In this document: in pieces, positions 1 to 64,000 of the stretch
Layout of the letters: every line of letters starts with the position of its first letter
Numbering within the stretch: the first letter of the stretch is position 1
Notes under the pieces: model-generated
What the model was told of the DNA's origin: nothing
The model's input: the letters and a program-made list of their open reading frames with translations, nothing else
Database searches by the model: none
DNA from: a virus
Reading direction: 5' to 3' (one strand)
Length of the DNA: 64,000 nucleotides
IMG/VR virus record: IMGVR_UViG_3300049927_000163
Location: 9,513-73,512 of that record
Program-made: the position numbers and the translations under genes

Positions 1-669
1 ACCTGCTACAGGAAGTGCTATATTTGCAAATCTCTGGTAAGCGTTTGGACGAGGTGGAATTTGTCCTGCATTTTGAGATATAGTAGATGCATTATTTCCA
101 GCATTCGAAAGGTTTTGGTTAGCTCCTGATTGAGCATTGTATAAGTCACCAATAGTGTTATATTGCATTTGCTGTTGACGAGCGCGTTCTTCTTGAACTA
201 GAGGAGCAAATTGAGCATTCAGGCCAAGATGTAGATTTGCACCTGCGGCAGCTAAGGCTTGGTTCAAGGCTGAAGAGGTTTTGCTTCCACGGCCAAATTG
301 ATTCATGACATCAGGAAGTGTCTGCTGTTGGAAGTTAGCACGAGCATATTCAGCTACTGGATCAAAAACCTGTTTAGCTTGGTCATAGCCTTGCGTTCCT
401 TGATAGGCCTTACCACCTACACCAAATTCACTTCGGAGTTGCTGGGATAGAGGATCTGTACCAGCTGCAAAGTCTTGAGTTCTCTGAAGTGCTTCTTTAC
501 GAAATGGAGCACCTTTCAAGTATTCTTTGGCGGCTTGTTTTTTTACCTTAAGATCTGCTTCTCTAGATGTATCTTTGTCGCCTTTAAGCTTTTTTATTAA
601 TTTTCCTGCTGCATTATAACCAAGACCAAATGTTGCAACCTTTCCTACTTTTTTACCTGCTTTTCCCAT
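1..669 (-). CDS. Virion ejection/internal protein (runs off window)
   Basis: Own translation MGKAGKKVGKVATFGLG...FQQQTLPDVMNQFG...SSALNQAL. Shares SSALNQAL and position (after GNAT gene) with 37808..38578. Gln/Ala/Gly-rich. Confidence 0.7.
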   Translation of the reverse strand, partial: MGKAGKKVGKVATFGLGYNAAGKLIKKLKGDKDTSREADLKVKKQAAKEYLKGAPFRKEALQRTQDFAAGTDPLSQQLRSEFGVGGKAYQGTQGYDQAKQVFDPVAEYARANFQQQTLPDVMNQFGRGSKTSSALNQALAAAGANLHLGLNAQFAPLVQEERARQQQMQYNTIGDLYNAQSGANQNLSNAGNNASTISQNAGQIPPRPNAYQRFANIALPVAG

Positions 670-1118
670 TATTCCTCCTTGTATTCCATGGCCACATCTT
701 TACAGCGCTTGAAGCCGAGACGTTCATAGAATTTAGCGTTTGTAGTCATCCAGATAGTCGTTTTGACTTTCATTCTGTTAGCAATTAATTTCACAAATTC
801 CACAGCTTTCTTCATCGCTTCACCTTTTTTCCAGTAAATCTTATCGATAGAGAAGGTGTTTACAAACATGCTGTGATCAAGTGGGTTTAAATCCATCCAG
901 AGGTAGCCAACTATTTCCTTATCTGGGTTAATCAAGGCGTATATTAAGCTAAAAGGATTCTCTTCGTCTACGCATTCTTGTGCATATTTGTAAAAGTCAT
1001 CTACAGAGAATGCGCGGCCTTTTACTTGCTCAACAAGATGCCTGGGAATAAGTTCTGGGAGGAGCAGCTTCATGAAGGTGAGGTCTTCAAGTGTGTAGAC
1101 TTTCTCTTCAGTCATCAT
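669..1118 (-). CDS. GNAT-fold virion morphogenesis protein
   Basis: FVNTFSIDKIYWKKG...KFYERLGFK acetyltransferase-like motifs. Homolog of 38484..39017. Typical podovirus position before ejection genes. Confidence 0.65.
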   Translation of the reverse strand: MMTEEKVYTLEDLTFMKLLLPELIPRHLVEQVKGRAFSVDDFYKYAQECVDEENPFSLIYALINPDKEIVGYLWMDLNPLDHSMFVNTFSIDKIYWKKGEAMKKAVEFVKLIANRMKVKTTIWMTTNAKFYERLGFKRCKDVAMEYKEE

Positions 1119-1555
1119 AGCTGAGTACCTACAATACGTATGTTGAAACCTGCTGTTATGCCAGCTCTATTATGTTTTATTTGGAAGTTTGTAGTAGTCG
1201 ACGTGATAGTTAAGATATTGCCTGCCCAAGCACCAGTTCCAGCTTGGCTAGAGAGTAGGTTTACAACGCCTACAGCAGCATCAGATGACTTGGTAAGTGC
1301 CCATACAGCTGTAGGTAGCGTTGACTCGATTCCTGAGACTAGAACCATAAAAGCACCGAATCTAGCAACATTAGGAATATCTGCAGCGGTATCTGATATT
1401 GGGATAGAGAATGCTGTAAAGTCTCTAGCATTTATATTAATGGCTATATCTTCATAAAGCCTTGTCAGATACTGTACAAAGGTCATTATCTCTTGAGGCG
1501 ATGGAACAATCGTGTCAGGAGATAAATAAGGTAGCTGAACATTGTTAAAACTCAT
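1115..1555 (-). CDS. Virion/tail accessory protein
   Basis: N-terminus (LTRLYEDIAININ) resembles 39014..39562 (IDKMTDTYQQVAQNVN). Syntenic. Confidence 0.55.
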   Translation of the reverse strand: MSFNNVQLPYLSPDTIVPSPQEIMTFVQYLTRLYEDIAININARDFTAFSIPISDTAADIPNVARFGAFMVLVSGIESTLPTAVWALTKSSDAAVGVVNLLSSQAGTGAWAGNILTITSTTTNFQIKHNRAGITAGFNIRIVGTQL

Positions 1556-3876
1556 AAAAACATACCTGGAGTTAATCTACCCGCAGGTTCTGCCCATAAT
1601 ACCATACCAGCAATTACAAATTGTCCTCGCTGATTTATAAATGATGATGAGTCTATTTGTAAGCGTAAAAATTGCCCTGTAAGATTGACATACATCCTTT
1701 TCCAAGCATAATCCTGATAGATGCTACCAGTTGCTGGCGAATCAAGAGTCATAGACTGAATGAGAGCAGGATTATTACTGTTATTTATATACCAACTTAA
1801 TTGTAATACAATCTGTTCACCATTATCATTGTCAACAGTATAGGAGTTCCTGCCTACTTGATAATAAAAGTCTACATAACCAAATGTTGCTTTTTGACCC
1901 TGTTGGATAAAAGGGTTCCATCGCTTACTAACCATAGTGCTATCAATTAACTGACCACTAGATGGATCTGTAGTATCTATGACTTTATCCATTTCAGCTT
2001 TGGCATCGTTAAGGTAATAGACGATACCATTTGTATCTCCACCTAGCATCCAGGGAACCAGATCTTGGTCTATAAGAGAGTTCCAAGTGAAAGTACATGC
2101 TTCCCATGTTGTAAATGCAGCTGCCAAATCATTCCATGTTACATCTGTATATGTCTTTGCAGATCCTATACAAGAGAGGGAAATATCATAGGTAGACCAG
2201 GTCTCTTCTAGCCAGTTAAAGACTATGACTTTGTCACAATTTGTATTTGTAGTAGCTCTTTCATCTGAAGGATAGATCATCCAGCTTTGCTGGGTTTGAT
2301 CGAACCTCTTTCCTTGACAAATTGCAAAACTATTTTCATCAATATCTGTATAGAGATCTATGGCATCTGGAACGTCATAACGATCTTTATTAACTCCATC
2401 ACATTTACATAGGCCTTTTGCACCCATTGACGTAGTGTATGTGTCATATTCAATAGATCCATATGGAGCATTTGTAGATTTAGTAGAGTTAATCTTGAAA
2501 AATCTGAATGGTGAAGAGACATTTCCTGTAGATCTAAATAAGAAACATGAATCTTCGAATTCAATGACTAAGGCATCTCTTAAGTATGAAGCTGACATAA
2601 TCCAGTCACCAGTACTTGCAGAGATAAATGAACCGTTACCTGGGACATCTGCTGCAAAATTAGTAGGATTATGAGGGGCACTAGAGCGTATCATCTGACC
2701 ATCAGGAAAGGAATTTCCTACAGTTGTAGGCCTAATGAGAAGGAGTGATTCATTATAGACTTTCACATCTAGAGTAGTCTTGATATCATTTACAAACGCT
2801 TCCACATGAGCAAGAGTGATTCCAAGAGGAGGACGAGCTAGATTTGTGCCATCATACGTTGTAACTTGATCTACATTGTTTGTCATATAAAGATGCGAAG
2901 TATCAGATTCTGAAGCTCGCCAGTTGACATAGTTAAATAGGTTTTTGAAGTCACCAGTGAAATAATCACCTTGAAGGCTAGAAGATACTGTAAAAGTAGC
3001 TACTTCAGGAGCCACTAGATTTATGGTTATCACTCCTGTTGCATAGTTTACAGAAGCTGAAGCGATATTTGTTCCATCAGGTAAAGGATTGCCACTATGA
3101 GTAAATCCGCCTGTACCATCATCTTCAATGGTAAAAGTGTTAAGAAGTGTTTCTTTCTTAACTATTACAGAATATGGAGCTAAATTTGTAAATCCAGTAG
3201 TGAGTGTAAATGGTCCAGTAAATGGAGGAGGTGGCGAAGTGAGAGTTGTAGTGTAATTTATCTGAGATATTGAGCTAACTGGATCAAAAAGCTGAGTTAT
3301 GGTGTTGAATACTGCAAATCTTCTAGTGTCTGCTATCACTAGTCTATGAGCGTTTGTCTGTTCATTGATGAATTCAGTTATCATCATGATAGGACGTTTT
3401 TGTGGAGTAGTTAGAGCATTTGGAGTATATGTATATTGTGCTACTATAGGATTTAAAGCTGGTATTGTAGCTGTTGTATTAAGATTCCAAACACCAGTAG
3501 AATAATCAATTGCTGAACCAGCTGCGGCAAGAGATCCAGATAAATTTCCTGTTGCTGTTGCAGTAGCAGTTTTTAAACCAGTCGATGTCAAAGCAGTAAA
3601 AGTAATAGTTCCTTCTATAGGAAAATTTGAAAGAATACCACTGTAGGTTGATCCACCATTTCCAGTAGCTACTATCTCATTGTCCTGATATCTAATAGAT
3701 CCAGTAAGGCCATAGACAGAAATACCGTTACGCTTTTGTACTTGACCACGGAACACATAGGAATTTACTAATGGATTCCATGCATCATCCGGTTGCATCC
3801 AAGGCTGGGTGTATTGAAACTGTCCAGTCTGGAAGTTAGTGATAGCAAAGGGCTGATATCCTGAAGGAGCGCTCAT
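1552..3876 (-). CDS. Tail nozzle / DNA-stabilisation protein (P22 gp10 / T7 gp12-like)
   Basis: 774 aa beta-rich protein. Homologous to 39562..41571 (QPW..P.DA, WNP...QG.....GYVDFY, WKR.Y). Podovirus position. Confidence 0.7.
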   Translation of the reverse strand: MSAPSGYQPFAITNFQTGQFQYTQPWMQPDDAWNPLVNSYVFRGQVQKRNGISVYGLTGSIRYQDNEIVATGNGGSTYSGILSNFPIEGTITFTALTSTGLKTATATATGNLSGSLAAAGSAIDYSTGVWNLNTTATIPALNPIVAQYTYTPNALTTPQKRPIMMITEFINEQTNAHRLVIADTRRFAVFNTITQLFDPVSSISQINYTTTLTSPPPPFTGPFTLTTGFTNLAPYSVIVKKETLLNTFTIEDDGTGGFTHSGNPLPDGTNIASASVNYATGVITINLVAPEVATFTVSSSLQGDYFTGDFKNLFNYVNWRASESDTSHLYMTNNVDQVTTYDGTNLARPPLGITLAHVEAFVNDIKTTLDVKVYNESLLLIRPTTVGNSFPDGQMIRSSAPHNPTNFAADVPGNGSFISASTGDWIMSASYLRDALVIEFEDSCFLFRSTGNVSSPFRFFKINSTKSTNAPYGSIEYDTYTTSMGAKGLCKCDGVNKDRYDVPDAIDLYTDIDENSFAICQGKRFDQTQQSWMIYPSDERATTNTNCDKVIVFNWLEETWSTYDISLSCIGSAKTYTDVTWNDLAAAFTTWEACTFTWNSLIDQDLVPWMLGGDTNGIVYYLNDAKAEMDKVIDTTDPSSGQLIDSTMVSKRWNPFIQQGQKATFGYVDFYYQVGRNSYTVDNDNGEQIVLQLSWYINNSNNPALIQSMTLDSPATGSIYQDYAWKRMYVNLTGQFLRLQIDSSSFINQRGQFVIAGMVLWAEPAGRLTPGMFL

Positions 3877-4559
3877 TAATTACCTATTGCAAAATAGTAA
3901 AATCCACCTGTCCATAAACCAGAATCACTTCTTGGAGTAAACCTATTTGCACTCACATCGGGTGTGCCAACATCACCTATATATATTGAATGTGAATTTG
4001 TACTATTTCGTATACCAGTTATTTGTACATTTATTGTTTGAGTTGCAAAAGGAGTTGGATAAGTAAAGTTTTTTCCGTCAACATCACCACTTGTAGGAAT
4101 TACTCTTCCCCATTTATATTCAAGACCATTTGGAAAAATAATATTGCCATAGTCAGTTGTAACACCATTACCATTACCCATAACATCTGGTCCAACATTA
4201 AATATACTTGCTTGTACTACACCGTTGCCTCCAGGAGTTCCAGCTTTCCAAATTGGTAGGCCACCACTTACACTAGCACTTGTAATCTGAGTTTCTGCAG
4301 ATGAACTTGTGTAAAATAGTTCTGTTCGTCCAGCAACTGTCTTAATATAAACAGAACCTTGGCCAGCAGAAAGAACTGGTGTTGCAATGACTTGAGGGAA
4401 CCTTACCTGTTTATGATATCCACTTGTAGGCACTGAAGGACTTAAAGGAACATGATCCACTCCGAATATAATATTCATTTGCTGTGAATTAACAAGAATT
4501 TCAGGGATATCATTTGATATCATATGTGGTAGATCTGGAACATTTGGATTATAAGTCAT
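3876..4559 (-). CDS. Small tail-fibre-like protein with gp53-like C-terminal domain
   Basis: IIFPNGLEYKWG...FTYPTPFATQTINVQIT motif typical of phage fibre C-termini. N-terminus parallels 41571..42227. Confidence 0.55.
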   Translation of the reverse strand: MTYNPNVPDLPHMISNDIPEILVNSQQMNIIFGVDHVPLSPSVPTSGYHKQVRFPQVIATPVLSAGQGSVYIKTVAGRTELFYTSSSAETQITSASVSGGLPIWKAGTPGGNGVVQASIFNVGPDVMGNGNGVTTDYGNIIFPNGLEYKWGRVIPTSGDVDGKNFTYPTPFATQTINVQITGIRNSTNSHSIYIGDVGTPDVSANRFTPRSDSGLWTGGFYYFAIGN

Positions 4560-4561
4560 AT

Positions 4562-5479
4562 TTAAAACCTTGGGATTGCCCTGGAACTATCCAGTTGTTG
4601 TACATATCTACCAAGAGCTACTCTTTCAAATTCTTGGTATAGGTCATAGTTTTCTGCACGGGAATTACTGTCACCTCTATCAGCAAATATCTGTAGGGCC
4701 GCACCATATGCTATTAATTGGCCCCATTCCTGTAAGGATGGCGTCTCCTCAGTACCTGTAAGTTCAGATGGATTTATGAACCCTTGAAGACGAATCTTAT
4801 AAACTGCATCTGGTATTGGACGTAGGGTAAAGTTAAATTCATCTCTATAGGGATCAGTGTAAAAGAGGATACCTCTAGGAATATTTGCTAGCATCGAACA
4901 GTATTTGATTACTATTGCTGCATTCAAAGCAGGAGGATTAGGAAATGAAATATTATATATTCCAGTTCCATAGTTTATAGCTCCAATCACAGATACAAAA
5001 TTATTTGTATTTGGATCTTGGTCACCAAATCCACCCTGTCCATCATCAACAAAAGTCTGAGTGTCACCATCAGTGATATAAACAGTTTCTTGGGCTATAG
5101 GTTGAGCCTGAGTTACTCCTGAGAAACCTACTGTAGTTCCATCGCCTGAGGCTACTGGATCTTGGTTATACTGCTGAGGCCAATGCTTCCAGAAGATGTC
5201 TGGATCTTGCTCATATGTGACTGGAAACCCATCAGCCCAAGCACATGGCTGATTAGTGAGAAATCTGCCTTGAAACTTGTACACATCCTGAAAAGGGATA
5301 GTGTAAAAGTCATAAAACTTGAGCTGGATCTGTTCCTTAAGCTCAAAGGGCATGATATACTTGTAATAATTATTAATATAATCCGTGATCTGAAGATCGG
5401 TTAATTGATCTTGAGAGGGGGTTCCGGTAATGTTACGTACCTTAAGGATTATGTTAGTAAGGGTCCAGCCACTAGACAT
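4562..5479 (-). CDS. Head-tail adaptor (tail tubular protein A-like)
   Basis: Strongly similar to 42243..43115 (KVR..TG..S..QL.D..I..YINNYY; TP.LQEWG..IAYGAA). Position between capsid block and nozzle. Confidence 0.7.
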   Translation of the reverse strand: MSSGWTLTNIILKVRNITGTPSQDQLTDLQITDYINNYYKYIMPFELKEQIQLKFYDFYTIPFQDVYKFQGRFLTNQPCAWADGFPVTYEQDPDIFWKHWPQQYNQDPVASGDGTTVGFSGVTQAQPIAQETVYITDGDTQTFVDDGQGGFGDQDPNTNNFVSVIGAINYGTGIYNISFPNPPALNAAIVIKYCSMLANIPRGILFYTDPYRDEFNFTLRPIPDAVYKIRLQGFINPSELTGTEETPSLQEWGQLIAYGAALQIFADRGDSNSRAENYDLYQEFERVALGRYVQQLDSSRAIPRF

Positions 5480-5922
5480 TATCTACCTCTTATTGACTTA
5501 CACTGATAGAGCGATTTGTATGAAGTGGGCATGCTCTTTGTCATACCAGATCTTTCATCAAACTTATCTTCATAGCCAAAAGTATGACATGAATTTGGGT
5601 CATGAGGATTAGTACCTTCAAGGTGATTGATCACTTCAATAGGAAGATCATATTCCTTGTCATGCATTAGCTTGTAAGACTTTAAGGGATGCGTCTTTGA
5701 AGCATAGAAAAAGTCAAGAGGACGACCTGGATCTCTGTTATTTACAAACTTAATACGCTCATACTGAGGTCTATTGCTTGCAACTACGGCCACAACTTCT
5801 TTGTTAAAATGAATCTGATCTTCAGGTTCATCCATGACAGCTGTTGCTGTTGGAGCAAAAGATTGCATTGTAACAACAGGATCTTTTGTTTCTTTAGGAA
5901 TTATTCTTTTTGGTCTTGCCAT
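5479..5922 (-). CDS. Conserved virion-cluster protein
   Basis: Homolog of 43124..43462 (Y.LMH...Y.LP..V..H.E ... QC). Confidence 0.55.
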   Translation of the reverse strand: MARPKRIIPKETKDPVVTMQSFAPTATAVMDEPEDQIHFNKEVVAVVASNRPQYERIKFVNNRDPGRPLDFFYASKTHPLKSYKLMHDKEYDLPIEVINHLEGTNPHDPNSCHTFGYEDKFDERSGMTKSMPTSYKSLYQCKSIRGR

Positions 5923-5934
5923 TTGTATACTCCA

Positions 5935-6294
5935 TTAAAGTATGTTTTCGAAAGGATCATAAGGCTCATGCCCTGCAATTATCAGAGCCTGCCCACCACT
6001 AATATATGTACTGAATACCGTGCTATTTATCGATACCGTGATGTTGTCCACGTCAGGGACGCTTAGGATCATTCCAATGAGTAAGTTCATTTGGGACATG
6101 CCTTTGATTTGATGGAAACTTAGAGAAGTAATTCCAACATCAGCGGAAGTTGTAAACCCATGATTTATTATTGTTACCTTGGCCTCTGCGGCTTTGGTGA
6201 TAAAAGAGATTGTCTTAACCGTATTAGGGAACTCAAAAGGAGATGGTGGTACTACCGATGGAGGATATGAGACCTTTTGGTTTTTGACAGTCAT
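5935..6294 (-). CDS. E1-FCCH-like beta-domain virion protein
   Basis: ISFITKAAEAKVT..HGF...I.GM.QMN...INSTVFSTYISGG; paralog of the central domain of 6345..7055. Confidence 0.55.
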   Translation of the reverse strand: MTVKNQKVSYPPSVVPPSPFEFPNTVKTISFITKAAEAKVTIINHGFTTSADVGITSLSFHQIKGMSQMNLLIGMILSVPDVDNITVSINSTVFSTYISGGQALIIAGHEPYDPFENIL

Positions 6295-6307
6295 TTGTAG
6301 CCTGTTG

Positions 6308-6333
6308 CAAAGTAGGGGATTTTAACCCCCCAC
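6308..6333 (-). terminator. Intrinsic terminator after capsid/decoration genes
   Basis: Minus strand GTGGGGGGTTAAAATCCCCTAC followed by TTT. Same position as the 43474-43500 hairpin in unit B. Confidence 0.5.
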
Positions 6334-6344
6334 AATGACGTTAA

Positions 6345-7055
6345 TTAACCGTTTGCTGAAGTATCTAGCAATGCATAGTAGTTCCATACATCTGCAGTAG
6401 TAGTCATCAAATCTGTGCCCAAAGTAAGGCCAATAACACCATGGTTGTATAATGGTGTCATTTGGACTTGTGAGCCAAATTGTGTTGTTACAGGCGCACC
6501 AGTAATCACGTTGGCAATACCACCTGATACATACGTACTAAAAGCAGTAGAGTTGATATTGACAGTAAATGATGTTGTGCTAGTTACAGTTGTAATCTGA
6601 CCACGTAGGGTATTGATCTGCTGCATACCAGCTACTTGACTAAATGTAACCCAAGTTACACCAATATCAGCTGAAGTAAAGCTATGAGTAGCAGTGATGC
6701 TAGCTTCAGCAGCTTTAGAGATTGCAGTGATGACAAGGTTAGTACTATGGTTCACATTGTAAGGAGCCTGATTAGGAATCCAAAGATCCTGATCAGCTGT
6801 TATAAATGGTGTAAATGCATTGGCTGTATGCCATGCAAATTCAATTGCTGGCTGACTAGCAGTATAGTCTGTAGAAAGACCAGTACCATTTGCATATGTA
6901 GGAAACCATTCTGCTTTAACGATTTCATCGTTAACAGGGTTTATTGCATTGGTCTGGTTAACCATATAGAAGTAACTAGGGATAAATCCCAAAGTTAGAT
7001 TCTGAGCTGCACCACCTAAAACAGTGGTAAAAGTTCCAGTTTTGATAATAGACAT
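6345..7055 (-). CDS. Putative capsid decoration protein with FCCH-like domain
   Basis: Immediately after the major capsid gene. Thr-rich. Homolog of 43507..44103 (GF....T; F/Y.S.YVSGG). Confidence 0.6.
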   Translation of the reverse strand: MSIIKTGTFTTVLGGAAQNLTLGFIPSYFYMVNQTNAINPVNDEIVKAEWFPTYANGTGLSTDYTASQPAIEFAWHTANAFTPFITADQDLWIPNQAPYNVNHSTNLVITAISKAAEASITATHSFTSADIGVTWVTFSQVAGMQQINTLRGQITTVTSTTSFTVNINSTAFSTYVSGGIANVITGAPVTTQFGSQVQMTPLYNHGVIGLTLGTDLMTTTADVWNYYALLDTSANG

Positions 7056-7057
7056 AG

Positions 7058-8017
7058 TTATGCTCCCAATCTTAAGGTGCTTGTGACTCTGGCGATCCAG
7101 TTGTCATTGATGATTCGTCCACCCCAAGGAATCTTGAAGCCAACTGATGATCTTTGATCAAGTGCATCAGTAGTACCTGCAGATCCTAGAGGCTTAACAA
7201 TAAGTTGAGCTTGCATAGCACCTAGTTTCACTACACCATAAGCCTCACGGCCTACAACAAAGCTAGAGTAGACTGGTATTGCTGCACCATTGTTGAAACC
7301 GTTGGTCGATGTCATCCATCGAATATTTCGGGTTTGGCCCCATTCTGGAAGCAGACTTGTGCTTTGATTCGCATAGTTTGCAACTGAATTGAAGCTTGAT
7401 ACTGCCTCTAGATCCATCTCCATATCTGTAGACATAAAGCCCCAGAATGATTGACGGCCAGGAGCTGTTCCAAAACGGTTTTCACCTTGTACGAGCGGAG
7501 TTAGAAACTCAGCGTTACCTTGGCGAAGTGCTCTTTGAACAAGCTGTAGATCACGGTCTGTAATCTCTGTAGGAGTGTTACCGTTGATACCATTAGAGCA
7601 CGCGATTGTTGATGCTGTTGAAACCATCATGTCGCGGATTAAAGTATCTAGGGTAAGACCTAGTTGTAATGAAAGAACTTTGGTAAGTTCATTCAAAACG
7701 CGGTCCTGCACTGTGTACTGAACTACATCAGATACGATCATATAGGCGCCATACCATGCGATCTTAGCGCTAAAGTCGATAACTGACTGTGATTGTCCAG
7801 GAGGAGATACCGCTTCTGTTAGAGGCGTTGTAGCCGCTGACTGTGTGCCATATCGTCTAAAGATCAATGAGTCACCTGAGTTCATTGGGATAACGCGCTG
7901 TTGTGCGCACTTATCATAAATGAGGGCAGGCGTAGCAAGTTTTAGCAGGAGTCTATCGTAATAGACACGTACTTCTGGTGGTACTGTATTTGTGGTTACA
8001 GCATTTGGTGATGACAT
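7058..8017 (-). CDS. Major capsid protein (N4-gp56 family)
   Basis: YYDRLLL..A.P.LI..K.AQ.R....GD.LIFRRY and GSAG..D.L.QR motifs. Clear homolog of 44116..45057. Confidence 0.9.
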   Translation of the reverse strand: MSSPNAVTTNTVPPEVRVYYDRLLLKLATPALIYDKCAQQRVIPMNSGDSLIFRRYGTQSAATTPLTEAVSPPGQSQSVIDFSAKIAWYGAYMIVSDVVQYTVQDRVLNELTKVLSLQLGLTLDTLIRDMMVSTASTIACSNGINGNTPTEITDRDLQLVQRALRQGNAEFLTPLVQGENRFGTAPGRQSFWGFMSTDMEMDLEAVSSFNSVANYANQSTSLLPEWGQTRNIRWMTSTNGFNNGAAIPVYSSFVVGREAYGVVKLGAMQAQLIVKPLGSAGTTDALDQRSSVGFKIPWGGRIINDNWIARVTSTLRLGA

Positions 8018-8031
8018 AAGTTACTCTTTAC

Positions 8032-8790
8032 TTACATCCCGCTCTGGATTCTTTGATACTCGGCTTCAAATTCTTCATCTGACATCGTCGCGTAGTCTTT
8101 TACTGCATGGAATGATCCCTGTCCCCCAGTCATTGAAAGTGAACCAGGTTTACGGGAATTCTCTACAATCCTAGTGGCTGACTTAGAGACAGTAGGAGGA
8201 GCTACAGGAGCGGGCATCTGATTTTGTCTGCCTTGTTTTGCAAGTGACCCAATATCATAGGCATATTGCCAAGGATCTTGAGCCGCATGGAATCCAGCTG
8301 CGAGATTAGGTTTTTCTCTAATTAGGGGCGCGGCGTACTCATCCAGCACCTCTTTATAATCAGGATACTTAACTGCCATTCGGAGTTCTGCAATCTCACT
8401 TTCCATAGCCTTTTGCCTTTTAAGCATTTCACCTTCTTGATGCTGGTAAACTCCTACTGGAAGAGCGTCCTCACGGTCGAGATCTTCAATTGGGTTTTTG
8501 TTTACCTGCGGTTCAGGAATGTTTTGCTTATGTAAAGTTGCTTTCCAGATCTCAAAATTTTGTTTAAGTTCTTCCTTTTCTCGTCGTTCTCGAGCAAGCT
8601 CTTCCCTGATTGCCACGATGTTCCTATCGATCGGTAATTCAGCAGGGGAGATGGGTTCCTGTTCTTGAACCTTAGGATTTACTGCCTCTACGCGATCTAA
8701 GTCATCTTGGTATGCCAAGTAAGAATTATGCCCTTTTACTTTTGGACTCACGGCGGCTGAGTCTGGTACGCCCGCTTCTTCTGTAATCAT
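8032..8790 (-). CDS. Capsid scaffolding protein
   Basis: Acidic coiled-coil protein directly upstream of the capsid gene. C-terminal PGSLS..GG...Y.TMSDEEF shared with 45078..45728. Confidence 0.75.
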   Translation of the reverse strand: MITEEAGVPDSAAVSPKVKGHNSYLAYQDDLDRVEAVNPKVQEQEPISPAELPIDRNIVAIREELARERREKEELKQNFEIWKATLHKQNIPEPQVNKNPIEDLDREDALPVGVYQHQEGEMLKRQKAMESEIAELRMAVKYPDYKEVLDEYAAPLIREKPNLAAGFHAAQDPWQYAYDIGSLAKQGRQNQMPAPVAPPTVSKSATRIVENSRKPGSLSMTGGQGSFHAVKDYATMSDEEFEAEYQRIQSGM

Positions 8791-8827
8791 TTATTTTCCT
8801 GTAGGTCGGCGACACCTGTATACGCCC
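8745..8827 (-). promoter_or_regulatory. Two copies of GGGCGU-N4-stem-GYCGCCG-stem RNA motif flanking the scaffold start codon
   Basis: GGGCGTATAC AGGT GTCGCCG ACCT (8827-8803) and GGGCGTACCA GACTCA GCCGCCG TGAGTC (8773-8745). Same motif in unit B at 45711-45683. Confidence 0.6.
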
Positions 8828-8840
8828 TTTTTAGGAGAGG

Positions 8841-9203
8841 CTATGTATAGCCTAAGTTAGTTCTTTTACCTTGTTCCGCTACGCTTACTATGAGGTCTTT
8901 TGGATCATCTGATAGGAAACGAGGGTCAATCGGCATGTCTGGTGGACTTGATAGCTCCTGGACCAGATCACATATTCCAAGTTTGTTATTCACATACCAT
9001 ACAAGTACACCTATCATGAATGGTGGCCTTTGATGGTAAGCTTTAACAGTCTGGTTAATCTTATTAGGGGTAAGACGATCTACAGTGGCGTAATAAACGA
9101 CATAGAATGGCTCTTTGATGTGAGACATTTTGTGGACGAAATCGTACACATAGTTCATACATCCTTCTGCCATACTTTCTCGGACATCACCCATTTGTAG
9201 CAT
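8841..9203 (-). CDS. Conserved head-module protein
   Basis: Homolog of 45785..46144 (EP.Y/W.V..A ... KAY..RP....G..V..VNN..G). Confidence 0.6.
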   Translation of the reverse strand: MLQMGDVRESMAEGCMNYVYDFVHKMSHIKEPFYVVYYATVDRLTPNKINQTVKAYHQRPPFMIGVLVWYVNNKLGICDLVQELSSPPDMPIDPRFLSDDPKDLIVSVAEQGKRTNLGYT

Positions 9204-9206
9204 AGT

Positions 9207-9419
9207 CTAGTACCCGTTTTGATCAGTTTTATCGTTGTACATCATATAAGGTGCAATTTTAGCCTTATCAGACTTGCAGCCAGCTGAGCCATACTTGCCG
9301 TATGCAATGCCTGTCATTTCGCCTATAAAGGCCTCTAGACCTGGAGCTGAGTACATATCTGAAGGGCCTGAACCCTTAGGAGCCTCTTTAGGAGATGAAG
9401 TTTCGTTCATATATTTCAT
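9207..9419 (-). CDS. Small head-module protein
   Basis: 70 aa ORF, syntenic with 46155..46403. Confidence 0.45.
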   Translation of the reverse strand: MKYMNETSSPKEAPKGSGPSDMYSAPGLEAFIGEMTGIAYGKYGSAGCKSDKAKIAPYMMYNDKTDQNGY

Positions 9420-9420
9420 A

Positions 9421-9498
9421 TTATTTACCTTTTGGTTTTTGACTTGGCTGGCCTGGCTTAGGAGCGCCTGGTTTTGCTGGTCCTGGTTTGGGCATCAT
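9421..9498 (-). CDS. 25-aa Pro/Lys/Gly-rich peptide (MMPKPGPAKPGAPKPGQPSQKPKGK)
   Basis: Own translation; below the ORF track cutoff. Preceded by AGGTAAGG and abuts the next start at 9419. Confidence 0.5.
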   Translation of the reverse strand: MMPKPGPAKPGAPKPGQPSQKPKGK

Positions 9499-9643
9499 AA
9501 CCTTACCTATAGTTTGGGGTTAATATATTATAGTATATAGCCAAACTGTAAGGATGAATACAAATTTATGCAAGAAAGGAGTTGCACTTAATTTGGAATT
9601 GCTAGAAGATCATTCTTATGTGATTGCAATATAAGGTGAAATA

Positions 9644-9820
9644 ATGGCTAAGACTGAAATACAAATACATGGTTCTATGTATAAGTTATTTGACTTATTG
9701 AATGGCAACGGCTGGAGCGTGGATCTTACCATTAGACAAGATGAATATGATGAATTCCTTGACTCTAGAGTTACAGATGATATGAATGAATCTAGTGATG
9801 AGGATTTAGCTGAAGATTAA
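9644..9820 (+). CDS. Small acidic protein (58 aa)
   Basis: Own translation MAKTEIQIHGSMYKLFDLLNGNGW...SDEDLAED. AAGGTG RBS upstream. Confidence 0.5.
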   Translation: MAKTEIQIHGSMYKLFDLLNGNGWSVDLTIRQDEYDEFLDSRVTDDMNESSDEDLAED

Positions 9821-10106
9821 ATAGAGTTCTCTGAAAAAGATGCTTTTTGTGGCCAATGTGATAAGAGATGCAAAATTGAAAAGTGCGAGTGTGATAATGA
9901 AAAAGAAAAGTAAAGATCAAAAGTCTGAAAAAGAGGACTTTATGACCAAGAAAGATCTAAAAGATTCTAAGCATCAAGGCATGCTGAATACTATGGATGA
10001 AGTCTGTGAAAAGCTAAATCAGGCTGGATATGGGCCTTTTGCTTGGGAAATTGTTATTAAACGAAATGTTAAATATGATATTTAAATAAAGGTACTGTAA
10101 ATAATT

Positions 10107-10853
10107 ATGAATGAAGATGTAAAAATACATTCAACAATTGAATATTCACAATTTAAACTCTCTCCTAAAAATAGGAAAGTATGTGAAAAACATGTTAAAG
10201 ATTTATCTGAAACAATAAGAAAAAGCAATCAATTAGATGTAAATCCAATAATCGTAAATTTTGATAATGAAATTGTCTCTGGACAACATAGGTGGTTGGT
10301 AGCACAAAAATTAAAAGTACCAATTTTTTATATTAGAAAAGATGTACCTGTAGAATATTTTTTGACAGCAAATCTAAATCAAAGACGATGTGAGCAAGTG
10401 GATGCAATCAAATTTTATTCAAATGTAATGAAATTTCCTGATTATATTAAATTAAATAATATTTTAACAACTTCAAAAGCTTCTCCTGGAGTTATTTGTA
10501 GTTTACTTGGAATTACATCATCATGTGGATATAGCGATATGATTAAAAGTGGAAAATTTAAATTTAAATATGATGAAGAAAGATGTAATTTTATGTTATC
10601 AAAATATATAGAAACTAGAAATTTACTCGATACACTTCCATTTATGGTAAGAAGTGCTTATCGGGGTATAAATTTTTGTAGAGGATTTAATCTTTTATTT
10701 GAAGAAAAAATTGATTGGAAGATTTTTGAAACTAGACTTCGTATAAATTACAAAATGTTAGATATAGTTTTACATACCGGACCTCTTTGGCTTAAAAGAT
10801 TTAAAGAAATGTATAATAAAAGAGCTATTGTAAATAGATTGATAGAGGAGTAG
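10107..10853 (+). CDS. ParB/Srx N-terminal domain protein
   Basis: NR.V...HV..L...I.......NPIIVN....IVSGQHR motif. Notably AT-rich. Confidence 0.7.
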   Translation: MNEDVKIHSTIEYSQFKLSPKNRKVCEKHVKDLSETIRKSNQLDVNPIIVNFDNEIVSGQHRWLVAQKLKVPIFYIRKDVPVEYFLTANLNQRRCEQVDAIKFYSNVMKFPDYIKLNNILTTSKASPGVICSLLGITSSCGYSDMIKSGKFKFKYDEERCNFMLSKYIETRNLLDTLPFMVRSAYRGINFCRGFNLLFEEKIDWKIFETRLRINYKMLDIVLHTGPLWLKRFKEMYNKRAIVNRLIEE

Positions 10854-11167
10854 ACGAATGATTTTATTAGATCATTGCACAAGTTGTTATCCTACACTGA
10901 ATCAAGTTCCATGGTGGTGTGGCTTTGCAATATTCTTTATCACACTCTTTACACTGATAGGTCTATTTACTGTTTTATTTTATATAAGCAAGAAAATATG
11001 TGGAAAATAATGCATGCATTTAGAAAAAAACAATTCATCGGTACAGGTATCACACATCGCCTATGCACATGGCCACCTGATGATTTCAATGGCACTTTGA
11101 GGAAGATAAAGGAAGCCAATCAATACATGAAGACTTTGGATAAGAAAACTTTGGATGAACTGAAACT

Positions 11168-11485
11168 ATGAAATGCCATAACTGCTCTAAAGACTTAGAC
11201 TTTATTCCTGCAAGCGAGGCTGATATATTCTGTTCGGGCATTTGCAGGCGCAAGGCTCAAATAAATGGATGGCGGATTGGTGAATATAGAGCTCCTAAAG
11301 TAAACCCTGAAATTACGGCTTCTATGAAGAAATGGGATGAAGTGTATCAGAGGTATATCAACGGAACAGCTACTAGACATGAAATGATACTTGCTATGCA
11401 ATGGTGTTTGAAGGTCGATAGATATGAAGAAGAGCGTAAGACATTTGCCTATATGAAAAAACGTGAAGGATTTTTTGAGGAATAA
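11168..11485 (+). CDS. Zn-finger hypothetical protein
   Basis: CHNC...FCSGICRR motifs. Confidence 0.5.
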   Translation: MKCHNCSKDLDFIPASEADIFCSGICRRKAQINGWRIGEYRAPKVNPEITASMKKWDEVYQRYINGTATRHEMILAMQWCLKVDRYEEERKTFAYMKKREGFFEE

Positions 11486-11664
11486 CATGTTAATAACCAT
11501 ATGTTTTGTAATAGTTATATTAATAAATATATATTATATTATAAGCATTAAATATAATTTCTTTAGGGTATATAAGGATATTCGTGATTTTGCAGAAGTT
11601 AACGTGAAAATGGTTGCTTGTATGGTTGAACTACATGAAAGAATTCAAAAACTAGAGGATAAAA

Positions 11665-12336
11665 ATGGAATATCCAAAGATAAATAGCCTATATAAAAGA
11701 GAAGATGTCACACTAGATCCTGTAACTGGAAAGAATTTATTTAGCAAATCAAAGAAGCATAAGTTAGTCATTGGTGACTATGCCCTTGAGGAATTTGGTC
11801 TTATTAACTCGTGGCAGGTTTTTGAGAAAATCGATGGGACCAATATCCGCATTACTTTTAAAAAAGAAGGAATTCTTGAAGATGTTAGGTTTGATGGACG
11901 CACCAATAATGCACAAATACCTACCCATTTGATTAAATACCTACAAGACAAGTTCACTATTGAGAAGTTGTCAAAATATTTTGAGGAAGATGGCACATAT
12001 ATTCTATTTGGCGAGGGATTTGGCCCAAAAATACAAGATGGTGGCAATTATCGTTTTGATGTCTCATTCATCCTTTTTGATGTGTTTATTTCTCCCTGGT
12101 GGCTAAATTATGAAAGTCGTCTTCAAATAGCAGATTATCTAAGCATTGAACATGTACCTTTTCTTGGAGAAATGAATGAAAGTGAGATATTGCATTACAT
12201 CAGATCGAAGCCAAAAAGCACTATTTCAGTCAATAAAGATTATGTCATGGAAGGGGTAGTTTGTAGATCAGAACCTTTGCTTTGTCTGAGGAATGGGGAT
12301 CCATTGAAGTTTAAACTTAAATGTGTGGATTTATGA
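11665..12336 (+). CDS. ATP-dependent RNA ligase (Rnl2-like adenylation domain)
   Basis: Nucleotidyltransferase motifs: EKIDGTN (I), LFGEGFG (III), FILFDV (IIIa), MEGVV (IV), KFKLK (V). No OB domain. Confidence 0.8.
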   Translation: MEYPKINSLYKREDVTLDPVTGKNLFSKSKKHKLVIGDYALEEFGLINSWQVFEKIDGTNIRITFKKEGILEDVRFDGRTNNAQIPTHLIKYLQDKFTIEKLSKYFEEDGTYILFGEGFGPKIQDGGNYRFDVSFILFDVFISPWWLNYESRLQIADYLSIEHVPFLGEMNESEILHYIRSKPKSTISVNKDYVMEGVVCRSEPLLCLRNGDPLKFKLKCVDL

Positions 12337-12512
12337 AACGTATTTTTACAGTTCGAAGGTACCAAATTGGGTTTTTTGGATCTTTAATAGTACATGATGT
12401 TAAGCTTAAATTATCTAAGAGACTTTATAAAAAAGTAATTCGTAATGTTGGACGAGTAAAAATAAGATGTAATAAGAATTATTCTTACCCAAGATGTATT
12501 CTGGCCACATAG
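12333..12512 (+). CDS. Small basic protein upstream of tRNA
   Basis: MKRIFTVRRYQIGFFG...; near-identical copy at 55096..55275 on the minus strand. Confidence 0.5.
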   Translation: MKRIFTVRRYQIGFFGSLIVHDVKLKLSKRLYKKVIRNVGRVKIRCNKNYSYPRCILAT

Positions 12513-12575
12513 CTCATGCGGTAGAGCACTCGTCTGTTAAATGAGCGGTCGTTGGTTCGAATCCAACTGTGGCCT
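12503..12575 (+). tRNA. tRNA with GTT anticodon (Asn by anticodon), no encoded CCA
   Basis: Acceptor GGCCACA/TGTGGCC, D-stem GCTC/GAGC, anticodon arm CTCGT-CTGTTAA-ATGAG, T-arm GTTGG-TTCGAAT-CCAAC. Confidence 0.9.
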
Positions 12576-12642
12576 AAACTTTTGACACAGGTAGACAAAA
12601 TTTTTGGATAGATTTTGTGACAGATATTCAGAAGGTAAAGTA

Positions 12643-12867
12643 ATGAAATGGATTAATGTAAAAGAGCGACTTCCTAACAAAGAAGAATGCCTATGTTGGG
12701 TGATGAATACCAATCGTGGGGGTTATGGTTTTCTTGCATTTTACTATCATGATGGACAGTATTTCCAATTACAAGGTGGAAGTAGTGAAAAGAGTCCTGC
12801 GCTTCTAGTTACTCATTGGTATCCTTTACCATTGCCAATATGGGGATTTAAAGATGAAATGGATTGA
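12643..12867 (+). CDS. DUF551-like protein 1
   Basis: MKWINVKERLP...VTHWYPLP signature. Near-identical to 56039..56263. Confidence 0.75.
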   Translation: MKWINVKERLPNKEECLCWVMNTNRGGYGFLAFYYHDGQYFQLQGGSSEKSPALLVTHWYPLPLPIWGFKDEMD

Positions 12868-13120
12868 TAGATTAGAACAATTACCAGAACTGAATCAAAA
12901 ATGCTTATTTTATGATCCAACTCTTGGTGATATAGGTAGTGGCATTTATGTATCTTCTACCTGTGTTGATGAAATTCCTAGAACATGTGGATGTACTGGT
13001 ATTGATTTCTACGAATGGACATATTGGATGCCTTTGCCAGAGTCTCCTTTAGAAGAATATGAAACAAAATGGGGTAGGAAATATCGTGAAGTAAAGGATA
13101 ATTCTAATGAAATGGATTAA
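12854..13120 (+). CDS. DUF551-like protein 2
   Basis: MKWID..EQLP...TYWMPLPE signature. Confidence 0.75.
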   Translation: MKWIDRLEQLPELNQKCLFYDPTLGDIGSGIYVSSTCVDEIPRTCGCTGIDFYEWTYWMPLPESPLEEYETKWGRKYREVKDNSNEMD

Positions 13121-13340
13121 TGTTAAAGATAAGTTGCCTACAACAGGTCCTTGTGGAAGCGAAGAAGTTTTAGTTTATCGATCTAGTGTATTAGATAAAT
13201 TTCATGTATGTATATATTTCGGTAAAGATCCTTGGTTTAAATGTGGTCATCATTGGAATCTAAAACATGGCCACAATAAAGCTGCTGAAGATGTTACTCA
13301 CTGGATGCCTTTACCGGAGCCTCCTAATGAAATGGATTAA
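13107..13340 (+). CDS. DUF551-like protein 3
   Basis: MKWINVKDKLP...VTHWMPLPEPP signature. Confidence 0.8.
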   Translation: MKWINVKDKLPTTGPCGSEEVLVYRSSVLDKFHVCIYFGKDPWFKCGHHWNLKHGHNKAAEDVTHWMPLPEPPNEMD

Positions 13341-13566
13341 ATATAATGAACGGAAACCCGAGAAATCCGGAAGATATCTAATTATTTTTAAGTGTGAATC
13401 AGGTTTTCACAACTGTTTAGCAGTTAATTATGCTCACCCATGCTGTGATATAAATATTGCATATTTTTCCTTACCAGATTATTGGGAATTTGCTACATTC
13501 AGGCCTATAGCTATAGAATATACTATAATCCATTGGATGCCATTACCTGAGGTGCCAAATGAGTAA
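13327..13566 (+). CDS. DUF551-like protein 4
   Basis: MKWIKYNERKP...IIHWMPLPEVP; start placed at the ATGAAATGGATT junction. Confidence 0.75.
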   Translation: MKWIKYNERKPEKSGRYLIIFKCESGFHNCLAVNYAHPCCDINIAYFSLPDYWEFATFRPIAIEYTIIHWMPLPEVPNE

Positions 13567-13643
13567 CAGAGGCAAGAAATCAAGTAAACGAACCAATCCC
13601 AAGATAAAAAGTGCCGCTCGGGCATTGTATCATCAGTATCTAT

Positions 13644-13741
13644 GGCACATACGACGAATGGCGAGTCAGCGGAAGACAATACGTGAGGTTAACGTGGGTA
13701 CTGCCCTATACCTGGACTAGGTTCGAATCCTAGATGTGCCA
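13644..13741 (+). ncRNA. tRNA-like element with non-canonical centre
   Basis: Acceptor GGCACAT/ATGTGCC-A, D-like arm GAC-GAATGGCGA-GTC, perfect T-arm CTAGG-TTCGAAT-CCTAG. The middle ~49 nt lacks a canonical anticodon arm. Confidence 0.65.
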
Positions 13742-13832
13742 ATTATACCATCTACTAAGGTTCCTATGGAATTTAGAGTAATATTTAATATATTCGCATT
13801 CTTTTGTGTTTCATTCTCTATAGGAATGCTAT

Positions 13833-15947
13833 TTACACTCCTGTTTCTGAAGTCATAGGCTGTTGCTCTGCCATCTGCATCTCATGCTGGCCTCGATCAA
13901 TGTCATGGTTCATTCTGTGTTGGTCAAGTTCAGTTTTAGCCAAACTATTAAGCATATTTAGCTTTTCCATGAGTTGGGAATGATCAATACCTTGGAGCTC
14001 TTTTACAGCTTTTACAATATTCAAGAGTTCAGCGGTCTTCTCTTCTTCTGCGCGGGATATTCTCTCTGCATTTAATGCTTGGTCAAGGTGAATTTTGTTA
14101 AGCCTTTCAGCTGCAAGGGCTTGGTCACTTTGCGCCTTTGCCTCTATGCCATCTGTTGCAACACGGAGCTGCTCCATCTCAAGAGCTTCTTGCTTCTGTT
14201 GGAACTGTTGCTGTTGCTCGGCTTGAGCATCAAGGATTTCATTGAGCTCAACTTTTCCGTGGAGGTTTGAATTCTTGACAAGTAGACTATCTGGGATGTT
14301 GACACCAAGTTGTTTGAGGGCGAGAAGCTGCATAAATTGAGATTGCCTCTGTGTATCTGTCAAGATACCTTCCTCAACGACGATATCATAGTTATAGAAG
14401 TTCTGAGAGAAGAATTCAGGTGGACATTGTTTCTTTGTGATCTTCTGGATTTTTTCAGAGGACCAGTTCGCTTGAATCATTTTAAGGACTTTCTGGCCTA
14501 TGAGTTGCTGGGTCTCTGCTAAGCCATCAAAGAGACGTCGTAATGACACCAGACCGGCGTTAACACGCATTTTAGCTAGTATTGCTGCGGTCTCTAGATT
14601 TGGATTCTCTGGCATACCAAGCATTTCAGGGTTTATGCCTAGAATATTCGGAATATCTTTTTCGAAAGCATCCATAAGAGCAAAGTGGCCAGGAGGGATA
14701 TCGGCGGGAGCAAGTTTCTCAACATCTGTCATCTGTGCGGTGGGTTTCATAAATATTACTGGACCTTGTCCAGATTTGAATAGGGAAGCGGAGTTTTCTA
14801 CGGAACCTGATTTAGCTTTCCAGCCAGGGTAGGCTTGAGAGTCGAGAATATCCACCATCTTAGAACGTCTTTTATTGAGCTCTAGTTGGGGGTCACGGAT
14901 TAAACGTATGAGACTCTGCATTTTCCATTGGAATAGGTCATAGGAAGGCTCATAGATAGCAAATATTGGCGTTTGAGCGTAGTCATTGATGCCATAGGGG
15001 TCTACACCATAATAAAGTAGCTGATTTTCAACGATAATACCAAGGTTGACTTGTTGTACCGGCTTCTTGATTAGCTGCATGTTGGGCATCATAGCCTGGA
15101 TGTAGGACAATCTCTCACGAGTGCCTTTCCATTCAGAGGTTTCTCCTGTAGCCATATCGACGAGCACGTCTTTTGTCACCCAAGATTTGGTCCAGTATTC
15201 CGTGTATGACATTAATTTATTGAAAGCTCCCTGGCGAACGTATGGCATATAGGTGAATTTATTATCACGAGTTCCGTAACTTAATCTTTTAATTACATCT
15301 TCTTGCTCGGGAAGAAGTGAGATGACATCAGTTCTAGAGATATACTTGCGTCTAGCAAAGAAATTACAATCTGATAAGTCTTTCTTGTAAAAGAATGGGT
15401 CCCAAATGGTGTCGTTCCAGTGGTCCAGGTTGAAAGCTACTTCGCCATTTACTGGATCGTTACGGTAGTCCATATAGGGAGATATCCAGGATACTCCTGT
15501 CACCATCGCATCCTTGAAGCCAGTGGATAGTGTCTCATAGAAGTTTCCACGATTGTTGGCGTACTGGATGCAGTCTGTGGCAATATCAGCTATAGCATTC
15601 TGGTCATCTTGGACGGGGGATATGATTGTAGCGAGTCTATTTTGCCTTTGGATACCCTCGATAAGGTTTATCATCCTCATACACATATTGTACGTGAGGG
15701 CTAGGCGTTGTTGATCTGCTAGATATTTTACTTGATTCAGGTCCCACTGATTGCCTAGATAGAATGATTGATCACGGTAGGCTTCGGCATAGTATGGATT
15801 AATCATTTGATAGGCACGGTCATAGCGTTCCCCGAACATATTGACAATGTCGTAGCCTTCATCAAGACGGGGTTGTACTGTTTTTCGCTTGTAATCTGAG
15901 AGGAAGTCTTCGGCATTGCTAACTAGGGACGCTTCGGGGAGGCTCAT
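13833..15947 (-). CDS. Portal protein (P22-like)
   Basis: 704 aa; RD..FYLGNQW, C-terminal Gln-rich coiled coil. Homolog of 46393..48417. Confidence 0.85.
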   Translation of the reverse strand: MSLPEASLVSNAEDFLSDYKRKTVQPRLDEGYDIVNMFGERYDRAYQMINPYYAEAYRDQSFYLGNQWDLNQVKYLADQQRLALTYNMCMRMINLIEGIQRQNRLATIISPVQDDQNAIADIATDCIQYANNRGNFYETLSTGFKDAMVTGVSWISPYMDYRNDPVNGEVAFNLDHWNDTIWDPFFYKKDLSDCNFFARRKYISRTDVISLLPEQEDVIKRLSYGTRDNKFTYMPYVRQGAFNKLMSYTEYWTKSWVTKDVLVDMATGETSEWKGTRERLSYIQAMMPNMQLIKKPVQQVNLGIIVENQLLYYGVDPYGINDYAQTPIFAIYEPSYDLFQWKMQSLIRLIRDPQLELNKRRSKMVDILDSQAYPGWKAKSGSVENSASLFKSGQGPVIFMKPTAQMTDVEKLAPADIPPGHFALMDAFEKDIPNILGINPEMLGMPENPNLETAAILAKMRVNAGLVSLRRLFDGLAETQQLIGQKVLKMIQANWSSEKIQKITKKQCPPEFFSQNFYNYDIVVEEGILTDTQRQSQFMQLLALKQLGVNIPDSLLVKNSNLHGKVELNEILDAQAEQQQQFQQKQEALEMEQLRVATDGIEAKAQSDQALAAERLNKIHLDQALNAERISRAEEEKTAELLNIVKAVKELQGIDHSQLMEKLNMLNSLAKTELDQHRMNHDIDRGQHEMQMAEQQPMTSETGV

Positions 15948-16589
15948 GAGGTACCTTTTAGTAAGAGATACCTCATTGTATGTGTAGGTCTATTATACGT
16001 AAAGTTTTAGGTTAATTACCTTTACAAACTGGACAATTATCAAGGATTTCTTGAACTTCTAGGATTGCTTTATGGTTTGACATAAGATCAGATTTTAGTT
16101 CTGCTAAATATTTACCAAGTCCATAGCAACCTAAGTATTCAACAAGACCATTTAAAGTATATCTTCTATATAATTTATTACACTTAGGCTCTTTGTGTTC
16201 TTCCATGAGTCTTTTTGCCTTATCTCTACGCCAATGATCATAGCGCTCGAGTCTTTGATAGTGAGCTTTTGTAGGACAATCTGTCATTTCTTTTTCTTTT
16301 CCATAGATTCAGCCTTTTCACACGCTTTATCACGGATTTTATCTTGCCTCAAGAGTTTATCCATTTTTTTGTCTATTTCTTGCTTGGTTTTCTTGATGAT
16401 TTTATCCATTTTACTGTCCTTTAGGTGTAAAGTATTTACTTATAGGAATAGATTCCTCAATGATATATTCTTGAGGATGACGATCATCTATAGTATCGTC
16501 TAGATTTGCCAGCCAGAAGAGGAAGGCAATAAATATAATTGTACCAACTATTGGTCCTAAAATATAAAGCATTTCTCTGTTGGATTCTT

Positions 16590-16811
16590 TCATAAGACAC
16601 TCGAGGGTATTGTGAGACTAGGGTCTACTTTTGGGTCATTGGTTTGCTCTTCGTCAACAATATCTTGAGCTTTGCCTTGAGAGCCTACCATATTGAGTGA
16701 CATGGTACAGCCTGAACAATAAGTCAAAATTATAACCATGACTAGGATTAAAGCTAAGCCGTCACGGATATCCTTAAATAATTCTTTATTCATCGCAACC
16801 TCTTGGTTCAA
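16590..16811 (-). CDS. Small lipoprotein
   Basis: Hydrophobic leader ending CSGC, then TMSLN..G.A.DIVDEEQ.NDP. Homolog of the ORF at 52663..52827. Confidence 0.6.
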   Translation of the reverse strand: MNQEVAMNKELFKDIRDGLALILVMVIILTYCSGCTMSLNMVGSQGKAQDIVDEEQTNDPKVDPSLTIPSSVL

Positions 16812-16986
16812 GATATGACTGGTCTATTGGTCCGTCAAATCTTAAGACTGGACCTGGTCGGGATTTATGACAAGGGCAAGAGCAGGAAGTTATACCTAAA
16901 AGGAGGTATAACCCTAGATAAGTTGCTATAAGTTTATACATTTTCTTCCTTTGTGGATTGTGTGGAATCAGCATCGTAGGATTCAT
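16786..16986 (-). CDS. Small putative lipoprotein
   Basis: Hydrophobic stretch ending LGITSC followed by SCPC. Confidence 0.4.
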   Translation of the reverse strand: MNPTMLIPHNPQRKKMYKLIATYLGLYLLLGITSCSCPCHKSRPGPVLRFDGPIDQSYLEPRGCDE

Positions 16987-17224
16987 GCATGGCTCTACGA
17001 GAATTGTTAGGTGTTTCTACATTTACTGTGACCTTAAGATTATACACCTCATTGGCGTCTCTAGGAGGATTCTCCAGTTCTTTTGCAAAGAGATATAGGC
17101 TAGCATTAGATCTGTTAAAAGCAGGCTTCTTAGACACCTTACGGCCCCAACAACAGTTGCATGAGTCTTCTATGTCTATATTTGTGTTAGGGTTTGCTGT
17201 AATTGGTGGGATTGGTGCGGACAT
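16934..17224 (-). CDS. Hypothetical protein with Pro-rich N-terminus and CNCC motif
   Basis: MSAPIPPITANP...SCNCCWG; GGAGG RBS upstream. Confidence 0.55.
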   Translation of the reverse strand: MSAPIPPITANPNTNIDIEDSCNCCWGRKVSKKPAFNRSNASLYLFAKELENPPRDANEVYNLKVTVNVETPNNSRRAMHESYDADSTQSTKEENV

Positions 17225-18130
17225 GATTTGCCTCCAAGAGCTGTTCTAGTTCTTTGGTTAGAGCGGATGTATCAGACAGAACGGAGGGATAGATTCCTCT
17301 CACAGTTATGCCAGTAGGTTTATGTTTGATTTCTTTGATGTATCTGCCTTGAGATTCTCTAAAAGTAACTATCTGTAGGTCGTCTGCTCTCATTTATACC
17401 TCGACATTAGGAGTAAATATAATCCAGCACCAATTCCTATTGATAGAATTAGGATTGTTGAAATTAGTACTATGTATCCGGATATGTCCATTATTTCAAA
17501 TCCTCGAAAAAGCTTAGGAAGACCTTAGAGAGAACTATTGCTAGGAATGTCTCGAGGACATGGATTAAACTCATACTGTCAACACGTTGTTATCAGGCCT
17601 ATGGTCATTCTTGCCGAGATCATGATGTTTGTCATGATGTTTGGTTATAATCATGTAATTGGGTTTATAGATTAAGAATATATATGTAAATATAAAAAAT
17701 AATTCCAGAGAGATTAAGAATATACATGAAAATAAAAGAAATAATTTCATAAGTCCTTCATACGCTTATGAATTGCTAGGTCATGTTCTAAAAGCTTGCG
17801 CTCTATCTTCTCAAGGCGTTTGTCAATGAAGTAAGCCAGGGTCGTGAAGCCAATGGCATTGAGGAGTAGCATGAATGTTAACATTTATTCACCTTTAAAA
17901 TATTCTTGTACTATGTCCTCGTGGCCTTCAATCAAACCTAAACATTGATGCGCTATAGCATCAAGGATTTCATCTGAATTCTTATCAAGCTTCCTACCCT
18001 GCTGGATGATAGAAAGCATCTGGCCACTAACAATTGCTAGAGACTGAAGCAGTTCTTGGGCGTTGAATCTAGTCATAGAAAACCAAATAGTGTTTTTCCT
18101 AGAGTATAAGAATGATGAGATATTTTGTAT

Positions 18131-19630
18131 CTACAATCCGTATGGGTTATGACGCTGTACCATTCTCTCTACCCAATCATCTGTAACACCAGAATCTCCA
18201 AGGAGATGTATGCCACAAGTAAGGGTACGTAATGCATCTGCGCAATGACTTGCATCATTATGCAGAGGTTTAGAGCCCCAACAACCTAATTTAGCATTCC
18301 ATGAGCGCTTATAGTTATCAAGATGTGCAACACCTTTACCACACTTAGATTCATCAAACCAAAATCTAGGGAAAAGATAACGTGTAGCATCTATGCCTTC
18401 ATCAACTGGAATATCTGAAACCAGAGTGAAGGTAAAGCCATTCTTTCGAGCAGTCTCAATACGCGTTAAGCCCGAGCCATACTCATGCGCGGCGGCATCA
18501 TGAGGAACAAGGTGAGTGCCATAGATATAACGTTTTTCTTTTAAAAGCTTGAGGTAGTAGACTAAGGATTCATTGTTTCCTTCGATGTATTCCAAAAAAT
18601 GAATTTCTTTTCCTTCTATCTGGAACAGCCAAATTGCAGTACTGTCCCCGTAGCCTAAATCAAAACAGGTATGTACCGGAGCGTCTTCGGAGTAGTAAAT
18701 TTCACTGATTCTACCCTGCTGGCGAGCATAACTTAGCTGCTGTGCATAGTAGGCACCAGTGATGGCAGTTTCAAAGGATTCAGCTGGCGTAGAAGGGTAT
18801 TCACGCTTCATATCCTCTTGCTGCGTGGCCTGCTTTTTGACATACCATTGCTTTTGAGGAAGAGATAGCTTGATATCTTGACGCTCTAAAGATTCAAAGT
18901 AATCATTCTGTTCTTTTGTAATTACAACATGTTCATTCAGGAAGTAATCCTTACATTTATACCAAGGAAAGAAGTGAAAAAGATAATCCAGCTTAGTAAG
19001 CTTGGTCTTTTTGTCCTTGAGAGCTTGGGCCTCTTGACACATGTCATAAAAGTAACCGTCACGCCCTTCGGCTGTAGACTCTATAAACACAAACTGGCCA
19101 GCAGCAAGCGTGTTAAGTGAGCCAGTCACTATCTCCCTAGCTCTAGTAGTATCAACGGCTGAAATCTTGCCAAATTCGGAAATGTGGAGATATTGGAGCG
19201 TCGAGCCTCTCATAGAGGTGCCAACACGAAGCGAACTGCCATTGTTAAAAACAAGCTCGCGGGCACTATCAACCGTTGCTGAACGATAAGCCTTGAGCTG
19301 AAGGTCTAAAGAATCATAGGCAAACTTGATACGCTTGAACATGTAGGCCGCATCATCCATAGTATGGGCGATGATACCGGCAGATAAGTTGTCATTGAAT
19401 AGGCAGCGGTCTAGGAAAAGTATACATACATATGTAGATATACCAAGCTGTCTAGCCTTGAGGATGATGTTGCAATGCCAGGTGTTGTTATAAAGTTCTT
19501 CTTGGGCCCAATTACACTTGAACTTAACCTTCTCACCCTCTTTGCCAATAATCCAATATAGATTATTCAGCCTCCACCAAGGGTCATCTAGATTCTTCCT
19601 GGCTTGCTCAATCTCTTGCTTAGTCGGCAT
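18131..19630 (-). CDS. terL: Terminase large subunit
   Basis: Walker A ILKARQLGIST, LHISEFG, FIESTAEG coupling motif, nuclease DLGYGD and SHCADALR. Confidence 0.9.
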   Translation of the reverse strand: MPTKQEIEQARKNLDDPWWRLNNLYWIIGKEGEKVKFKCNWAQEELYNNTWHCNIILKARQLGISTYVCILFLDRCLFNDNLSAGIIAHTMDDAAYMFKRIKFAYDSLDLQLKAYRSATVDSARELVFNNGSSLRVGTSMRGSTLQYLHISEFGKISAVDTTRAREIVTGSLNTLAAGQFVFIESTAEGRDGYFYDMCQEAQALKDKKTKLTKLDYLFHFFPWYKCKDYFLNEHVVITKEQNDYFESLERQDIKLSLPQKQWYVKKQATQQEDMKREYPSTPAESFETAITGAYYAQQLSYARQQGRISEIYYSEDAPVHTCFDLGYGDSTAIWLFQIEGKEIHFLEYIEGNNESLVYYLKLLKEKRYIYGTHLVPHDAAAHEYGSGLTRIETARKNGFTFTLVSDIPVDEGIDATRYLFPRFWFDESKCGKGVAHLDNYKRSWNAKLGCWGSKPLHNDASHCADALRTLTCGIHLLGDSGVTDDWVERMVQRHNPYGL

Positions 19631-20165
19631 CGTTCTCTTTGTAAGTAGTTAGCTCTTTTGATTTGTTCGAAGTTGAATCCAGCAAAAAGCTTATTGGATT
19701 TGCTGCGTCCCCTGATACCTCTGTTCGCTCTTTCCAGCCATGACAATTTTGTAATACGAACTTAGTTAGATTTGCGTTAATTTCATTAAACAAACCCTTC
19801 TCAACTAGTTTACCTTGTTGCAATTCATGAGCTTTTTTTAAAGCTAAGGCAAAGTCTGCAGATTTATTAGCAAATTCATCAAGTCGTTGAGGCTCATATC
19901 CTTGCTGTAAAGCAAAGTTTTTTAACCAAATATTTCTTGGTACTTCAAACCACTTGATTAACAGTTCAGCTTCTTGTTCAAGACGTTCAAGAGTGTATAT
20001 TTCAGGGATGGTGAGTTTATCTCTCGGAGGACCTGGATTGCCCTTAGAATATTGGTTTCCTAACATATGGAATTGGACGGCAGCTTTTTTCTTCAATTTC
20101 TTGCCAGAACTAACTCTCTTAGCAATATCAGATGCTTCTTTTCTTTTGGCATCTAAATCTGTCAT
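19620..20165 (-). CDS. terS: Terminase small subunit (P22 gp3-like)
   Basis: GNQYSKGNPG and C-terminal ANLTKFVLQNCHGWKERTE. Overlaps the terL start. Confidence 0.7.
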   Translation of the reverse strand: MTDLDAKRKEASDIAKRVSSGKKLKKKAAVQFHMLGNQYSKGNPGPPRDKLTIPEIYTLERLEQEAELLIKWFEVPRNIWLKNFALQQGYEPQRLDEFANKSADFALALKKAHELQQGKLVEKGLFNEINANLTKFVLQNCHGWKERTEVSGDAANPISFLLDSTSNKSKELTTYKENDAD

Positions 20166-20706
20166 AAGTTCCTCTCCGTTAATCAATCCCACGGTATCCC
20201 GTCCATCTATTTCCTTGCAAAGGATTCTTTTCTCTTGCTAGAATATCATTCTTATGTAATACTAGTCCCTATAGCAACACAGTCTCCCTTAACTCGCCTA
20301 GAGCGAATAGGTTGTAGCGTGTAGCTAGATTAACAAAAACAGTAAAATCTAGAGGTTATATGATAGGACTTAAATTTAAATTAATATTGCCAGAAAAAAG
20401 TAATCTTGGCTTCACATACATACAGATTGTTGGCAGGGTGCTTGTGACGCATGATGATTACAAGCATTGTGAGAATCATACAAGTCGCACCTACAATTAC
20501 GTTTTAGATTGCATAACAGACATTGGGTTTATGCAGATTACGGAGGAAGAATTTTCCGATGAGCTTAGCTATAGTATATATGAATTAGATGCAAATTCAA
20601 AGATAAGTTAACATGAAAGTCACAAATAATGATTGAAGCTTTAAAATTAGATATTTCACTAAGTTAAATTAGATGTTATCAATATTTTAGCTAACTCTTC
20701 GGGCAA

Positions 20707-20952
20707 TCATTCCCTGGTTGCCCTGATTATTTTATACACAGTTTTCCTATCAACCATTTCCCTCGAAATGAATCCTTTTTCCACTAAATATTTCAAAGAT
20801 AGTCCCACATTTTCTCTAGACATTTTGATATCTCTGGCAATTTGTTCATGAGAGACAACGATAAACTTATATTTTTTACCCAATAGGACTAGATACTCTA
20901 GAACTATTTTTTGTTTTACCGATAAACCCATAATTTCCCTGTTTTCATACAA
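20707..20952 (-). CDS. Winged-HTH protein
   Basis: SHEQIARDIKMSRENVGLSLKYLVEKGFI. Confidence 0.65.
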   Translation of the reverse strand: MYENREIMGLSVKQKIVLEYLVLLGKKYKFIVVSHEQIARDIKMSRENVGLSLKYLVEKGFISREMVDRKTVYKIIRATRE

Positions 20953-21667
20953 TCGTAAATTTGGCCTATTCCAGGCTATTAGCTGAATTCATTTTCTTCT
21001 TGGTGTCTTTTGTCATTAGAAGATTTATCGATGAATCCTGATCCTTTTAGAGGCCTAGATATTTATTTTGTCTGATTATGATCTTGAGGAAAATAGAATC
21101 TACCTTTGCCTTGAAGCATTTCTTTCATATGAGGATGAAAATTAAGGAAGTCTTCTATTGTTTTATGAAATATATTTAACAAACCAAAAGGGATATTCAT
21201 AGAAAATCTTTTATCAAAATCTAAATCAATAGTATCAATTATTTCTATTCTATCTCGCCCGTCATCATAAATTATTTTTATGCAATTAAAACCCAAGATA
21301 AATTTATGATCAATAGCGTCCGAATCTTTGAAAAGTTCTCTTACAATAACCTGTAAAGATATTTTTACCATTGCACTGCAGTCATTACTGTTAAACGTTA
21401 TCTCGTTAATATCTATATTAATATTCATTTAAATCCATGCTTAAATTTATTTATACTCATTTCTTTTCAAGAAATTGTACATGACGTTTTTGTTCAGAAA
21501 GCGCCCATTCAAGTTCGTCTATTTTTTTTAAATTTTCATAGTTTACCTGCAGGGAAATCTCCCAATGATATTTAAAATATTTTTCCCAAGAACCTTCATG
21601 TCTTTCATGCAACTCCTGCATTATATCACTTGAATATTCTTCCTCAATTTCATTCATTATTTTTCCT

Positions 21668-22342
21668 TTAACTATATCTGTACTTTGCTTTGTATTCTTT
21701 CGCAATTTTAGTTAAAAAAGCTGCGACATTTTCAGGTTTTCCGTATTTTCTCCAGTAATCTTTTGTATCTTTGATTGCGGACTGTAATTCAGCTTCGGAA
21801 AATTGATTTGCAATAATTTGCTTATCTTTGTCAGAAAGTATCGGTATTTGAAGGCAATGTGGTATAGATTTATTGACGTAAGTCCAGGAACGCTGCCGAT
21901 TTTCAAAAACTTTGAAATTAGAATCATCCATAGTGAGTAACGTTCCTTTACTTGTTCTAGATATTCTAGATAGTGTCGGAAACTGTGTCGGACTATCTCT
22001 AGAAATATCTACTTTTCTAAAAATATTCCTATCCTTTGTGTCTAATTTTAAAAGATTATCTGATATAAAGTAAAGTAATGATTGATATGCTTTTTTAATT
22101 GTGCTCATCCAACCATAAGATAAGAATTTCTTGACCGCCTCAATAACTGTATCGCGACAACATCCAACCATACGAGCAATTGTGCTTTGACTGGGCCTGG
22201 TTACATAGCAATGCTTATTAAACCAGCATAGGAGTTGCCAGATTTGCTTTTGATGATAACTAAGCATTTCGAAAGATATCAGGAAGTTTTGTTGCTCTTC
22301 TGTAGGTTTGAATTCTGTTTGTGTTTGAGCTTTTTGTGACAT
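21668..22342 (-). CDS. Winged-HTH replication initiator-like protein
   Basis: PSQSTIARMVGCCRDTVIEAVKKF..GW HTH and C-terminal ENVAAFLTK. Start placed at MSQKAQ. Confidence 0.6.
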   Translation of the reverse strand: MSQKAQTQTEFKPTEEQQNFLISFEMLSYHQKQIWQLLCWFNKHCYVTRPSQSTIARMVGCCRDTVIEAVKKFLSYGWMSTIKKAYQSLLYFISDNLLKLDTKDRNIFRKVDISRDSPTQFPTLSRISRTSKGTLLTMDDSNFKVFENRQRSWTYVNKSIPHCLQIPILSDKDKQIIANQFSEAELQSAIKDTKDYWRKYGKPENVAAFLTKIAKEYKAKYRYS

Positions 22343-22559
22343 TTTATTCTTCCTCCGAAGATTGTGTTGGTTTAAAACACTCGGAGAAAGTACCATTAGA
22401 ATTATCCTTACAAGATATTCTTTAGGTTTCCTTTCTTCTCTTCCGAGCGAACGAGGGTTGTGTTTCCTAAATGACAATAGGGCCGTGTAAACAGCGGCCC
22501 TTTGTTATTTACGTCCTTTTTATATACGCCTCACAGCCAATTTCCGCCTACTTATTTCC

Positions 22560-22588
22560 AAAAAAAAAGCCCCGCACACTGCGAGGCC
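22560..22588 (-). terminator. Intrinsic terminator after erf
   Basis: Minus strand GCCTCGCA-GTG-TGCGGGGC followed by a run of T. Confidence 0.65.
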
Positions 22589-22618
22589 CCGACCAACATC
22601 CTTCACAAAATCTATCCA

Positions 22619-23311
22619 TTAAGCTACGGATGCAGGTCTATCTTTCCACTCTTTCATACTCGAGCTAAATTGTGCTACTTTTTCATCTGTTGACAGCGCA
22701 CTTGCTATGAGTTCCGCTCTTGTCTTTTTCGGATACTTTTCCACTAAGTATTCTAGAAACTTTGTCACATCATCCTCGCCTACTAGATTTCCAGTGGCAC
22801 AGACGGCCTTTTGCAGCCTCACTGTTGAATGATCTATAGCTATAGGCTGTGTAGACCCTGATAGGCTCATATTCATTGGTTCTACTGGCCTTTGCATGTG
22901 TCTTGATTCCTCTTTCTGGGTAGCCTTCCTTTCGGATTCACCATCATCATCAAAAGTTGATAGGCCTATCAGGGAGCTAAGAGAATATCTCCTAAAATAG
23001 GTCGTAGATCCTCCTATCGACTGTGAGTCACCTTTTCCTGCAGGCAAAAGCACCCTTCCTTTTATCCATTGCCCCGATTTGTGCAGCAATCTCGTGACTA
23101 GATAGTTCTTTTCGTTTTCTACCTCGTATGTCATGACAACGCTTAACCCATTATCCTTCAAAGGCTTTTTGCATGCTTGCATAACTGTATGTAAATCAGC
23201 GTATTTGCTCTTAAAATATGGATTTGCGCTATTTTCAACAGCACCTTCAATTTCTCCCTGCGCTATGGATAACGCTGTAGCTAATTGGTCTAGTTGTTCT
23301 GATTGCATCAT
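22619..23311 (-). CDS. erf: ERF-family single-strand annealing protein
   Basis: NPYFKSKYADL, L.H.SGQWI, QSIGGSTTYFRRYSL, DDDG motifs. Confidence 0.9.
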   Translation of the reverse strand: MMQSEQLDQLATALSIAQGEIEGAVENSANPYFKSKYADLHTVMQACKKPLKDNGLSVVMTYEVENEKNYLVTRLLHKSGQWIKGRVLLPAGKGDSQSIGGSTTYFRRYSLSSLIGLSTFDDDGESERKATQKEESRHMQRPVEPMNMSLSGSTQPIAIDHSTVRLQKAVCATGNLVGEDDVTKFLEYLVEKYPKKTRAELIASALSTDEKVAQFSSSMKEWKDRPASVA

Positions 23312-23668
23312 GCCCTCATCATGTTATGGATTTCTTCTAGTGCTTTTTCTCTTTGTGCCAGATTCTCTTTTGTCTCTTCTTGGATTTCTTGGCATCTACC
23401 TGACCAATATTCCGAATGGTCCTTCCAAAATGCTATGTCACTCTCTGAATCCTTGAGCTCTAGCTTCAAACGCTCGTTCTCTTTTTTAAGATTGTTTAGG
23501 TAAGCGAGAAATTGTACTGGATCAAAAAACTTGTAATCTTTTAGATTGTCATCATTCATAGGTAACCTCTATGTGTTTGTGTTAAATAATAAGAGCCGGC
23601 CCTCTAGGTTCTGATCCTTCCTAGAGGGTTTTTTCTTTCTGTATACACTATTGCATAATTCTTATCTT

Positions 23669-24298
23669 CTAGTCAATATCAAAGTTATTTGCTTTATCTT
23701 CCCAATATTTATTTGCCTCGTCAATGCATTCCTGGAGCACTTTTTGGCTAAAAGTAAATTCATAAACTTTCGGTGCAACTGCTTCATAAGTCATAATATT
23801 CATACCAGTAAAACCGTCCATGATAGGCTGTCCATCATTATTTACTAGATTTACTTTCTTATGACGCAGGTTAATCCAGCGCATCTTGGTTCCAATTTCT
23901 ATTTTGTTAGCTGATACGAGATACCAGTAAAAGTGTGCCTGCATATTCCAAATCTTCTCGTTCGCTTTCGCGGAGGTCTTATAATCTATGAGTATTGGTC
24001 CATCTGCAGAATCTATGATCGCGTCCATCTGGCCAGTTATCATGAGATTGTCATCAAAGAGCCTGGCTTCCATGACGAGATATTTTGGATCTGCTTTTTC
24101 ATACCATTGAAGGAATGAGTTAAAGTAGGCACGCTCTCTATCACATTTGTGCTCATAGGGCTGTTTTAGGATGTATTTCTGAATTGACTCATGGACATTT
24201 GTTCCTATTTGAGCCTTGGCTGCTAGAACATCGTGGTCTATAGATCCAAAGTTCTGAAGTCTTGCTAAAATATCACTGACTCGTACGTAGTTTTTCAT
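23669..24298 (-). CDS. PD-(D/E)XK exonuclease
   Basis: RVSDIL, GTNVHE, GQMD, LIDYKTS, Q..FY motifs. Adjacent to erf. Confidence 0.8.
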   Translation of the reverse strand: MKNYVRVSDILARLQNFGSIDHDVLAAKAQIGTNVHESIQKYILKQPYEHKCDRERAYFNSFLQWYEKADPKYLVMEARLFDDNLMITGQMDAIIDSADGPILIDYKTSAKANEKIWNMQAHFYWYLVSANKIEIGTKMRWINLRHKKVNLVNNDGQPIMDGFTGMNIMTYEAVAPKVYEFTFSQKVLQECIDEANKYWEDKANNFDID

Positions 24299-24370
24299 GT
24301 AACCTCCTGTTATTTCTCCTTGCATATTATTACAAGACTATGATTTAATACAAGCACAAAGGAGGTAATC

Positions 24371-24550
24371 GTGAAATTAGAAGCCTATTTAGAGAAGCAT
24401 AAAATGAGTCCTTTTGACTTTGCAGCACTCATACAGTGTAGTGTGGACACTGTTTTTAGATGGAAGAGAGGCGTTACGCCTTCAAAAGTATATCAGAGAC
24501 AGATTGAAGAGAAAACTAAAGGTCAAATAAAACAAAGGGATTGGGTGTGA
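24371..24550 (+). CDS. Cro-like HTH regulator (59 aa)
   Basis: Own translation MKLEAYLEKHKMSPFDFAALIQCSVDTVFRWKRGVTPSKVYQRQIEEKTKGQIKQRDWV. GGAGG RBS. Divergent from the recombination operon. Confidence 0.75.
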   Translation: MKLEAYLEKHKMSPFDFAALIQCSVDTVFRWKRGVTPSKVYQRQIEEKTKGQIKQRDWV

Positions 24551-25002
24551 AAAAGAGTGATATTGAGGTACTGGGTGAAAATGATTACTTAACCGTTCAG
24601 GAAGCGGCTGTTTTCATGGGTGTTTGTACACAGTGTGTTTACAAGGCTATTTACAGGAAGAAGCTTGAGTTCAAAAAGATCAAGGTGCTTCTAGACAATG
24701 GCTTTATGAAATGGAGGACGTATACAACTAAATGCTGGATAGCAAATTATAAAGCAATCATGCATGACAAGGACACTATGCGATGGAATGGGAGGCCAAT
24801 GTTTATACCCAAAGAAGGCAAGCTTAGTACTCATCAGGCTTATGAATATCTTGGGATGACTAAAAATATGCTGGCGCATTACACGAGAACTGGTCAGCTA
24901 AAATATACGAGGAAAGGGTACTACTATGTCTATGATGTAGAAGACCTGGATGCTTTACGTGAATCTATTGAAGAAAAAGCTAAGCTACTAAAGACTGGGT
25001 AA
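24547..25002 (+). CDS. euo: EUO-like tandem HTH_17 DNA-binding protein
   Basis: Two excisionase-type HTHs (LTVQEAA..MGV..Q.VYKAI.RKKL; LSTHQA...LG......YTRTGQLKYTRKG...V) joined by the linker W.G..MF...EG, matching chlamydial EUO as recalled. GTGA-coupled to the cro-like gene. Confidence 0.7.
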   Translation: MKKSDIEVLGENDYLTVQEAAVFMGVCTQCVYKAIYRKKLEFKKIKVLLDNGFMKWRTYTTKCWIANYKAIMHDKDTMRWNGRPMFIPKEGKLSTHQAYEYLGMTKNMLAHYTRTGQLKYTRKGYYYVYDVEDLDALRESIEEKAKLLKTG

Positions 25003-25281
25003 AACCAAGGAGGTTTTATGTCTATGACACAAAGAGAGATTTATAACGAAGGTCGTAACGACTGGGTTCTAAATCAGAATTTTCAAACCGAGATGGAATA
25101 TGGTCACACTCAAGCTGATGCTATGGTTCGTCCTTCTCAATCTGTGGTTTATGCTGACAGTGCTATACCTAGGATTCCGTCATGTCTTGAGGATGTGTGG
25201 CAATTTCCTGAAGCGGACCCAATGATTAGGATGCCAAATAAAATAAATAAAAGAGATTGATCTAAAATATTTTCAGCAAGT

Positions 25282-25698
25282 ATGAGTGTCTTTACAAAAG
25301 AGACACTCATGTACCTGTTTGAGATACACCAGAAGCCTATTCCTCAAAAGCAAACGCAATGGGGAAGGGGTAAGGGTTACGACCCTAGCAAAAAAGATAA
25401 AGAGACGTTAATTTGGCAGATACGAGCCTATGCTCCAATTAAGCCTATAGAAGGGCCAGTATTGGTCGATATTATGTTTTACATGCCAATACCCAAGACC
25501 TCGAAGATACAAGCTAGAAACATGGCTAACGGGGCAATTTTGCCAATTAAGAGACCTGATGTTGACAATCTAGCATATCTGATAACGAATGCCATGAAGG
25601 GCATCTTCTATGAGGATGACTCACAAATTGTAGATCTATTGCTACACAAGCGATACGGGGAACAGACAAAAACAGTTGTAAAGGTAATTGAATTGTGA
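25282..25698 (+). CDS. rusA: RusA Holliday-junction resolvase
   Basis: RPDVDNL.....NAM.G..YEDDSQIV motif. Confidence 0.9.
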   Translation: MSVFTKETLMYLFEIHQKPIPQKQTQWGRGKGYDPSKKDKETLIWQIRAYAPIKPIEGPVLVDIMFYMPIPKTSKIQARNMANGAILPIKRPDVDNLAYLITNAMKGIFYEDDSQIVDLLLHKRYGEQTKTVVKVIEL

Positions 25699-25848
25699 AA
25701 ATTGTATTTGAACAGGATGAAGGGACAGAGTTTTTTGAGATACAGCTTACCGAAAGGGAGATTAAAGATCTTTTGTCCTATAAGGGTTTTGAAGAGAAAT
25801 TATTGATTAAAAAGAGACCTACCAGCATTTACGTAAGGAGAATATCAA

Positions 25849-26001
25849 ATGCCACTATCGAAGGGGAAGAGCAAGGAAATTATTTCTAAAAATATTAAGA
25901 CAGAAATTGCTCACGGAAAACCACAAAAACAAGCAGTTGCAATTTCTTTAGAAAAAGCAAGAGAATCTGGGGCAAAAATACCTAAGAAAAAGGCTAAATA
26001 A
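25849..26001 (+). CDS. Small basic phage protein (50 aa)
   Basis: Own translation MPLSKGKSKEIISKNIKTEIAHGKPQKQAVAISL..., a widespread phage small-protein motif. AAGGAG RBS. Confidence 0.7.
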   Translation: MPLSKGKSKEIISKNIKTEIAHGKPQKQAVAISLEKARESGAKIPKKKAK

Positions 26002-26356
26002 TGAAAATTGATGAAGATATTGATAAAGTCTTAGATGCAGTGATTGATATTGCAAGCCAGGGGGTACCTATACAGGCAATTATTCGCTCATTGATAAAGA
26101 ATCAAGCCAATACCCAGGTTAGCCTTAATGAAATTAGAAAAGAGTTTGAACAATTTAAAGCACTAATTAACGAGGAAGACGATGACGAATGATTGGAAAA
26201 TTGCTAGTGAAGTATTGCCAGAGATTGGCAAAAAAGTAGATGTGAAGATACTTAGCTATGCTATGGGCACAAGGACTGGAGAGTCCAACTTCCTATTGGA
26301 TGAATCGGGGATGACAACTAGTACTGTAATTGCTTGGAAAAATACGGATGTGAAAG

Positions 26357-26674
26357 ATGAAAATATTGAACTACAAAGAGCTGAACAAGGGTAATATCAC
26401 AGCAAGTTTTGATGTTGTGATTGAGGAATGGGGTATCACTATCAAGAGATGTGGACTTTTTTTATCAAAAGATAAGCGTTTCATAGGGTTTCCCTCGTAT
26501 AAGTATGATGATGCTGAAGGCAAAGTAAAATATGCACCCTATGTTTTCATGGAAAAGACTCGAAAGGAGCGCTTTGATAAGAGTGTTATTGCTTTGCTAG
26601 ATGCTGGTACTTTTGAAAGGGCGGATGCTCCAAAGATTGAAGAAAGAAAGTTTGATGAGGAGTGTCCATTTTGA
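26357..26674 (+). CDS. SpoVG-like nucleic-acid-binding protein
   Basis: ASFDV....GITI........KRFIGFPS.......K.KY pattern and acidic SSB-like tail EECPF. Confidence 0.55.
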   Translation: MKILNYKELNKGNITASFDVVIEEWGITIKRCGLFLSKDKRFIGFPSYKYDDAEGKVKYAPYVFMEKTRKERFDKSVIALLDAGTFERADAPKIEERKFDEECPF

Positions 26675-26868
26675 ACCATAAAGAACGCGAAGAGCTTGGT
26701 ATCAAGCTTAAACAGGCTAGAATTTCAAAAAGACTTACTCCTGCCCAAGTCTCTAGTAGAATTGGGCATCATTTTAGCTTGATAGAGAGATTAGAGCGTG
26801 GAGAAGTTACTTTGATCAATGAAGCAATGCTCCAAGACCTATTCAAGAATCTTGATATTGAACTTTAA
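26662..26868 (+). CDS. XRE-family HTH protein
   Basis: LKQARISKRLTPAQVSSRIG....LIERLERG. Confidence 0.75.
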   Translation: MSILNHKEREELGIKLKQARISKRLTPAQVSSRIGHHFSLIERLERGEVTLINEAMLQDLFKNLDIEL

Positions 26869-27269
26869 GATAATGCATCCAGGAGGTCTTTTTGGATCTC
26901 CTTTTCACCCGTACTAAATGCCACAATTTCTTTTTCTTGAAGTGGTGGCAATGGTGGGAAGATTTCATCTGCTCTTAGGAGTCTAGGGATGTAGCGTCTG
27001 GATTGCTGTACAACCATCATAGAACGGGCGAGGCTCAACGAACAATACCCAGTGGCTACTATGGCACAGGTCAAGGCTGAAAGCTCCAAGGATGGGCAGT
27101 ATATCTTGCCATCAAATACTAGGAATGAGAGTTCATAGACCTTACGGGCAAGTTGTCCACTAGCTCCAGCAAAGGCTAGAGAACCTAGGAGTTTCGCTGA
27201 TTTCAAGGCTATTGGTGGTAGGCTTGTAGGTATATAGCTCTTAAGGCTTTCGAAGCATTTCATGGGCAC
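26865..27269 (-). CDS. Two-hydrophobic-segment membrane protein, last gene of late operon (allele A)
   Basis: Homolog of 63584..63916: near-identical N-terminus, shared GYCS and KEIVAF.TGE. Confidence 0.65.
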   Translation of the reverse strand: MPMKCFESLKSYIPTSLPPIALKSAKLLGSLAFAGASGQLARKVYELSFLVFDGKIYCPSLELSALTCAIVATGYCSLSLARSMMVVQQSRRYIPRLLRADEIFPPLPPLQEKEIVAFSTGEKEIQKDLLDALS

Positions 27270-27353
27270 CTATAGGGTTAAAATTTCATACCACACATTA
27301 ATAATAACAGTATTGTTATTGGCAGCATTGCCGGAAATTTCTGTTGCAAAAGG
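27235..27353 (+). repeat. Exact direct repeat, copy 1 (copy 2 at 63882-64000)
   Basis: 119 bp identical by inspection up to the window end. Confidence 0.9.
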
Positions 27354-27911
27354 TTCGTAGGCAACAATTTTCAGATTTTCCACTGCGGCAGTTGCATTAT
27401 TTGAGAGAACAAAACTAGTTGCTTGTTGCGCTTCCAATCGGCTTTGAGAAGCTACTATGCTTGTATTTGATAAAATAGTACCAATTGCTTGTCCAGCAGC
27501 GCTATTGTATCTAAGTTCAATCCATTGAGATGCGCCTGCAACAAAGACGTTACTTCCTCCATATTTCATTTCTGCGCTTACAGTAACTGGAAGAACAATT
27601 TTCCCCGAACCTGGAGCGGCAATTATTTGTATTGGCGTACCATGAAGAGCTTTTACTTGAGCAGAAGTTAAAGTAACTGTTGCTAAAGATAATATACTCA
27701 CTCCTCCCGGTCCCGTTTGCCATGTAGGTAACGCAGAAGGGCCATTACTAGTTAGAGCCTGAGTACTAGAGCCTAATCCCGATACATTTTGTAAAGGCGC
27801 GGTGCTAGTAGTTCCTGCACATAGTATAGAGTAGGCTGTGAAGGAAGAATTGTTTGTACCACCTGTTGTAGTGTCAATCGGATTGCTGAAGTTATCACAA
27901 TTGTTTGTCAT
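27270..27911 (-). CDS. Tail fibre/tip paralog 3
   Basis: SNP....GG....FTAY and LTSAQVK.LH.TPI..IAAPG.GK...YGG.NVF motifs shared with the two neighbouring ORFs. Confidence 0.7.
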   Translation of the reverse strand: MTNNCDNFSNPIDTTTGGTNNSSFTAYSILCAGTTSTAPLQNVSGLGSSTQALTSNGPSALPTWQTGPGGVSILSLATVTLTSAQVKALHGTPIQIIAAPGSGKIVLPVTVSAEMKYGGSNVFVAGASQWIELRYNSAAGQAIGTILSNTSIVASQSRLEAQQATSFVLSNNATAAVENLKIVAYEPFATEISGNAANNNTVIINVWYEILTL

Positions 27912-28528
27912 TATGTGCTCACTACTGAATATAAAACATAAGCTGAAAATAAGTTGTTATTGGCAACATTTCCTGTAATAGCTGTTCCTTTATTTCCTAT
28001 AACTAAAGGTAAGTTATCAAATTGTGATAAATTTCCAACGGTTGACCCTGATGGCTCGCAATATATTTGGCTAGAAGAAGAATTCATGGCGGATTGTGTC
28101 ATCAATTGAACCACTGATAATCCTGCATTATTATTCCATTCTAAAACTACACCTAAGCTGCCACCTGAAAAGACATTAGTTCCTCCATATGTCATTTTTG
28201 CAGTTACAGCAAGAACAAATAAAACAGTTCCTGCACCCTGCGCCGGAACAATTGTGATAGGAGTGGTGGTTAATGCCTTTATCTGAGCATTGGTTAAGTT
28301 CAGTGTAGCTAGAAAAGTATTTGAGCTAATCGTCTGATAACTTGGCAAAACCCCCGCACCATTTGATATAAGTACTTGACCAGAAGTTCCGGTACCAACC
28401 TCTTGAATATTACCAGTATTTGTAGTTCCAGCGGCAAGTGTAGTATAGGCTGTAAATGAACCTACCCCGAGTCCGCCCTGTGGAACTGTTATAGGATTTG
28501 AGCTATTGATTGCATTATTTGTCGCCAT
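27911..28528 (-). CDS. Tail fibre/tip paralog 2
   Basis: MATNNA.N.SNP.TVPQGG.G; same two-domain layout as its neighbours. Confidence 0.7.
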   Translation of the reverse strand: MATNNAINSSNPITVPQGGLGVGSFTAYTTLAAGTTNTGNIQEVGTGTSGQVLISNGAGVLPSYQTISSNTFLATLNLTNAQIKALTTTPITIVPAQGAGTVLFVLAVTAKMTYGGTNVFSGGSLGVVLEWNNNAGLSVVQLMTQSAMNSSSSQIYCEPSGSTVGNLSQFDNLPLVIGNKGTAITGNVANNNLFSAYVLYSVVST

Positions 28529-28533
28529 TTTAC

Positions 28534-29160
28534 CTAGAGTGTTACTATGTAATAGGATGCTTGTATCGTAAAAGTGTTATTGTTTGCGGCGTTACCAGAT
28601 ATTTCTGTTGCACTAGTGTTTCGAACGTTTACATTTATATTGTCAAACAAGGTTGCTGCACCTAAAGGATTTGAATCCGGACCAAGATAAGCATATTTAT
28701 TCGCATTGCTCGTAATCATAGCATTAACGATTAACCCACCATAAGTAATAGTCGAACCACGGAATATATCAATGGTTTGCGAAGCGCCTGCCACAAAGAC
28801 ATTAGTCCCACCATAATTAAATTTTGCAGCAACATTCAAAATAGATATCACCTTTCCAGCACCTGGAGCGGCAATCAATTCTATAGGTGTAGCATGTAAT
28901 AATTTAACCTGAGCAGAAGTTAAAGTTAATTGAGCTGTCTGTATAGTCAATACAGAAGCTGTTTGCCAAGTTGGTAATGAAGAAGTACCAGTACTGACAA
29001 GAACTTGCCCGCTTGTGCCTAAACCTGACACGTTTTGCAATGCACTTGTGCTAGTAGTTCCGCCAGTTAAAACAGAATATGCCGTAAAGCTTGCATCACC
29101 AGTACCACCTTGTGGAACTGTGACAGGATTACTCATGTTTGTTGCATTATTTGTCGCCAT
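28534..29160 (-). CDS. Tail fibre/tip paralog 1
   Basis: MATNNATNMSNPVTVPQGGTG; C-terminus ATEISGNAANNNT shared with paralog 3. Confidence 0.7.
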   Translation of the reverse strand: MATNNATNMSNPVTVPQGGTGDASFTAYSVLTGGTTSTSALQNVSGLGTSGQVLVSTGTSSLPTWQTASVLTIQTAQLTLTSAQVKLLHATPIELIAAPGAGKVISILNVAAKFNYGGTNVFVAGASQTIDIFRGSTITYGGLIVNAMITSNANKYAYLGPDSNPLGAATLFDNINVNVRNTSATEISGNAANNNTFTIQASYYIVTL

Positions 29161-29166
29161 AAAGCC

Positions 29167-30465
29167 TTAAACCACTGTTATGTTTCCGACGCTACCATAA
29201 ACCTGCCAGACTGAAGATGAACCACCAGTTACGCATACTAGTTGCAAGGAATCTCTTATGGCAGTAGATGCAAGAGATCCACCTGTTCCAGCAGTTGTAG
29301 AGCTAGTACCGAAGAAGATTTGTTGTGATGCATTTTGGGAAATCTTCCACCCGAGGGCAATGTTAATACCAGTCACGTTGAATAAGTCACCAGCTGTAGA
29401 AGAAGCAGGCAAAGTGAGCGTTAGCAATGTGCCCTTATTACAGATATATCCATGACTTGCAACAACTGATTGATCTGCAGTAATCACTGACCAAGTTAGG
29501 CCACCTGCTGCTGGAGCAGAGCTTACCCAGTTCGTTCCGTCACTCGTCATGACATTGCCAGATGTTGAAGGCACTGCATAAGTTTCTGTTGAAGCCACCC
29601 AATTCGTTCCATCGGCCACGATAATTTTACGTATGGTTGCGCTCGCATTGGGGAACGTTGGCGTCGAAGCCACCCAATTCGTACCGTCCGCCACTAAGAC
29701 CTTAGATGTGCCTGTAGCGACTGAGGGGTATGTTGCGGTCGAAAAACTTGGCGCTGCTGAGGCATTGGATTGTAGTACGTTACCTGTTGTACCAGGACCT
29801 GCAAGGATAGCTGGTATACCTGTGTTACCTGTTGTAAGTAGACCGTTATTTCCTGTAGCGAGGCCTGAAATTACACTTGTTGCAGAAGAGTATAGTATCT
29901 GATTGACAGTAGTAGTTGCAGGATAGGTTGCAGTTGTTGCCACCCAGTTTGTTCCATCTGCTCGAAGGATTGTTCCGGTACCTGTAGCGACTGAGGGGTA
30001 TGTTGCGGTCGAATAGGTAGGATCGGCAGAAGCACCACCGGATTGTAAGACTTGGCCTGTGCTACCTGCTGCCGTTGCAACTACTGCACTTGTAGCTTGA
30101 CCAATGACTACGCCATGGTTCGTTAATGTAGTAGCTGAAGGAGGTCCAGAAACGTTGATTGTAGCAGTTCCTCCAAGAGATACTGGAGAACCTGACACTG
30201 ATACATTAGTGCCATTAGAAAGCGTAATTTGGCCAGATCCTGGAAGGGCGCCAGCTGGTATTGCACCAAAAGATGGATCTCCTCCGGTATTGCCATTAAG
30301 GACTTGATTTGTTAGTCCTGCTGTAAGAGAAGTAATAGCATTAGTTGTTGATCCTACAAGAACTGCATGATTTGTTACAGGAAGACCTGAGAATGTAGAA
30401 ACTCCATCAAATCTCATAATCCCAGGAGTTGTCAAATTTAAACTATTTGCCGGTGTGCCTACCAT
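29167..30465 (-). CDS. Tail fibre protein (Gly/Thr/Ser-rich repeats)
   Basis: G.VL.S.... and DGTNWV repeats; internal 33-bp exact duplication at 29711-29743 and 29981-30013. Confidence 0.75.
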   Translation of the reverse strand: MVGTPANSLNLTTPGIMRFDGVSTFSGLPVTNHAVLVGSTTNAITSLTAGLTNQVLNGNTGGDPSFGAIPAGALPGSGQITLSNGTNVSVSGSPVSLGGTATINVSGPPSATTLTNHGVVIGQATSAVVATAAGSTGQVLQSGGASADPTYSTATYPSVATGTGTILRADGTNWVATTATYPATTTVNQILYSSATSVISGLATGNNGLLTTGNTGIPAILAGPGTTGNVLQSNASAAPSFSTATYPSVATGTSKVLVADGTNWVASTPTFPNASATIRKIIVADGTNWVASTETYAVPSTSGNVMTSDGTNWVSSAPAAGGLTWSVITADQSVVASHGYICNKGTLLTLTLPASSTAGDLFNVTGINIALGWKISQNASQQIFFGTSSTTAGTGGSLASTAIRDSLQLVCVTGGSSSVWQVYGSVGNITVV

Positions 30466-30477
30466 ATATTCCCCATA

Positions 30478-30966
30478 TTATGCCATTATCCATGTTGCAT
30501 CGGCTTCAAGTGCCCACCATGTAGAAGAAGCTTCTCGGTATACTAAAATTAGATTGTCTCCTAGAGCAGTGCTTGTAGCTGTTCCGCCTAGTGATGATGA
30601 TTCTGCGCCTACTGCGATGAACTGTGAAGCGTCTGCTTGAACGATTATTGCACCCGTGGTAGCACATATTATGCTTACTGTTTGTCCCTGTGTGGCGCCT
30701 CCTGGAAGACTTACTGTTAAAGCCCCAGTACAAAAGTAACCTTCGTTGACTATTGCTCCAAAATCAACTGCTTCATCAAACCAATTCATGACTCCAGATG
30801 TAGCAGTAATGGTAACGGTGTTACCCGAACCGGAAGTACTTACGGCACCTGAACCAAATACATTAATATTATTAGATGCCGATGTCGCAGTGCCCGAATT
30901 CGTGACAAAATTAATTGGAACGTTGCTTGGTACATTTCCACTTACAGCAATTGAATAACCTGACAT
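30478..30966 (-). CDS. Tail accessory protein
   Basis: C-terminal domain (GY.C...LT..LP...G..V.......Q.I..G...S..GG....TA..D...LV) paralogous to the C-terminus of 29167..30465. Confidence 0.6.
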   Translation of the reverse strand: MSGYSIAVSGNVPSNVPINFVTNSGTATSASNNINVFGSGAVSTSGSGNTVTITATSGVMNWFDEAVDFGAIVNEGYFCTGALTVSLPGGATQGQTVSIICATTGAIIVQADASQFIAVGAESSSLGGTATSTALGDNLILVYREASSTWWALEADATWIMA

Positions 30967-30969
30967 AGC

Positions 30970-31317
30970 TTAACTCGCATAGAAGGTTGACAGATTCACA
31001 TACCCAGTGGATGCGGTACCTTTGGCATAAAATTGTGTATTTGCCGAGGTAGCCAGACTAGTAGACGAATAAGCGTTTGCTGATTCATCTAATGCGTAGC
31101 CTGCACCCGCAGCTAAATCAACATGTCCCTTTACGCCATCCCATGAAATAGTCACAATTACGCCACTATTGTTTACTATTAGTAATGACCTTGATGGATT
31201 TGTAATTGGAGATGCTACGAGATTCTCGTCAAGAAAAGGCTGAAAAGTGCCATCAAAGGACGCACTATTAATTCTTCGTATTGGTTCGGGCAGTAATTTC
31301 TGATGTAAATCAGGCAT
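30970..31317 (-). CDS. Small virion beta-protein
   Basis: 115 aa ORF within the tail cluster. Confidence 0.5.
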   Translation of the reverse strand: MPDLHQKLLPEPIRRINSASFDGTFQPFLDENLVASPITNPSRSLLIVNNSGVIVTISWDGVKGHVDLAAGAGYALDESANAYSSTSLATSANTQFYAKGTASTGYVNLSTFYAS

Positions 31318-31329
31318 ATAATTTCCCTT

Positions 31330-31351
31330 AAAAAAGGGGGATTTCTCCCCC
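31330..31351 (-). terminator. Intrinsic terminator after long tail fibre gene
   Basis: Minus strand GGGGGA-GAAA-TCCCCC followed by TTTTTT. Confidence 0.75.
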
Positions 31352-31356
31352 TATTA

Positions 31357-33543
31357 TTAATTTTGTCTTACAATGAAATAAGCATATGTTGACACATCGC
31401 CTGTCTGTGTTGATCCAGGTGTACCGACAATTAGAGATGTAACAGTAAAGCTAGTAGCATTGATGATTGTGTATGATAACTCACCAAGTGTTGTAGATGC
31501 CGCTACACCAATTCTCTGTAGGAATATCCTATCAGCAGTTGCAATGTTTGTATTAGCGATTGTCTGAGTACCAGCAGTTAGAACACCTGTTCCAATAAAG
31601 TCAGTTACTGCACCGCCATTCAATTGGAGCTGAGTAGCTACATTACCGAGGATCAAGTTACCATTTACTGTGCAACCTCCTGAACCTGTATTAATTACGG
31701 TTGCGGAAGCCCCTGTAATATTGCCGAGGGTCAAGGTTCGCGCTGCGGCCCCTGTACCGATATTTATGGCTTGAGCCACAGCATTGTTACCTACGTTGAT
31801 TGCACCACCTGAACTATTTAAGCTTAATGCACCAACAGCATCTACAGTCACAGCTGCACCTCCAGAAAGTGCAATTGCACCAGAAAGTGCGTTACCTATG
31901 GTCACTGTTCCAGTAGAAGTACCAGAGTTAATCGCTGTGTTAGAGTTTTGGCTAGCATTGATGTTAACAACGCCCAAGAAGTTCATTGTTGTTGAACCAT
32001 CCGCATTTCCCGCGTTCAAGGTCTTAGTACCAGTTCCCGTCAATAGGTTAACTGCCATAGTACCAGCAGCTCTGTTGCCAGTAGCAATCGCTGTGGTATG
32101 TGTACCTGAGGTTACAGCACCTGTAGCGATGTTAGTAAGTACTTGGCCTAGGGTGACACCACCTGAGTTGACATTGACTGTTTTTACGCTGTTTGCGTTA
32201 GTTGTAGCACCGCCAGTACCAAGATTCAAAGTATCAGTTACCGCAGCTACAACAATTGTTCCACCTGAAACAGTGGTTGTTCTTGAAGCAGCAGGAGCAA
32301 TGTTGCAGAAATCTGCTGTAGTCACACGAGTATTGTTACCGATTGCAAGGACACCAGCACCAGCAGTACCAATTCCTGACATGATGTTTACAGTAGTATT
32401 TGCAGCAGAAGCACCGTTTGCTATGTTAATCGTTTGAGATGAAGTATTTATCCCATTTCCAATCGCTAGGGTATTACCATCAACCCCATTTCCTAGATTT
32501 ATGGCCTTCGTCCCATTTCCTGTGGCTAGATTTAGGGTGATAGTCCCTGAAGCGGCATTGCCTGAAAGAATGTTTACGGTTGAGTCTCCAGCAGAGGCGC
32601 CAGCTGCAATATTGATTACTTGTGCACCTGTATTGACCGCGTTACCAATGTTGATTGTCTGGCCAGAAGCTGAAGTGCTACGACCAAGAGTGATAGTGCC
32701 TGTTCCTACAGATCCACCTAGAGTAATGGTACCTGTGGTCATTGCGTTACCGATTGTGACTGAACCAGCGGTTTGTGTATTTCCGAGCACGATAGTATTA
32801 GCTCCAGAGCCTCCAACTGTGATTACACGGGCTGTTGTTCCTATACCTAGGTTAACTGCGCCTGCATCGTTATCAGAACCAAGGCCAAGTGTTGTACCAG
32901 CAGTCTTAACATTGATAGAGCCATTAAATGTTGCAAGGCCTGTTTGAGTTTGGGTACCAACTACTATGAGGTTATCGTCTAGCGTAGTGACACCTGTTAC
33001 ATCAAGAGTACCAGGAAGATCAACGTTTGATGTCCATGCTGGTGCTGTTGCGCCTGCGTTTACTTGAAGAACTTGACGTGCAGTACCAAGAGCAAGTTTA
33101 GAAAGTGTTGTTGAACCAGAAGCGTATAACGTATCGCCAGTTGTATAAGATGTTTGACCTGTTCCACCGTCTGCCGCAGTAATTGCAGAAGAAAAAGATA
33201 TTGTTCCTGAAGCAGTTAGATCTGTAAATGTTGCAGCGGCTGGGGTTGTTCCACCAATTATTCCAGGTGCAGCCATGATAGATGCAATATTAGAAGGCAC
33301 TAAAGCAAGATTAGTAGCAGCTTTCGCAGCAGCTTCACCATTTGTAGCAATTTCTAAGATACCAGCTTGGCTAGTTGATGCAGCAGGTGCACCGAAAGTA
33401 ATTAAACCAGCTACACCCTGTGGTGATACGGCTAGATCGTCTCTAGTTCCTGCAATTGTTTCGGATACAGTTGCGAATTCTACACTACCAAATCTGGATG
33501 TAGATGCTTTTGGTACGCCTAAATAGGCTAATGGACTTGACAT
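31357..33543 (-). CDS. Long tail fibre / beta-solenoid adhesin-like protein
   Basis: AST...G.(V/L)E.AT fibre-shaft repeats followed by regular (T/A)INIG-type solenoid repeats. Start placed at MSSPLAY after GGAGAGCCAA. Confidence 0.75.
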   Translation of the reverse strand: MSSPLAYLGVPKASTSRFGSVEFATVSETIAGTRDDLAVSPQGVAGLITFGAPAASTSQAGILEIATNGEAAAKAATNLALVPSNIASIMAAPGIIGGTTPAAATFTDLTASGTISFSSAITAADGGTGQTSYTTGDTLYASGSTTLSKLALGTARQVLQVNAGATAPAWTSNVDLPGTLDVTGVTTLDDNLIVVGTQTQTGLATFNGSINVKTAGTTLGLGSDNDAGAVNLGIGTTARVITVGGSGANTIVLGNTQTAGSVTIGNAMTTGTITLGGSVGTGTITLGRSTSASGQTINIGNAVNTGAQVINIAAGASAGDSTVNILSGNAASGTITLNLATGNGTKAINLGNGVDGNTLAIGNGINTSSQTINIANGASAANTTVNIMSGIGTAGAGVLAIGNNTRVTTADFCNIAPAASRTTTVSGGTIVVAAVTDTLNLGTGGATTNANSVKTVNVNSGGVTLGQVLTNIATGAVTSGTHTTAIATGNRAAGTMAVNLLTGTGTKTLNAGNADGSTTMNFLGVVNINASQNSNTAINSGTSTGTVTIGNALSGAIALSGGAAVTVDAVGALSLNSSGGAINVGNNAVAQAINIGTGAAARTLTLGNITGASATVINTGSGGCTVNGNLILGNVATQLQLNGGAVTDFIGTGVLTAGTQTIANTNIATADRIFLQRIGVAASTTLGELSYTIINATSFTVTSLIVGTPGSTQTGDVSTYAYFIVRQN

Positions 33544-33648
33544 AAGTTGGCTCTCCGTTATACATTTTCTCGATGGCAATCGAGTCTTTATTTTAATTCC
33601 CCTATACTGGTTGAAAATTAATTTACGAAATGATATTGTCTAAGCTAA

Positions 33649-33888
33649 ATGGACTGTTGCATGAAATGTATAGAATGTGGTAAGATTGGTCCCGACACTA
33701 ATTGGAAATACTGTTCTAGGGCGTGTAAGTGTAAAGGGATAGCTAAATTACCAAGAGGCGACCACAAACAAACTTACATGATTTGTCTTGAATGTGGTGG
33801 TAAATATTGCGTGGTGAATTCACGTGTGAAAAAGACAAAGTTTTGTTCTAAAAGCTGTCTTATGAAAAACACTAGGAAGAAAAAATAA
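33649..33888 (+). CDS. Cys-rich Zn-finger protein
   Basis: Two CxxCG...(Y/F)CS..C units. Confidence 0.55.
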   Translation: MDCCMKCIECGKIGPDTNWKYCSRACKCKGIAKLPRGDHKQTYMICLECGGKYCVVNSRVKKTKFCSKSCLMKNTRKKK

Positions 33889-34139
33889 TGGAAAAGATTG
33901 ATATATTATTATGGGTCGTCGCCGGTGGATTAGGTGCGCAATTCAGCTTGTTAATTTTTATGTGGGGATCACTCAATAGACAAATAGAATTCGTAAATTC
34001 GTCCTTATCATTGAGAATAGAAAAATTAGATGAAAAAATGACGGATATTGACCGTAGACTTTGTAGGCTTGAAGGTGCTTTTTCCGCTAAAGATTGTTGC
34101 AAATTAAATGATAATTCACAGATGAGGAAGGCTGAATAA
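33888..34139 (+). CDS. TM + coiled-coil small protein
   Basis: N-terminal TM helix, then KLDEKMTDIDRRLCRLEGAFSAKDCC, recalled from environmental Chlamydiae hypothetical proteins. Confidence 0.65.
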   Translation: MEKIDILLWVVAGGLGAQFSLLIFMWGSLNRQIEFVNSSLSLRIEKLDEKMTDIDRRLCRLEGAFSAKDCCKLNDNSQMRKAE

Positions 34140-34354
34140 TGGATTGGAATCAAACATTTACTATTTTAATATCTCTTTTTGGTCTAATTTTATGGGTGTT
34201 AAGAGAAATGAAATCAGATAAAGCAAGTGTATCTGCAAGTATAGAAAAACTTTCAGAAGAGATAAAAAAAGAATCACGGGATTTTCACGGAAGACTTTCT
34301 ACCTTAGAAGAAAAATATATACAAATGATGCAAAGATTTATGGAGAGGAAATAA
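34139..34354 (+). CDS. TM + coiled-coil small protein
   Basis: MDWNQ..TIL..LFG..LW...E...D......E..DFHGRL..LEE. Confidence 0.65.
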   Translation: MDWNQTFTILISLFGLILWVLREMKSDKASVSASIEKLSEEIKKESRDFHGRLSTLEEKYIQMMQRFMERK

Positions 34355-34420
34355 TATGTATACTATTTCAATGTTTATCTGTATATATATAATACTTAGG
34401 GATTTAGCGAAGAATTTACG

Positions 34421-36763
34421 TTAATTTTCATCTATCATCTCATTTATAGAATTTGCATTTTTTATAGCTGTTGCCGGATCCAGAGGGCTTCTGAAAGAAC
34501 GAAGTATTCTTCTCATCTTTTCTGAAGTAAAAATTGAAGCACCAAACTGTTTTAAAGCTAATCCTGAAACTGCCATGCCAGTTCCAAGAAGTAAAGATAA
34601 TTGCGGCCCCAGAACTGCACCTAAAGCTAATTTTGATGGTGTTGATAAAGTATTATAGAACTTATTAAAAATACCCGGTTCCTTAATTTTTGATGCGGCA
34701 AGACTCTTAATGATTCCATCTGACCATTGTTCAATATTTCTTATAAACTGTACTCCATCTACTCCCATAATTTCACTCATTACAGTTTCGTAACCGGGAT
34801 CACTTAAAATATCTTTTGCTTTACTCCAATCTATACTGCCATCTTTTGAAACAATAGAATTGAACATATCTTCAACAACTTGTTTTTCAAGGACTTTGAA
34901 TAATTTCTTTCCTTGATCTGTCCTTCCAAATGTTTTCTTTGCAATCGAATATCCTTCGGGAGTTCTCATTGCTTTAAGAGTGAAATCTGGTCGTTCCCCT
35001 TTCGTAATTGAAGCGGACACATCCCCAAGCATATTTTGTTCTAAAAGTCTCGTTTGACCTTTAGATGTCAGATTATCGCCTAAATCTATGAATTTCTGAG
35101 CAGCATTTTTCGCTTTATCAGAAAGGTGAGGAGAAAGATTTTTGAGTGTTTCGGTGGCTTGTTTATGATTCATTCGCCCAATTTGTTCTACAAGCTGTCT
35201 ATCAACATCTTGGACATGCGCGCTTTGTTTGCCAAAAACATTTATTAAATTTTCAAGATTAGAAGGATTTAAGAAATCTGCACCTAAATTTTCTGGAACT
35301 TCTGATTGTCGCAGTTTGCTGATAACATCTTTTCCAAATTTTTTTGCCGTGGCTTTATAAGATTCCTCTGCTTTTTCATAGGCTTGAAGCACTGCGGGTC
35401 TCGAATTTTTAAGAGATGACTTAAATTCTTCCTTAACAGTTCTTTGAAGAGGTCTAAGCCAGTCTTTTACAGAAGGAGAAAGGGTTTCATAATTAATGGC
35501 ATCATTAAGTCTTATAGATAAATCCATAAGTTTATCGGATTTTAATTTATGATTTCCTGATATCATAGAATTATATATAGCTTCAATAGCTTGTTTATTT
35601 CCAGATTGAATTGCGTTTTGTATAGTTTCTATTGTAGGTGAAATTCCAGTTAAATCTTGTATTACATCTTTGACCAAACTTGCAGTTTGACCATATCCAG
35701 TGGGACTAGTTTTTAAACTAGTCAATTTATCGAAAAGTTGTCTAGCCATATTTATAGAATTAACTGGATTAACTTCAATTTTTTCAGCAGCGGTTCGAAC
35801 CCCCTTATAAAGAGGCTCAAAAACCTTTCTTTCAGCCATATACTGTGCGGTTGCAGCTTCTTGCACATCTTTCCATGCTTGCTGTGGTAATTTATCTACT
35901 TTTGCCACATCGTCTAGAATAACTGCTCTGTTACCTTTTGCAATTAAATTTTCAGTTTCTCTTGAGGAAAAGTTACCAAAATCAGAGAGAGCTTCTTTTG
36001 AAATTGCAGAGATTCTATTCTTTGAATCTTTTAATATATCATCACTCAGACTTAATGCTTGTTGTTCTAGGGTTTTTGGAACTTGTGAAGCTTTTCTTTC
36101 AATTTCTAAAGCAGTATTTGGTTTTAAAAATCCAGTCAATAGACCGGCGATTAAATCACCCCAATTCTGTGCACCTTCACTAGCACCTATCATCTTTAAC
36201 GTTTCTTTGGCTCCTAAGCCTGCTCCTTCAGCAAGGACTGCTTGAGCGCCAAGAGCTGGATTTAGAGCAAATAAAGGAGCCGTACGAGTTGCTCTTCGAA
36301 CTAGTTCTTGTTGAAGTCCGCCTTCTGGAATTTCATTCTGAATAGCGCCAATACTTCCAAGCATCGTAGCGCCGCCCGGAGATACGTACTCATCGGACAA
36401 CTCTTGTAACTCTTGCATGGTAGGCATCTGGCCTTGTTGAATCCTTCCAAGAACATCATGCTGTTGGCCAAATTTCTGTTCTTGTTGAGCACCTAATACA
36501 CCTTCAGCTTCTGGAACTCTTTCGTTTATGGGATTTTTAGGTAATCCCATTTGTTCAGCTTGGCTATGTAAGAATGCTTGCATACCTTTTTCAATAGGAT
36601 ACAATGGTAGACCGAGACCAGCCGTTGCAAGATCAAGTCCGCCTTGTTCTAATCCCCTAACGGTTTGTCTTGCATTAGATACGTCTTTAGCGGGTTCAAG
36701 AACTTTAAATTTCTTCTGTTCTTCTTCTTGCTTTTTTGCTTGTTCTAATATTCTGAAAGCCAT
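34421..36763 (-). CDS. Large internal/ejection protein
   Basis: 780 aa alpha-helical protein with hydrophobic C-terminal segments. Third gene of the ejection-protein trio. Confidence 0.6.
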   Translation of the reverse strand: MAFRILEQAKKQEEEQKKFKVLEPAKDVSNARQTVRGLEQGGLDLATAGLGLPLYPIEKGMQAFLHSQAEQMGLPKNPINERVPEAEGVLGAQQEQKFGQQHDVLGRIQQGQMPTMQELQELSDEYVSPGGATMLGSIGAIQNEIPEGGLQQELVRRATRTAPLFALNPALGAQAVLAEGAGLGAKETLKMIGASEGAQNWGDLIAGLLTGFLKPNTALEIERKASQVPKTLEQQALSLSDDILKDSKNRISAISKEALSDFGNFSSRETENLIAKGNRAVILDDVAKVDKLPQQAWKDVQEAATAQYMAERKVFEPLYKGVRTAAEKIEVNPVNSINMARQLFDKLTSLKTSPTGYGQTASLVKDVIQDLTGISPTIETIQNAIQSGNKQAIEAIYNSMISGNHKLKSDKLMDLSIRLNDAINYETLSPSVKDWLRPLQRTVKEEFKSSLKNSRPAVLQAYEKAEESYKATAKKFGKDVISKLRQSEVPENLGADFLNPSNLENLINVFGKQSAHVQDVDRQLVEQIGRMNHKQATETLKNLSPHLSDKAKNAAQKFIDLGDNLTSKGQTRLLEQNMLGDVSASITKGERPDFTLKAMRTPEGYSIAKKTFGRTDQGKKLFKVLEKQVVEDMFNSIVSKDGSIDWSKAKDILSDPGYETVMSEIMGVDGVQFIRNIEQWSDGIIKSLAASKIKEPGIFNKFYNTLSTPSKLALGAVLGPQLSLLLGTGMAVSGLALKQFGASIFTSEKMRRILRSFRSPLDPATAIKNANSINEMIDEN

Positions 36764-36764
36764 T

Positions 36765-37808
36765 TTATTCTTTTATCCATTTTGTGCCGTTAGAACGATA
36801 TTTTTGTCCCTTATCATCTTCAATAAGCATGCCTTCATTATTCTTGGGAGGTGGCATTTTGTCGACTGAAGAACCCTGCTCTAAAGGTTTTTCTTGTGAG
36901 CTTTGCATTTTATTTCTGTTTTTATATAAAGCATCAATTTCTTCGTTCAACGGCTGGACTGCTTCATCAACTAATTGTTGAAAATTTGGCGGTAAGTCCA
37001 AACCAGCTTTGGCGTAAGAATCAGCCATACTTGAGGAGATATCCCCATAAGCATTTTGTATTTGAGCAATTCTTTTAAAATATTGTGAAGCTTCCATATT
37101 TGCTTCAGTTGTCTTAGAAGGTGACATTGCAATACTTTCAAGCCATTTTAATTTAGCATCAGAGAGTCTAAGACCTTTCATGTTAGTAAAATTTGTAATT
37201 ACTTCTTTTGCTTTAGTAGCAAGTATTTGGTCAGATTTACTATAAAATAAAGAAGCCGCTGGAGTAGATTTAAGAGTCCTAGCAACAGCATTACTGGAAC
37301 GTTCAGGATCCAAAATTGCGGCATCCAGATCATCCCAAGTTTCTAACATTTCTTTTGCAACACGTCCGCTTTCTTTCGTTTTTGTAAGATATTCAACATT
37401 TGTTTTTGCCATTTGTTTATTAAAAGGAGTATTCGCGGCGGATCCAACTTTTGGTTGCCCCGCTTGGATGCTTTTAACAGATTCTAAAACATCTTTAACA
37501 GGAGCTCCTTGTTGGAGAGCTTGAGTCATAAATTGATTAACTCGATTCTGATCCCATTGTTCACCTTCTTTAGGTTGCATTTCAGAAAGAGTTTTACCTA
37601 AAGTTTGAGAACCGAGCTTTTGCTGTTCCATCGCTCTTTGTTCATCGGCAAGTTTTCTTTCTTGTGCGCGCTGTTCCAAAGCTACTTGAGAAGCTTCTTG
37701 CTGTTTTTTTTGGCCGCGTTGCATCAAAGCTTGTCCAAGAGTACCAATACCTTGCTGTATCCCTTTCATTCCCCAAGGATCTTCAGGAGCATTAAAAGTA
37801 ATAGCCAT
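36765..37808 (-). CDS. Internal/ejection protein
   Basis: Gln/Lys-rich helical protein ending G.KYRSNG.KW. Position in ejection cluster. Confidence 0.6.
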   Translation of the reverse strand: MAITFNAPEDPWGMKGIQQGIGTLGQALMQRGQKKQQEASQVALEQRAQERKLADEQRAMEQQKLGSQTLGKTLSEMQPKEGEQWDQNRVNQFMTQALQQGAPVKDVLESVKSIQAGQPKVGSAANTPFNKQMAKTNVEYLTKTKESGRVAKEMLETWDDLDAAILDPERSSNAVARTLKSTPAASLFYSKSDQILATKAKEVITNFTNMKGLRLSDAKLKWLESIAMSPSKTTEANMEASQYFKRIAQIQNAYGDISSSMADSYAKAGLDLPPNFQQLVDEAVQPLNEEIDALYKNRNKMQSSQEKPLEQGSSVDKMPPPKNNEGMLIEDDKGQKYRSNGTKWIKE

Positions 37809-38578
37809 TATCTTGCCTCCAACGCATTAATTTTAGCATCGAGTTGTTTAACACAATTCACTAGAATAGAGACAAGCCCGTAAAGATCAACTCCTCTAAT
37901 GCCATCAACACTAGCTTGTATTTCTTTTGGCATCTCTTCGGCAATTAATCCTACGCGATCATGTTGAGCCCCTGGAACTGGAATTATGTAGTCATACTGC
38001 TTCACATCCATATTTCGCACTGTCTCAAGACCTTTGTCATAGTCGCGGATGTTTTCTTTAACTGTACTCGAGGAAGCCATAATTCCGGCAGCACCTAATG
38101 TGCCTGCTACTTGACCAGTCGTTCCAATTATATCCCCAAGAAGACCCTTTTGTGGCCCTTGTACAATAGGTTCAAATTGACGTTGCCCAAGAAGAGACAT
38201 CATTTGTTGTAAGGCACCCATTTGTTGGTTACCCTTCATCTGATCGTAATTAATTCTTTGACCGGCAAGAGTATTAGATAAATCCCCAGCACTCGAGACT
38301 AAAGCCTGATTTAAAGCTGAAGATGATCCAGCATTAGCATCGCCAAATCGTTGTTGAATAGCAGGTAGCATCTGTTGTTCGTAAGTTCTCATTGCTGGGT
38401 CTATAATCCCCTTCTGGAATTGTTCTTCGTTGCCGCCTTCTAACAATTGCCCTGTTGCATTTTGTGCATTTTGGCCTTGGCCACTAAGCAGTTGCTGGAG
38501 AAATTGCTGTTGCTGTTTTGTCATTAGGTTCGCTTTGCCCACTTGCTTGGCGTCCGATCCCATCATTGTCTCGCCCAT
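37808..38578 (-). CDS. Ejection protein with C-terminal peptidase S74 (intramolecular chaperone) domain
   Basis: Gln/Gly-rich N-terminus, then SSSTVKENI...GLIAEEM...VDLYGLVSILVNCVKQL..KI..LE. Confidence 0.75.
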   Translation of the reverse strand: MGETMMGSDAKQVGKANLMTKQQQQFLQQLLSGQGQNAQNATGQLLEGGNEEQFQKGIIDPAMRTYEQQMLPAIQQRFGDANAGSSSALNQALVSSAGDLSNTLAGQRINYDQMKGNQQMGALQQMMSLLGQRQFEPIVQGPQKGLLGDIIGTTGQVAGTLGAAGIMASSSTVKENIRDYDKGLETVRNMDVKQYDYIIPVPGAQHDRVGLIAEEMPKEIQASVDGIRGVDLYGLVSILVNCVKQLDAKINALEAR

Positions 38579-39017
38579 CTTGAAACTCCATCAATACTTG
38601 TTTAGATTTCTTGAATCCATATTTTTCTGAATGTTTTGGACACCGTGTTATCCAAAAGACTGTTTTAAGTTGTGCGCCATCTTTAATTTCTCGGCACTTA
38701 TTCACGAGAAGTTGCACCGCTTTCCCGCTTCCCCAGTACTCCTTGTCCATCGAGAAAGAATTTATCACTAAAGATTCTGATAATTCATCTATGAACATCC
38801 AGCAAAAACCTTTAGTAATCTTTTTTTCATCTACTAGCACATATAGCAAATTTAAAGGATTTAATACCACCATTCCGTCCACATTGCTCATACACGCAAG
38901 CTTTTGAAATTGAATAAATTTATCTACAGAAAATCGTCTATCTTTAATCTGCTCAATATATTCTTCTGGAATGTGTATGGGATCAAAAATTCTTACCCAA
39001 GAAAGATTTTCTATCAT
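38484..39017 (-). CDS. GNAT-fold virion morphogenesis protein
   Basis: INSFSMDKEYWGSG...KYGFKK; homolog of 669..1118. Confidence 0.65.
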   Translation of the reverse strand: MIENLSWVRIFDPIHIPEEYIEQIKDRRFSVDKFIQFQKLACMSNVDGMVVLNPLNLLYVLVDEKKITKGFCWMFIDELSESLVINSFSMDKEYWGSGKAVQLLVNKCREIKDGAQLKTVFWITRCPKHSEKYGFKKSKQVLMEFQDGRDNDGIGRQASGQSEPNDKTATAISPATA

Positions 39018-39562
39018 GTCTGATTCTCAAGCTCCTGACCAATATATTCCATATAACCTACAAATCCACCACCAGTAAAAGACACCATTTGGATTGGATT
39101 CAAGCCAGAACCACACTCAAGGACTTTCCCTTTTATGGTGTTTGGCTGGCAATTCCAGACTAGATATGTATACCCCGCTGTAAAGACATTATCGCTGCTA
39201 TTAGACTGCATAACGCCAACCCAAGGCGTACCCTGGCTGTTAGCGGATTGATAAGGCATCTCAATAACAACATCGGCTGAAACAGAGAGAAACGACCAAG
39301 CAATATCCATCCAAACTTGAGTCATAATTCCTGATCGACGAGTCCAGCCATATTGTTTGGTGTATGTGACACTCGAATCGCTTACATTATAAAGTTTTGG
39401 TGTCCAAGGTTTAATCCATCCATTTACATTCTGAGCAACTTGCTGGTATGTATCTGTCATTTTATCTATGAGGTCGCCCATATATTCTTTGAACTTTGCG
39501 GGGTTCTCATCTACAAAAGTCTCAGGTCGGTACGGGTATATTATATCAGTTGGAAGAGTCAT
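39014..39562 (-). CDS. Virion/tail accessory protein
   Basis: WTP.L......Y..QYG...R.G tail-type motif. Syntenic with 1115..1555. Confidence 0.55.
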   Translation of the reverse strand: MTLPTDIIYPYRPETFVDENPAKFKEYMGDLIDKMTDTYQQVAQNVNGWIKPWTPKLYNVSDSSVTYTKQYGWTRRSGIMTQVWMDIAWSFLSVSADVVIEMPYQSANSQGTPWVGVMQSNSSDNVFTAGYTYLVWNCQPNTIKGKVLECGSGLNPIQMVSFTGGGFVGYMEYIGQELENQT

Positions 39563-41571
39563 TAACCACCTATCATTCGATTGCCAGAAGGTTTAAACCA
39601 GGGCATAATCGCGTTAATTCTTAAATTATCATCTATACCACTATTGGTAATTCTAATGTAATGCTCATAGCCTTTTCCGCCAGCATAGGCTCTCTTCCAA
39701 GTTTTATTATTATTGTATGCTCTAAGGGAAATTTGTCCACCACCTTCATAAAAGCTAAAGGAAGAGGCATTTATACCATCGAGTGAGAAAGTATCATCAT
39801 CAATCACAGTTATTGTGTACGGTCCTCCGGTAAGTTCTTGCATACTATCTAAATTATAAATATATACTTGATCTCCCGTAGACAGTCCGTGCTGAGCTAC
39901 ATTGATATCAACATCCTCAACAGTATCAGGTATAATATTAATTATATCTCCTAAATAACCAAGATTAGGGAGACAATTCATAGTCTGAATTGCATATGGA
40001 GTGACAATATCATCGCAGAAAAATTCAACTGTGAAAAATGTATCTTGATCTGAGTCTACATAGAAATCAACATAGCCCATTTGACACTGGAGTCCTTGAT
40101 CTTTATATGGGTTCCAGCTTGCGCTCATTATTGTAAGATCTATAGGATTTCCTAGATCATCGCCACCCTCTTCGAGGAAAAGAACGCGTCCAATTTGATC
40201 ACCACCAATAAATTTTTCATCACCCGACTGGAAGAATCCTGAACCCCACGTTGCCTCGGCAGCTTGGGAAAAGGAGATATCTAAGTCATTAGCCGCTATA
40301 AAATCCTGGAAGGCATAATCACGACTTGTTTCGGCATATCCAAGAGTACTCATATTTATATAAGAGTCACTATCCTCATCAAAAACATAGGCTGTATAGA
40401 TAGAGTAACCGTTATCTTCGTCTGTTCGAACTAAAGCAAAATTTGAAGTCTGCGGGTTTTCTAAGATATCAAAGTTAACACTTGAAGAAGGATATAAAGT
40501 TAAAGAGTGGAGTAAATTGAAATTTCTAGCTGAATACATTTGTCCGAAAGCTTCATCATTGATAGCGTCTGACATAAAGTTTGCTATTCTTTCGTCTACT
40601 CTCACCACTTCATTGCGATCGCAAGCAACAATACCGCGCTTGCCAAAAGATACAACATATCTATCATATTCAATATCCGCGTAAGGGGCTTCACATGCAC
40701 GAAAACTATTAATACGAACCCATCTAAAGGGCAGAGCAGGATCGGATGTAGGTTCAATTACCCATACAGAATTTGTAAATTTCACCACAATACAATCAGA
40801 AAGAAGTGTGGCAGAAATCATTTGTTCCGATGTTGGGGCATCTACAAAACCACCATTACCAGGGGTAATCTCGTTCCAGTTTTCACCTGAATCGGCTGGA
40901 TTGCCAGCTCTTGACCATCGCAAACGTTGTGAGAAATTTGTACCCGAACCAATTGGAGGAGTTCCAACGGGAGCTACAGTTGATTCTACTGTATTTAAAA
41001 CAAGAAGGCGTTGACGAAAAGCAAAAATAAACTGCGCTGCGACTATATAATTTCTAGTGGCAGATACTGAAGGGGGCTGACTATCGGGAAGAAATTCATT
41101 CGTTGTTGTTCCAGTAGTAAATGATCTCATTGGAGAAATAGGAACACTAGTATCTCCATTGAAGTTTGTAAAATAGAAGGTACTCGTTGGAAATGAGCCA
41201 GTACGACCAAATGAGGCTGAATTTATAAACGAAGAAACTGATCCATTGAATATATCTACTGTATCTAGCGGATCAAAAGTTTGAGTTCCTTGATTAAAAA
41301 TAGCCGCTCTTTTAGTGTCGAAAATAAGTAACTGACTTGCATTGTTAGTATCTACAAATGTTTTTATTCCCATGATTGGTAGTGTTCCGACAACATCTGG
41401 ATCATAGATCATGGTTCCGAATTTAACCATGCCGGAACGTTTTATAATAACACCTTTATAGAGATAAGCGTTCACTATTTCAGTGAAAGCATCCTGGGGC
41501 AAAATCCATGGCTGAATTACCGTATCAAGACCAGTCGTAAATGCTGATATCAAATATGGTGTATATGTCAC
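39562..41571 (-). CDS. Tail nozzle / DNA-stabilisation protein
   Basis: Homolog of 1552..3876. RLRWSR motif; FCCH-like insert HGLSTGDQVYI near the C-terminus. GTG start overlaps the upstream stop. Confidence 0.7.
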   Translation of the reverse strand: MTYTPYLISAFTTGLDTVIQPWILPQDAFTEIVNAYLYKGVIIKRSGMVKFGTMIYDPDVVGTLPIMGIKTFVDTNNASQLLIFDTKRAAIFNQGTQTFDPLDTVDIFNGSVSSFINSASFGRTGSFPTSTFYFTNFNGDTSVPISPMRSFTTGTTTNEFLPDSQPPSVSATRNYIVAAQFIFAFRQRLLVLNTVESTVAPVGTPPIGSGTNFSQRLRWSRAGNPADSGENWNEITPGNGGFVDAPTSEQMISATLLSDCIVVKFTNSVWVIEPTSDPALPFRWVRINSFRACEAPYADIEYDRYVVSFGKRGIVACDRNEVVRVDERIANFMSDAINDEAFGQMYSARNFNLLHSLTLYPSSSVNFDILENPQTSNFALVRTDEDNGYSIYTAYVFDEDSDSYINMSTLGYAETSRDYAFQDFIAANDLDISFSQAAEATWGSGFFQSGDEKFIGGDQIGRVLFLEEGGDDLGNPIDLTIMSASWNPYKDQGLQCQMGYVDFYVDSDQDTFFTVEFFCDDIVTPYAIQTMNCLPNLGYLGDIINIIPDTVEDVDINVAQHGLSTGDQVYIYNLDSMQELTGGPYTITVIDDDTFSLDGINASSFSFYEGGGQISLRAYNNNKTWKRAYAGGKGYEHYIRITNSGIDDNLRINAIMPWFKPSGNRMIGG

Positions 41572-42227
41572 TAAACCCGTCCCCCAAAAACAGCAAAGCA
41601 AAATCCAACGTCATCAACAACAAAATCATTACTAGAAAAACTATATCTTTGCATCTGCACACTAAAATCAGCCGCAGTTTGACCGAAAAGTAAACTTACA
41701 TATGCTGAGGTTCCACCTGTATTTCTTGGTGTAAGTAGAATAGAATAGTTATCTGCCGAAGTCATAGGATCTGTGAAAGTTACTGTATAGTTACCAGAAC
41801 CAGAACCATTTCTTACAGCGCTTGCTATACCATAAGAACCGGCTTGTAAAACTCCATTAGAAGCTACTCGGCCCTGTGCGGAACAAAATGCTTGCTGAGT
41901 ATTTACAACTTGAAATGCGCCTGTTTGTAATCGTATATCTGAACCGTATAGAGGCTGCGTCCAGTATCCAACTCCTCCACCATTAGTCAACCTAGTGACA
42001 TTAGAATTATCATCTTTAAAGAAAAGTTCAGTAAATCCAGATCCGTTAAGTTTAGTAAAAATTAATCCGGATCCTGCGATACCTCCCGGATCTCCTAATC
42101 TAAATGCTAGTTGCCATTTTCTACTAGGAACAGCACCTCCCTCTATAGCCTGCCAGTTAGCTTGGAATAGAGCAGGGGAAAGCCTAATCTTAGTTGCATT
42201 CGTAGGTTGTGTAGGATCCCAAGACAT
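41571..42227 (-). CDS. Small tail-fibre-like protein
   Basis: TELFFK N-terminal motif shared with 3876..4559. Different C-domain (GIASAVR.G.G.YTVTF). Confidence 0.55.
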   Translation of the reverse strand: MSWDPTQPTNATKIRLSPALFQANWQAIEGGAVPSRKWQLAFRLGDPGGIAGSGLIFTKLNGSGFTELFFKDDNSNVTRLTNGGGVGYWTQPLYGSDIRLQTGAFQVVNTQQAFCSAQGRVASNGVLQAGSYGIASAVRNGSGSGNYTVTFTDPMTSADNYSILLTPRNTGGTSAYVSLLFGQTAADFSVQMQRYSFSSNDFVVDDVGFCFAVFGGRV

Positions 42228-42242
42228 TTTTACCTCAAAACT

Positions 42243-43115
42243 TTAAAACATTGGTCGTGTACGTTCATTCATAAGATTTTGAAGCGTACGAGTAATTATG
42301 TATCCAATTTGTTCTTTATATAGAACAGTAAGCTCTGCATAACGATCCATCTCGCCATAATCCATTACAAGGTCTCTAGCGGCCCCGTAAGCAATAGCTT
42401 CACCCCATTCCTGTAGGGTAGGTGTATCGCTACCATTAACAAGCGGCGTAGGGATTATATAGGCCTTTACCATGACTCGATAAACAGTGTCAGGAACAGG
42501 ATAGAATCGAAACTGTGAATTGTAGTAGAGAACCGCAATCGGTTGGCCCAAAGGGATAACTTCAAAGCTCTCCCAAATATTTACACTTGCAGGAGGTGCA
42601 GTAAAGAATGATACGCTTATGGCTCCAGTAGTATAATTAACACTTCCAGTGCCACCCATATCACCGACAAGGACACCGCTACCATTATCCGTAAATGTCT
42701 CAACATTATCGGTTATGATAACACTGCCTGGAGAGATGAAAGGAAACTGAACGACGTTAGAGAAATTCTGTGTACTTCCGTCCCCTGTCCAGGGTATCAA
42801 GCGTTGGATCTGCTCAGGATTCTCATTAAAATAGACCACGGGATCTTGATAATAGAGCAATGGTTTTAAATCTATATATACAGGTGGCTCTATATTTGTG
42901 TAAGTTGTATCAGGGAAATTATAAAACTGTTCATTAGCAACAGTTTGAAAATTATAATAAGTATGTTCTTTTTCAAGTTTTAATTCCGCCGGTAAAGTGA
43001 ATTGATAATAATTATTAATATATGTATCAATAGTGGAATCAGCGAGCTGGTTAGAGCTTAATCTACCCGTGACCTGACGAACTTTTTTGCGTATATCTGC
43101 TAAATTCCAGCCCAT
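42243..43115 (-). CDS. Head-tail adaptor (tail tubular protein A-like)
   Basis: Homolog of 4562..5479. Confidence 0.7.
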   Translation of the reverse strand: MGWNLADIRKKVRQVTGRLSSNQLADSTIDTYINNYYQFTLPAELKLEKEHTYYNFQTVANEQFYNFPDTTYTNIEPPVYIDLKPLLYYQDPVVYFNENPEQIQRLIPWTGDGSTQNFSNVVQFPFISPGSVIITDNVETFTDNGSGVLVGDMGGTGSVNYTTGAISVSFFTAPPASVNIWESFEVIPLGQPIAVLYYNSQFRFYPVPDTVYRVMVKAYIIPTPLVNGSDTPTLQEWGEAIAYGAARDLVMDYGEMDRYAELTVLYKEQIGYIITRTLQNLMNERTRPMF

Positions 43116-43123
43116 ATTTCACC

Positions 43124-43462
43124 TTAAGCAAAAACTTGACGACATTGAAATCGCGGTTTAGTTGAAACTTGTTTTTTAATCATTCGTCCTTGGCCATCCG
43201 GTTGCCACGACCAAACAGGAGTATTTCTTGATTCAATGTGCTGACAAACCTTTCGTGGTAGTTTATACTTGCCACCATGCATAAGTGTGTATTTCTTGAA
43301 GTTCTTGGTATTTCCATAGCAAAATGTATTCATCAAACCAGGTTCTTCAGTGTTGTAAAATTCAACATCGATTTCTTCATCTAGCCATTTCTTTTCCTTT
43401 TCACTCATTTCCTTAACAGGAGTCTGAGCTATACCATTATCAAATGCGTTTCTATCTGTCAT
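43124..43462 (-). CDS. Conserved virion-cluster protein
   Basis: Homolog of 5479..5922. Confidence 0.55.
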   Translation of the reverse strand: MTDRNAFDNGIAQTPVKEMSEKEKKWLDEEIDVEFYNTEEPGLMNTFCYGNTKNFKKYTLMHGGKYKLPRKVCQHIESRNTPVWSWQPDGQGRMIKKQVSTKPRFQCRQVFA

Positions 43463-43473
43463 ATATCCCTCGT

Positions 43474-43500
43474 AAAATTAGGGGGACTTAAGCGTCCCCC
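43474..43500 (-). terminator. Intrinsic terminator after capsid/decoration genes
   Basis: Minus strand GGGGGAC-GCTTAA-GTCCCCC-TAATTTT. Confidence 0.6.
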
Positions 43501-43506
43501 ATTAAG

Positions 43507-44103
43507 TTAACAAACTGAATTGTCGCCTTTAACGTTAGCGACCATTACATCGCCATCTGTACCGACAACACCTGTACCAATTAAGATACCTTGGATACCA
43601 AAGTTCTCAGTTGGAATTGGGTTACCTGCTGAATCTTCAACACGGCTTGCAACACCACCAGACACATAGGCGCTATAGCCTACTGTACTTTCTACAAGTG
43701 TGATTGCAGTTGCTGTAACAGATGCTACAGTGTATGTACCGTTCAACGATGCAGTTCCTGCACCATCATCAGCTAATTCTGCTACTTTAATTGTGTCACC
43801 TGCAACGATGCCAACTAGAGCAATATTACTTGCTGTAATGACACCAGGGTTTGCGTTAGTGAAACCGCTGATAGTAGCTCCATAGATTGATGATGTTGAT
43901 AAAGGTGTAAAACCGTTTGATGTGGTTACTGCACCAGTATCTACTGTCTGATAGTAGCCGTTAGGCATTGCTGAGTTCCAATAGTAGGACTTTCCATCCG
44001 TAAGATTGGTCGTTTGAATCTCAGAAATTGCAAAGCCAATGCTTTGATGCCTAGCTACTGCTGGGGTTGGATTTGTCCAACCGAATGTTTTTGCTTGTGT
44101 CAT
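43507..44103 (-). CDS. Putative capsid decoration protein
   Basis: TISGFTNANPGVIT...GDTI FCCH-like domain; homolog of 6345..7055. Confidence 0.6.
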   Translation of the reverse strand: MTQAKTFGWTNPTPAVARHQSIGFAISEIQTTNLTDGKSYYWNSAMPNGYYQTVDTGAVTTSNGFTPLSTSSIYGATISGFTNANPGVITASNIALVGIVAGDTIKVAELADDGAGTASLNGTYTVASVTATAITLVESTVGYSAYVSGGVASRVEDSAGNPIPTENFGIQGILIGTGVVGTDGDVMVANVKGDNSVC

Positions 44104-44115
44104 TTTATGTTCTCC

Positions 44116-45057
44116 TTAAGAATGGGTTGCTTCAAGATTCAACATAAATGAGTCATTTAAAATTCTTGAAACGAATGGATGTTGCCAACCTACCGTTCCA
44201 CGTTGATGCAATGGGTCAGCTGAACCAGCGGAACCAAGTGGCTCAATATAGAATTCACCACTCTCTACACCAAGGTGTACGACGGCATATGCTTCTTTAC
44301 CGATGATAAAGTTGTTGTACACTGGTATAGCAGCGCTAGAAACACTCCCTACACTAGTGTAAAGCCATCTTACGTTACCTGTACTTCCCCATTCTGCGTC
44401 CAGAACAGTCTGTTGGCTAGGATATTGTGCAGTATGAACAAAGTTCTCTACCTGCTCAAGATCATCCAAAAGTGCTGTATCAATATAGCCCCAAAAACTA
44501 GGACGAATTGGCGCAGTTCCGAACATATCCATACCGGTGATGACTTCTGAAATCATCTCCGCGTTATTTCCCAGAAGAGTTTTAACAGCAATATTGATAT
44601 CAAGTTCATTAATCTCTGTTGGTGTGTTTCCGTTACCACCATTAGCACATTGAAGTACTGAAGATGTACTCGCAAGTACGTCTCTTGTAACTTCATCCAT
44701 GGTCTGACCAAGGTTTTGTGCAAGTAGACGTGCAGATTCATTAAGCACTCTATCTTGTACTGTGAACTCGACTTGGTTTGTTAATGTAACAAAGTTACCG
44801 TAGAAGTCTACACGAGCTTTTAGGTCTTGTGTACTTAAAGCAGTTCCTGGAGGTGTTATACCATCTGTTAATGGAATTGGAACGGTAGCTAATCTGTTAT
44901 ATCGTCTAAATACAATAGTGTCTCCCATCTTACGTGGTAACTGTCGACGCTGCGCAAACTTTGTATGAATAAGCTTAGGATAAGCTGTCATCAATAGCAG
45001 ACGGTCGTAGTAATCACGCACAGCTGGAGGGAGAACGCTGACGTTTGTAATTGTCAT
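44116..45057 (-). CDS. Major capsid protein (N4-gp56 family)
   Basis: YYDRLLL...P.LIHTKFAQRRQLP...GDTIVFRRY; GSAGSADPLHQRGTVGW. Confidence 0.9.
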   Translation of the reverse strand: MTITNVSVLPPAVRDYYDRLLLMTAYPKLIHTKFAQRRQLPRKMGDTIVFRRYNRLATVPIPLTDGITPPGTALSTQDLKARVDFYGNFVTLTNQVEFTVQDRVLNESARLLAQNLGQTMDEVTRDVLASTSSVLQCANGGNGNTPTEINELDINIAVKTLLGNNAEMISEVITGMDMFGTAPIRPSFWGYIDTALLDDLEQVENFVHTAQYPSQQTVLDAEWGSTGNVRWLYTSVGSVSSAAIPVYNNFIIGKEAYAVVHLGVESGEFYIEPLGSAGSADPLHQRGTVGWQHPFVSRILNDSFMLNLEATHS

Positions 45058-45077
45058 ATTTCCTCTTTATGTGGTTA

Positions 45078-45728
45078 TTAACCCATATTCCTTGCAGCAA
45101 ACTTCATGAAATCCGAATCGTTCATAGTCTTATATGCCTCTCCAGTAATACCAGACGTGGCACCTCCAATGGAGGAGAGATTCCCTGGTCTTTGCAAGTT
45201 TTGAGTAGCTTGCTGAGCCTGTGGAGATCGATTTTGTTGTCTTTGTTCTTGGAGATAAGTGTCTGAACGTTTTGCAAGATGATACGCCGCCTTATAAGGG
45301 TTGGGCGCACTCATGATCATTTCTTTAAGATCTGGGTCGGTTTTTAAAACATCCGGTAAATATTTTCTGACCACATCATTATAATCTGGGTATGCTTGAG
45401 CCATCTTCAGTTCTTCTACAGCGAGTTTTTGTTCGTGAGAAAATTGATTTATGAATTTCTTAGCTTCTCCGACAGTGAGCACGTCATTGTCAGATAAACC
45501 ATTAAATTCATCAGGTGGTGCGGCTTTAGCGTTGTTAGCTTTCAGCAACTCCATGTGGTCTTGCATTAACTTCAGATTTTCTTGAAGTTGTTGGCGCTCG
45601 CGCCTTTCTGCTTGTAAAGCGGCTACTGGAACTAATTGTTCTTGTTGCTGCTCATGCATTGGCTGCTGAGTGTTAAGATCAGTCTGAACGGCGGCTTCAG
45701 ATGTAACGCCCGTCTGCATTGGTTCCAT
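45078..45728 (-). CDS. Capsid scaffolding protein
   Basis: VPVAALQAERRERQ coiled coil. Homolog of 8032..8790. Start placed at MEPMQ after GGAGAGCCAA. Confidence 0.75.
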   Translation of the reverse strand: MEPMQTGVTSEAAVQTDLNTQQPMHEQQQEQLVPVAALQAERRERQQLQENLKLMQDHMELLKANNAKAAPPDEFNGLSDNDVLTVGEAKKFINQFSHEQKLAVEELKMAQAYPDYNDVVRKYLPDVLKTDPDLKEMIMSAPNPYKAAYHLAKRSDTYLQEQRQQNRSPQAQQATQNLQRPGNLSSIGGATSGITGEAYKTMNDSDFMKFAARNMG

Positions 45729-45784
45729 TTTGGCTCTCCTAATACGCCCTTTACTCGATGGCAATCGAGTGCGATGGCGGCTCG

Positions 45785-46144
45785 TTAATTATAAACATAA
45801 GCATCAGGGATCGATGTCTCGTAAACTTGACACCCTTCCTGTTCTACTCCTAACAATTCAAATCCGAATGGTTTGTCTGGCATATTGACTTCCCAACGAA
45901 TTGTTCCTTTTTGGTTGTTTACCTCTCCTACGATCATACCCACTTGTCGTTGCGGTCTCATCCCGTAGGCTTTAATGACTTTGGCTAATGCGGGTAATCC
46001 GTTATGTTTGCGCTTCGAGGGACTAGCAAATAAAACAATCCAGTAAGGCTCGGTGCGGTCTTTATTCGCATTCAGCATTTTCTCGATTATTTTTTCATCA
46101 TCCTCAACAATCGCTTTTGATGTTTCCCCTACTTCTTGAGTCAT
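45785..46144 (-). CDS. Conserved head-module protein
   Basis: Homolog of 8841..9203. Confidence 0.6.
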   Translation of the reverse strand: MTQEVGETSKAIVEDDEKIIEKMLNANKDRTEPYWIVLFASPSKRKHNGLPALAKVIKAYGMRPQRQVGMIVGEVNNQKGTIRWEVNMPDKPFGFELLGVEQEGCQVYETSIPDAYVYN

Positions 46145-46154
46145 TTTTTACTCC

Positions 46155-46403
46155 CTAGAAATCGTATTCAAATGCTTCTTTAGGAGTGCCTCTATAATCA
46201 TAAGGAAGTGCATTTACGCGCTTTCCATCATAATCAGGGCAAGGATCTACATAATAAGGCTTGGAAGCATGCCCCATAATGCCATCACCCATAGAACCGG
46301 CCTTCTCAACGTTAAGATAACGTTCATTCATAGCCTTAGATGGGTAACGCGCATCAAGTTTTTCCTGCTCCGGAACCTTATTCATTTTTGGTTTACCTGG
46401 CAT
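46155..46403 (-). CDS. Small head-module protein
   Basis: 82 aa ORF overlapping the portal stop. Confidence 0.5.
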   Translation of the reverse strand: MPGKPKMNKVPEQEKLDARYPSKAMNERYLNVEKAGSMGDGIMGHASKPYYVDPCPDYDGKRVNALPYDYRGTPKEAFEYDF

Positions 46404-48417
46404 TGTTCACCTGTTTTGGTTGTGTTTGTTTATCGGCTTGTGCCGAGATTGCAACGTCTTCCGCTTTCATTTGTTGTTCTTGAGCACGGTTGACGCCTTC
46501 CAATGCCATAAAGACATCGAGAAGCTTTAAAACTCTATCATCGTCCATTGCGTCTAACTGTTTGATTGCCTGCATTCGTTTCAAATCGGCGTCAGATCGG
46601 TTATCAAGTGACTTCGATACTCTTTCGTCTTCTAGGCCGAGATTTGCAATAGCTCTTGTAAATCGTTCTTTTGCTGAAGCAATATTCGAAATAGATTGAG
46701 ACTGGAATAGCTCGGATTGAACGCGGACCTTCTCCATCTCGACTTGAGTAACTTGCTGTTGCGCTTGCTGCTGCTGTTTGTTGAATTCTTCCATTGCCTG
46801 CATGTATTCAGTCTTACCTTGGAGAGGTGCAACTTTTGCAAGTAATCCAGGTGGAACTGGCTCGCCGATCTCTTTAAGAGCAAGAAGCTGGTTAAAGAAC
46901 ATCTGTTGTTGACTATTAGTGAGCACGCCTTCTTGAACGGCTATATCGTAGCGTAGGGCATCTAATTTAAAGATCTTTTCGTCAGGCTCTTCATTAATGA
47001 TGCGCTTGATCTTTTGTTTAGACCAGGATTGCTGCATTTTCAGAATTTTCTTAGAGATACATTCTTGAGCAAAACGCATGTTATCAAAGATATCTTGCAG
47101 ACCTACAAGCGCAGCTCCTTGACGAAGCATCACTTTAAGTCCAGAATCTTGCTCGGAATCCGCTTGGCCTAATAGTTCTTCCGAAATATTCGCCACTTTC
47201 ATAATATGTCCCTCAAACATGTTCTTCAATTCGAAGAAACTGGGGGGTATTTGAGCAGGCTGTATCTTTACTATTGCATCTGGTGCCAAACCTTTTTTCT
47301 TAAATATCGCTCTACCTTGAGATGTCTGATAGAGAGATCTTGGGTTGATAACGGCATCTTCTTCAGCAATCCAGCCAGAGTTAATTTGGCTCTGAACGAG
47401 GTCAAGCATCTGCGAGCTCATCTGATTAGTGATGCGCTGCGGATCTATCATAGTCCTAACGAGAGATTGAACCTTTAAAACGTAATCGTAGCTTTCAGGT
47501 TCGAAAACTCCGAAGAAAGGCACGAATGGGTATTCATTTAGACCATATGGATTTTTCTCAGACTTGATATATTCACTATTTACGATGATGTGCTGGTAGA
47601 CAAAGGGTTCTATTCGTTCGATAACCTCCATATTTGGATCAGCAAATAGGAAGTAGTCGGATTCTTCCCCTAGATATTCCATTGTCTCGCCAGTTAAAGC
47701 ATTATATAGGAATTTCTTGGGTTCCCATCCTTGTTCCCAGAATTCATCATATGCCATCATCTTGCCACCGTTAGGCAACTGCTGATAAGGTAACCATGTG
47801 AATTTATCGTCTCTTTCCCATCCAACGTGGTAGAGCATATCTAAGTCTTTTTCCATGCCTGGAAGCAGTGATTTAACCATTGGAAGTGGTAGATACTTAC
47901 GTCTTAAGATATTAGAACAATCCGACATGTCTTTTTTGGTAAAATATGGATCACAGATGAAGCCATTATACGGCTCTCGTGAACATTTTATTTGACCATC
48001 AAGTGGATCTGTTCTATAATCTTTCCATAAACTGAATAGGTTCCAACCTGTGATAAGGGCGCCCTTAAAACAGTCGGAAATCTGTTCGTACATATCTCCG
48101 TGCTGGAATGTATATAATAATAGTTTTGTCAGTTGGTCTGCTGCCCGTTGATCACTGGCTTCAATTGGTACGCACACTGACGAATGACGATGTTTTTTCT
48201 GATATCCGGTTACCATGTTGATATTTGGTCGGATGAAATTATTTACATAGGTACTTCTACCATCTTGGAATATTGCTCTCTTTTCTTCTTCGTTCCACTG
48301 ATCCCCGAGATACATTCTCAGATCACGATCGGCATAAGGAAAAAGAGGATTCCAAGCGTAATAATTCTTATAGTAGGCTTGATAGTAATTGTTGACGATC
48401 TCTTGCCCGATCAGCAT
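46393..48417 (-). CDS. Portal protein (P22-like)
   Basis: RD..MYLGDQW, DPYFTKKD.SDC...RRKY, RDDKFT..PY; homolog of 13833..15947. Confidence 0.85.
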   Translation of the reverse strand: MLIGQEIVNNYYQAYYKNYYAWNPLFPYADRDLRMYLGDQWNEEEKRAIFQDGRSTYVNNFIRPNINMVTGYQKKHRHSSVCVPIEASDQRAADQLTKLLLYTFQHGDMYEQISDCFKGALITGWNLFSLWKDYRTDPLDGQIKCSREPYNGFICDPYFTKKDMSDCSNILRRKYLPLPMVKSLLPGMEKDLDMLYHVGWERDDKFTWLPYQQLPNGGKMMAYDEFWEQGWEPKKFLYNALTGETMEYLGEESDYFLFADPNMEVIERIEPFVYQHIIVNSEYIKSEKNPYGLNEYPFVPFFGVFEPESYDYVLKVQSLVRTMIDPQRITNQMSSQMLDLVQSQINSGWIAEEDAVINPRSLYQTSQGRAIFKKKGLAPDAIVKIQPAQIPPSFFELKNMFEGHIMKVANISEELLGQADSEQDSGLKVMLRQGAALVGLQDIFDNMRFAQECISKKILKMQQSWSKQKIKRIINEEPDEKIFKLDALRYDIAVQEGVLTNSQQQMFFNQLLALKEIGEPVPPGLLAKVAPLQGKTEYMQAMEEFNKQQQQAQQQVTQVEMEKVRVQSELFQSQSISNIASAKERFTRAIANLGLEDERVSKSLDNRSDADLKRMQAIKQLDAMDDDRVLKLLDVFMALEGVNRAQEQQMKAEDVAISAQADKQTQPKQVNNAR

Positions 48418-48652
48418 TTAACACCATTTCAAAAAGTGAGTTCATATACTTTCACTTACTTGAAAGAGGCGGGAGGGGTGAGTAAGCACCCCTAATGCTG
48501 ATCAGGCTTTCCCGCGAAAATTTTGCTAAATTAAACGTCTTAGTGAGTTCCCTGCGTCTTCATCTGTATAAAGTACATGATTGAGAACATCTTCTAATTG
48601 TTTTGCTATAATTTTATCCTTATCATTAAAGGGGATTATTTGCACTGTCTTT

Positions 48653-49942
48653 TTAGATGTATTGCCTATTGTTACCTTTATATCCGCCATGAAATCCCTT
48701 ACCATATGCTCGCTCCATTGCATTCGCATCCGCTTCCGTCATTCCACCCTGCATTCGATCGAAGAAGTGGGTATATAGTGCGTATCTCTGTGCATCGCAA
48801 GAATGGTCGTTCTGTTTGATGGGCTGGTCAATTCCACGCTTGCTTGCCCTTTCATCCCAAAGATATGTGCTGTATTCCTTAATGGAATTCACACATGTTT
48901 TACATATCTTATATGTTCCGTTTGAAAGTAACTGTCCTTGAAAACGAATCCCTGGAATCACATCATTCTTTGCATCTAGTACATCCACTACCCCGACTTT
49001 TCTCATCTCAACTTTGAAAGATAAAGCAGATGGGTCTATATAAATTGCCTTTACTGGATAACCAGATATAAAATCAATTAAATCTTTGGCGTAATCACTA
49101 TCGCTTTTTTGTCTATTTTTTGCTTTTGAATCGTAATAGTATTCTTTCTCTAGCCAGATGTTTGGATATAGTCCAGAATTATACCCAATGAGAGAGAAAA
49201 CACAAGGGTTGCTAGTACCATAGTCAATACCGCAAATATAATAAGTAGCCGGTCCAGGAGGCTGCAGGATCGTGTGCAAGTCTTCCGTAAAAAAGTCATA
49301 AATAGCTCCTTCTGCTAATACCCATTTACCCTCGATATAGCGCTGATACCAGAGGCCAGAATATTCTTTTTTTAGGTTATTTTTGTAGTCTTCCCCAAGA
49401 GAGGGGTTATCTTCGATAGAGAACTTGAAGACCGCGATATCTCTTTCAGCCGCCTTGTCGATAAATTCGACCTTGAGCCAATGAAAAGGGGAATCTGGAT
49501 TGGTCGAACCAAATAGTTTTGCTCCAGGTAACGATAACCTAGAAAAGAGCATTTTCGTAAAGTTCTCAGGTATGATCGTAACTTCGTCGAGAAGTGCGCC
49601 CACATATTCTGACCCACGGATCTTAGCTTCCGCTCTTTCGTCGTTTGCTCCAACAACATCTATTGTCCTTCCCCATAGTTTGATCTCACCTTTACCAGAG
49701 AGATACTGTAAATCATCGCCAATCAGGTCATAGAGAGGTCGAACGATATTACGCTTAATAGTAGGCTCTGTTCTTCCACATACGATTAGAGGACCTTTAG
49801 GGCCATTCTGAATGAAATCTATCCAACGCCAGAAACAGGCATAGGATTTACCAGATCTAACAGGACCTTCCCAAATGTTAAGTCTCGCTGTGCTCTCCAC
49901 TAGACTTCGCTTCTGTATCGGACTTAATATCTGCTTTAACAT
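48653..49942 (-). CDS. terL: Terminase large subunit (PBSX-like)
   Basis: EGPVRSGKS Walker A, IRG.....ALLDEV, STNPDSP.HWLK, GIDYG..NP, DHSCDAQRY. Confidence 0.92.
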   Translation of the reverse strand: MLKQILSPIQKRSLVESTARLNIWEGPVRSGKSYACFWRWIDFIQNGPKGPLIVCGRTEPTIKRNIVRPLYDLIGDDLQYLSGKGEIKLWGRTIDVVGANDERAEAKIRGSEYVGALLDEVTIIPENFTKMLFSRLSLPGAKLFGSTNPDSPFHWLKVEFIDKAAERDIAVFKFSIEDNPSLGEDYKNNLKKEYSGLWYQRYIEGKWVLAEGAIYDFFTEDLHTILQPPGPATYYICGIDYGTSNPCVFSLIGYNSGLYPNIWLEKEYYYDSKAKNRQKSDSDYAKDLIDFISGYPVKAIYIDPSALSFKVEMRKVGVVDVLDAKNDVIPGIRFQGQLLSNGTYKICKTCVNSIKEYSTYLWDERASKRGIDQPIKQNDHSCDAQRYALYTHFFDRMQGGMTEADANAMERAYGKGFHGGYKGNNRQYI

Positions 49943-50297
49943 AATCGAGTAACTCTTTCCAGCCTTTTTTGGCCTGTGTTTCTGTGTCTTTACCGTCTAA
50001 GAAGTCAGTATGATGACCAAATTTATCAAGAACCCACATAAGGCAGTGATTGTCACCTTCAGCGATTCCTTTCGAAAAAGTCTTTTGAAGACAGTCTTCT
50101 ACTAAGGATTTTCTAAGTTCATCAAGCCAATCTTGCATACCCCAAAGCGCTATCCTTTTCTTTATGGTCTCACAGCCAATCTCAATTCTATAAGTAATAC
50201 TTAGATACTTTTTTGCTGCAAGAATAAAACCTCTTGTTTTAGTAAGAGCTTCTATTAATTGTTCGCATTTCAACTCAGGTCCACTATCTTTTATCAT
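49878..50297 (-). CDS. Putative terminase small subunit
   Basis: HTH-like N-terminus. Overlaps the terL start. Confidence 0.5.
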   Translation of the reverse strand: MIKDSGPELKCEQLIEALTKTRGFILAAKKYLSITYRIEIGCETIKKRIALWGMQDWLDELRKSLVEDCLQKTFSKGIAEGDNHCLMWVLDKFGHHTDFLDGKDTETQAKKGWKELLDYVKADIKSDTEAKSSGEHSET

Positions 50298-51111
50298 AAT
50301 CTTTCACGTAATCTCTTGTCTTATCATAATATTTCTCTTCATACTCGTTTCTATGATATCGACATAGGTTTTCAGCCTTTATTGGGCTAGTAACAGATAA
50401 GCCTTCGTCAATCCTACAATACTGGCAACGAACCTTATCTTTCCTATCTATCTCAGTTACAATGTTTTTAATCAACTCATCAATTATTTCATACTTATCT
50501 TCTAATGGTATTGAAGTAGCACAAAATTCTCGCCATAATTGCTTAGACTGACCTGATAGCCATTCTTTTTGATATTTTTCTACGCCGTCTTTTTCTGTGC
50601 ATTGAGCATATCTTTTATGCAAAAATTCATACAAAAGATCAAAAATGACGTTTTCCATTCTCATAACTGCGTACCCTCATGCATTGGCACAGCGTTGTCT
50701 GGCTTAAGTGGTTGATTGGCTATCTTTTGTTTTTCTGCTGCTTGCCTTTCAACTCCGGTGAAGGATATTTTATGGTAGTTTTGCTCTTGAGGTTGGTGCT
50801 TTCTGAAGCTTTTATCCCTTTTTTCTGGGCCAAATTGTTCAGGCATTGGCTTGCCATATTCCATAGGTGTGTTATCGCCATAGCTCATTTTCCTTCTCCT
50901 TTTGATTTTATGTATTTCAACCATTTTCTCCAATCTCCCAAAGTGGGACCCTCTTCAGAATTTCCTAATTTAGTGTCAATTGATTCATAAATAAACAATA
51001 AATTATTTCTTTCATCTTCGTATCCTTTTATATACCTATCTATTGTATCTAACCTATCTTTAATTTCTTTTATTACTGAATATGGATCTTGAGCTAAAAA
51101 TATACCAGACA

Positions 51112-51651
51112 TTATTTCTTTACCTTTGTTTTATATTTTCCAGGAAACTTAATAACATTTACGGCTTCGAGAAACAATCCAACATCCTCTACTTCTTCAA
51201 ACTCAAAAATAACTTTAGGTATCTTGTCTTTTGGTAAAGGATCTTCGAAATCATCTGGATTAAATCCCCATTCACACAAAAGATTAGTATCCCATTCATT
51301 GGCGAGTTTATCCCAATCCCAATCACCTGTATTTCTGTTCAGACGTATATTGAGTTCGTCTATCATTCGTTCATTAAAATCTCTATCCCCATCTATTACC
51401 CAGCATTCTATTTGTGTCCAGCCAAGTTCTTGACAAACCTTAACCCGTTGATGACCACCAATGATTATTCCGCCTTTAGTGATAATAGGCTTGTCTATAA
51501 GGCCAAACCTTATAATACTACGCCTAAGCTCTTTCTCCTCTTCCTTGCTCAAGTAACGAGGGTTCTTATGGTGAGAATTAAGATCGTCGATATCTCTAAG
51601 TTCAAGATGCCAAGTCGTTAAACTGACGTTTTCGTCTTGCATTTTTACCAC
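51112..51651 (-). CDS. ParB/Srx-like domain protein
   Basis: NPR......L.RSI.RFG...PII.....IIGGHQR; RLNRNTGDWD. Confidence 0.8.
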   Translation of the reverse strand: MVKMQDENVSLTTWHLELRDIDDLNSHHKNPRYLSKEEEKELRRSIIRFGLIDKPIITKGGIIIGGHQRVKVCQELGWTQIECWVIDGDRDFNERMIDELNIRLNRNTGDWDWDKLANEWDTNLLCEWGFNPDDFEDPLPKDKIPKVIFEFEEVEDVGLFLEAVNVIKFPGKYKTKVKK

Positions 51652-51855
51652 CAGATTTATGTTTCTTTTCTTCTTTACTAACTAGATTCTTAAGCTTTTT
51701 CAAAAGCGCCTTATGTTTCTCTAGCCATTTTTCGAATTTCACACCTAATTGGAGCGTCATATTATAACAAAAAATATCATTAACACATTCCATTTTCCTC
51801 AAAAGAGTTCGTGCATCTTCAATAATAGTAGGCTGGTCATGCATAAGGCTCATTT

Positions 51856-52032
51856 TTACTTACCTTTCTTTTTGCCGGCTTGGGCCATCTTTTCCATCTT
51901 CTCTTTGCCATACTTTTTCATTCCGATAGCAGCGGCCACAGCTTTAGGATCTTCTACATCACCCTTAGCCGCTATTGATTTCTCTAGTTTTTCGAATCTC
52001 TTGCCAGATCCAAGTTTTGGTTGTTTAGGCAT
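51856..52032 (-). CDS. Small basic phage protein (58 aa)
   Basis: Own translation MPKQPKLGSGKRFEKLEKSIAAKG...AAAIGMKKYGKEKM..., a common phage small-protein motif. Confidence 0.7.
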   Translation of the reverse strand: MPKQPKLGSGKRFEKLEKSIAAKGDVEDPKAVAAAIGMKKYGKEKMEKMAQAGKKKGK

Positions 52033-52234
52033 CTTTCTTCCTTTTGTCTGTCATTCCTGTTTTTCCTGAACCCTTTGGCTTACCTGCTGATTTAATACCA
52101 TCATAAGCTTTTACTGCCACTGCTGCTGCTTTCTTTCCAGCCGCTGGATTTGTAGGGCGAATATTATCTTCTCGTAGATTCTTTACTTTTTCGAATCCCT
52201 TTGCTATTTCTTTAGCCATTTGTAACCTCTTCAA
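52025..52234 (-). CDS. Small Lys/Ala-rich protein
   Basis: MAKEIAKGFEKVK...GKKAAAVAVKAY. Confidence 0.5.
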   Translation of the reverse strand: MKRLQMAKEIAKGFEKVKNLREDNIRPTNPAAGKKAAAVAVKAYDGIKSAGKPKGSGKTGMTDKRKKDA

Positions 52235-52662
52235 TTGGTTGTACTAACTTCTCGTGATAACTCACACACTTAATATTTTCTTTAGGAAAAAAGAATCCTG
52301 TCTTCTCTTCAGGGACATGGAAAGTCTTTCCAGACTCAATACTTTCTAAACACCTAAGAAGCGCTTCTTGATTTACATCTAGAGCAATTCTTTCTTTATC
52401 ATTATTTAAAACAATAACTTCGTACATTATTCTGCCTCATCTATTTCATATTGTTCAATTATAATTTCACACTTTTTTATAAAGTCTTTTAAATCCTTCA
52501 AATTAAACATACCCTCCTCCATCACACCAATTATAATGGTCTTCTGAATGTCTAAGATATGCTTTATATCCATGCATATATCCGCCTGTGGTAGCTGTTC
52601 GACCAAGAGAACGGCCGCATAGTTTGACATGAATATAGCTGTATTAATCGGATCGTAAACAT

Positions 52663-52827
52663 TCACACAGCGCTCACAGGTACGGAAATTTCAGGCGATA
52701 TATTAGGCTCATTACTCTGTGTTTCATCTACCATATCAGCGGCTTCACCATGGGTATCTATCAGATTAAAGCTGAGTGTACACCCTGTTACCAAGAAGCA
52801 TAAAATTATAATATTTGCTATTCTCAT
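52663..52827 (-). CDS. Small lipoprotein (54 aa)
   Basis: Own translation MRIANIIILCFLVTGCTLSFNLIDTHGEAADMVDETQSNEP...; lipobox VTGC. Homolog of 16590..16811. Confidence 0.65.
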   Translation of the reverse strand: MRIANIIILCFLVTGCTLSFNLIDTHGEAADMVDETQSNEPNISPEISVPVSAV

Positions 52828-53198
52828 CTAAACCCCATGCCTAAGATCATTATACAAAGTATCGCTACAGTCAGTCTCTTCCACCACGCAATAGTCGCAA
52901 TGACATTTATCCTCGGCGGAAGCCGAATATCCGCATGAAACTGTCCCAAATACCAAAAGAATCGCTAACGATTGCATCATTTTTATCATCCGTATTTGTA
53001 ATATATTTTTGATAATCTCTACTCTCTTCTGATTGTAGCCATAGTTCATGCACTTGCATTGGGAAGGAAGTGTCGTGGAATATTTTCTTAATAGCAAACT
53101 CAGGGTGTCTAAGATTGAATACCCTTATCGACTGTGAAATAGGTAATGTATACCAGTCATCGCCTAAGGCCCAATGCATCTTAGCATCGTATTCATCT

Positions 53199-53942
53199 TT
53201 AAACTGCATGCTTGCCCTCGTCTATTTCTTTTATAAGCTCTTGGCACAGCAATGATTCTTCTCGCACACATCCAAGTTTCTCTATTTTCTTTAAGATTGA
53301 AGTATATTTTAGAGAAAAATCACTCAGTCTGTGTGACACTTCTTTGAACCATGCATGCTTACTTTCATCACACAAATCGAAAATAACTCCATGTTTAAGA
53401 CTAGATAAAGCTGAAGTGTTCGCCAAAAGGTCGTATAGCTCATCTGGAGAAAACATAGTAATAATCTTCTTTTCTTTCTCTGAAAGTTTAGGTACTTCTT
53501 TCACTTTAATTTCTATCTCCACTCTTGGATCATCGCTATAAAATTTATCTATCTCACCGCGTACAACTAAACAATCGTCTGCCCAAATTACGTTATTTAA
53601 ACAATCACAGTAAAACTTAGCTAGATTATCAAAATCAGGTTTGTTCGTGGCGAGTGTTAAGCCCCATAATTTAGCATTTCGTTCCCCTATACTGTCGCTT
53701 TTATTTATTGGCAAGTAGAAAACAAAAGAAACAGTGAAAGCTTTACCTAAACAGACCTTACAAGCCTCTGTCGATATTCTTTTGTCATCGGAATTTATTT
53801 GATCAGCTAGTGTAAATGTGAGTTGTTCTTTGACTTTATTCTTCTCTTTTTCTTGGGGATCATACGTGACTACGAATGAGCCACGTTTAGAATATCTAGC
53901 TCGGGCTTTCGGGATCGGATTGCCCTTTAAAATGATTTTCAT
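53199..53942 (-). CDS. rusA: RusA resolvase with C-terminal extension
   Basis: G.PIPKARAR, KPDFDNL.K...D.LN...W.DD..VV, PRVEIEI. Confidence 0.85.
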   Translation of the reverse strand: MKIILKGNPIPKARARYSKRGSFVVTYDPQEKEKNKVKEQLTFTLADQINSDDKRISTEACKVCLGKAFTVSFVFYLPINKSDSIGERNAKLWGLTLATNKPDFDNLAKFYCDCLNNVIWADDCLVVRGEIDKFYSDDPRVEIEIKVKEVPKLSEKEKKIITMFSPDELYDLLANTSALSSLKHGVIFDLCDESKHAWFKEVSHRLSDFSLKYTSILKKIEKLGCVREESLLCQELIKEIDEGKHAV

Positions 53943-55032
53943 AAAATTCCCAATGTTCGCCCAAGACGCGAAACAATTCTTCTCTTGGTACGTTGTTTTG
54001 TACACATGCCGAAATCATTAAATTTTCTGCAAGTAAAAAAACTTCCGAAGCACTTGGTTTATAAATATGAAGAACCTTATCTAAATCTTTCCTGATAGCG
54101 TCTAATCTTGGCTTTACATCTTCGTTAAAATGTTTCTATTTATCATACATAATCTCTCTCCTTAGGGTACAATTGGGTCTTCCCATTGATGATCTATACA
54201 TTCCTCTTCCTTTTCTTGTTCTAACACTCTTTCATACCAACCGGGTACTATAATACGATTAAATATTATTTTAGGTACATCCTCTCTTCTTCTATTGCTC
54301 TTTGAAATATTCTCTTCATCTTTGGCAGGTATATATGTAGGGGTTGTTCGTTCTTTACCCATAGCTGATCTCCGTGATAGTTATTCCAAGCCTCTTTATA
54401 CTCGGATGGTTTATATGCATATGAGCTAGTCCCAAATGCCCACATATGGAAGCCTATGTCTTCAATCCAGGTGGTTTTACTTATGCTCATTTTGGTTCTC
54501 AAATATAAAATCTTTTATCTTTTCCAAGAATTCATAGTCGCCTTTGAACAAAATAATTGCTGTACCAGAGTGGTGATAAGCAGAGAAGGTTGAAGGCAAT
54601 TTGCCCTGATCAACCTGGAAATCAAAGCCAAGCACAACCTTTTCTACTAACTTAAGAAATAGCGGTGTCTCCCCAGGCTCCAACCATATGCCGCAATCGC
54701 ACTTGCCATTTTCTATTTTAGATAGGCATTTGTCACAATGTGTATGGTTCATAAGAGTTGTTCCCGTATTTTTGCAAATATTGCATCAACTTCACTAACG
54801 GTAGGAATACCCCAATCATCAAGAGATGTGCCGTCCGTAAGTTTAGTTTTTATTATCCAGTTATCACTTACTCTTTCAATATTTATATATATAATAGAAG
54901 ATATTCTTACTATAGTACCATTAAATTCTATAAATTCACTCTTAGACATATTATTTCTCCATTAATTAAAATGACACAGATAGTTAGTCACAAAATCTAT
55001 CCAAAAATTTTGTCTACCTGTGTCAAAAGTTT

Positions 55033-55105
55033 AGGCCACAGTTGGATTCGAACCAACGACCGCTCATTTAACAGACGAGTGCTCTACCGCATGAGCTATG
55101 TGACC
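55033..55105 (-). tRNA. tRNA with GTT anticodon (copy of 12503-12575)
   Basis: Reverse complement matches the unit A copy except acceptor position 3 (GGTCACA, giving a U:G pair). Confidence 0.88.
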
Positions 55106-55275
55106 AGAATACATCTTGGGTAAGAATAATTCTTATTACATCTTACTTTTAATCGTCCAACATTACGAATTACTTTTTTATAAAGTCTCTTAGATAATTT
55201 AAGCTTAATATCATGTACTATTAAAGATCCAAAAAACCCAATTTGGTACATTCGAACTGTAAAAATACGTTTCAT
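55096..55275 (-). CDS. Small basic protein upstream of tRNA
   Basis: Near-identical to 12333..12512. Confidence 0.5.
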   Translation of the reverse strand: MKRIFTVRMYQIGFFGSLIVHDIKLKLSKRLYKKVIRNVGRLKVRCNKNYSYPRCILVT

Positions 55276-55287
55276 AAAATCCTCCAT

Positions 55288-55370
55288 TGCCAGATCAAGG
55301 AATCAAACCTTGAGAAAGGGATGTTCCATCACTCGGAGGCAATGGTATTCTCCCGTCGTCAGACTCTGGC
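55288..55370 (-). ncRNA. Degenerate tRNA-like element
   Basis: Acceptor-like GCCAGA/TCTGGC-A stacked on T-arm-like TCAAGG-TTTGATT-CCTTGA. Centre non-canonical. Confidence 0.4.
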
Positions 55371-55616
55371 TTATAATGCCTATATTTGTAGCTAACAGGT
55401 CATAGGCAACCTAAGAAGATTATCGTTAAACCAATGTTTCTTCTCATAAAATTGGGGCCGTTAAGGGCGAGGCCATACACCATACTGCGCGGAGTACATC
55501 TATTTATTTACAAACACATTAATTATTTTCCGACTTTTTTCTTCCTCTGATGATACAATGCCCGAGCGGCACTTTTTATCTTGGGATTGGTTCGTTTACT
55601 TGATTTCTTGCCTCTG

Positions 55617-55793
55617 TTACTCATTTGGCACCTCAGGTAATGGCATCCAGTGAGTTATTTCTTCATGAATATACATATGACTATCTATCCATGCATCATC
55701 TCTGAAATGTGCTACTCTTATATCTACGCCATCATAGATTAATACATCAACCCATACATTTGGATATTCTTGAGAGCATTTAATCCATTTCAT
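55617..55793 (-). CDS. DUF551-like protein B3 (58 aa)
   Basis: Own translation MKWIKCSQEYPNVWVDVLIYDG...ITHWMPLPEVPNE. Confidence 0.75.
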   Translation of the reverse strand: MKWIKCSQEYPNVWVDVLIYDGVDIRVAHFRDDAWIDSHMYIHEEITHWMPLPEVPNE

Positions 55794-56052
55794 TAGAATT
55801 ATCCTTTACTTCACGATATTTCCTACCCCATTTTGTTTCATATTCTTCTAAAGGAGACTCTGGCAAAGGCATCCAAGCAACAATAGCACCAGTACAACCA
55901 GTGCAACTGCAACAACATTCCTCGCATATAACCCAATGCTCATTGTATTCAGGCTCTTCAGGCATAAAACAAAGATAGGTTCTTTGGGTGTCGTGAGCTA
56001 GGACAGCTTCGTTTGGTTTAGGCAATCTTTCCGAGCATTTAATCCATTTCAT
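55780..56052 (-). CDS. DUF551-like protein B2
   Basis: MKWIKCSERLP...AWMPLPESP. Confidence 0.8.
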   Translation of the reverse strand: MKWIKCSERLPKPNEAVLAHDTQRTYLCFMPEEPEYNEHWVICEECCCSCTGCTGAIVAWMPLPESPLEEYETKWGRKYREVKDNSNEMD

Positions 56053-56263
56053 CTTTAAATCCCCATATTGGCAATGGTAAAGGATACCAATGAGTAACTA
56101 GAAGCGCAGGACTCTTTTCACTACTTCCGCCTTGTAATTGGAAATACTGTCCATCATGATAGTAAAATGCAAGAAAACCATAATCCCCACGATTGGTATT
56201 CATCACCCAACATAGGCATTCTTCTTTGTTAGGAAGTCGCTCTTTTACAGTAATCCATTTCAT
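56039..56263 (-). CDS. DUF551-like protein B1
   Basis: Two amino-acid differences from 12643..12867. Confidence 0.75.
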   Translation of the reverse strand: MKWITVKERLPNKEECLCWVMNTNRGDYGFLAFYYHDGQYFQLQGGSSEKSPALLVTHWYPLPLPIWGFKDEMD

Positions 56264-56910
56264 AAAATAACTCTAACAGGCTCATGTACAGGATTATAAA
56301 CATCATCCACATGAGAGGCATTGACAAATGTGGTTAGAGTAGTGTAAAAACACTTTCCGCCGTGTTCATGGATATGTCCAAAGACATGCAGTTTAAGTTT
56401 AGGGAATCTATCGCCTATCACCATATTTCTAAGTGATATACTGCCAACATGATTTCCATATGAGGTGCAGTCCATTATTGCATGGGGAGGAGAATGAGTC
56501 ACCAAGATATCTATGTCTTCAGGTATCAGTTCCCACTTCTCTGCAAGTTCTTCATCCGTGTCGAAAGTGAACGCCTTACACTTTGGATTCATTCCCTCAA
56601 ATGTCTTGGTCCATGGTGAACCCCAGATCTTTAGGCCTTCGAAGTTAGCTAACGAATCACAAAGATATTGGATGTCGTATGAATCTGGCATGCCCGGGAC
56701 ATCACAAATCTGTACTCTTGTATCGTGATTGCCTGCAATTATAATAATCTTACGATATTTCAGTCTCTTTGACCAATGATGGAAATCTCTTAACGCTCTC
56801 ATTGATCCATCCTCGACCAAATCACCTGCGAGGATTAAGAGATCTCCACCCTCCATTTCAGGATAGTAACCATGCAGGTCAGATATGCAGTCAATAATCA
56901 TATTTACCAA
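56260..56910 (-). CDS. Calcineurin-like metallophosphoesterase
   Basis: SDLHG, AGD, AGNHD, VTHSPP, FGHIHE motifs. Confidence 0.9.
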   Translation of the reverse strand: MVNMIIDCISDLHGYYPEMEGGDLLILAGDLVEDGSMRALRDFHHWSKRLKYRKIIIIAGNHDTRVQICDVPGMPDSYDIQYLCDSLANFEGLKIWGSPWTKTFEGMNPKCKAFTFDTDEELAEKWELIPEDIDILVTHSPPHAIMDCTSYGNHVGSISLRNMVIGDRFPKLKLHVFGHIHEHGGKCFYTTLTTFVNASHVDDVYNPVHEPVRVIL

Positions 56911-57197
56911 AACATAATTTGTATAAAGAATATATTAAAATAAAAACCAGTGTACATAAAAGTATTGGTATGCATATTATAACGGTAACAACTATTATAA
57001 ACAAACAAAAAAGCACAGGAGCGCACATAAAAGCAAACGGTATTAAAGCTATTATTAATAGAATCTCCCAAAAGCTCATCGCTTCCGACTACTCCAATCT
57101 CTCTTAAACCAACGAAATGCATTCTTTTCACTAACGCCCTCTTCAGGTTGGTACCAGAATTTGAATAGCTTCCGTAGTGATTTTACTCTTGAGCCTC

Positions 57198-57578
57198 TCA
57201 TTCCTGCACCTTACCGAAGCATGAAAGTCTAGGCGAATAGCTTTTCTTTTCAGCTTCAACCATGGCGTCTTCACCCTTGAATGTATCGATGTCAAGGAAT
57301 AATTCCATGTAGCTAACGCGGTAGTCGATATCTTGAATCTTATCGTTTACTTCTTTGAGCGTCATAGAGTGAGCATTCACATCGTCTAGGTTAGCCGTCA
57401 TAGAGATAATCACTTTAGACAGATTATCTAGATCATTCTTGATGATCGTGAGCTCTTTCTTTCTCTGCTCATTGGACTTGTTGAGCTTCTTCATGTCTTT
57501 CGTTACGCCAGCATCTAGCATTCCAAGAGCAAGGATTGGTCCAACAATAGCTAATAGTCTTAGATATTTCATAAACAC
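57198..57578 (-). CDS. Signal-anchor + coiled-coil protein
   Basis: Hydrophobic N-terminus followed by heptad repeats. Confidence 0.5.
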   Translation of the reverse strand: MFMKYLRLLAIVGPILALGMLDAGVTKDMKKLNKSNEQRKKELTIIKNDLDNLSKVIISMTANLDDVNAHSMTLKEVNDKIQDIDYRVSYMELFLDIDTFKGEDAMVEAEKKSYSPRLSCFGKVQE

Positions 57579-57585
57579 CTCAAAG

Positions 57586-58155
57586 TTAAATGATTAAACT
57601 CTCTCTTAAATCAGGGCCATTAAAATCTACACACACAAATTCTTTTAGCCTGGAACTGATACGCTCACCAAACAGGTCTTTTAACTCATCTTCATGCAAA
57701 TTTGTAGTCATAATCGTCACAAGCTTATGTGCTACTCGAGTATCGATGATGTCGTAATAGTCTCTCTCTGCTTTGTACCCATCACGCATCAAACCAAAGT
57801 CGTCGATGAAAAGGAAAGGGATGCGAATGAATGTGTCTAACCAAGGCTTAACAGTTTTGAAATTATTTGCATACTCTGAAAGTGTTGCATCTAGTGATAG
57901 TGCTCTAAAGTATCTAATATCAGCAGGATATATCTTCTTTCGTTCGAATAGGTCACGAATGATTGCAAACATAAAGTAAGTTTTACCACGACCAGCCGCT
58001 CCAGTTAGCAAAGCACTACGCCTAGTGTTTATAATCCTGTAGGCTTTGTCTTTGTAACTTCCTCGCTCGTCGTCTTTCAAGATTAACTTAGCTATGCTGG
58101 CATTCTGATACCGTTCAGGCACATCATTTCGTATACAAAAATCTTTCCAACTCAT
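57586..58155 (-). CDS. DnaC/IstB-like helicase loader ATPase
   Basis: GAAGRGKT Walker A, FLFIDDFG Walker B, TTNL...L....GERI.SRL. Confidence 0.9.
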   Translation of the reverse strand: MSWKDFCIRNDVPERYQNASIAKLILKDDERGSYKDKAYRIINTRRSALLTGAAGRGKTYFMFAIIRDLFERKKIYPADIRYFRALSLDATLSEYANNFKTVKPWLDTFIRIPFLFIDDFGLMRDGYKAERDYYDIIDTRVAHKLVTIMTTNLHEDELKDLFGERISSRLKEFVCVDFNGPDLRESLII

Positions 58156-58669
58156 GTATCACCATTGGGGTAGAAATCGTTTCTTTCTTGTTTTTTCAAG
58201 AGATCGTGCTTAAGTGCAGTCTTTACCCGTTTGTGTGCACTATCGCTGAAATTGGAAGGTTTTATGGGCTTTGGTGCAAGCTTTTCAAACCTTTCGGTGT
58301 CTACTTTCTGGTATTGCTTCTTCAAGGGGCATTTAGTTCCCATGTACAAACCTCTTTATTTGCGATTCTTGGGCCTGTTTTTCGTTGGACGTCTCTTTAT
58401 GCATTTTGATTGCGATCGTTTAAAATTAGGCGAATAAGAGGCCTTCTGATGGCCTTCTGTTCTAAACACGTAAACCCTCCAAAGACTTTCCAATATATTC
58501 AGCCAAAAATAAGGCTGATCTGATTCCGCAAGGATTATATCTCTCAATCCCCTGATGCCAGCCAGATTGATATTACACTCCAAGTCCATGCACTCGAAGT
58601 AATAAGCCAATGCTCTAGCCTGTGAGTCAGTCTCTGCAAGTTGATGAATCCAACGAAATCCAAACTTCA

Positions 58670-59638
58670 TTAGAACTTCTCCCACTTGAAATCGTCTTTG
58701 ACTGCGTCTCCTCTGGTTACGTTCTTACTTCCTCGCCTATGAGGTGCGATATTAGCCATCTGTTCTTTTTTCTGTAAATCATTAAATTTGATCTTGTCTT
58801 CTCTCACACGCAGAGCTACCCACTTAGTGATCCTGAAGTAATCGCTCTTGTGTTTGTTCACCTGGGATGGTGTAGCGGATTTCTTCCAGTCACTGAGATA
58901 CTCGTAGCATTCCTGTGTCACATCAGCGCCAAACTTCTCAACGAGCTTCTGGTGTTCAGTAACGGACACTGAGACATTCTCTGCCATATCAGGCCAATCA
59001 TCAAAGCGTGGGGATTCAGGTTTTGGAATAATTCGCCTTGGCTTGTCCGGAATCTTTGGATTTGATGGAATTTCAGATCGATTTGGAGCGTGAGCGTTAG
59101 CTTGCGCATTAGGTGGTTTGACATGGTCCGTTTCGTCTCTAGAAAATGGCGCAATAGAACCTTTAGGTTCTTTGTCTATTCCATTTGTTCTATTATATAT
59201 AGGAGCGATAACTGCGTTTGGGAGGTTTCCATAACTGCGTTTGGGAGCTTTAGATAACTGCGTTTGGGAGGTATCGATAGTGTTTCTTTGATTTTCTATT
59301 ATGTCGTTGAATATCTGTATGTTAATCCTAAAATATCTTCGAGGAGGTAGATCAAAAACCTGCATTTCGATGACCCCTGATTCTTTTAAAATTCTTACTA
59401 CAGATCTCTGTTCTTTCTCGCCAATTCCTAGCATATCTTCGATGTCTTCGACCTTTTGATAGAACCAACCATCGCCATAAACTGGATGTGATGCGAAAGC
59501 ATTTTGCTCATCTGCATAGCAATGCATAGAGACTAGCTGGCTTAAGAAAAGGGCTGCAGAAGGACCGAACTGTTTAAGAATGAACTTGTTAACGCCGATG
59601 AAGTTTTTGTAGTTGATTAAATGTAGCGAGTTTGACAT
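58670..59638 (-). CDS. Replication initiator (lambda O-like architecture)
   Basis: N-terminal wHTH (GWFYQK.ED.E..LGI...EQ), central low-complexity region with iterons, C-terminal KHKSDY..I.KW domain. Upstream of the DnaC-like gene. Confidence 0.75.
   Translation of the reverse strand: MSNSLHLINYKNFIGVNKFILKQFGPSAALFLSQLVSMHCYADEQNAFASHPVYGDGWFYQKVEDIEDMLGIGEKEQRSVVRILKESGVIEMQVFDLPPRRYFRINIQIFNDIIENQRNTIDTSQTQLSKAPKRSYGNLPNAVIAPIYNRTNGIDKEPKGSIAPFSRDETDHVKPPNAQANAHAPNRSEIPSNPKIPDKPRRIIPKPESPRFDDWPDMAENVSVSVTEHQKLVEKFGADVTQECYEYLSDWKKSATPSQVNKHKSDYFRITKWVALRVREDKIKFNDLQKKEQMANIAPHRRGSKNVTRGDAVKDDFKWEKF
59208..59270 (+). repeat. Three 17-bp iterons, 23-bp period (putative replication origin)
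   Basis: ATAACTGCGTTTGGGAG at 59208, 59231 and 59254 inside the initiator gene, next to an AT-rich stretch. Confidence 0.8.
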
Positions 59639-59983
59639 AATTGTAAACGTCCCATATTGGTTTAATTGTTTTTTATTGCTTAAAGTACAGTTAGCTTATT
59701 TGAGGATTCCTTGTTTAGATCGTATAGGGCCAATTGACATAAGCCTTGTTATAAATAATTCGTTTCTGGTGCCATCTATCCTTGACCAAAAGTCTGGGTA
59801 GATGGTATTTTTATTTACGTCATTGTAGTTTTTGCAAACGTCATTTAGAACTAGGGGGATGAGCATAAGAGTCTCTCTAAGGTTTTCATTGTACCTCGGT
59901 GTGGCAACGCTAGGTTTTAAATGACATTTAGGCCAGTATGGGGTTGGCTCTCCGCTGGCCTATTTTTTCCCCACAATTTGGCG

Positions 59984-60214
59984 TTATAAACACGCTGCCT
60001 TTTTCTTGGCAAGATTTCTTTCTTCTTTCAGAGCTAAAATTTCATCTCTGCTCACTTCCCCTTGGCAAAAATCTATCAATTGATCTACATGAGTCTTAAG
60101 CGGACGTAGCTTACCAATTGCTACGAGAGCGAAAGAATTTCGATGTAGCTCAAGAGAAGAAGACGCATAGGTATAAGTCAAATGATTGCTGTGAGAATAA
60201 TCTTTAAGTTTCAT
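59984..60214 (-). CDS. Cro-like HTH regulator
   Basis: MKLKDY....G...P......I..F..GEVS pattern. Divergent from the recombination operon, as in unit A. Confidence 0.6.
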   Translation of the reverse strand: MKLKDYSHSNHLTYTYASSSLELHRNSFALVAIGKLRPLKTHVDQLIDFCQGEVSRDEILALKEERNLAKKKAACL

Positions 60215-60326
60215 ATATCACCTTGTTTTTTATGCAGCATAACATTACATAAATGAAAAATATATATCAAGTAATTTTTACGGTAAACAGAAAACATTGG
60301 TACGAAATATAAATCACATAAAAAGC

Positions 60327-60356
60327 TTGCGTAAATAATACAGCCTTTGCTATAAT
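60327..60356 (+). promoter_or_regulatory. Sigma70/sigma66-type promoter for the recombination operon
   Basis: TTGCGT-N18-TATAAT with an extended -10 TG. Confidence 0.5.
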
Positions 60357-60770
60357 GATGTCATACGAAGTAAGTCTCCCGTAAAGGTTTCGCACCTAGA
60401 GGTTGTAGCTGCTAAGTATGTATTGAGATGTAACCATAATGTAACCGTCTTTGCCAAGACAAAAAGGAGAGCCAAATGAATAATCCATGGGAAGAAGAAT
60501 TAGACCCAATAGAGGATATGTTTCAAGAGAAGATGTACTTCGCTAGAGAGACACTTAAAGATATCGTTTCTCAGCTATACGGTCAAAAAGAGTTAAATAT
60601 AGACGAGTTTGAGAGTGATCTTGAAGAGTTGTGCCACTCAATGAAAGTTACACTGCCTTCTAACAAGATTCAGATTGAGCGCTCTAAGTTGCCGGAGCCT
60701 GACTATCTCGTGAACTGGAAAGGATTCAATGAAAATTATCTAAAAAACATAGCCATCTAGGAGAGCCACT

Positions 60771-61604
60771 ATGTCAAACGAAGTAATGAAAACGGAAAGC
60801 AATCTCGTTGGAGCAATCAGCGAGCTTGAGAATCAGAAGAAGATGTGTGAGATGCTATTAAAGACTCCGCACTATGCAAAGTTGGGTGCTGAGGGAATTT
60901 ATGCAGTACTTGCCAAGGCCAAGTCATTAGACATCGATCCATTCGATGCCTTAAATGGCGCCTTGTATTTTGTTAAGGGCCGTGTTGGTATGTCAACTGA
61001 GGCAATGGCGGCTCGTGTTCGTTCAGCGGGTCATAGCATTACTAAAGATCCTAAGAGTACAAAGACTAACTGCATCTTGAATGGTAAGCGTGCAGATAAT
61101 GGTGACACTTGGATAACAGAGTTTAGTATTGATGATGCCAAGAAAGCTGGAATTTACAGCGATGGTGGACCATGGTATAAGTATCCTGATGTGATGTGCT
61201 ATAACCGTGCTATGTCTAAGATGTTTCGTCAAATGACACCTGATTTAAGCAAAGGTGCTGGTTACGATATGGATGAACTCAGAGAGATTGCTAGTAAGTC
61301 TAGCTATGAAGTTGAAGTTGTTCCTCAGCCAGTAGAATTGGTTGGAGAACAAGAAGTCTGTGATCTTGAGAATATCTTGAGTGAGTGTGACCCCGCTTAT
61401 GTAGTTCGAGTATGGACGGCTCTTAAGAAAAGTCCAGAAAAGATTGAAAGTCTTTCTCACTTGACTAAAGATCTGTATGAGCGGATCAAAGTAGGCGCGA
61501 TGAAAAATCGTGAAGAATTTCGTGCCTCTTCTCAGGATTGTGAAGAGATTGAAACGGAGTTTGATGAACTCGAAGAATCAGAATCCGAAACTATGGCGGT
61601 ATAA
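60771..61604 (+). CDS. recT: RecT/Redbeta-like annealing protein
   Basis: AKSL.IDPF.AL...LYFVKG, AKKAG......W.KYPDVM...RA.....R.. pattern. Paired with a YqaJ exonuclease. Confidence 0.7.
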   Translation: MSNEVMKTESNLVGAISELENQKKMCEMLLKTPHYAKLGAEGIYAVLAKAKSLDIDPFDALNGALYFVKGRVGMSTEAMAARVRSAGHSITKDPKSTKTNCILNGKRADNGDTWITEFSIDDAKKAGIYSDGGPWYKYPDVMCYNRAMSKMFRQMTPDLSKGAGYDMDELREIASKSSYEVEVVPQPVELVGEQEVCDLENILSECDPAYVVRVWTALKKSPEKIESLSHLTKDLYERIKVGAMKNREEFRASSQDCEEIETEFDELEESESETMAV

Positions 61605-61779
61605 GTGAAGTCTTCAGATTTTACACTTGCCATAGTGAAAGAGAAATGGGGCGAGTATTTAGAGATGTGCGGGGAAGATTCCGCACATCATCTTAACTCG
61701 ATCTTGGCAGGCGAGTTATCAAAAGCCATGACAAAAATAGAGTATCTTAATAAAAGATTAGAACGAATGGAGAGAAAAA

Positions 61780-62655
61780 ATGAGAGCACACACAATTCTT
61801 GAGTTAGAGCAAGGTTCCGCAGAATGGCATAAAGTTAGAAGTAGAAGTATTGGTGCTAGCGATGCGCCTGTAATTATGCATAAAAGCCCATGGTTGACGC
61901 CATATAAGTTATGGGAGCAGAAGTTAGGCTTGCGTAAACAAAATGAAATTAACGCAGCTATGGCGCGAGGTAATGCCATGGAACAAGAGGCTAGAGATTG
62001 TTTCACGTTCAAAACTAGGATTCCTGTTGCACCCAAGGTAATGAGACACCAAGAACATGAATGGATGATGGCTTCTTTAGATGGAATCGATCCCAGCTAT
62101 CAGACGCTCGTAGAAATTAAGTGTGCGAACAAAGACGATCATGCCCTGGCGAAGCAAGGAAAAGTACCCGAAAAGTACTACTACCAACTTCAACACCAAT
62201 TAGAAGTTACAGGGCTAGATCATATGTCCTATTTTTCTTATGACGGAACAGATGGAGTTATCGTCGAAGTTGGAAGAAACACCCGTGACATCAATGAAAT
62301 GCTAGGCGCTGAGAAGGTCTTCTATGATTACATGGTAGATATTTTGATGCCACCAATGACTGGTAATGATTACATTATCCAGGATAGCAAAGAATGGCGG
62401 AAATGTTCCGAAGAATTGCTGGTGGTTCAAGATGAATTGAATGCCTTAGATAGACGAGAGAAAGACCTGCGCATGAAACTGATAGAGATATCAGACGGAA
62501 ATAGCAGCATTGGTTCAGGAGTTAAGTTATTGAAAGTCATACGTAAAGGTAACATTCAGTACAATGAGGTACCTGAACTAAGGGGCGTAAATCTAGAAAA
62601 ATATCGCGCAGATCCGGTATCTTTCTGGAAAATTAGTAAAGACAAGGCATTGTAA
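61780..62655 (+). CDS. YqaJ-like viral recombinase exonuclease
   Basis: EQGS.EW...R...IGASDA, ASLDG, VEIKC, YYYQLQHQL.V. Confidence 0.9.
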   Translation: MRAHTILELEQGSAEWHKVRSRSIGASDAPVIMHKSPWLTPYKLWEQKLGLRKQNEINAAMARGNAMEQEARDCFTFKTRIPVAPKVMRHQEHEWMMASLDGIDPSYQTLVEIKCANKDDHALAKQGKVPEKYYYQLQHQLEVTGLDHMSYFSYDGTDGVIVEVGRNTRDINEMLGAEKVFYDYMVDILMPPMTGNDYIIQDSKEWRKCSEELLVVQDELNALDRREKDLRMKLIEISDGNSSIGSGVKLLKVIRKGNIQYNEVPELRGVNLEKYRADPVSFWKISKDKAL

Positions 62656-63583
62656 TGGATTCAAGAATCACAAAAATTATCCAAGAATCGATAGCTGTAA
62701 CGGCACATATGTTACTCGAAGGTATTGCAGATATGAGAAAGAAAGGATTTTCTGTAGAAGAAATTCTCGATGCTATTATTCTTAAATGTGATTCACTAAA
62801 ACGATCAAATGAAGATTTGTGCGATGAATTTAAATCGAAACATAAAACTAATGTCAGATTTTTGGAATAATGGAGGCGGGCAACCTTGAACAGGTTGCCC
62901 CCTGTCTTGGGGGAGTGTGTGTCCCAAGAAGCTACATGAAAAAATCATCATAAAATTAACGGATAAATTTAGGCAAGGAAAATGTCTAATATTATTGAAA
63001 TTAATTTAGCTAAGGCTCTCAAAACTAGAGGAGAGCATAGCTGAACAATTAAGCAAAAAAGAAAAAACCACGTAAGATTTTACCCTACATGGAATTTTGG
63101 AAAAAAAAGAGTGCTACAACTCAACTTTAGGTATAGCAATGGATGAGATTATTGACAATGAAATTTTCTGGAATAATATTGAAGAAAAGTTACCACCTCT
63201 AGGACTTTTACTTCGACTTAAAACTAATAAAGAAGATGAAGTAGAAGCAATTGGTTGCTTATATTCAGAAGAAACTATATGCTTTGACCATGAAGAAAAC
63301 GTTGAGCATCTTTGTCCAGCTTTTCGTTTCTTTAATGGAAAAATATCACATCCTAAATGGTGGGCATATGTCAGCGATTCAGCAGCTAGAAATGTTTCCT
63401 TTAACTCCAGAGGAGATAAACCAGAATGAAGTCACAGATATCAAGGTACAGCTCGTAAAACTCAGAAAAAGCCACTTTGCTGCGAAAACTGAGCTGTTGC
63501 AACTTATCGTGGAGATGCGCACTGAGATTGATTCCTTGAAAAAGATTTTCCAGAAATCTTAAGATCATTGCGCCCCTATTGGT

Positions 63584-63916
63584 TTACTTAGTTCCTTCTC
63601 CAGTGGCGAAGGCTACAATTTCTTTTACATCTTTGTAGGTTGGCTTTACTTCATTTTGATTTATTGCGCTTTTAAATAATAGATGTGAACAATATCCAGA
63701 TGAGAGAACATTGATTGTCAATGCTGTGAGATAAAGACCTGAATATGGTACATTTCCAATGAAAAAAGTCACGGCAACTTCATAGATCTGTTTTGCTAGA
63801 ATAGTACTAGCGCCAGCGCATGCAGTAGAACCTAGAAGTTTCGCTGATTTCAAGGCGATTAGTGGCAGGCTTGAGGGCATGTAGCTCTTAAGGCTTTCGA
63901 AGCATTTCATGGGCAC
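63584..63916 (-). CDS. Two-hydrophobic-segment membrane protein (allele B)
   Basis: Homolog of 26865..27269. Confidence 0.65.
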   Translation of the reverse strand: MPMKCFESLKSYMPSSLPLIALKSAKLLGSTACAGASTILAKQIYEVAVTFFIGNVPYSGLYLTALTINVLSSGYCSHLLFKSAINQNEVKPTYKDVKEIVAFATGEGTK

Positions 63917-64000
63917 CTATAGGGTTAAAATTTCATACCACACATTAATAATAACAGTATTGTTATTGGCAGCATTGCCGGAAATTTCTGTTGCAAAAGG
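63882..64000 (+). repeat. Exact direct repeat, copy 2; includes the 3' end of tail paralog 3
   Basis: Identical to 27235-27353. Confidence 0.9.

Follow-up and report, generated by a model that had tools for sequence, protein, structure and literature searches.

Two related podovirus-like phage genomes from a soil metagenome and their probable hosts among the Chlamydiota

Two phage genomes on one contig

The window, i.e., the whole stretch of 64,000 nt analysed here, covers positions 9513-73512 of one contig, which is 73,512 bp long and labelled as a virus record, and self-comparison revealed that this contig carries two related, collinear podovirus-like genomes, designated A and B. Phage A occupies window positions 1..27234 at a depth of about 38x (record 1 of the source run ends at window 27264), extends a further 9,512 nt upstream of the window in the contig and closes via a block shared with B, resulting in a closed length of about 38.5 kb (contig 1-38503). 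Phage B is complete at 27159..64000 (depth 9.5-15.7x), where a 195-nt repeat found at 27159-27353 and 63806-64000 gives a period of 36,647 nt and a closed length of 36,647 bp. Between the two genomes, the major head proteins are 45% identical and the portals as well as the adaptor-like proteins 35%, and a stretch of 3.8 kb is 82% identical at the nucleotide level. With A at about 38.5 kb and B at 36.6 kb, the first-pass annotation was right in describing two genomes of the ~37-kb class with homologous heads.

In the source run, independent contigs put the depth at 37.9 for A, at 9.5-15.7 for B and at 52.7, approximately A plus B, for the shared block of 1,952 nt. Given this difference between A and B and the depth of their common block, the contig is an assembly path through the shared 1.95 kb, and A and B are separate genomes co-occurring in a soil metagenome. 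The head-to-tail arrangement of both genomes on one contig with a period of 36.6 kb would also be expected if the 73.5-kb record were one real molecule, either two prophages in tandem or a hetero-dimeric genome. However, the roughly three-fold depth difference between the halves, the position of the joint within a collapsed shared unitig, where a loose end at window 27180 in the source-run contigs marks the alternative join, and the occurrence of the relatives as single units of 35-38 kb make such a molecule extremely unlikely. As a correction, A and B are not physically in tandem.

The shared block (27235..29186, minus strand), assembled as one unitig, encodes three paralogous putative fibre/receptor-binding proteins of 205-213 aa (27270-27911, 27911-28528 and 28534-29160, all on the minus strand; paralogy at 40-50%). 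These proteins have no family match in PHROGs or Pfam, a homologue is present in the chlamydial prophage described below, and a structure model of the shared fibre-like protein reached a mean pLDDT of 49.7, corresponding to low confidence. Receptor-binding fibres are the putative assignment. Near identity extends to a second module, as the tRNA-Asn/small-ORF part of A (from about 12330) is practically identical to an inverted module in B (inverted repeats I1-I4, 94-100%). Since the genomes are otherwise only 35-45% identical, the near-identical block and tRNA-Asn module suggest that the two phages exchange DNA by recombination within a common host population.

Virion, packaging and early genes

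Families named by PHROGs and Pfam include the major head protein, portal, large terminase, tail-fibre-like C-termini and an SU10-type adaptor as well as RusA, Erf, RecT-like, YqaJ, PD-(D/E)XK, DnaC/IstB-like ATPase and RNA ligase. All virion and packaging genes for which coordinates are given here lie on the minus strand. In phage B, these are the head-to-tail adaptor (42243..43115; Pfam SU10_adaptor, E 1.3e-7), the major head protein (44116..45057; phrog_1357, E 2.5e-44), the portal (46393..48417; phrog_156, E 5e-73) and the large terminase (48653..49942; phrog_2, E 2.2e-48). The counterparts in phage A are the major head protein (7058..8017), assigned by its identity to the phrog_1357 protein of B, the portal (13833..15947), included in the portal alignment, a homologue of the SU10-type adaptor, a large terminase (18131-19630) with a weak Pfam Terminase_6N match and a small terminase (19620-20192; Pfam GP3_package); homologues of the A terminase genes adjoin portals in related loci.

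The gene set of Caudoviricetes, comprising HK97-type head, P22-type portal and large terminase, is thus present in both genomes, in B by direct profile matches and in A by homology. A short tail is suggested by the SU10_adaptor hit, by PF16510 precomputed on portal homologues and by the nearest named isolated relatives being podoviruses, and sheath, tube or tape-measure families were not matched in PHROGs or Pfam, most tail ORFs matching nothing in these collections. Accordingly named podovirus-like on gene content, A and B would be short-tailed Caudoviricetes. Membership in Microviridae (Chlamydiamicrovirus) was considered and is ruled out by genomes of 36-38 kb with dsDNA packaging machinery. 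The B head protein is at most 31% identical to any record of the phage collection, the 31% referring to an uncultured 'Bacteriophage sp.'. Nearest among named isolates are the Bacillus megaterium podoviruses Pascal, Pony and Palmer (about 40 kb; head protein 28% for Pascal and Pony) and the Erwinia phages Pavtok, Stean and PEp14 together with Stx-converting 933W-type phages (portal 23% for Pavtok/Stean and the Stx phages). They all resemble A and B in genome-size class and short-tail gene set, but identity is at the detection limit, their hosts belong to other phyla and an EUO-like match is lacking in that phage collection.

For recombination and resolution, each genome brings a gene set of its own, comprising Erf or RecT-like, an exonuclease and RusA, and each encodes one tRNA-Asn. 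The early/recombination genes of A (21668..25698; Pfam) code for an HTH_36 protein, Erf, a PD-(D/E)XK nuclease, the EUO-like protein and RusA, those of B (53199..62655; Pfam and tRNA scan) for RusA, a metallophosphoesterase, an IstB/DnaC-like ATPase matching a DnaC-type loader, a RecT-like protein and a YqaJ exonuclease, with the tRNA-Asn gene at 55033-55105. In A, the tRNA-Asn (12503-12575) lies on a plus-strand segment (11665..13636) with an RNA ligase (Pfam RNA_ligase) and small ORFs. As a host signal, tRNA-Asn is non-discriminating, showing 76-84% identity to chlamydial genomes versus 74-78% to others.

Phage B encodes two small membrane/coiled-coil proteins (33888..34354, plus strand), of 83 aa (33888-34136) and 71 aa (34139-34354), which are candidate lysis or membrane proteins. 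The former has a coiled coil behind its hydrophobic N-terminal stretch, belongs to no PHROG or NCBIfam family and has its language-model look-alikes in generic viral membrane/coiled-coil clusters. The first-pass annotation had taken this ORF as a hint to chlamydial hosts; the ORF exists as described, but the hint is weak because its family was found in only 3 of 151 Chlamydiota genomes and the architecture is generic among small membrane proteins of phages. A small lipobox-bearing ORF of A (16590..16811, minus strand), with a hydrophobic segment followed by Cys, is putatively spanin-like and has a homologue in B (52663-52827, minus strand; 41% identity), and this lipobox pair would point to a host with two membranes. 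PHROGs returned no family for ten small ORFs, the lipobox pair and ORF 33888 among them. Likewise, endolysin and integrase families were not recognised by PHROGs, Pfam or NCBIfam among 62 ORFs of window and contig, a set containing a subset of the small ORFs. The missing endolysin, also put forward as a host hint, is borne out in these ORFs, but as negative evidence it says little about the host. Lysis probably proceeds via small membrane proteins and lipoproteins.

An EUO-like gene for a probable regulator in phage A

In the early module of A, the gene at 24541..25002 (plus strand) encodes a 153-aa EUO-like protein of tandem excisionase-type wHTH architecture, in which Pfam HTH_17 is matched in two stretches. 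In a survey of 603 genomes from four phyla, three of them serving as controls, this protein matched residues ~15-144 of a 145-190-aa frame at full length in 149 of the 150 scored Chlamydiota genomes. The control phyla gave 0/151 for Planctomycetota, 0/151 for Pseudomonadota and 9/151 for Bacteroidota, the latter being partial matches only (E ≥2.6e-4). Neither the 50,697 phage nor the 72,556 plasmid (PLSDB) records contained a match. Within the four phyla sampled, the family is thus taxonomically restricted, and the EUO-like gene retains the value as a host hint that it had been given at first pass. Moreover, all 97 relatives retrieved from a 1.84-billion-protein library match the chlamydial family at E ≤1e-3, and 79 of them do so better than they match the phage A protein. 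Among the five non-chlamydial bins carrying phage relatives, one showed an EUO-like match (E 0.14).

Members of the matching chlamydial family are 70-88% conserved and reside on contigs of up to 1.9 Mb. Published work describes Euo as the single conserved transcription factor found exclusively in Chlamydiae, with >70% identity and two tandem excisionase-like wHTH domains (PMC4989314), and a further study reports it in 99% of genomes (PMC8242063). The chlamydial frame fits Euo in its restriction to Chlamydiae, its conservation, its tandem wHTH architecture and its near-universal presence. A PDB sequence search with this Euo-type frame yielded nothing below E 0.14.

The phage A protein is like Euo in length class and in having two tandem TorI/excisionase-like wHTH domains, and it can be aligned end to end with the chlamydial family. 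It differs in being only 25-33% identical to Euo, phage-borne and adjacent to RusA in an early module. All 30 sampled canonical Euo sequences form one clade without the A protein (FastTree support 0.92), the latter falling into a separate subclade of eight members. On the basis of this low identity and its position outside the canonical clade, the protein is to be regarded as an EUO-like paralogue and not as Euo itself. The early module of A would thus encode a divergent paralogue of Euo, the master developmental regulator, which most likely binds DNA to regulate phage promoters and perhaps also those of the host.

Besides phage A, a few fragments were the only places where the EUO-like gene was found. 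Two metagenome contigs of 1 kb each (L060 and L061, from a JGI metagenome scan) have a divergent EUO-like gene ahead of RusA, the latter being 62% and 48% identical to the A RusA, respectively. Scanning IMG/VR with an alignment of the EUO-like subclade gave 230 pattern matches, none of which was confirmed, and language-model look-alikes comprised only generic HTH_17 clusters from viruses and Bacillota.

Chlamydial prophage, relatives and probable hosts

For the B portal, 1,763 homologues were found in public metagenomes and, among the 120 listed, 47 reside on contigs of 31-41 kb and one on a longer contig. By portal homology and contig size, A and B are assigned to a large, widespread lineage of uncultured phages, about 35-38 kb in genome size. 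A portal profile matched 10 of 401 Chlamydiota genomes, compared with 1/201 Bacteroidota, this being the seed genome, and 4/201 Pseudomonadota, all at ≤93.5 bits. The check for prophages in Chlamydiota genomes, suggested at first pass, thus gave matches at the level of the lineage, including one prophage of about 35.7 kb and two decayed remnants in contigs of more than 100 kb.

The prophage lies in a Chlamydiota contig of 137,359 bp (G591:C1), where 14 gene families in common with the window are found within 46.3-74.6 kb. The two copies of a 17-bp direct repeat, statistically marginal (E 0.33), enclose this region at a distance of 35,711 bp, and cellular genes flank it at either end. On the left, a PPi-phosphofructokinase shows 56-61% full-length identity in 5/5 Chlamydiota versus about 30% partial identity in 4/5 others; on the right, an exchanger shows 46-49% in 3/5 Chlamydiota versus ≤39% in others. 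The prophage is a distant relative, with portal and head protein being 27-29% and 32-35% identical, respectively, and a quick portal tree places it between A and B (supports 85-97). In an empty-site test, the flanks proved not to be conserved (weak match of the left flank gene in 1/25 relatives, of the right one in 0/25), and an integrase family was not recognised in the prophage or the window. The remnants comprise decayed portal and terminase pieces in a 125-kb contig (G088:C1), next to a ThrRS gene with 64-69% identity to Chlamydiota versus 40-48% to others, and further decayed pieces in a contig of 223 kb (G478:C4). They are short, one has an internal stop, and in these chlamydial chromosomal contigs local identity to the B portal is 49-53%. 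Prophage and remnants suggest that at least one distant member of the lineage has integrated into a chlamydial chromosome.

In a spacer-type DNA search of 20 kb against 190 Chlamydiota genomes, with two candidates scored per genome, nine genomes matched and none of the matches was a spacer. Two of them represent real phage homology (G001 and G151) and one a 33888-like copy (G097), and two 32-nt matches of 91% were both located outside repeat arrays. Via prophage and remnants, the link to chlamydiae is one at the level of the lineage; for A and B themselves, a CRISPR spacer was not found in that search.

Taken together, the hosts of A and B are probably members of the phylum Chlamydiota, and the initial proposal of tailed dsDNA phages likely infecting environmental Chlamydiae gains support from the restriction of the EUO-like family and from the prophage and remnants in chlamydial contigs. 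Alternatively, A and B might have a different soil bacterium with two membranes as their host, chlamydiae being used solely by a distant, G591-type branch of the lineage and the EUO-like protein reflecting an old excisionase-type homology to Euo. This would agree with the low portal identity of the prophage, the position of the EUO-like protein outside the canonical Euo clade, its generic language-model look-alikes, the spacer search and the scattering of relatives' bins across many phyla: 11 of the 13 loci from the genome-collection scan are in non-chlamydial bins, four of these archaeal, and the closest relatives of B are in bins labelled Cyclobacteriaceae and Nitrososphaeraceae. However, we read the scatter as misbinning. 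Moreover, the confinement of full-length EUO-like matches to Chlamydiota, their absence from the phage and plasmid records, the branching of the prophage between A and B and the presence in chlamydial contigs of remnants locally similar to the B portal all argue against a different host, which we accordingly consider unlikely.

Misbinning could, on the other hand, have produced the chlamydial links themselves if phage contigs had been binned together with chlamydial MAGs of low GC content and low coverage and if the supposed prophage contigs were chimeric. Indeed, phage contigs that are identical or nearly so turn up in bins of archaea and of bacteria (L008 and L009 with the same hit tables), two matches in Chlamydiota bins are free phage-sized contigs (G558:C19 and G151:C102), and the window's own contig is chimeric. 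The excess of free phage contigs seen for Chlamydiota bins is confounded, as these genomes are mostly MAGs and the controls include isolates. However, the phage region of G591:C1 is in the middle of 137 kb, and with chlamydia-like genes on both flanks two independent false joins would be needed. Furthermore, the remnants are short, decayed and embedded in long contigs, and the evidence from the EUO-like protein is independent of binning. Consequently, an artefact as the source of the chlamydial links is very improbable, and chlamydial hosts remain the preferred reading.

Chp1/Chp2-type Microviridae are small icosahedral ssDNA phages. The phages known for chlamydiae are of this type (Chlamydiamicrovirus; PMC5010888), and in the papers searched small ssDNA microviruses are the only established ones. 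Chlamydiamicrovirus and A/B are alike in probable host phylum but differ in that the latter have dsDNA genomes of 36-38 kb with HK97-type head, portal and terminase and, as far as tested, no gene family in common with the former. Earlier hints to tailed phages are a putative terminase in a genomic island of Protochlamydia naegleriophila and a 'phage group' on Parachlamydia and Criblamydia plasmids (PMC5010888, PMC7846284), which are isolated genes, unlike the A and B genomes. In PLSDB, neither the portal nor the EUO-like protein matched a chlamydial plasmid, the portal giving one weak match (a Pseudochrobactrum plasmid). A described tailed phage of Chlamydiae was not found in the main texts of the openly accessible literature.

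Apart from the host question, the case documents contamination of public MAG bins by phage genomes across many phyla including archaea. For chlamydiae, an obligate intracellular group, genetic tools are very scarce and CRISPR systems with unmatched spacers have been reported; Euo is the switch keeping these bacteria in the replicating reticulate-body state. Speculatively, a globally distributed family of tailed phages might prey on chlamydiae, some members carrying a diverged Euo for holding the host in, or driving it out of, a developmental stage so as to suit phage replication. As a bolder corollary, the varied 'cloud' of EUO-like proteins surrounding a single tight clade of chromosomal copies suggests that chromosomal Euo might descend from such an excisionase-type phage regulator; we regard the scenario as a whole as possible, albeit doubtful. 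A widespread lineage of tailed phages would change views on chlamydial mortality, gene flow and defence and would raise the question of how a tailed virion reaches a bacterium within a eukaryotic vacuole or whether it attacks the extracellular elementary body. Chlamydial genetics could then draw on phage recombinases and packaging signals as well as on a possible integration system, and the phage-borne Euo paralogue would offer direct, testable access to the way in which viruses control chlamydial development.

Assembly and gene content of phages A and B

The window spans bases 9513-73512 of one 73,512-bp contig labelled as a virus record. Self-comparison of the contig reveals two collinear related genomes, A (window 1-27234 plus contig upstream) and B (27159-64000), with 45% identity between their major head proteins, 35% between their portals as well as their adaptor-like proteins and 82% nucleotide identity across one 3.8-kb stretch; the GC content of the window is 31-43%. 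As the window DNA is present in a soil metagenome run, independently built contigs of this run were aligned to window 24000-31000. Here, A-specific sequence shows a depth of 37.9 and its record stops at 27264, a 1,952-nt unitig (27235-29186, depth 52.7) is common to A and B, and from 29245 on two variants are found, one exact at a depth of 9.5-15.7 (B) and the other with 18-20 differences at 34-42 (A). Because the depths differ, the unitig is shared and a loose end at 27180 marks an alternative join, the tandem order of A and B is an assembly path via the shared block and not one molecule. The two related tailed-phage genomes proposed in the first-pass annotation are indeed present, as evident from the collinearity and the head, portal and terminase genes matched in PHROGs and Pfam. 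In the 73.5-kb record, phages differing in abundance (~38x versus ~10-15x) are fused into a chimera through a 1.95-kb block, and records of this kind inflate apparent genome size. A closes on itself at about 38.5 kb, where contig 1-195 recurs at 38504-38698, and B at 36,647 bp, the period of a 195-nt repeat.

Both phages encode virion and packaging genes of a probable short-tail type as well as their own recombination and Holliday-junction resolution. In B, the major head protein (44116-45057), portal (46393-48417), large terminase (48653-49942) and an SU10-type adaptor (42243-43115) were recognized from PHROGs and Pfam matches, as were tail-fibre-like C-termini, RusA, a metallophosphoesterase, a RecT-like protein, a YqaJ exonuclease and an IstB/DnaC-like ATPase resembling a helicase loader. 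Self-comparison and the same databases assign to A head genes homologous to these, both terminase subunits (small and large), Erf, a PD-(D/E)XK nuclease and RusA, along with an RNA ligase, a GNAT-like protein and a pair of HNH endonucleases. The latter homing-endonuclease genes (locus L049, contig positions 176-631 and 5476-6159, upstream of the window) break up the structural module and are both missing from B. Among the ORFs scanned in window and contig, none matched endolysin, integrase, tape-measure, sheath or tube families. Several structural proteins (39562-41601, 43507-44103, 6345-7055 and 5935-6294) match the Pfam domain E1_FCCH (best E 3e-9), which is probably a small beta-barrel for decoration or adhesion that recurs among virion proteins. 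In both phages and their relatives, a GNAT-like acetyltransferase (669-1118 and 38484-39017, 34% identical) is encoded within the tail-gene module, an unusual position for such an enzyme. A Cys-rich, zinc-ribbon-like protein of 79-81 aa (33649-33888; L049 5174-5419 in A), 45% identical between A and B, is encoded ahead of the small membrane proteins, on the strand that does not carry the structural genes. Small lipobox-bearing ORFs read from the sequence (16590-16811 in A and 52663-52827 in B) suggest a two-membrane host, against archaeal and monoderm bins. In architecture, A and B are ordinary Caudoviricetes. No cultured phage is close to them. The nearest named isolates are very distant podoviruses, with head protein identities of 28% to Bacillus megaterium phages (up to 31% to uncultured 'Bacteriophage sp.' records) and portal identities of 23% to Erwinia and Stx phages.

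The shared block (27235-29186) codes for three paralogous proteins of 205-213 aa at the distal end of the structural module. They have no family match and their structure model was too poor for use; we regard them as putative fibres or receptor-binding proteins. In the two phages, a tRNA-Asn module with small ORFs (12330-13636 in A and 54987-56263 in B), containing the one tRNA-Asn of each, shares 94-100% identity, though its orientation towards the structural genes is reversed. Because modules are near-identical in genomes otherwise 35-45% identical at the protein level, recent recombination between A and B is indicated, which in turn points to a common host population. The tRNA-Asn module is neighbored by the RNA ligase just upstream in A and by the metallophosphoesterase alongside in B, a combination that may represent a tRNA-repair or anticodon-nuclease counter-measure. 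A portal-adjacent tRNA-Asn is also found in a third lineage member (L045, 15426-15499). As a host signal, tRNA-Asn was discarded, since it does not discriminate chlamydial from other genomes.

The EUO-like gene as a probable host signal

The early module of A encodes a 153-aa EUO-like protein (24541-25002, + strand) with two HTH_17/excisionase-type stretches. Over residues ~15-144, it matches a frame of 145-190 aa in 149 of the 150 scored Chlamydiota genomes (sampled from the phylum to which the K1000_chlam_2 MAG belongs). Two Euo-type matches occur in at least 14 of these 150 genomes, and in some genomes two copies are adjacent (e.g., L015/L016 on G002:C28). In control phyla, no match was found in Planctomycetota (0/151) and Pseudomonadota (0/151), and the nine in Bacteroidota (9/151) are all partial with E 2.6e-4 or weaker. 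Likewise, 50,697 phage and 72,556 plasmid records gave no match, and among five non-chlamydial bins holding relatives of the phages only one did (E 0.14). Among the phyla and records searched, the family is thus not taxonomically widespread. A family of 3,368 proteins, 70-88% identical and encoded on contigs of up to 1.9 Mb, includes the chlamydial frame, which is probably the developmental regulator Euo, a name given from the fit to the published description and not from a source label. Published work describes Euo as the sole conserved transcription factor restricted to Chlamydiae, >70% identical and with two TorI-like wHTH domains in tandem (residues 6-62 and 78-137; PMC4989314); it is stated to be kept by all members of the phylum (PMC4652624) and found in 99% of genomes (PMC8242063). 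Euo boxes have been published as well, and Waddlia Euo has been studied by EMSA and an E. coli reporter-interference assay.

An exhaustive HMMER search among 1.84 billion representatives retrieved no more than 96 proteins related to the phage protein. Together with P0123, all 97 sequences match the chlamydial family, 79 of them better than they match the phage protein. In a FastTree phylogeny (123 sequences), all 30 canonical Euo-type sequences sampled form one clade (support 0.92), and the phage protein falls into a separate 8-member subclade (support 0.98), which argues for an EUO-like paralogue and against recent capture of euo. Divergent EUO-like genes with 28-33% identity to that of A are also found on two metagenome contigs of 1 kb; on both, RusA follows (62 and 48% identical to RusA of A), so that the EUO-like gene is a stable part of a phage early module.

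Among the further host hints of the first-pass annotation, the 83-aa ORF 33888 (33888-34136, + strand) is a weak one. Its C-terminal motif recurs in one 2.9-Mb chlamydial genome, in five small membrane proteins encoded at scattered loci, as well as in one protein of another genome, but matches were obtained in just 3/151 Chlamydiota versus 1/151 Pseudomonadota genomes (weak), and its language-model look-alikes are generic viral proteins. The five copies in genome G097 (L021, L024, L025, L026) are small membrane/coiled-coil proteins with variable heptad-like repeats and a conserved Cys-containing tail, and one of them adjoins a PIN-domain toxin-antitoxin-like pair; the relative in G129 is L022. 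Regarding the proposed CRISPR check, a search of 190 Chlamydiota genomes with 20 kb of DNA and two candidates scored per genome gave no spacer-like match; type I-E arrays have been reported for Protochlamydia naegleriophila.

The portal lineage in public data and chlamydial genomes

Public data hold 1,763 portal homologues. Among the matches listed, 47 of 120 are on contigs of 31-41 kb and one is on a longer contig, and one homologue carries the name of a Chlamydiae MAG. When one genome per species was scanned for the pattern, 13 loci were obtained, mostly on phage-sized contigs. Concerning the suggested best-hit taxonomy, two of these loci are in Chlamydiota-labelled MAGs, but 11 are in Bacteroidota, Ignavibacteriota (L005), Planctomycetota, Thermotogota, Patescibacteria and Pseudomonadota bins and in four archaeal bins, a scatter which we read as misbinning of free phage genomes and which yields no host. 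The same 35,368-bp phage contig (L008, L009) is present in a Promethearchaeota and a Thermoplasmatales bin, and near-identical contigs (L001, L002) were binned with Cyclobacteriaceae and with Nitrososphaeraceae. Contamination with this lineage affects public MAGs from many phyla. Contig G558:C19 is a closed free genome of 37.35 kb with its own tRNA-Asn adjoining the portal.

The portal profile A1 matched 10 of 401 sampled Chlamydiota genomes, including two seed genomes, compared to 1/201 Bacteroidota (the seed genome) and 4/201 Pseudomonadota, none of the latter above 93.5 bits. Leaving out the seeds, strong matches amount to 5/399 versus 0/400 (one-sided Fisher p = 0.03) and, with two remnants, to 7/399 versus 0/400 (p = 0.0075), an enrichment partly confounded because the chlamydial genomes are mostly MAGs.

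Independent of binning are three cases in Chlamydiota genomes, a prophage (G591:C1) and two remnants (G088:C1 and G478:C4). At the level of the lineage, the prophage search proposed in the first-pass annotation thus gave matches. In G591:C1 (137,359 bp), 14 window gene families are arranged in window-like order at 46.3-74.6 kb, with identities of 27-29% (portal), 32-35% (head protein), 37% (terminase), 41% (YqaJ), 45% (phosphoesterase) and 33-40% (fibre-like paralogue). The phage region is bracketed by a statistically marginal 17-bp direct repeat, 35,711 bp apart, and has cellular genes on both flanks. The PPi-phosphofructokinase on the left shows 56-61% full-length identity in 5/5 other Chlamydiota genomes versus ~30%, partial, in 4/5 non-chlamydial ones, and the exchanger on the right 46-49% in 3/5 Chlamydiota versus at most 39% in non-chlamydial genomes. 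Neither the G591 prophage nor the window holds a recognized integrase, and no empty site was found among relatives. Near the prophage ends, a SocA/Panacea antitoxin-domain protein (L039 11030-11497) and a DUF29 protein (L037 18324-18794) are encoded. In a quick tree of 26 rows with long branches, the prophage portal branches between A and the clade holding B (supports 85, 94 and 97). G088:C1 (125 kb) carries a fragment of 100 portal residues (53% identity to the portal of B), a terminase-like frame and an IS element, surrounded by MFS, ankyrin and ThrRS genes, the ThrRS being 64-69% identical to Chlamydiota versus 40-48% to others. In G478:C4 (223 kb), portal fragments with an internal stop lie between 2-oxoglutarate dehydrogenase and TamB genes.

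Chlamydiota as probable hosts

The matches of the EUO-like protein in 149/150 Chlamydiota genomes and the portal lineage embedded in chlamydial contigs support the chlamydial host first proposed from sequence, and we consider it likely that A and B infect Chlamydiota. The three-gene block would set their common host range. Virions might attack extracellular elementary bodies or, alternatively, reach reticulate bodies after host-cell lysis. The EUO-like protein would be an early-acting DNA-binding regulator, perhaps imitating host Euo or competing with it. Release might proceed via small membrane proteins and lipoproteins without a classical endolysin, and some lineage members may integrate by an unrecognized route. 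Previous reports give Chlamydiamicrovirus as the only chlamydial phage known, besides individual phage genes residing on plasmids or in a genomic island (PMC5010888, PMC7846284). The literature searched, with subscription journals and supplements outside its coverage, contained no description of a tailed chlamydial phage. Provided that the host assignment is true, A and B would be the first tailed phages described for Chlamydiota.

Follow-up and report, generated by a model that had tools for sequence, protein, structure and literature searches.

EUO and its distant relatives on tailed phages

Of the switches that govern development in Chlamydiae, the master transcription factor EUO (early upstream ORF) is the best known. 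EUO is built of tandem TorI-like winged helix-turn-helix (wHTH) domains; it binds repeated minimal boxes and acts on >100 promoters (PMC4989314). In Euo of Waddlia chondrophila the two winged helices occupy residues 6-62 and 78-137, and Y31, R47 and Y100 are needed for DNA binding (PMC4989314). EUO represses late functions and regulates its own expression (PMC9816063; PMC11423577), and high EUO levels arrest the developmental cycle reversibly (PMC11423577). EUO has been regarded as a protein of Chlamydiae alone, with no relatives elsewhere (PMC1403754; PMC4989314); it has been published as the one conserved transcription factor that is unique to Chlamydiae and called “a putative chlamydial gene invention” (PMC9816063). 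Among the papers listed in a full-text literature search, none deals with EUO relatives carried by phages or with tailed phages that infect Chlamydiae. To our knowledge, Microviridae are the only phages described for Chlamydiae.

Here we describe a virus record with a 151-aa protein that a preliminary description, made from the nucleotide sequence, had called a phage-encoded EUO homolog. The name holds at the family level, with homology that runs end to end and a gene that lies in a tailed-phage genome. What is new is the presence of the EUO-type family on phages and not the tandem architecture; novelty is limited to this family because tandem excisionase-like HTH proteins occur in other phages.

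Gene arrangement at the phage locus

The stretch analysed (the window, 64,000 nucleotides) comprises bases 9513-73512 of a 73,512-bp IMG/VR virus record; features at and around the EUO-like gene are collected in Table 1. An ORF scan and a two-stretch Pfam match to HTH_17 (E 5.1e-12, 46 bits against a cutoff of 27 bits) bear out the preliminary description of a 151-aa protein with two HTH_17 domains. Pfam also gives a MerR_1-like match at residues 94-138, and the NCBIfam model TIGR01764 “excise” matches with E 1.8e-6 and 28.2 bits, under its 28.8-bit cutoff. The 151-aa form starts at GTG 24547 and is also the gene call of the sequence collection (P0001); an alternative TTG at 24541 would give 153 aa. 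The GTG (24547-24549) overlaps the TGA stop (24548-24550) of a 59-aa ORF, which itself has a GTG start, so that the two genes share the letters GTGA. The ORF coordinates agree with the overlap reported earlier, and the EUO-like gene is probably translationally coupled to its upstream neighbour. An HTH_3 protein gene (Pfam) also lies to the right of the EUO-like gene.

Table 1. Features of the EUO-like locus. Gene positions are those of the window; domain positions are residues of the 151-aa protein.
Feature	Position	Strand	Basis or remark
HTH_36 protein, leftward operon	21668..22477	-	Pfam
ERF recombinase, leftward operon	22619..23311	-	Pfam
Divergent PD-(D/E)XK (Cas4-like) nuclease, gene 1 of leftward recombination/replication operon	23669..24325	-	Pfam
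Promoter-like element, rightward early operon (putative)	24320..24349	+	Read from sequence
Small Cro-like helix-turn-helix gene, 59 aa, gene 1 of rightward operon	24371..24550	+	ORF scan, Pfam
EUO-family tandem winged-helix gene, 151 aa	24547..25002	+	ORF scan, Pfam HTH_17 twice, AF2 model
wHTH 1	residues ~14-61		9-residue insertion in wing
Structured linker	residues 62-93		Contains small hairpin (model)
wHTH 2	residues 94-130		
C-terminal helix	residues 131-150		
RusA Holliday-junction resolvase, conserved downstream neighbour, rightward operon	25282..25698	+	Pfam E 1.9e-22

The term Cro-like, as applied to the 59-aa protein, has moderate support. Taken singly, the protein gives a weak HTH_26 match (Pfam, E 0.007), and all single-protein Pfam scores lie below the curated cutoffs. 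In favour of the term, this is a small HTH protein at a putative divergent early promoter, and a profile of ten orthologs from related phages matches the solved “antirepressor protein Cro” chains 8co2 and 8c7k (E 4e-4, positions 1-60). Seven of the ten orthologs match HTH_26 in Pfam and five match YdaS_toxin. Of the 13 loci analysed in related viral contigs, 10 have a Cro-like ORF immediately ahead of the EUO-like gene; the exceptions are L171, L180 and L181.

Earlier placement of the gene pair at the head of an early operon is supported by comparison with related phages. The start of the pair lies 45 bp from the divergent nuclease gene, and a promoter-like element precedes the pair. The element has a -35 hexamer TTGCAT (24320-24325), an 18-nt spacer and a -10 hexamer TTTAAT (24344-24349), and it overlaps the start codon of the nuclease gene; downstream of the -10 follow the conserved CAAGCACAAA and an AGGAGG ribosome site. 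It may be read as the promoter of the rightward early operon. Five related phages (L165, L166, L168, L169 and L123) have at the same place a palindrome of ~32 bp (TTGACTATAA, 12 nt, TTATAATCAA) whose layout is that of two sigma-70-type promoters facing each other, and the version in the window is weaker. A consensus promoter scan, uninformative here, called no promoter at this junction and found fewer promoter-like sites than in shuffled sequence. A repeat search around the EUO-like gene yielded no binding-site repeat or operator-like array.

The virus record contains two portals, two TerL genes and two tRNA-Asn genes, and its halves, ~36.7 kb each, are collinear with 23-93% protein identity; only the first half carries the EUO-like gene. 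The record is thus a head-to-tail union of two related phages. It originates from soil. Read run X1 holds 98% of its sampled words and may be the source sample, while runs X2 and X3 hold only small shares of them. An 8,009-nt contig from X1, which as a possible source is not an independent sample, spans 22001-27264 without a difference and stops at the junction, where X1 has a depth change and a loose end. The two-phage join may be an assembly artefact.

Homology to chlamydial EUO

A word-based search found just two close relatives of the 151-aa protein, at 85% and 51% identity. Exhaustive HMMER searching of 1.84 billion representatives with the three closest sequences brought up 208 proteins whose E is <=1e-3, with 28 of these at <=1e-10; almost all are 125-160 aa long and aligned end to end. 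Among these matches are P0114 and P0081 (8.6e-7), the latter a product of a Chlamydiia MAG. The genome collection has relatives of P0081 at 359 places; the 80 that are listed all belong to chlamydial genomes or MAGs, some of which are labelled Verrucomicrobia or “bacterium”. The EUO-type ortholog group comprises 3,346 clusters at E<=1e-20, and its members are mutually 70-84% identical across chlamydial families. Its alignment contains invariant Y25, R41 and Y94, with spacings of 16 and 69 that equal those of Waddlia Y31, R47 and Y100, and the orthologs in chlamydial genomes contain the motifs quoted for EUO in the preliminary description. We take this group, P0081 and its kin, to be EUO. Neither the phage protein nor the ortholog matches an EUO model in NCBIfam, and no source names any ortholog “EUO”, so that the equation rests on the published features of the Waddlia protein.

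Three comparisons connect the phage protein with this group. It shares 25% identity with P0081 across 132 colinear residues (BLASTP, E 7e-8). A profile of 42 sequences from the phage protein's own clade, with zero EUO rows, recognizes the EUO locus in 388 of the 401 chlamydial genomes sampled (E<=1e-12; best 1e-28 to 1e-35) and covers profile positions 3-127 of 130. Alignment of the same profile with 12 EUO orthologs in hhalign has a probability of 99.87% and E 1.5e-31 over 124 columns; the whole linker is aligned, and the only break is where the phage protein has its 9 additional residues in wing 1. Linker residues G82 and G91 are nearly invariant among 137 family members, and the linker motif ...G..(F/Y)....G..S... 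is present without gaps relative to EUO. The segment-by-segment likeness to EUO that had been proposed, linker included, is thus far beyond chance. Best matches to excisionase-like proteins with no similarity across the linker would have pointed elsewhere; such a pattern was not found, because nearly all hits align over their full length. These comparisons indicate that the phage protein is a true but distant EUO homolog, colinear over both domains and the linker.

A sequence search of solved structures with the three-sequence profile gave nothing significant, the best match being LEDGF chains at a chance-level E of 0.09. In tblastn, 50,697 GenBank phages gave two partial hits for the phage protein (E 0.09-0.6) and none for the EUO ortholog, and 72,556 plasmids gave only one hit, marginal and single-domain; no family member was found in either set. 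A profile scan of genome contigs with a close alignment found no relative, and a metagenome scan found a single relative-bearing contig, 2.3 kb long. The ESM Atlas gave no alignments, only generic HTH_17 clusters of viral, Bacillota and Bacteroidota origin, which serve as leads.

Divergence from the EUO orthologs

Family trees were built with FastTree (151 rows) and with IQ-TREE in quick mode (162 rows). Fragments <118 aa, nine multi-stretch proteins >190 aa and P0095 were left out, and the trees are unrooted, there being no alignable outgroup. EUO orthologs form one tight, short-branched clade with the phage protein outside it (SH-aLRT 96, IQ-TREE), and the phage protein falls in a separate long-branched clade of 44 rows (SH-like support 98, FastTree). 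The phylogeny that had been proposed as a check thus does not place the protein among the EUO sequences proper. The phage branch is diverse and evolves fast, the EUO branch slowly.

The Waddlia binding residues Y31, R47 and Y100 align with Y32, R57 and A110 of the phage protein, with a one-residue shift possible, and in the gapless hhalign alignment a tyrosine stands at position 112, two residues past Ala110. The recognition helices share ~4 of 10 and 3 of 11 residues with those of EUO, and because of this divergence the DNA specificity of EUO cannot be transferred to the phage protein. As judged from the 25% identity, the position outside the EUO clade and the diverged recognition helices, the protein is not an EUO ortholog.

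Genomic settings differ as well. The phage gene sits on a virus record between a nuclease and RusA, and EUO is a single-copy chromosomal gene of Chlamydiae. A whole-family profile matches 392 of 400 chlamydial genomes, mostly with one strong hit that is the EUO locus, and the best matches listed for the phage-clade profile in 401 chlamydial genomes are all EUO loci. Second full-length matches were examined in 5 of the ~33 genomes with two matches (one lineage) and are EUO duplicates. Four of these five genomes have the duplicate on the contig of EUO, at a distance of 1.1-1.9 kb; in the remaining genome the two copies are on separate contigs.

Predicted structure and nearest known systems

The AlphaFold2 model of the phage protein (pLDDT 92.5) has two winged-helix (beta-alpha-alpha-beta-beta) units joined by a structured linker and followed by a C-terminal helix. 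A model of a Simkania-type EUO segment (pLDDT 92.7) has the same order and spacing of helices and strands, linker hairpin included, so that structure prediction, another of the checks suggested earlier, matches the two proteins element by element. Likeness to EUO (CT446 in C. trachomatis; Euo of Waddlia chondrophila) extends to the tandem TorI/Xis-type winged helices, the conserved structured linker, the similar size, and the helix-2 Tyr and domain-1 wing Arg, both of which are kept in the alignment. The phage protein differs in its low identity, in the first-wing insertion and in having Ala aligned with the third binding residue, and its gene is phage-borne and paired with a Cro-like gene.

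Among solved structures the top match of the phage protein is TraN of the Enterococcus plasmid pIP501 (4pm3, 4p0y and 4p0z; E 2.9e-3, probability 0.99), which is also the top match of the EUO model (E 7.9e-4). TraN likewise combines two excisionase/MerR-like HTH units in one chain and binds double-stranded DNA; it is presumably the repressor of the transfer operon. It differs in having 10-14% identity, no sequence-level relation and no linker motif, and TM-scores of 0.29-0.40 are low because the two units are oriented differently. Single-domain solved matches common to the phage and EUO models are RacA, BldC, Pukovnik Xis and MerR-type N-domains, and RdfS is among the listed matches for the phage model only. 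Single-domain HTH_17/TIGR01764 proteins (TorI, Tn916 Xis, Pukovnik Xis, RdfS, AlpA) have the fold of each half of the phage protein, with an rmsd of 1.3 Å over 49 columns for Pukovnik Xis and 1.6 Å over 51 columns for RdfS. The phage protein, in contrast, consists of two fused units with a conserved linker in a genome that lacks a recombinase partner. Predicted structures of phage tandem-HTH proteins of similar length in BFVD, for example an “HTH DNA binding protein” of Rhodococcus phage ChewyVIII and the uncultured Caudovirales A0A6J5NTK4, match over 135-149 columns with E 1e-5 to 1e-4, but their identity is 14-16%, their TM-scores are 0.32-0.41 and they are absent from the sequence-search matches. 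Tandem excisionase-like regulators thus recur in phages.

A group of related phages with EUO-like genes

Sub-alignment scans of IMG/VR revealed 14 viral contigs with family members (L123, L164-L173 and L180-L182). Thirteen of these were analysed; L173 (4.2 kb, partial match) was left out, and the copies on L166 and L167 are identical. Family-bearing viral contigs are mostly 36-40 kb long and, where compared, are related tailed-phage genomes. Other family representatives lie on contigs of 36-41 kb under the source name “excisionase family DNA binding protein”. Portal identity to the window's phage is 57-62% where compared (57-58% in L164, L165 and L167), and TerL identity is 62-63% in L166-L168 and 52% in L182. 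Gene order recurs as nuclease on the minus strand and Cro-like, EUO-like and RusA genes on the plus strand: RusA adjoins the EUO-like gene in related phages at 48-57% identity, and the nuclease neighbour in L123 and L164-L169 has 39-46% aa identity. In L123 the EUO-like gene is followed by a gene whose product shares 31% identity with a 248-aa window protein without a Pfam family.

In the family tree, members from viral contigs are spread over at least four distinct parts, one of them next to EUO. The protein of L180 is 50% identical to EUO over 125 residues and its second wHTH closely matches that of EUO; the TerL of the same contig shares 78% identity with the second of the two TerL proteins of the window's record. 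The EUO-like gene is a conserved core early gene of the whole phage group and not a one-off capture, which fits a role in the phage's own regulation.

Probable host of the phages

Environmental Chlamydiae are the probable hosts of these phages. The host search covered Chlamydiota genomes only, and the assignment is kept at this level because Chlamydiota alone were searched. For the unit-A TerL, 42 of the 400 chlamydial genomes give matches (E<=1e-15), and 19 genomes have between them 23 near-full-length places at 55-61% identity. Several of these places share a megabase contig with the EUO locus (G238:C1, G048:C1 and G235:C1), and in G238 and G048 the locus is a small island of TerS and TerL, not a whole prophage. 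The best GenBank phage for this TerL, Pseudomonas phage PS-1, reaches 46.6% identity, so that the chlamydial margin is moderate. The unit-B portal has matches in 7 of 400 chlamydial genomes, full-length at up to 35% identity (E 1e-122), compared with <=23% in known phages.

Two longer contigs carry phage-related regions. G089:C1 (125 kb) encodes threonyl-tRNA synthetase, adenylosuccinate lyase and an 844-aa protein with homologs (37-42% identity) in four of five named chlamydial genomes; beside a transposase it holds a phage remnant whose TerL is 50% identical to that of L165 and whose portal fragment is 52% identical to the window's. On G285:C1 (137 kb), a prophage-like stretch of ~35 kb is collinear with unit B at 23-53% identity. 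The flanks give mixed signals on whether this contig is chlamydial: an 881-aa flank protein has 27-34% matches in four of five named chlamydial genomes, while a 657-aa transporter has no match in five genomes and a 669-aa protein lacks one in 39 others. Three chlamydial MAG bins include whole phage-like contigs, 31-41 kb in length, and the EUO family itself ties the phage group to Chlamydiae. Chlamydial genomes with TerL or portal relatives have no tandem family member besides EUO and otherwise only single-domain HTH_17 proteins (e.g., G389:C7). The tRNA-Asn genes were also considered as a host clue; among the matches listed, identity is 75-82% to chlamydial tRNA genes and 76-88% to unrelated phages, and similarity this comparable is uninformative.

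Possible functions of the EUO-like protein

We favour, with some confidence, the reading that the EUO-like gene encodes an early DNA-binding regulator of the phage's own genes. Conservation of the gene, its pairing with a Cro-like gene behind a promoter palindrome and the EUO scaffold are the grounds for this reading. Two excisionase-type (TorI/Xis-like, HTH_17) winged helices and their linker would give the protein sequence-specific DNA binding. It would be made together with the Cro-like protein from the first rightward transcript, would bind several short sites in promoter regions, as EUO does, and would thereby repress or time transcription. Its targets could be the phage's late/structural operon or the divergent early promoters. 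Counting against this reading are the lack of binding-site repeats near the gene, the Ala aligned with the third EUO binding residue and the divergence of the recognition helices.

HTH_17 proteins serve also as excisionases, activators and antiterminators. One alternative, which we consider unlikely, is a positive regulator or antiterminator of late genes, of AlpA or Q type, that would switch on the long leftward structural operons; antitermination is the mechanism considered for its Q-type form. An early gene product made just ahead of the need for late genes would suit such a role, and HTH_17 includes AlpA-type proteins, with the relative P0154 carrying the source name “predicted DNA-binding transcriptional regulator AlpA”. 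However, EUO, the closest characterised relative, is a repressor, AlpA-type proteins have a single domain, and a promoter/terminator scan identified no terminator or loading-site structure.

The preliminary description raised a host-directed role as one possibility. In the form considered here, the phage protein would mimic or antagonize EUO by binding host EUO boxes or by co-oligomerizing with EUO, and would hold the chlamydia in its replicating form during phage multiplication. Membership in the EUO family with the EUO tandem fold, a probable chlamydial host and the close resemblance of the L180 copy to EUO all speak for such a role, and the reversible arrest reported at high EUO levels implies that a lever exists (PMC11423577). 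Yet the window's copy has diverged in overall sequence and in its recognition helices, and a core early gene with a Cro-like partner at 10 of the 13 loci shows the pattern of an own regulator and not of an accessory takeover gene. Host-directed action is accordingly quite improbable for the window's protein, and on these comparisons a hijack appears more plausible for the L180 copy than for the window's.

An architectural protein acting at an origin or partition site, for phage replication or episomal maintenance, is very unlikely. The gene adjoins the ERF, nuclease and RusA recombination/replication genes; TraN (the top structural match) and RacA (a single-domain match) bind DNA sites of plasmid and chromosome machinery; and the window protein without a Pfam family has its L123 relative right after the EUO-like gene. 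No origin- or centromere-type repeat array is found nearby, however, and Cro-like pairing behind a promoter palindrome points instead to transcription control. The remaining alternative, an excisionase or recombination directionality factor, is suggested by the near-cutoff TIGR01764 match, by the source names of relatives and by single-domain fold matches that include RdfS and Pukovnik Xis, but it is the most doubtful of all, since no tyrosine or serine recombinase (PF00589, PF00239) is found in the whole 73.5-kb record with searches whose controls are positive in 14 of 14 and 12 of 14 genomes, the phage group as a whole keeps both the tandem architecture and the gene's place at the start of the early operon, and EUO, with the same fold, is a transcription factor.

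Origin of EUO and outlook

Taken together, the profile searches and trees indicate that EUO is not an isolated chlamydial protein but one branch of a larger and far more diverse family. Phage members span the diversity of this family and EUO is one slow branch within it. The trees, being unrooted, leave room for a reverse history, with phages as the source of EUO. A bolder reading is that EUO is a domesticated early regulator of a hitherto undescribed tailed-phage group that infects Chlamydiae and that phage copies still read or compete for EUO sites; we regard this as possible and not as likely. If it is true, it would concern L180-type copies above all, and phage infection and the switch from RB to EB would be wired together. 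The origin of EUO now becomes testable as a choice between phage domestication and phage capture. The family also offers scores of natural tandem winged-helix variants for work on DNA specificity. Moreover, a group of tailed phages is now linked to environmental Chlamydiae, and phages of this kind might be developed into tools for the genetics of poorly tractable organisms.

Two phage genomes in one record

The 73.5-kb "virus" record is a head-to-tail join of two related phage genomes of ~36.7 kb each, with two copies of both the portal and TerL genes in the window (table), and the paired open reading frames (ORFs) of the two units share 23–93% amino acid identity. Sequencing run X1, which is possibly the source sample of the record and hence not independent, has a contig end at window position 27264, within the junction region, and a loose end at 27180, with depth rising from 38 to 53 at the junction. 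The assembler may have followed a chimeric path here, in which case no such tandem molecule would exist.

Each unit carries one tRNA-Asn(GTT) gene within a ~1-kb module of small ORFs. Because these ORFs share 89–100% identity between units, yet the modules differ in location and have opposite orientations, they suggest a mobile cassette. In the window and in the related viral contig L123, paralogous genes of ~205–240 aa occur three or four in a row. Their N-terminus is common to all (MATNNAIN...) and their C-termini vary, and they probably form cassettes for tail fibres or receptor binding.

A ~32-bp palindrome (TTGACTATAA, 12 nt, TTATAATCAA) is conserved in four related viral contigs (L165, L166, L168 and L169) and reads as two overlapping, face-to-face promoters. 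It probably acts as an operator for the early switch in this phage group.

Coordinates of features in the window, related viral contigs (L) and contigs from genomes sampled as Chlamydiota (G:C)
Feature	Location	Remark
Portal, two copies	window 13833..15947; 46393..48417	
TerL, two copies	window 18131..19630; 48653..49942	
Junction between units	near window 26865-27270	
tRNA-Asn(GTT)	window 12503-12575 (+); 55033-55105 (-)	one per unit
RNA-ligase-family gene	window 11665..12336	adjoins first tRNA-Asn copy
Paralog runs	window 27270-29160 (-); L123:6493-9253 (-)	
Palindrome	L165:9709-9790; L166:9708-9790; L168:9730-9810; L169:7100-7190	between nuclease and Cro-like genes
TerS+TerL island	G238:C1:1374313-1376257; G048:C1:727053-728997	
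Split TerL	G285:C1:72560-73309; 68289-69089	N-terminal part; C-terminal part
EUO-like protein	L180:1593-2165	~186 aa; IMGVR_UViG_3300020047_015033
EUO paralog pairs	G093:C1:165336-167419; G331:C82:11325-13946; G227:C28:20364-22186; G089:C18:66474-68917	

Packaging genes and EUO in Chlamydiae

The TerS+TerL pair is kept intact in many chlamydial chromosomes (19 chlamydial genomes in all), with TerL 55–61% identical to that of the window. Other recognisable phage genes are absent from the small chromosomal islands, which are either remnants or domesticated packaging modules. On G389:C7, the TerS+TerL locus has a single-domain HTH_17 gene at a distance of 0.7 kb. In the prophage-like region of G285:C1, a possibly chlamydial contig, TerL (68289-73309) is in two pieces with ~3.4 kb of small ORFs between them, pointing to either an interrupted or a split gene.

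The gene for EUO, the chlamydial developmental master regulator, has undergone tandem duplication in one chlamydial lineage, where two full-length paralogs lie 1.1–1.9 kb apart. Among the related viral contigs, L180 is close kin of the second phage unit (TerL 78% identical) and carries, after a RusA-like gene, an EUO-like gene whose product has a Pro-rich C-terminal tail and shares 50% identity with chlamydial EUO. This protein is the best candidate for true EUO mimicry.
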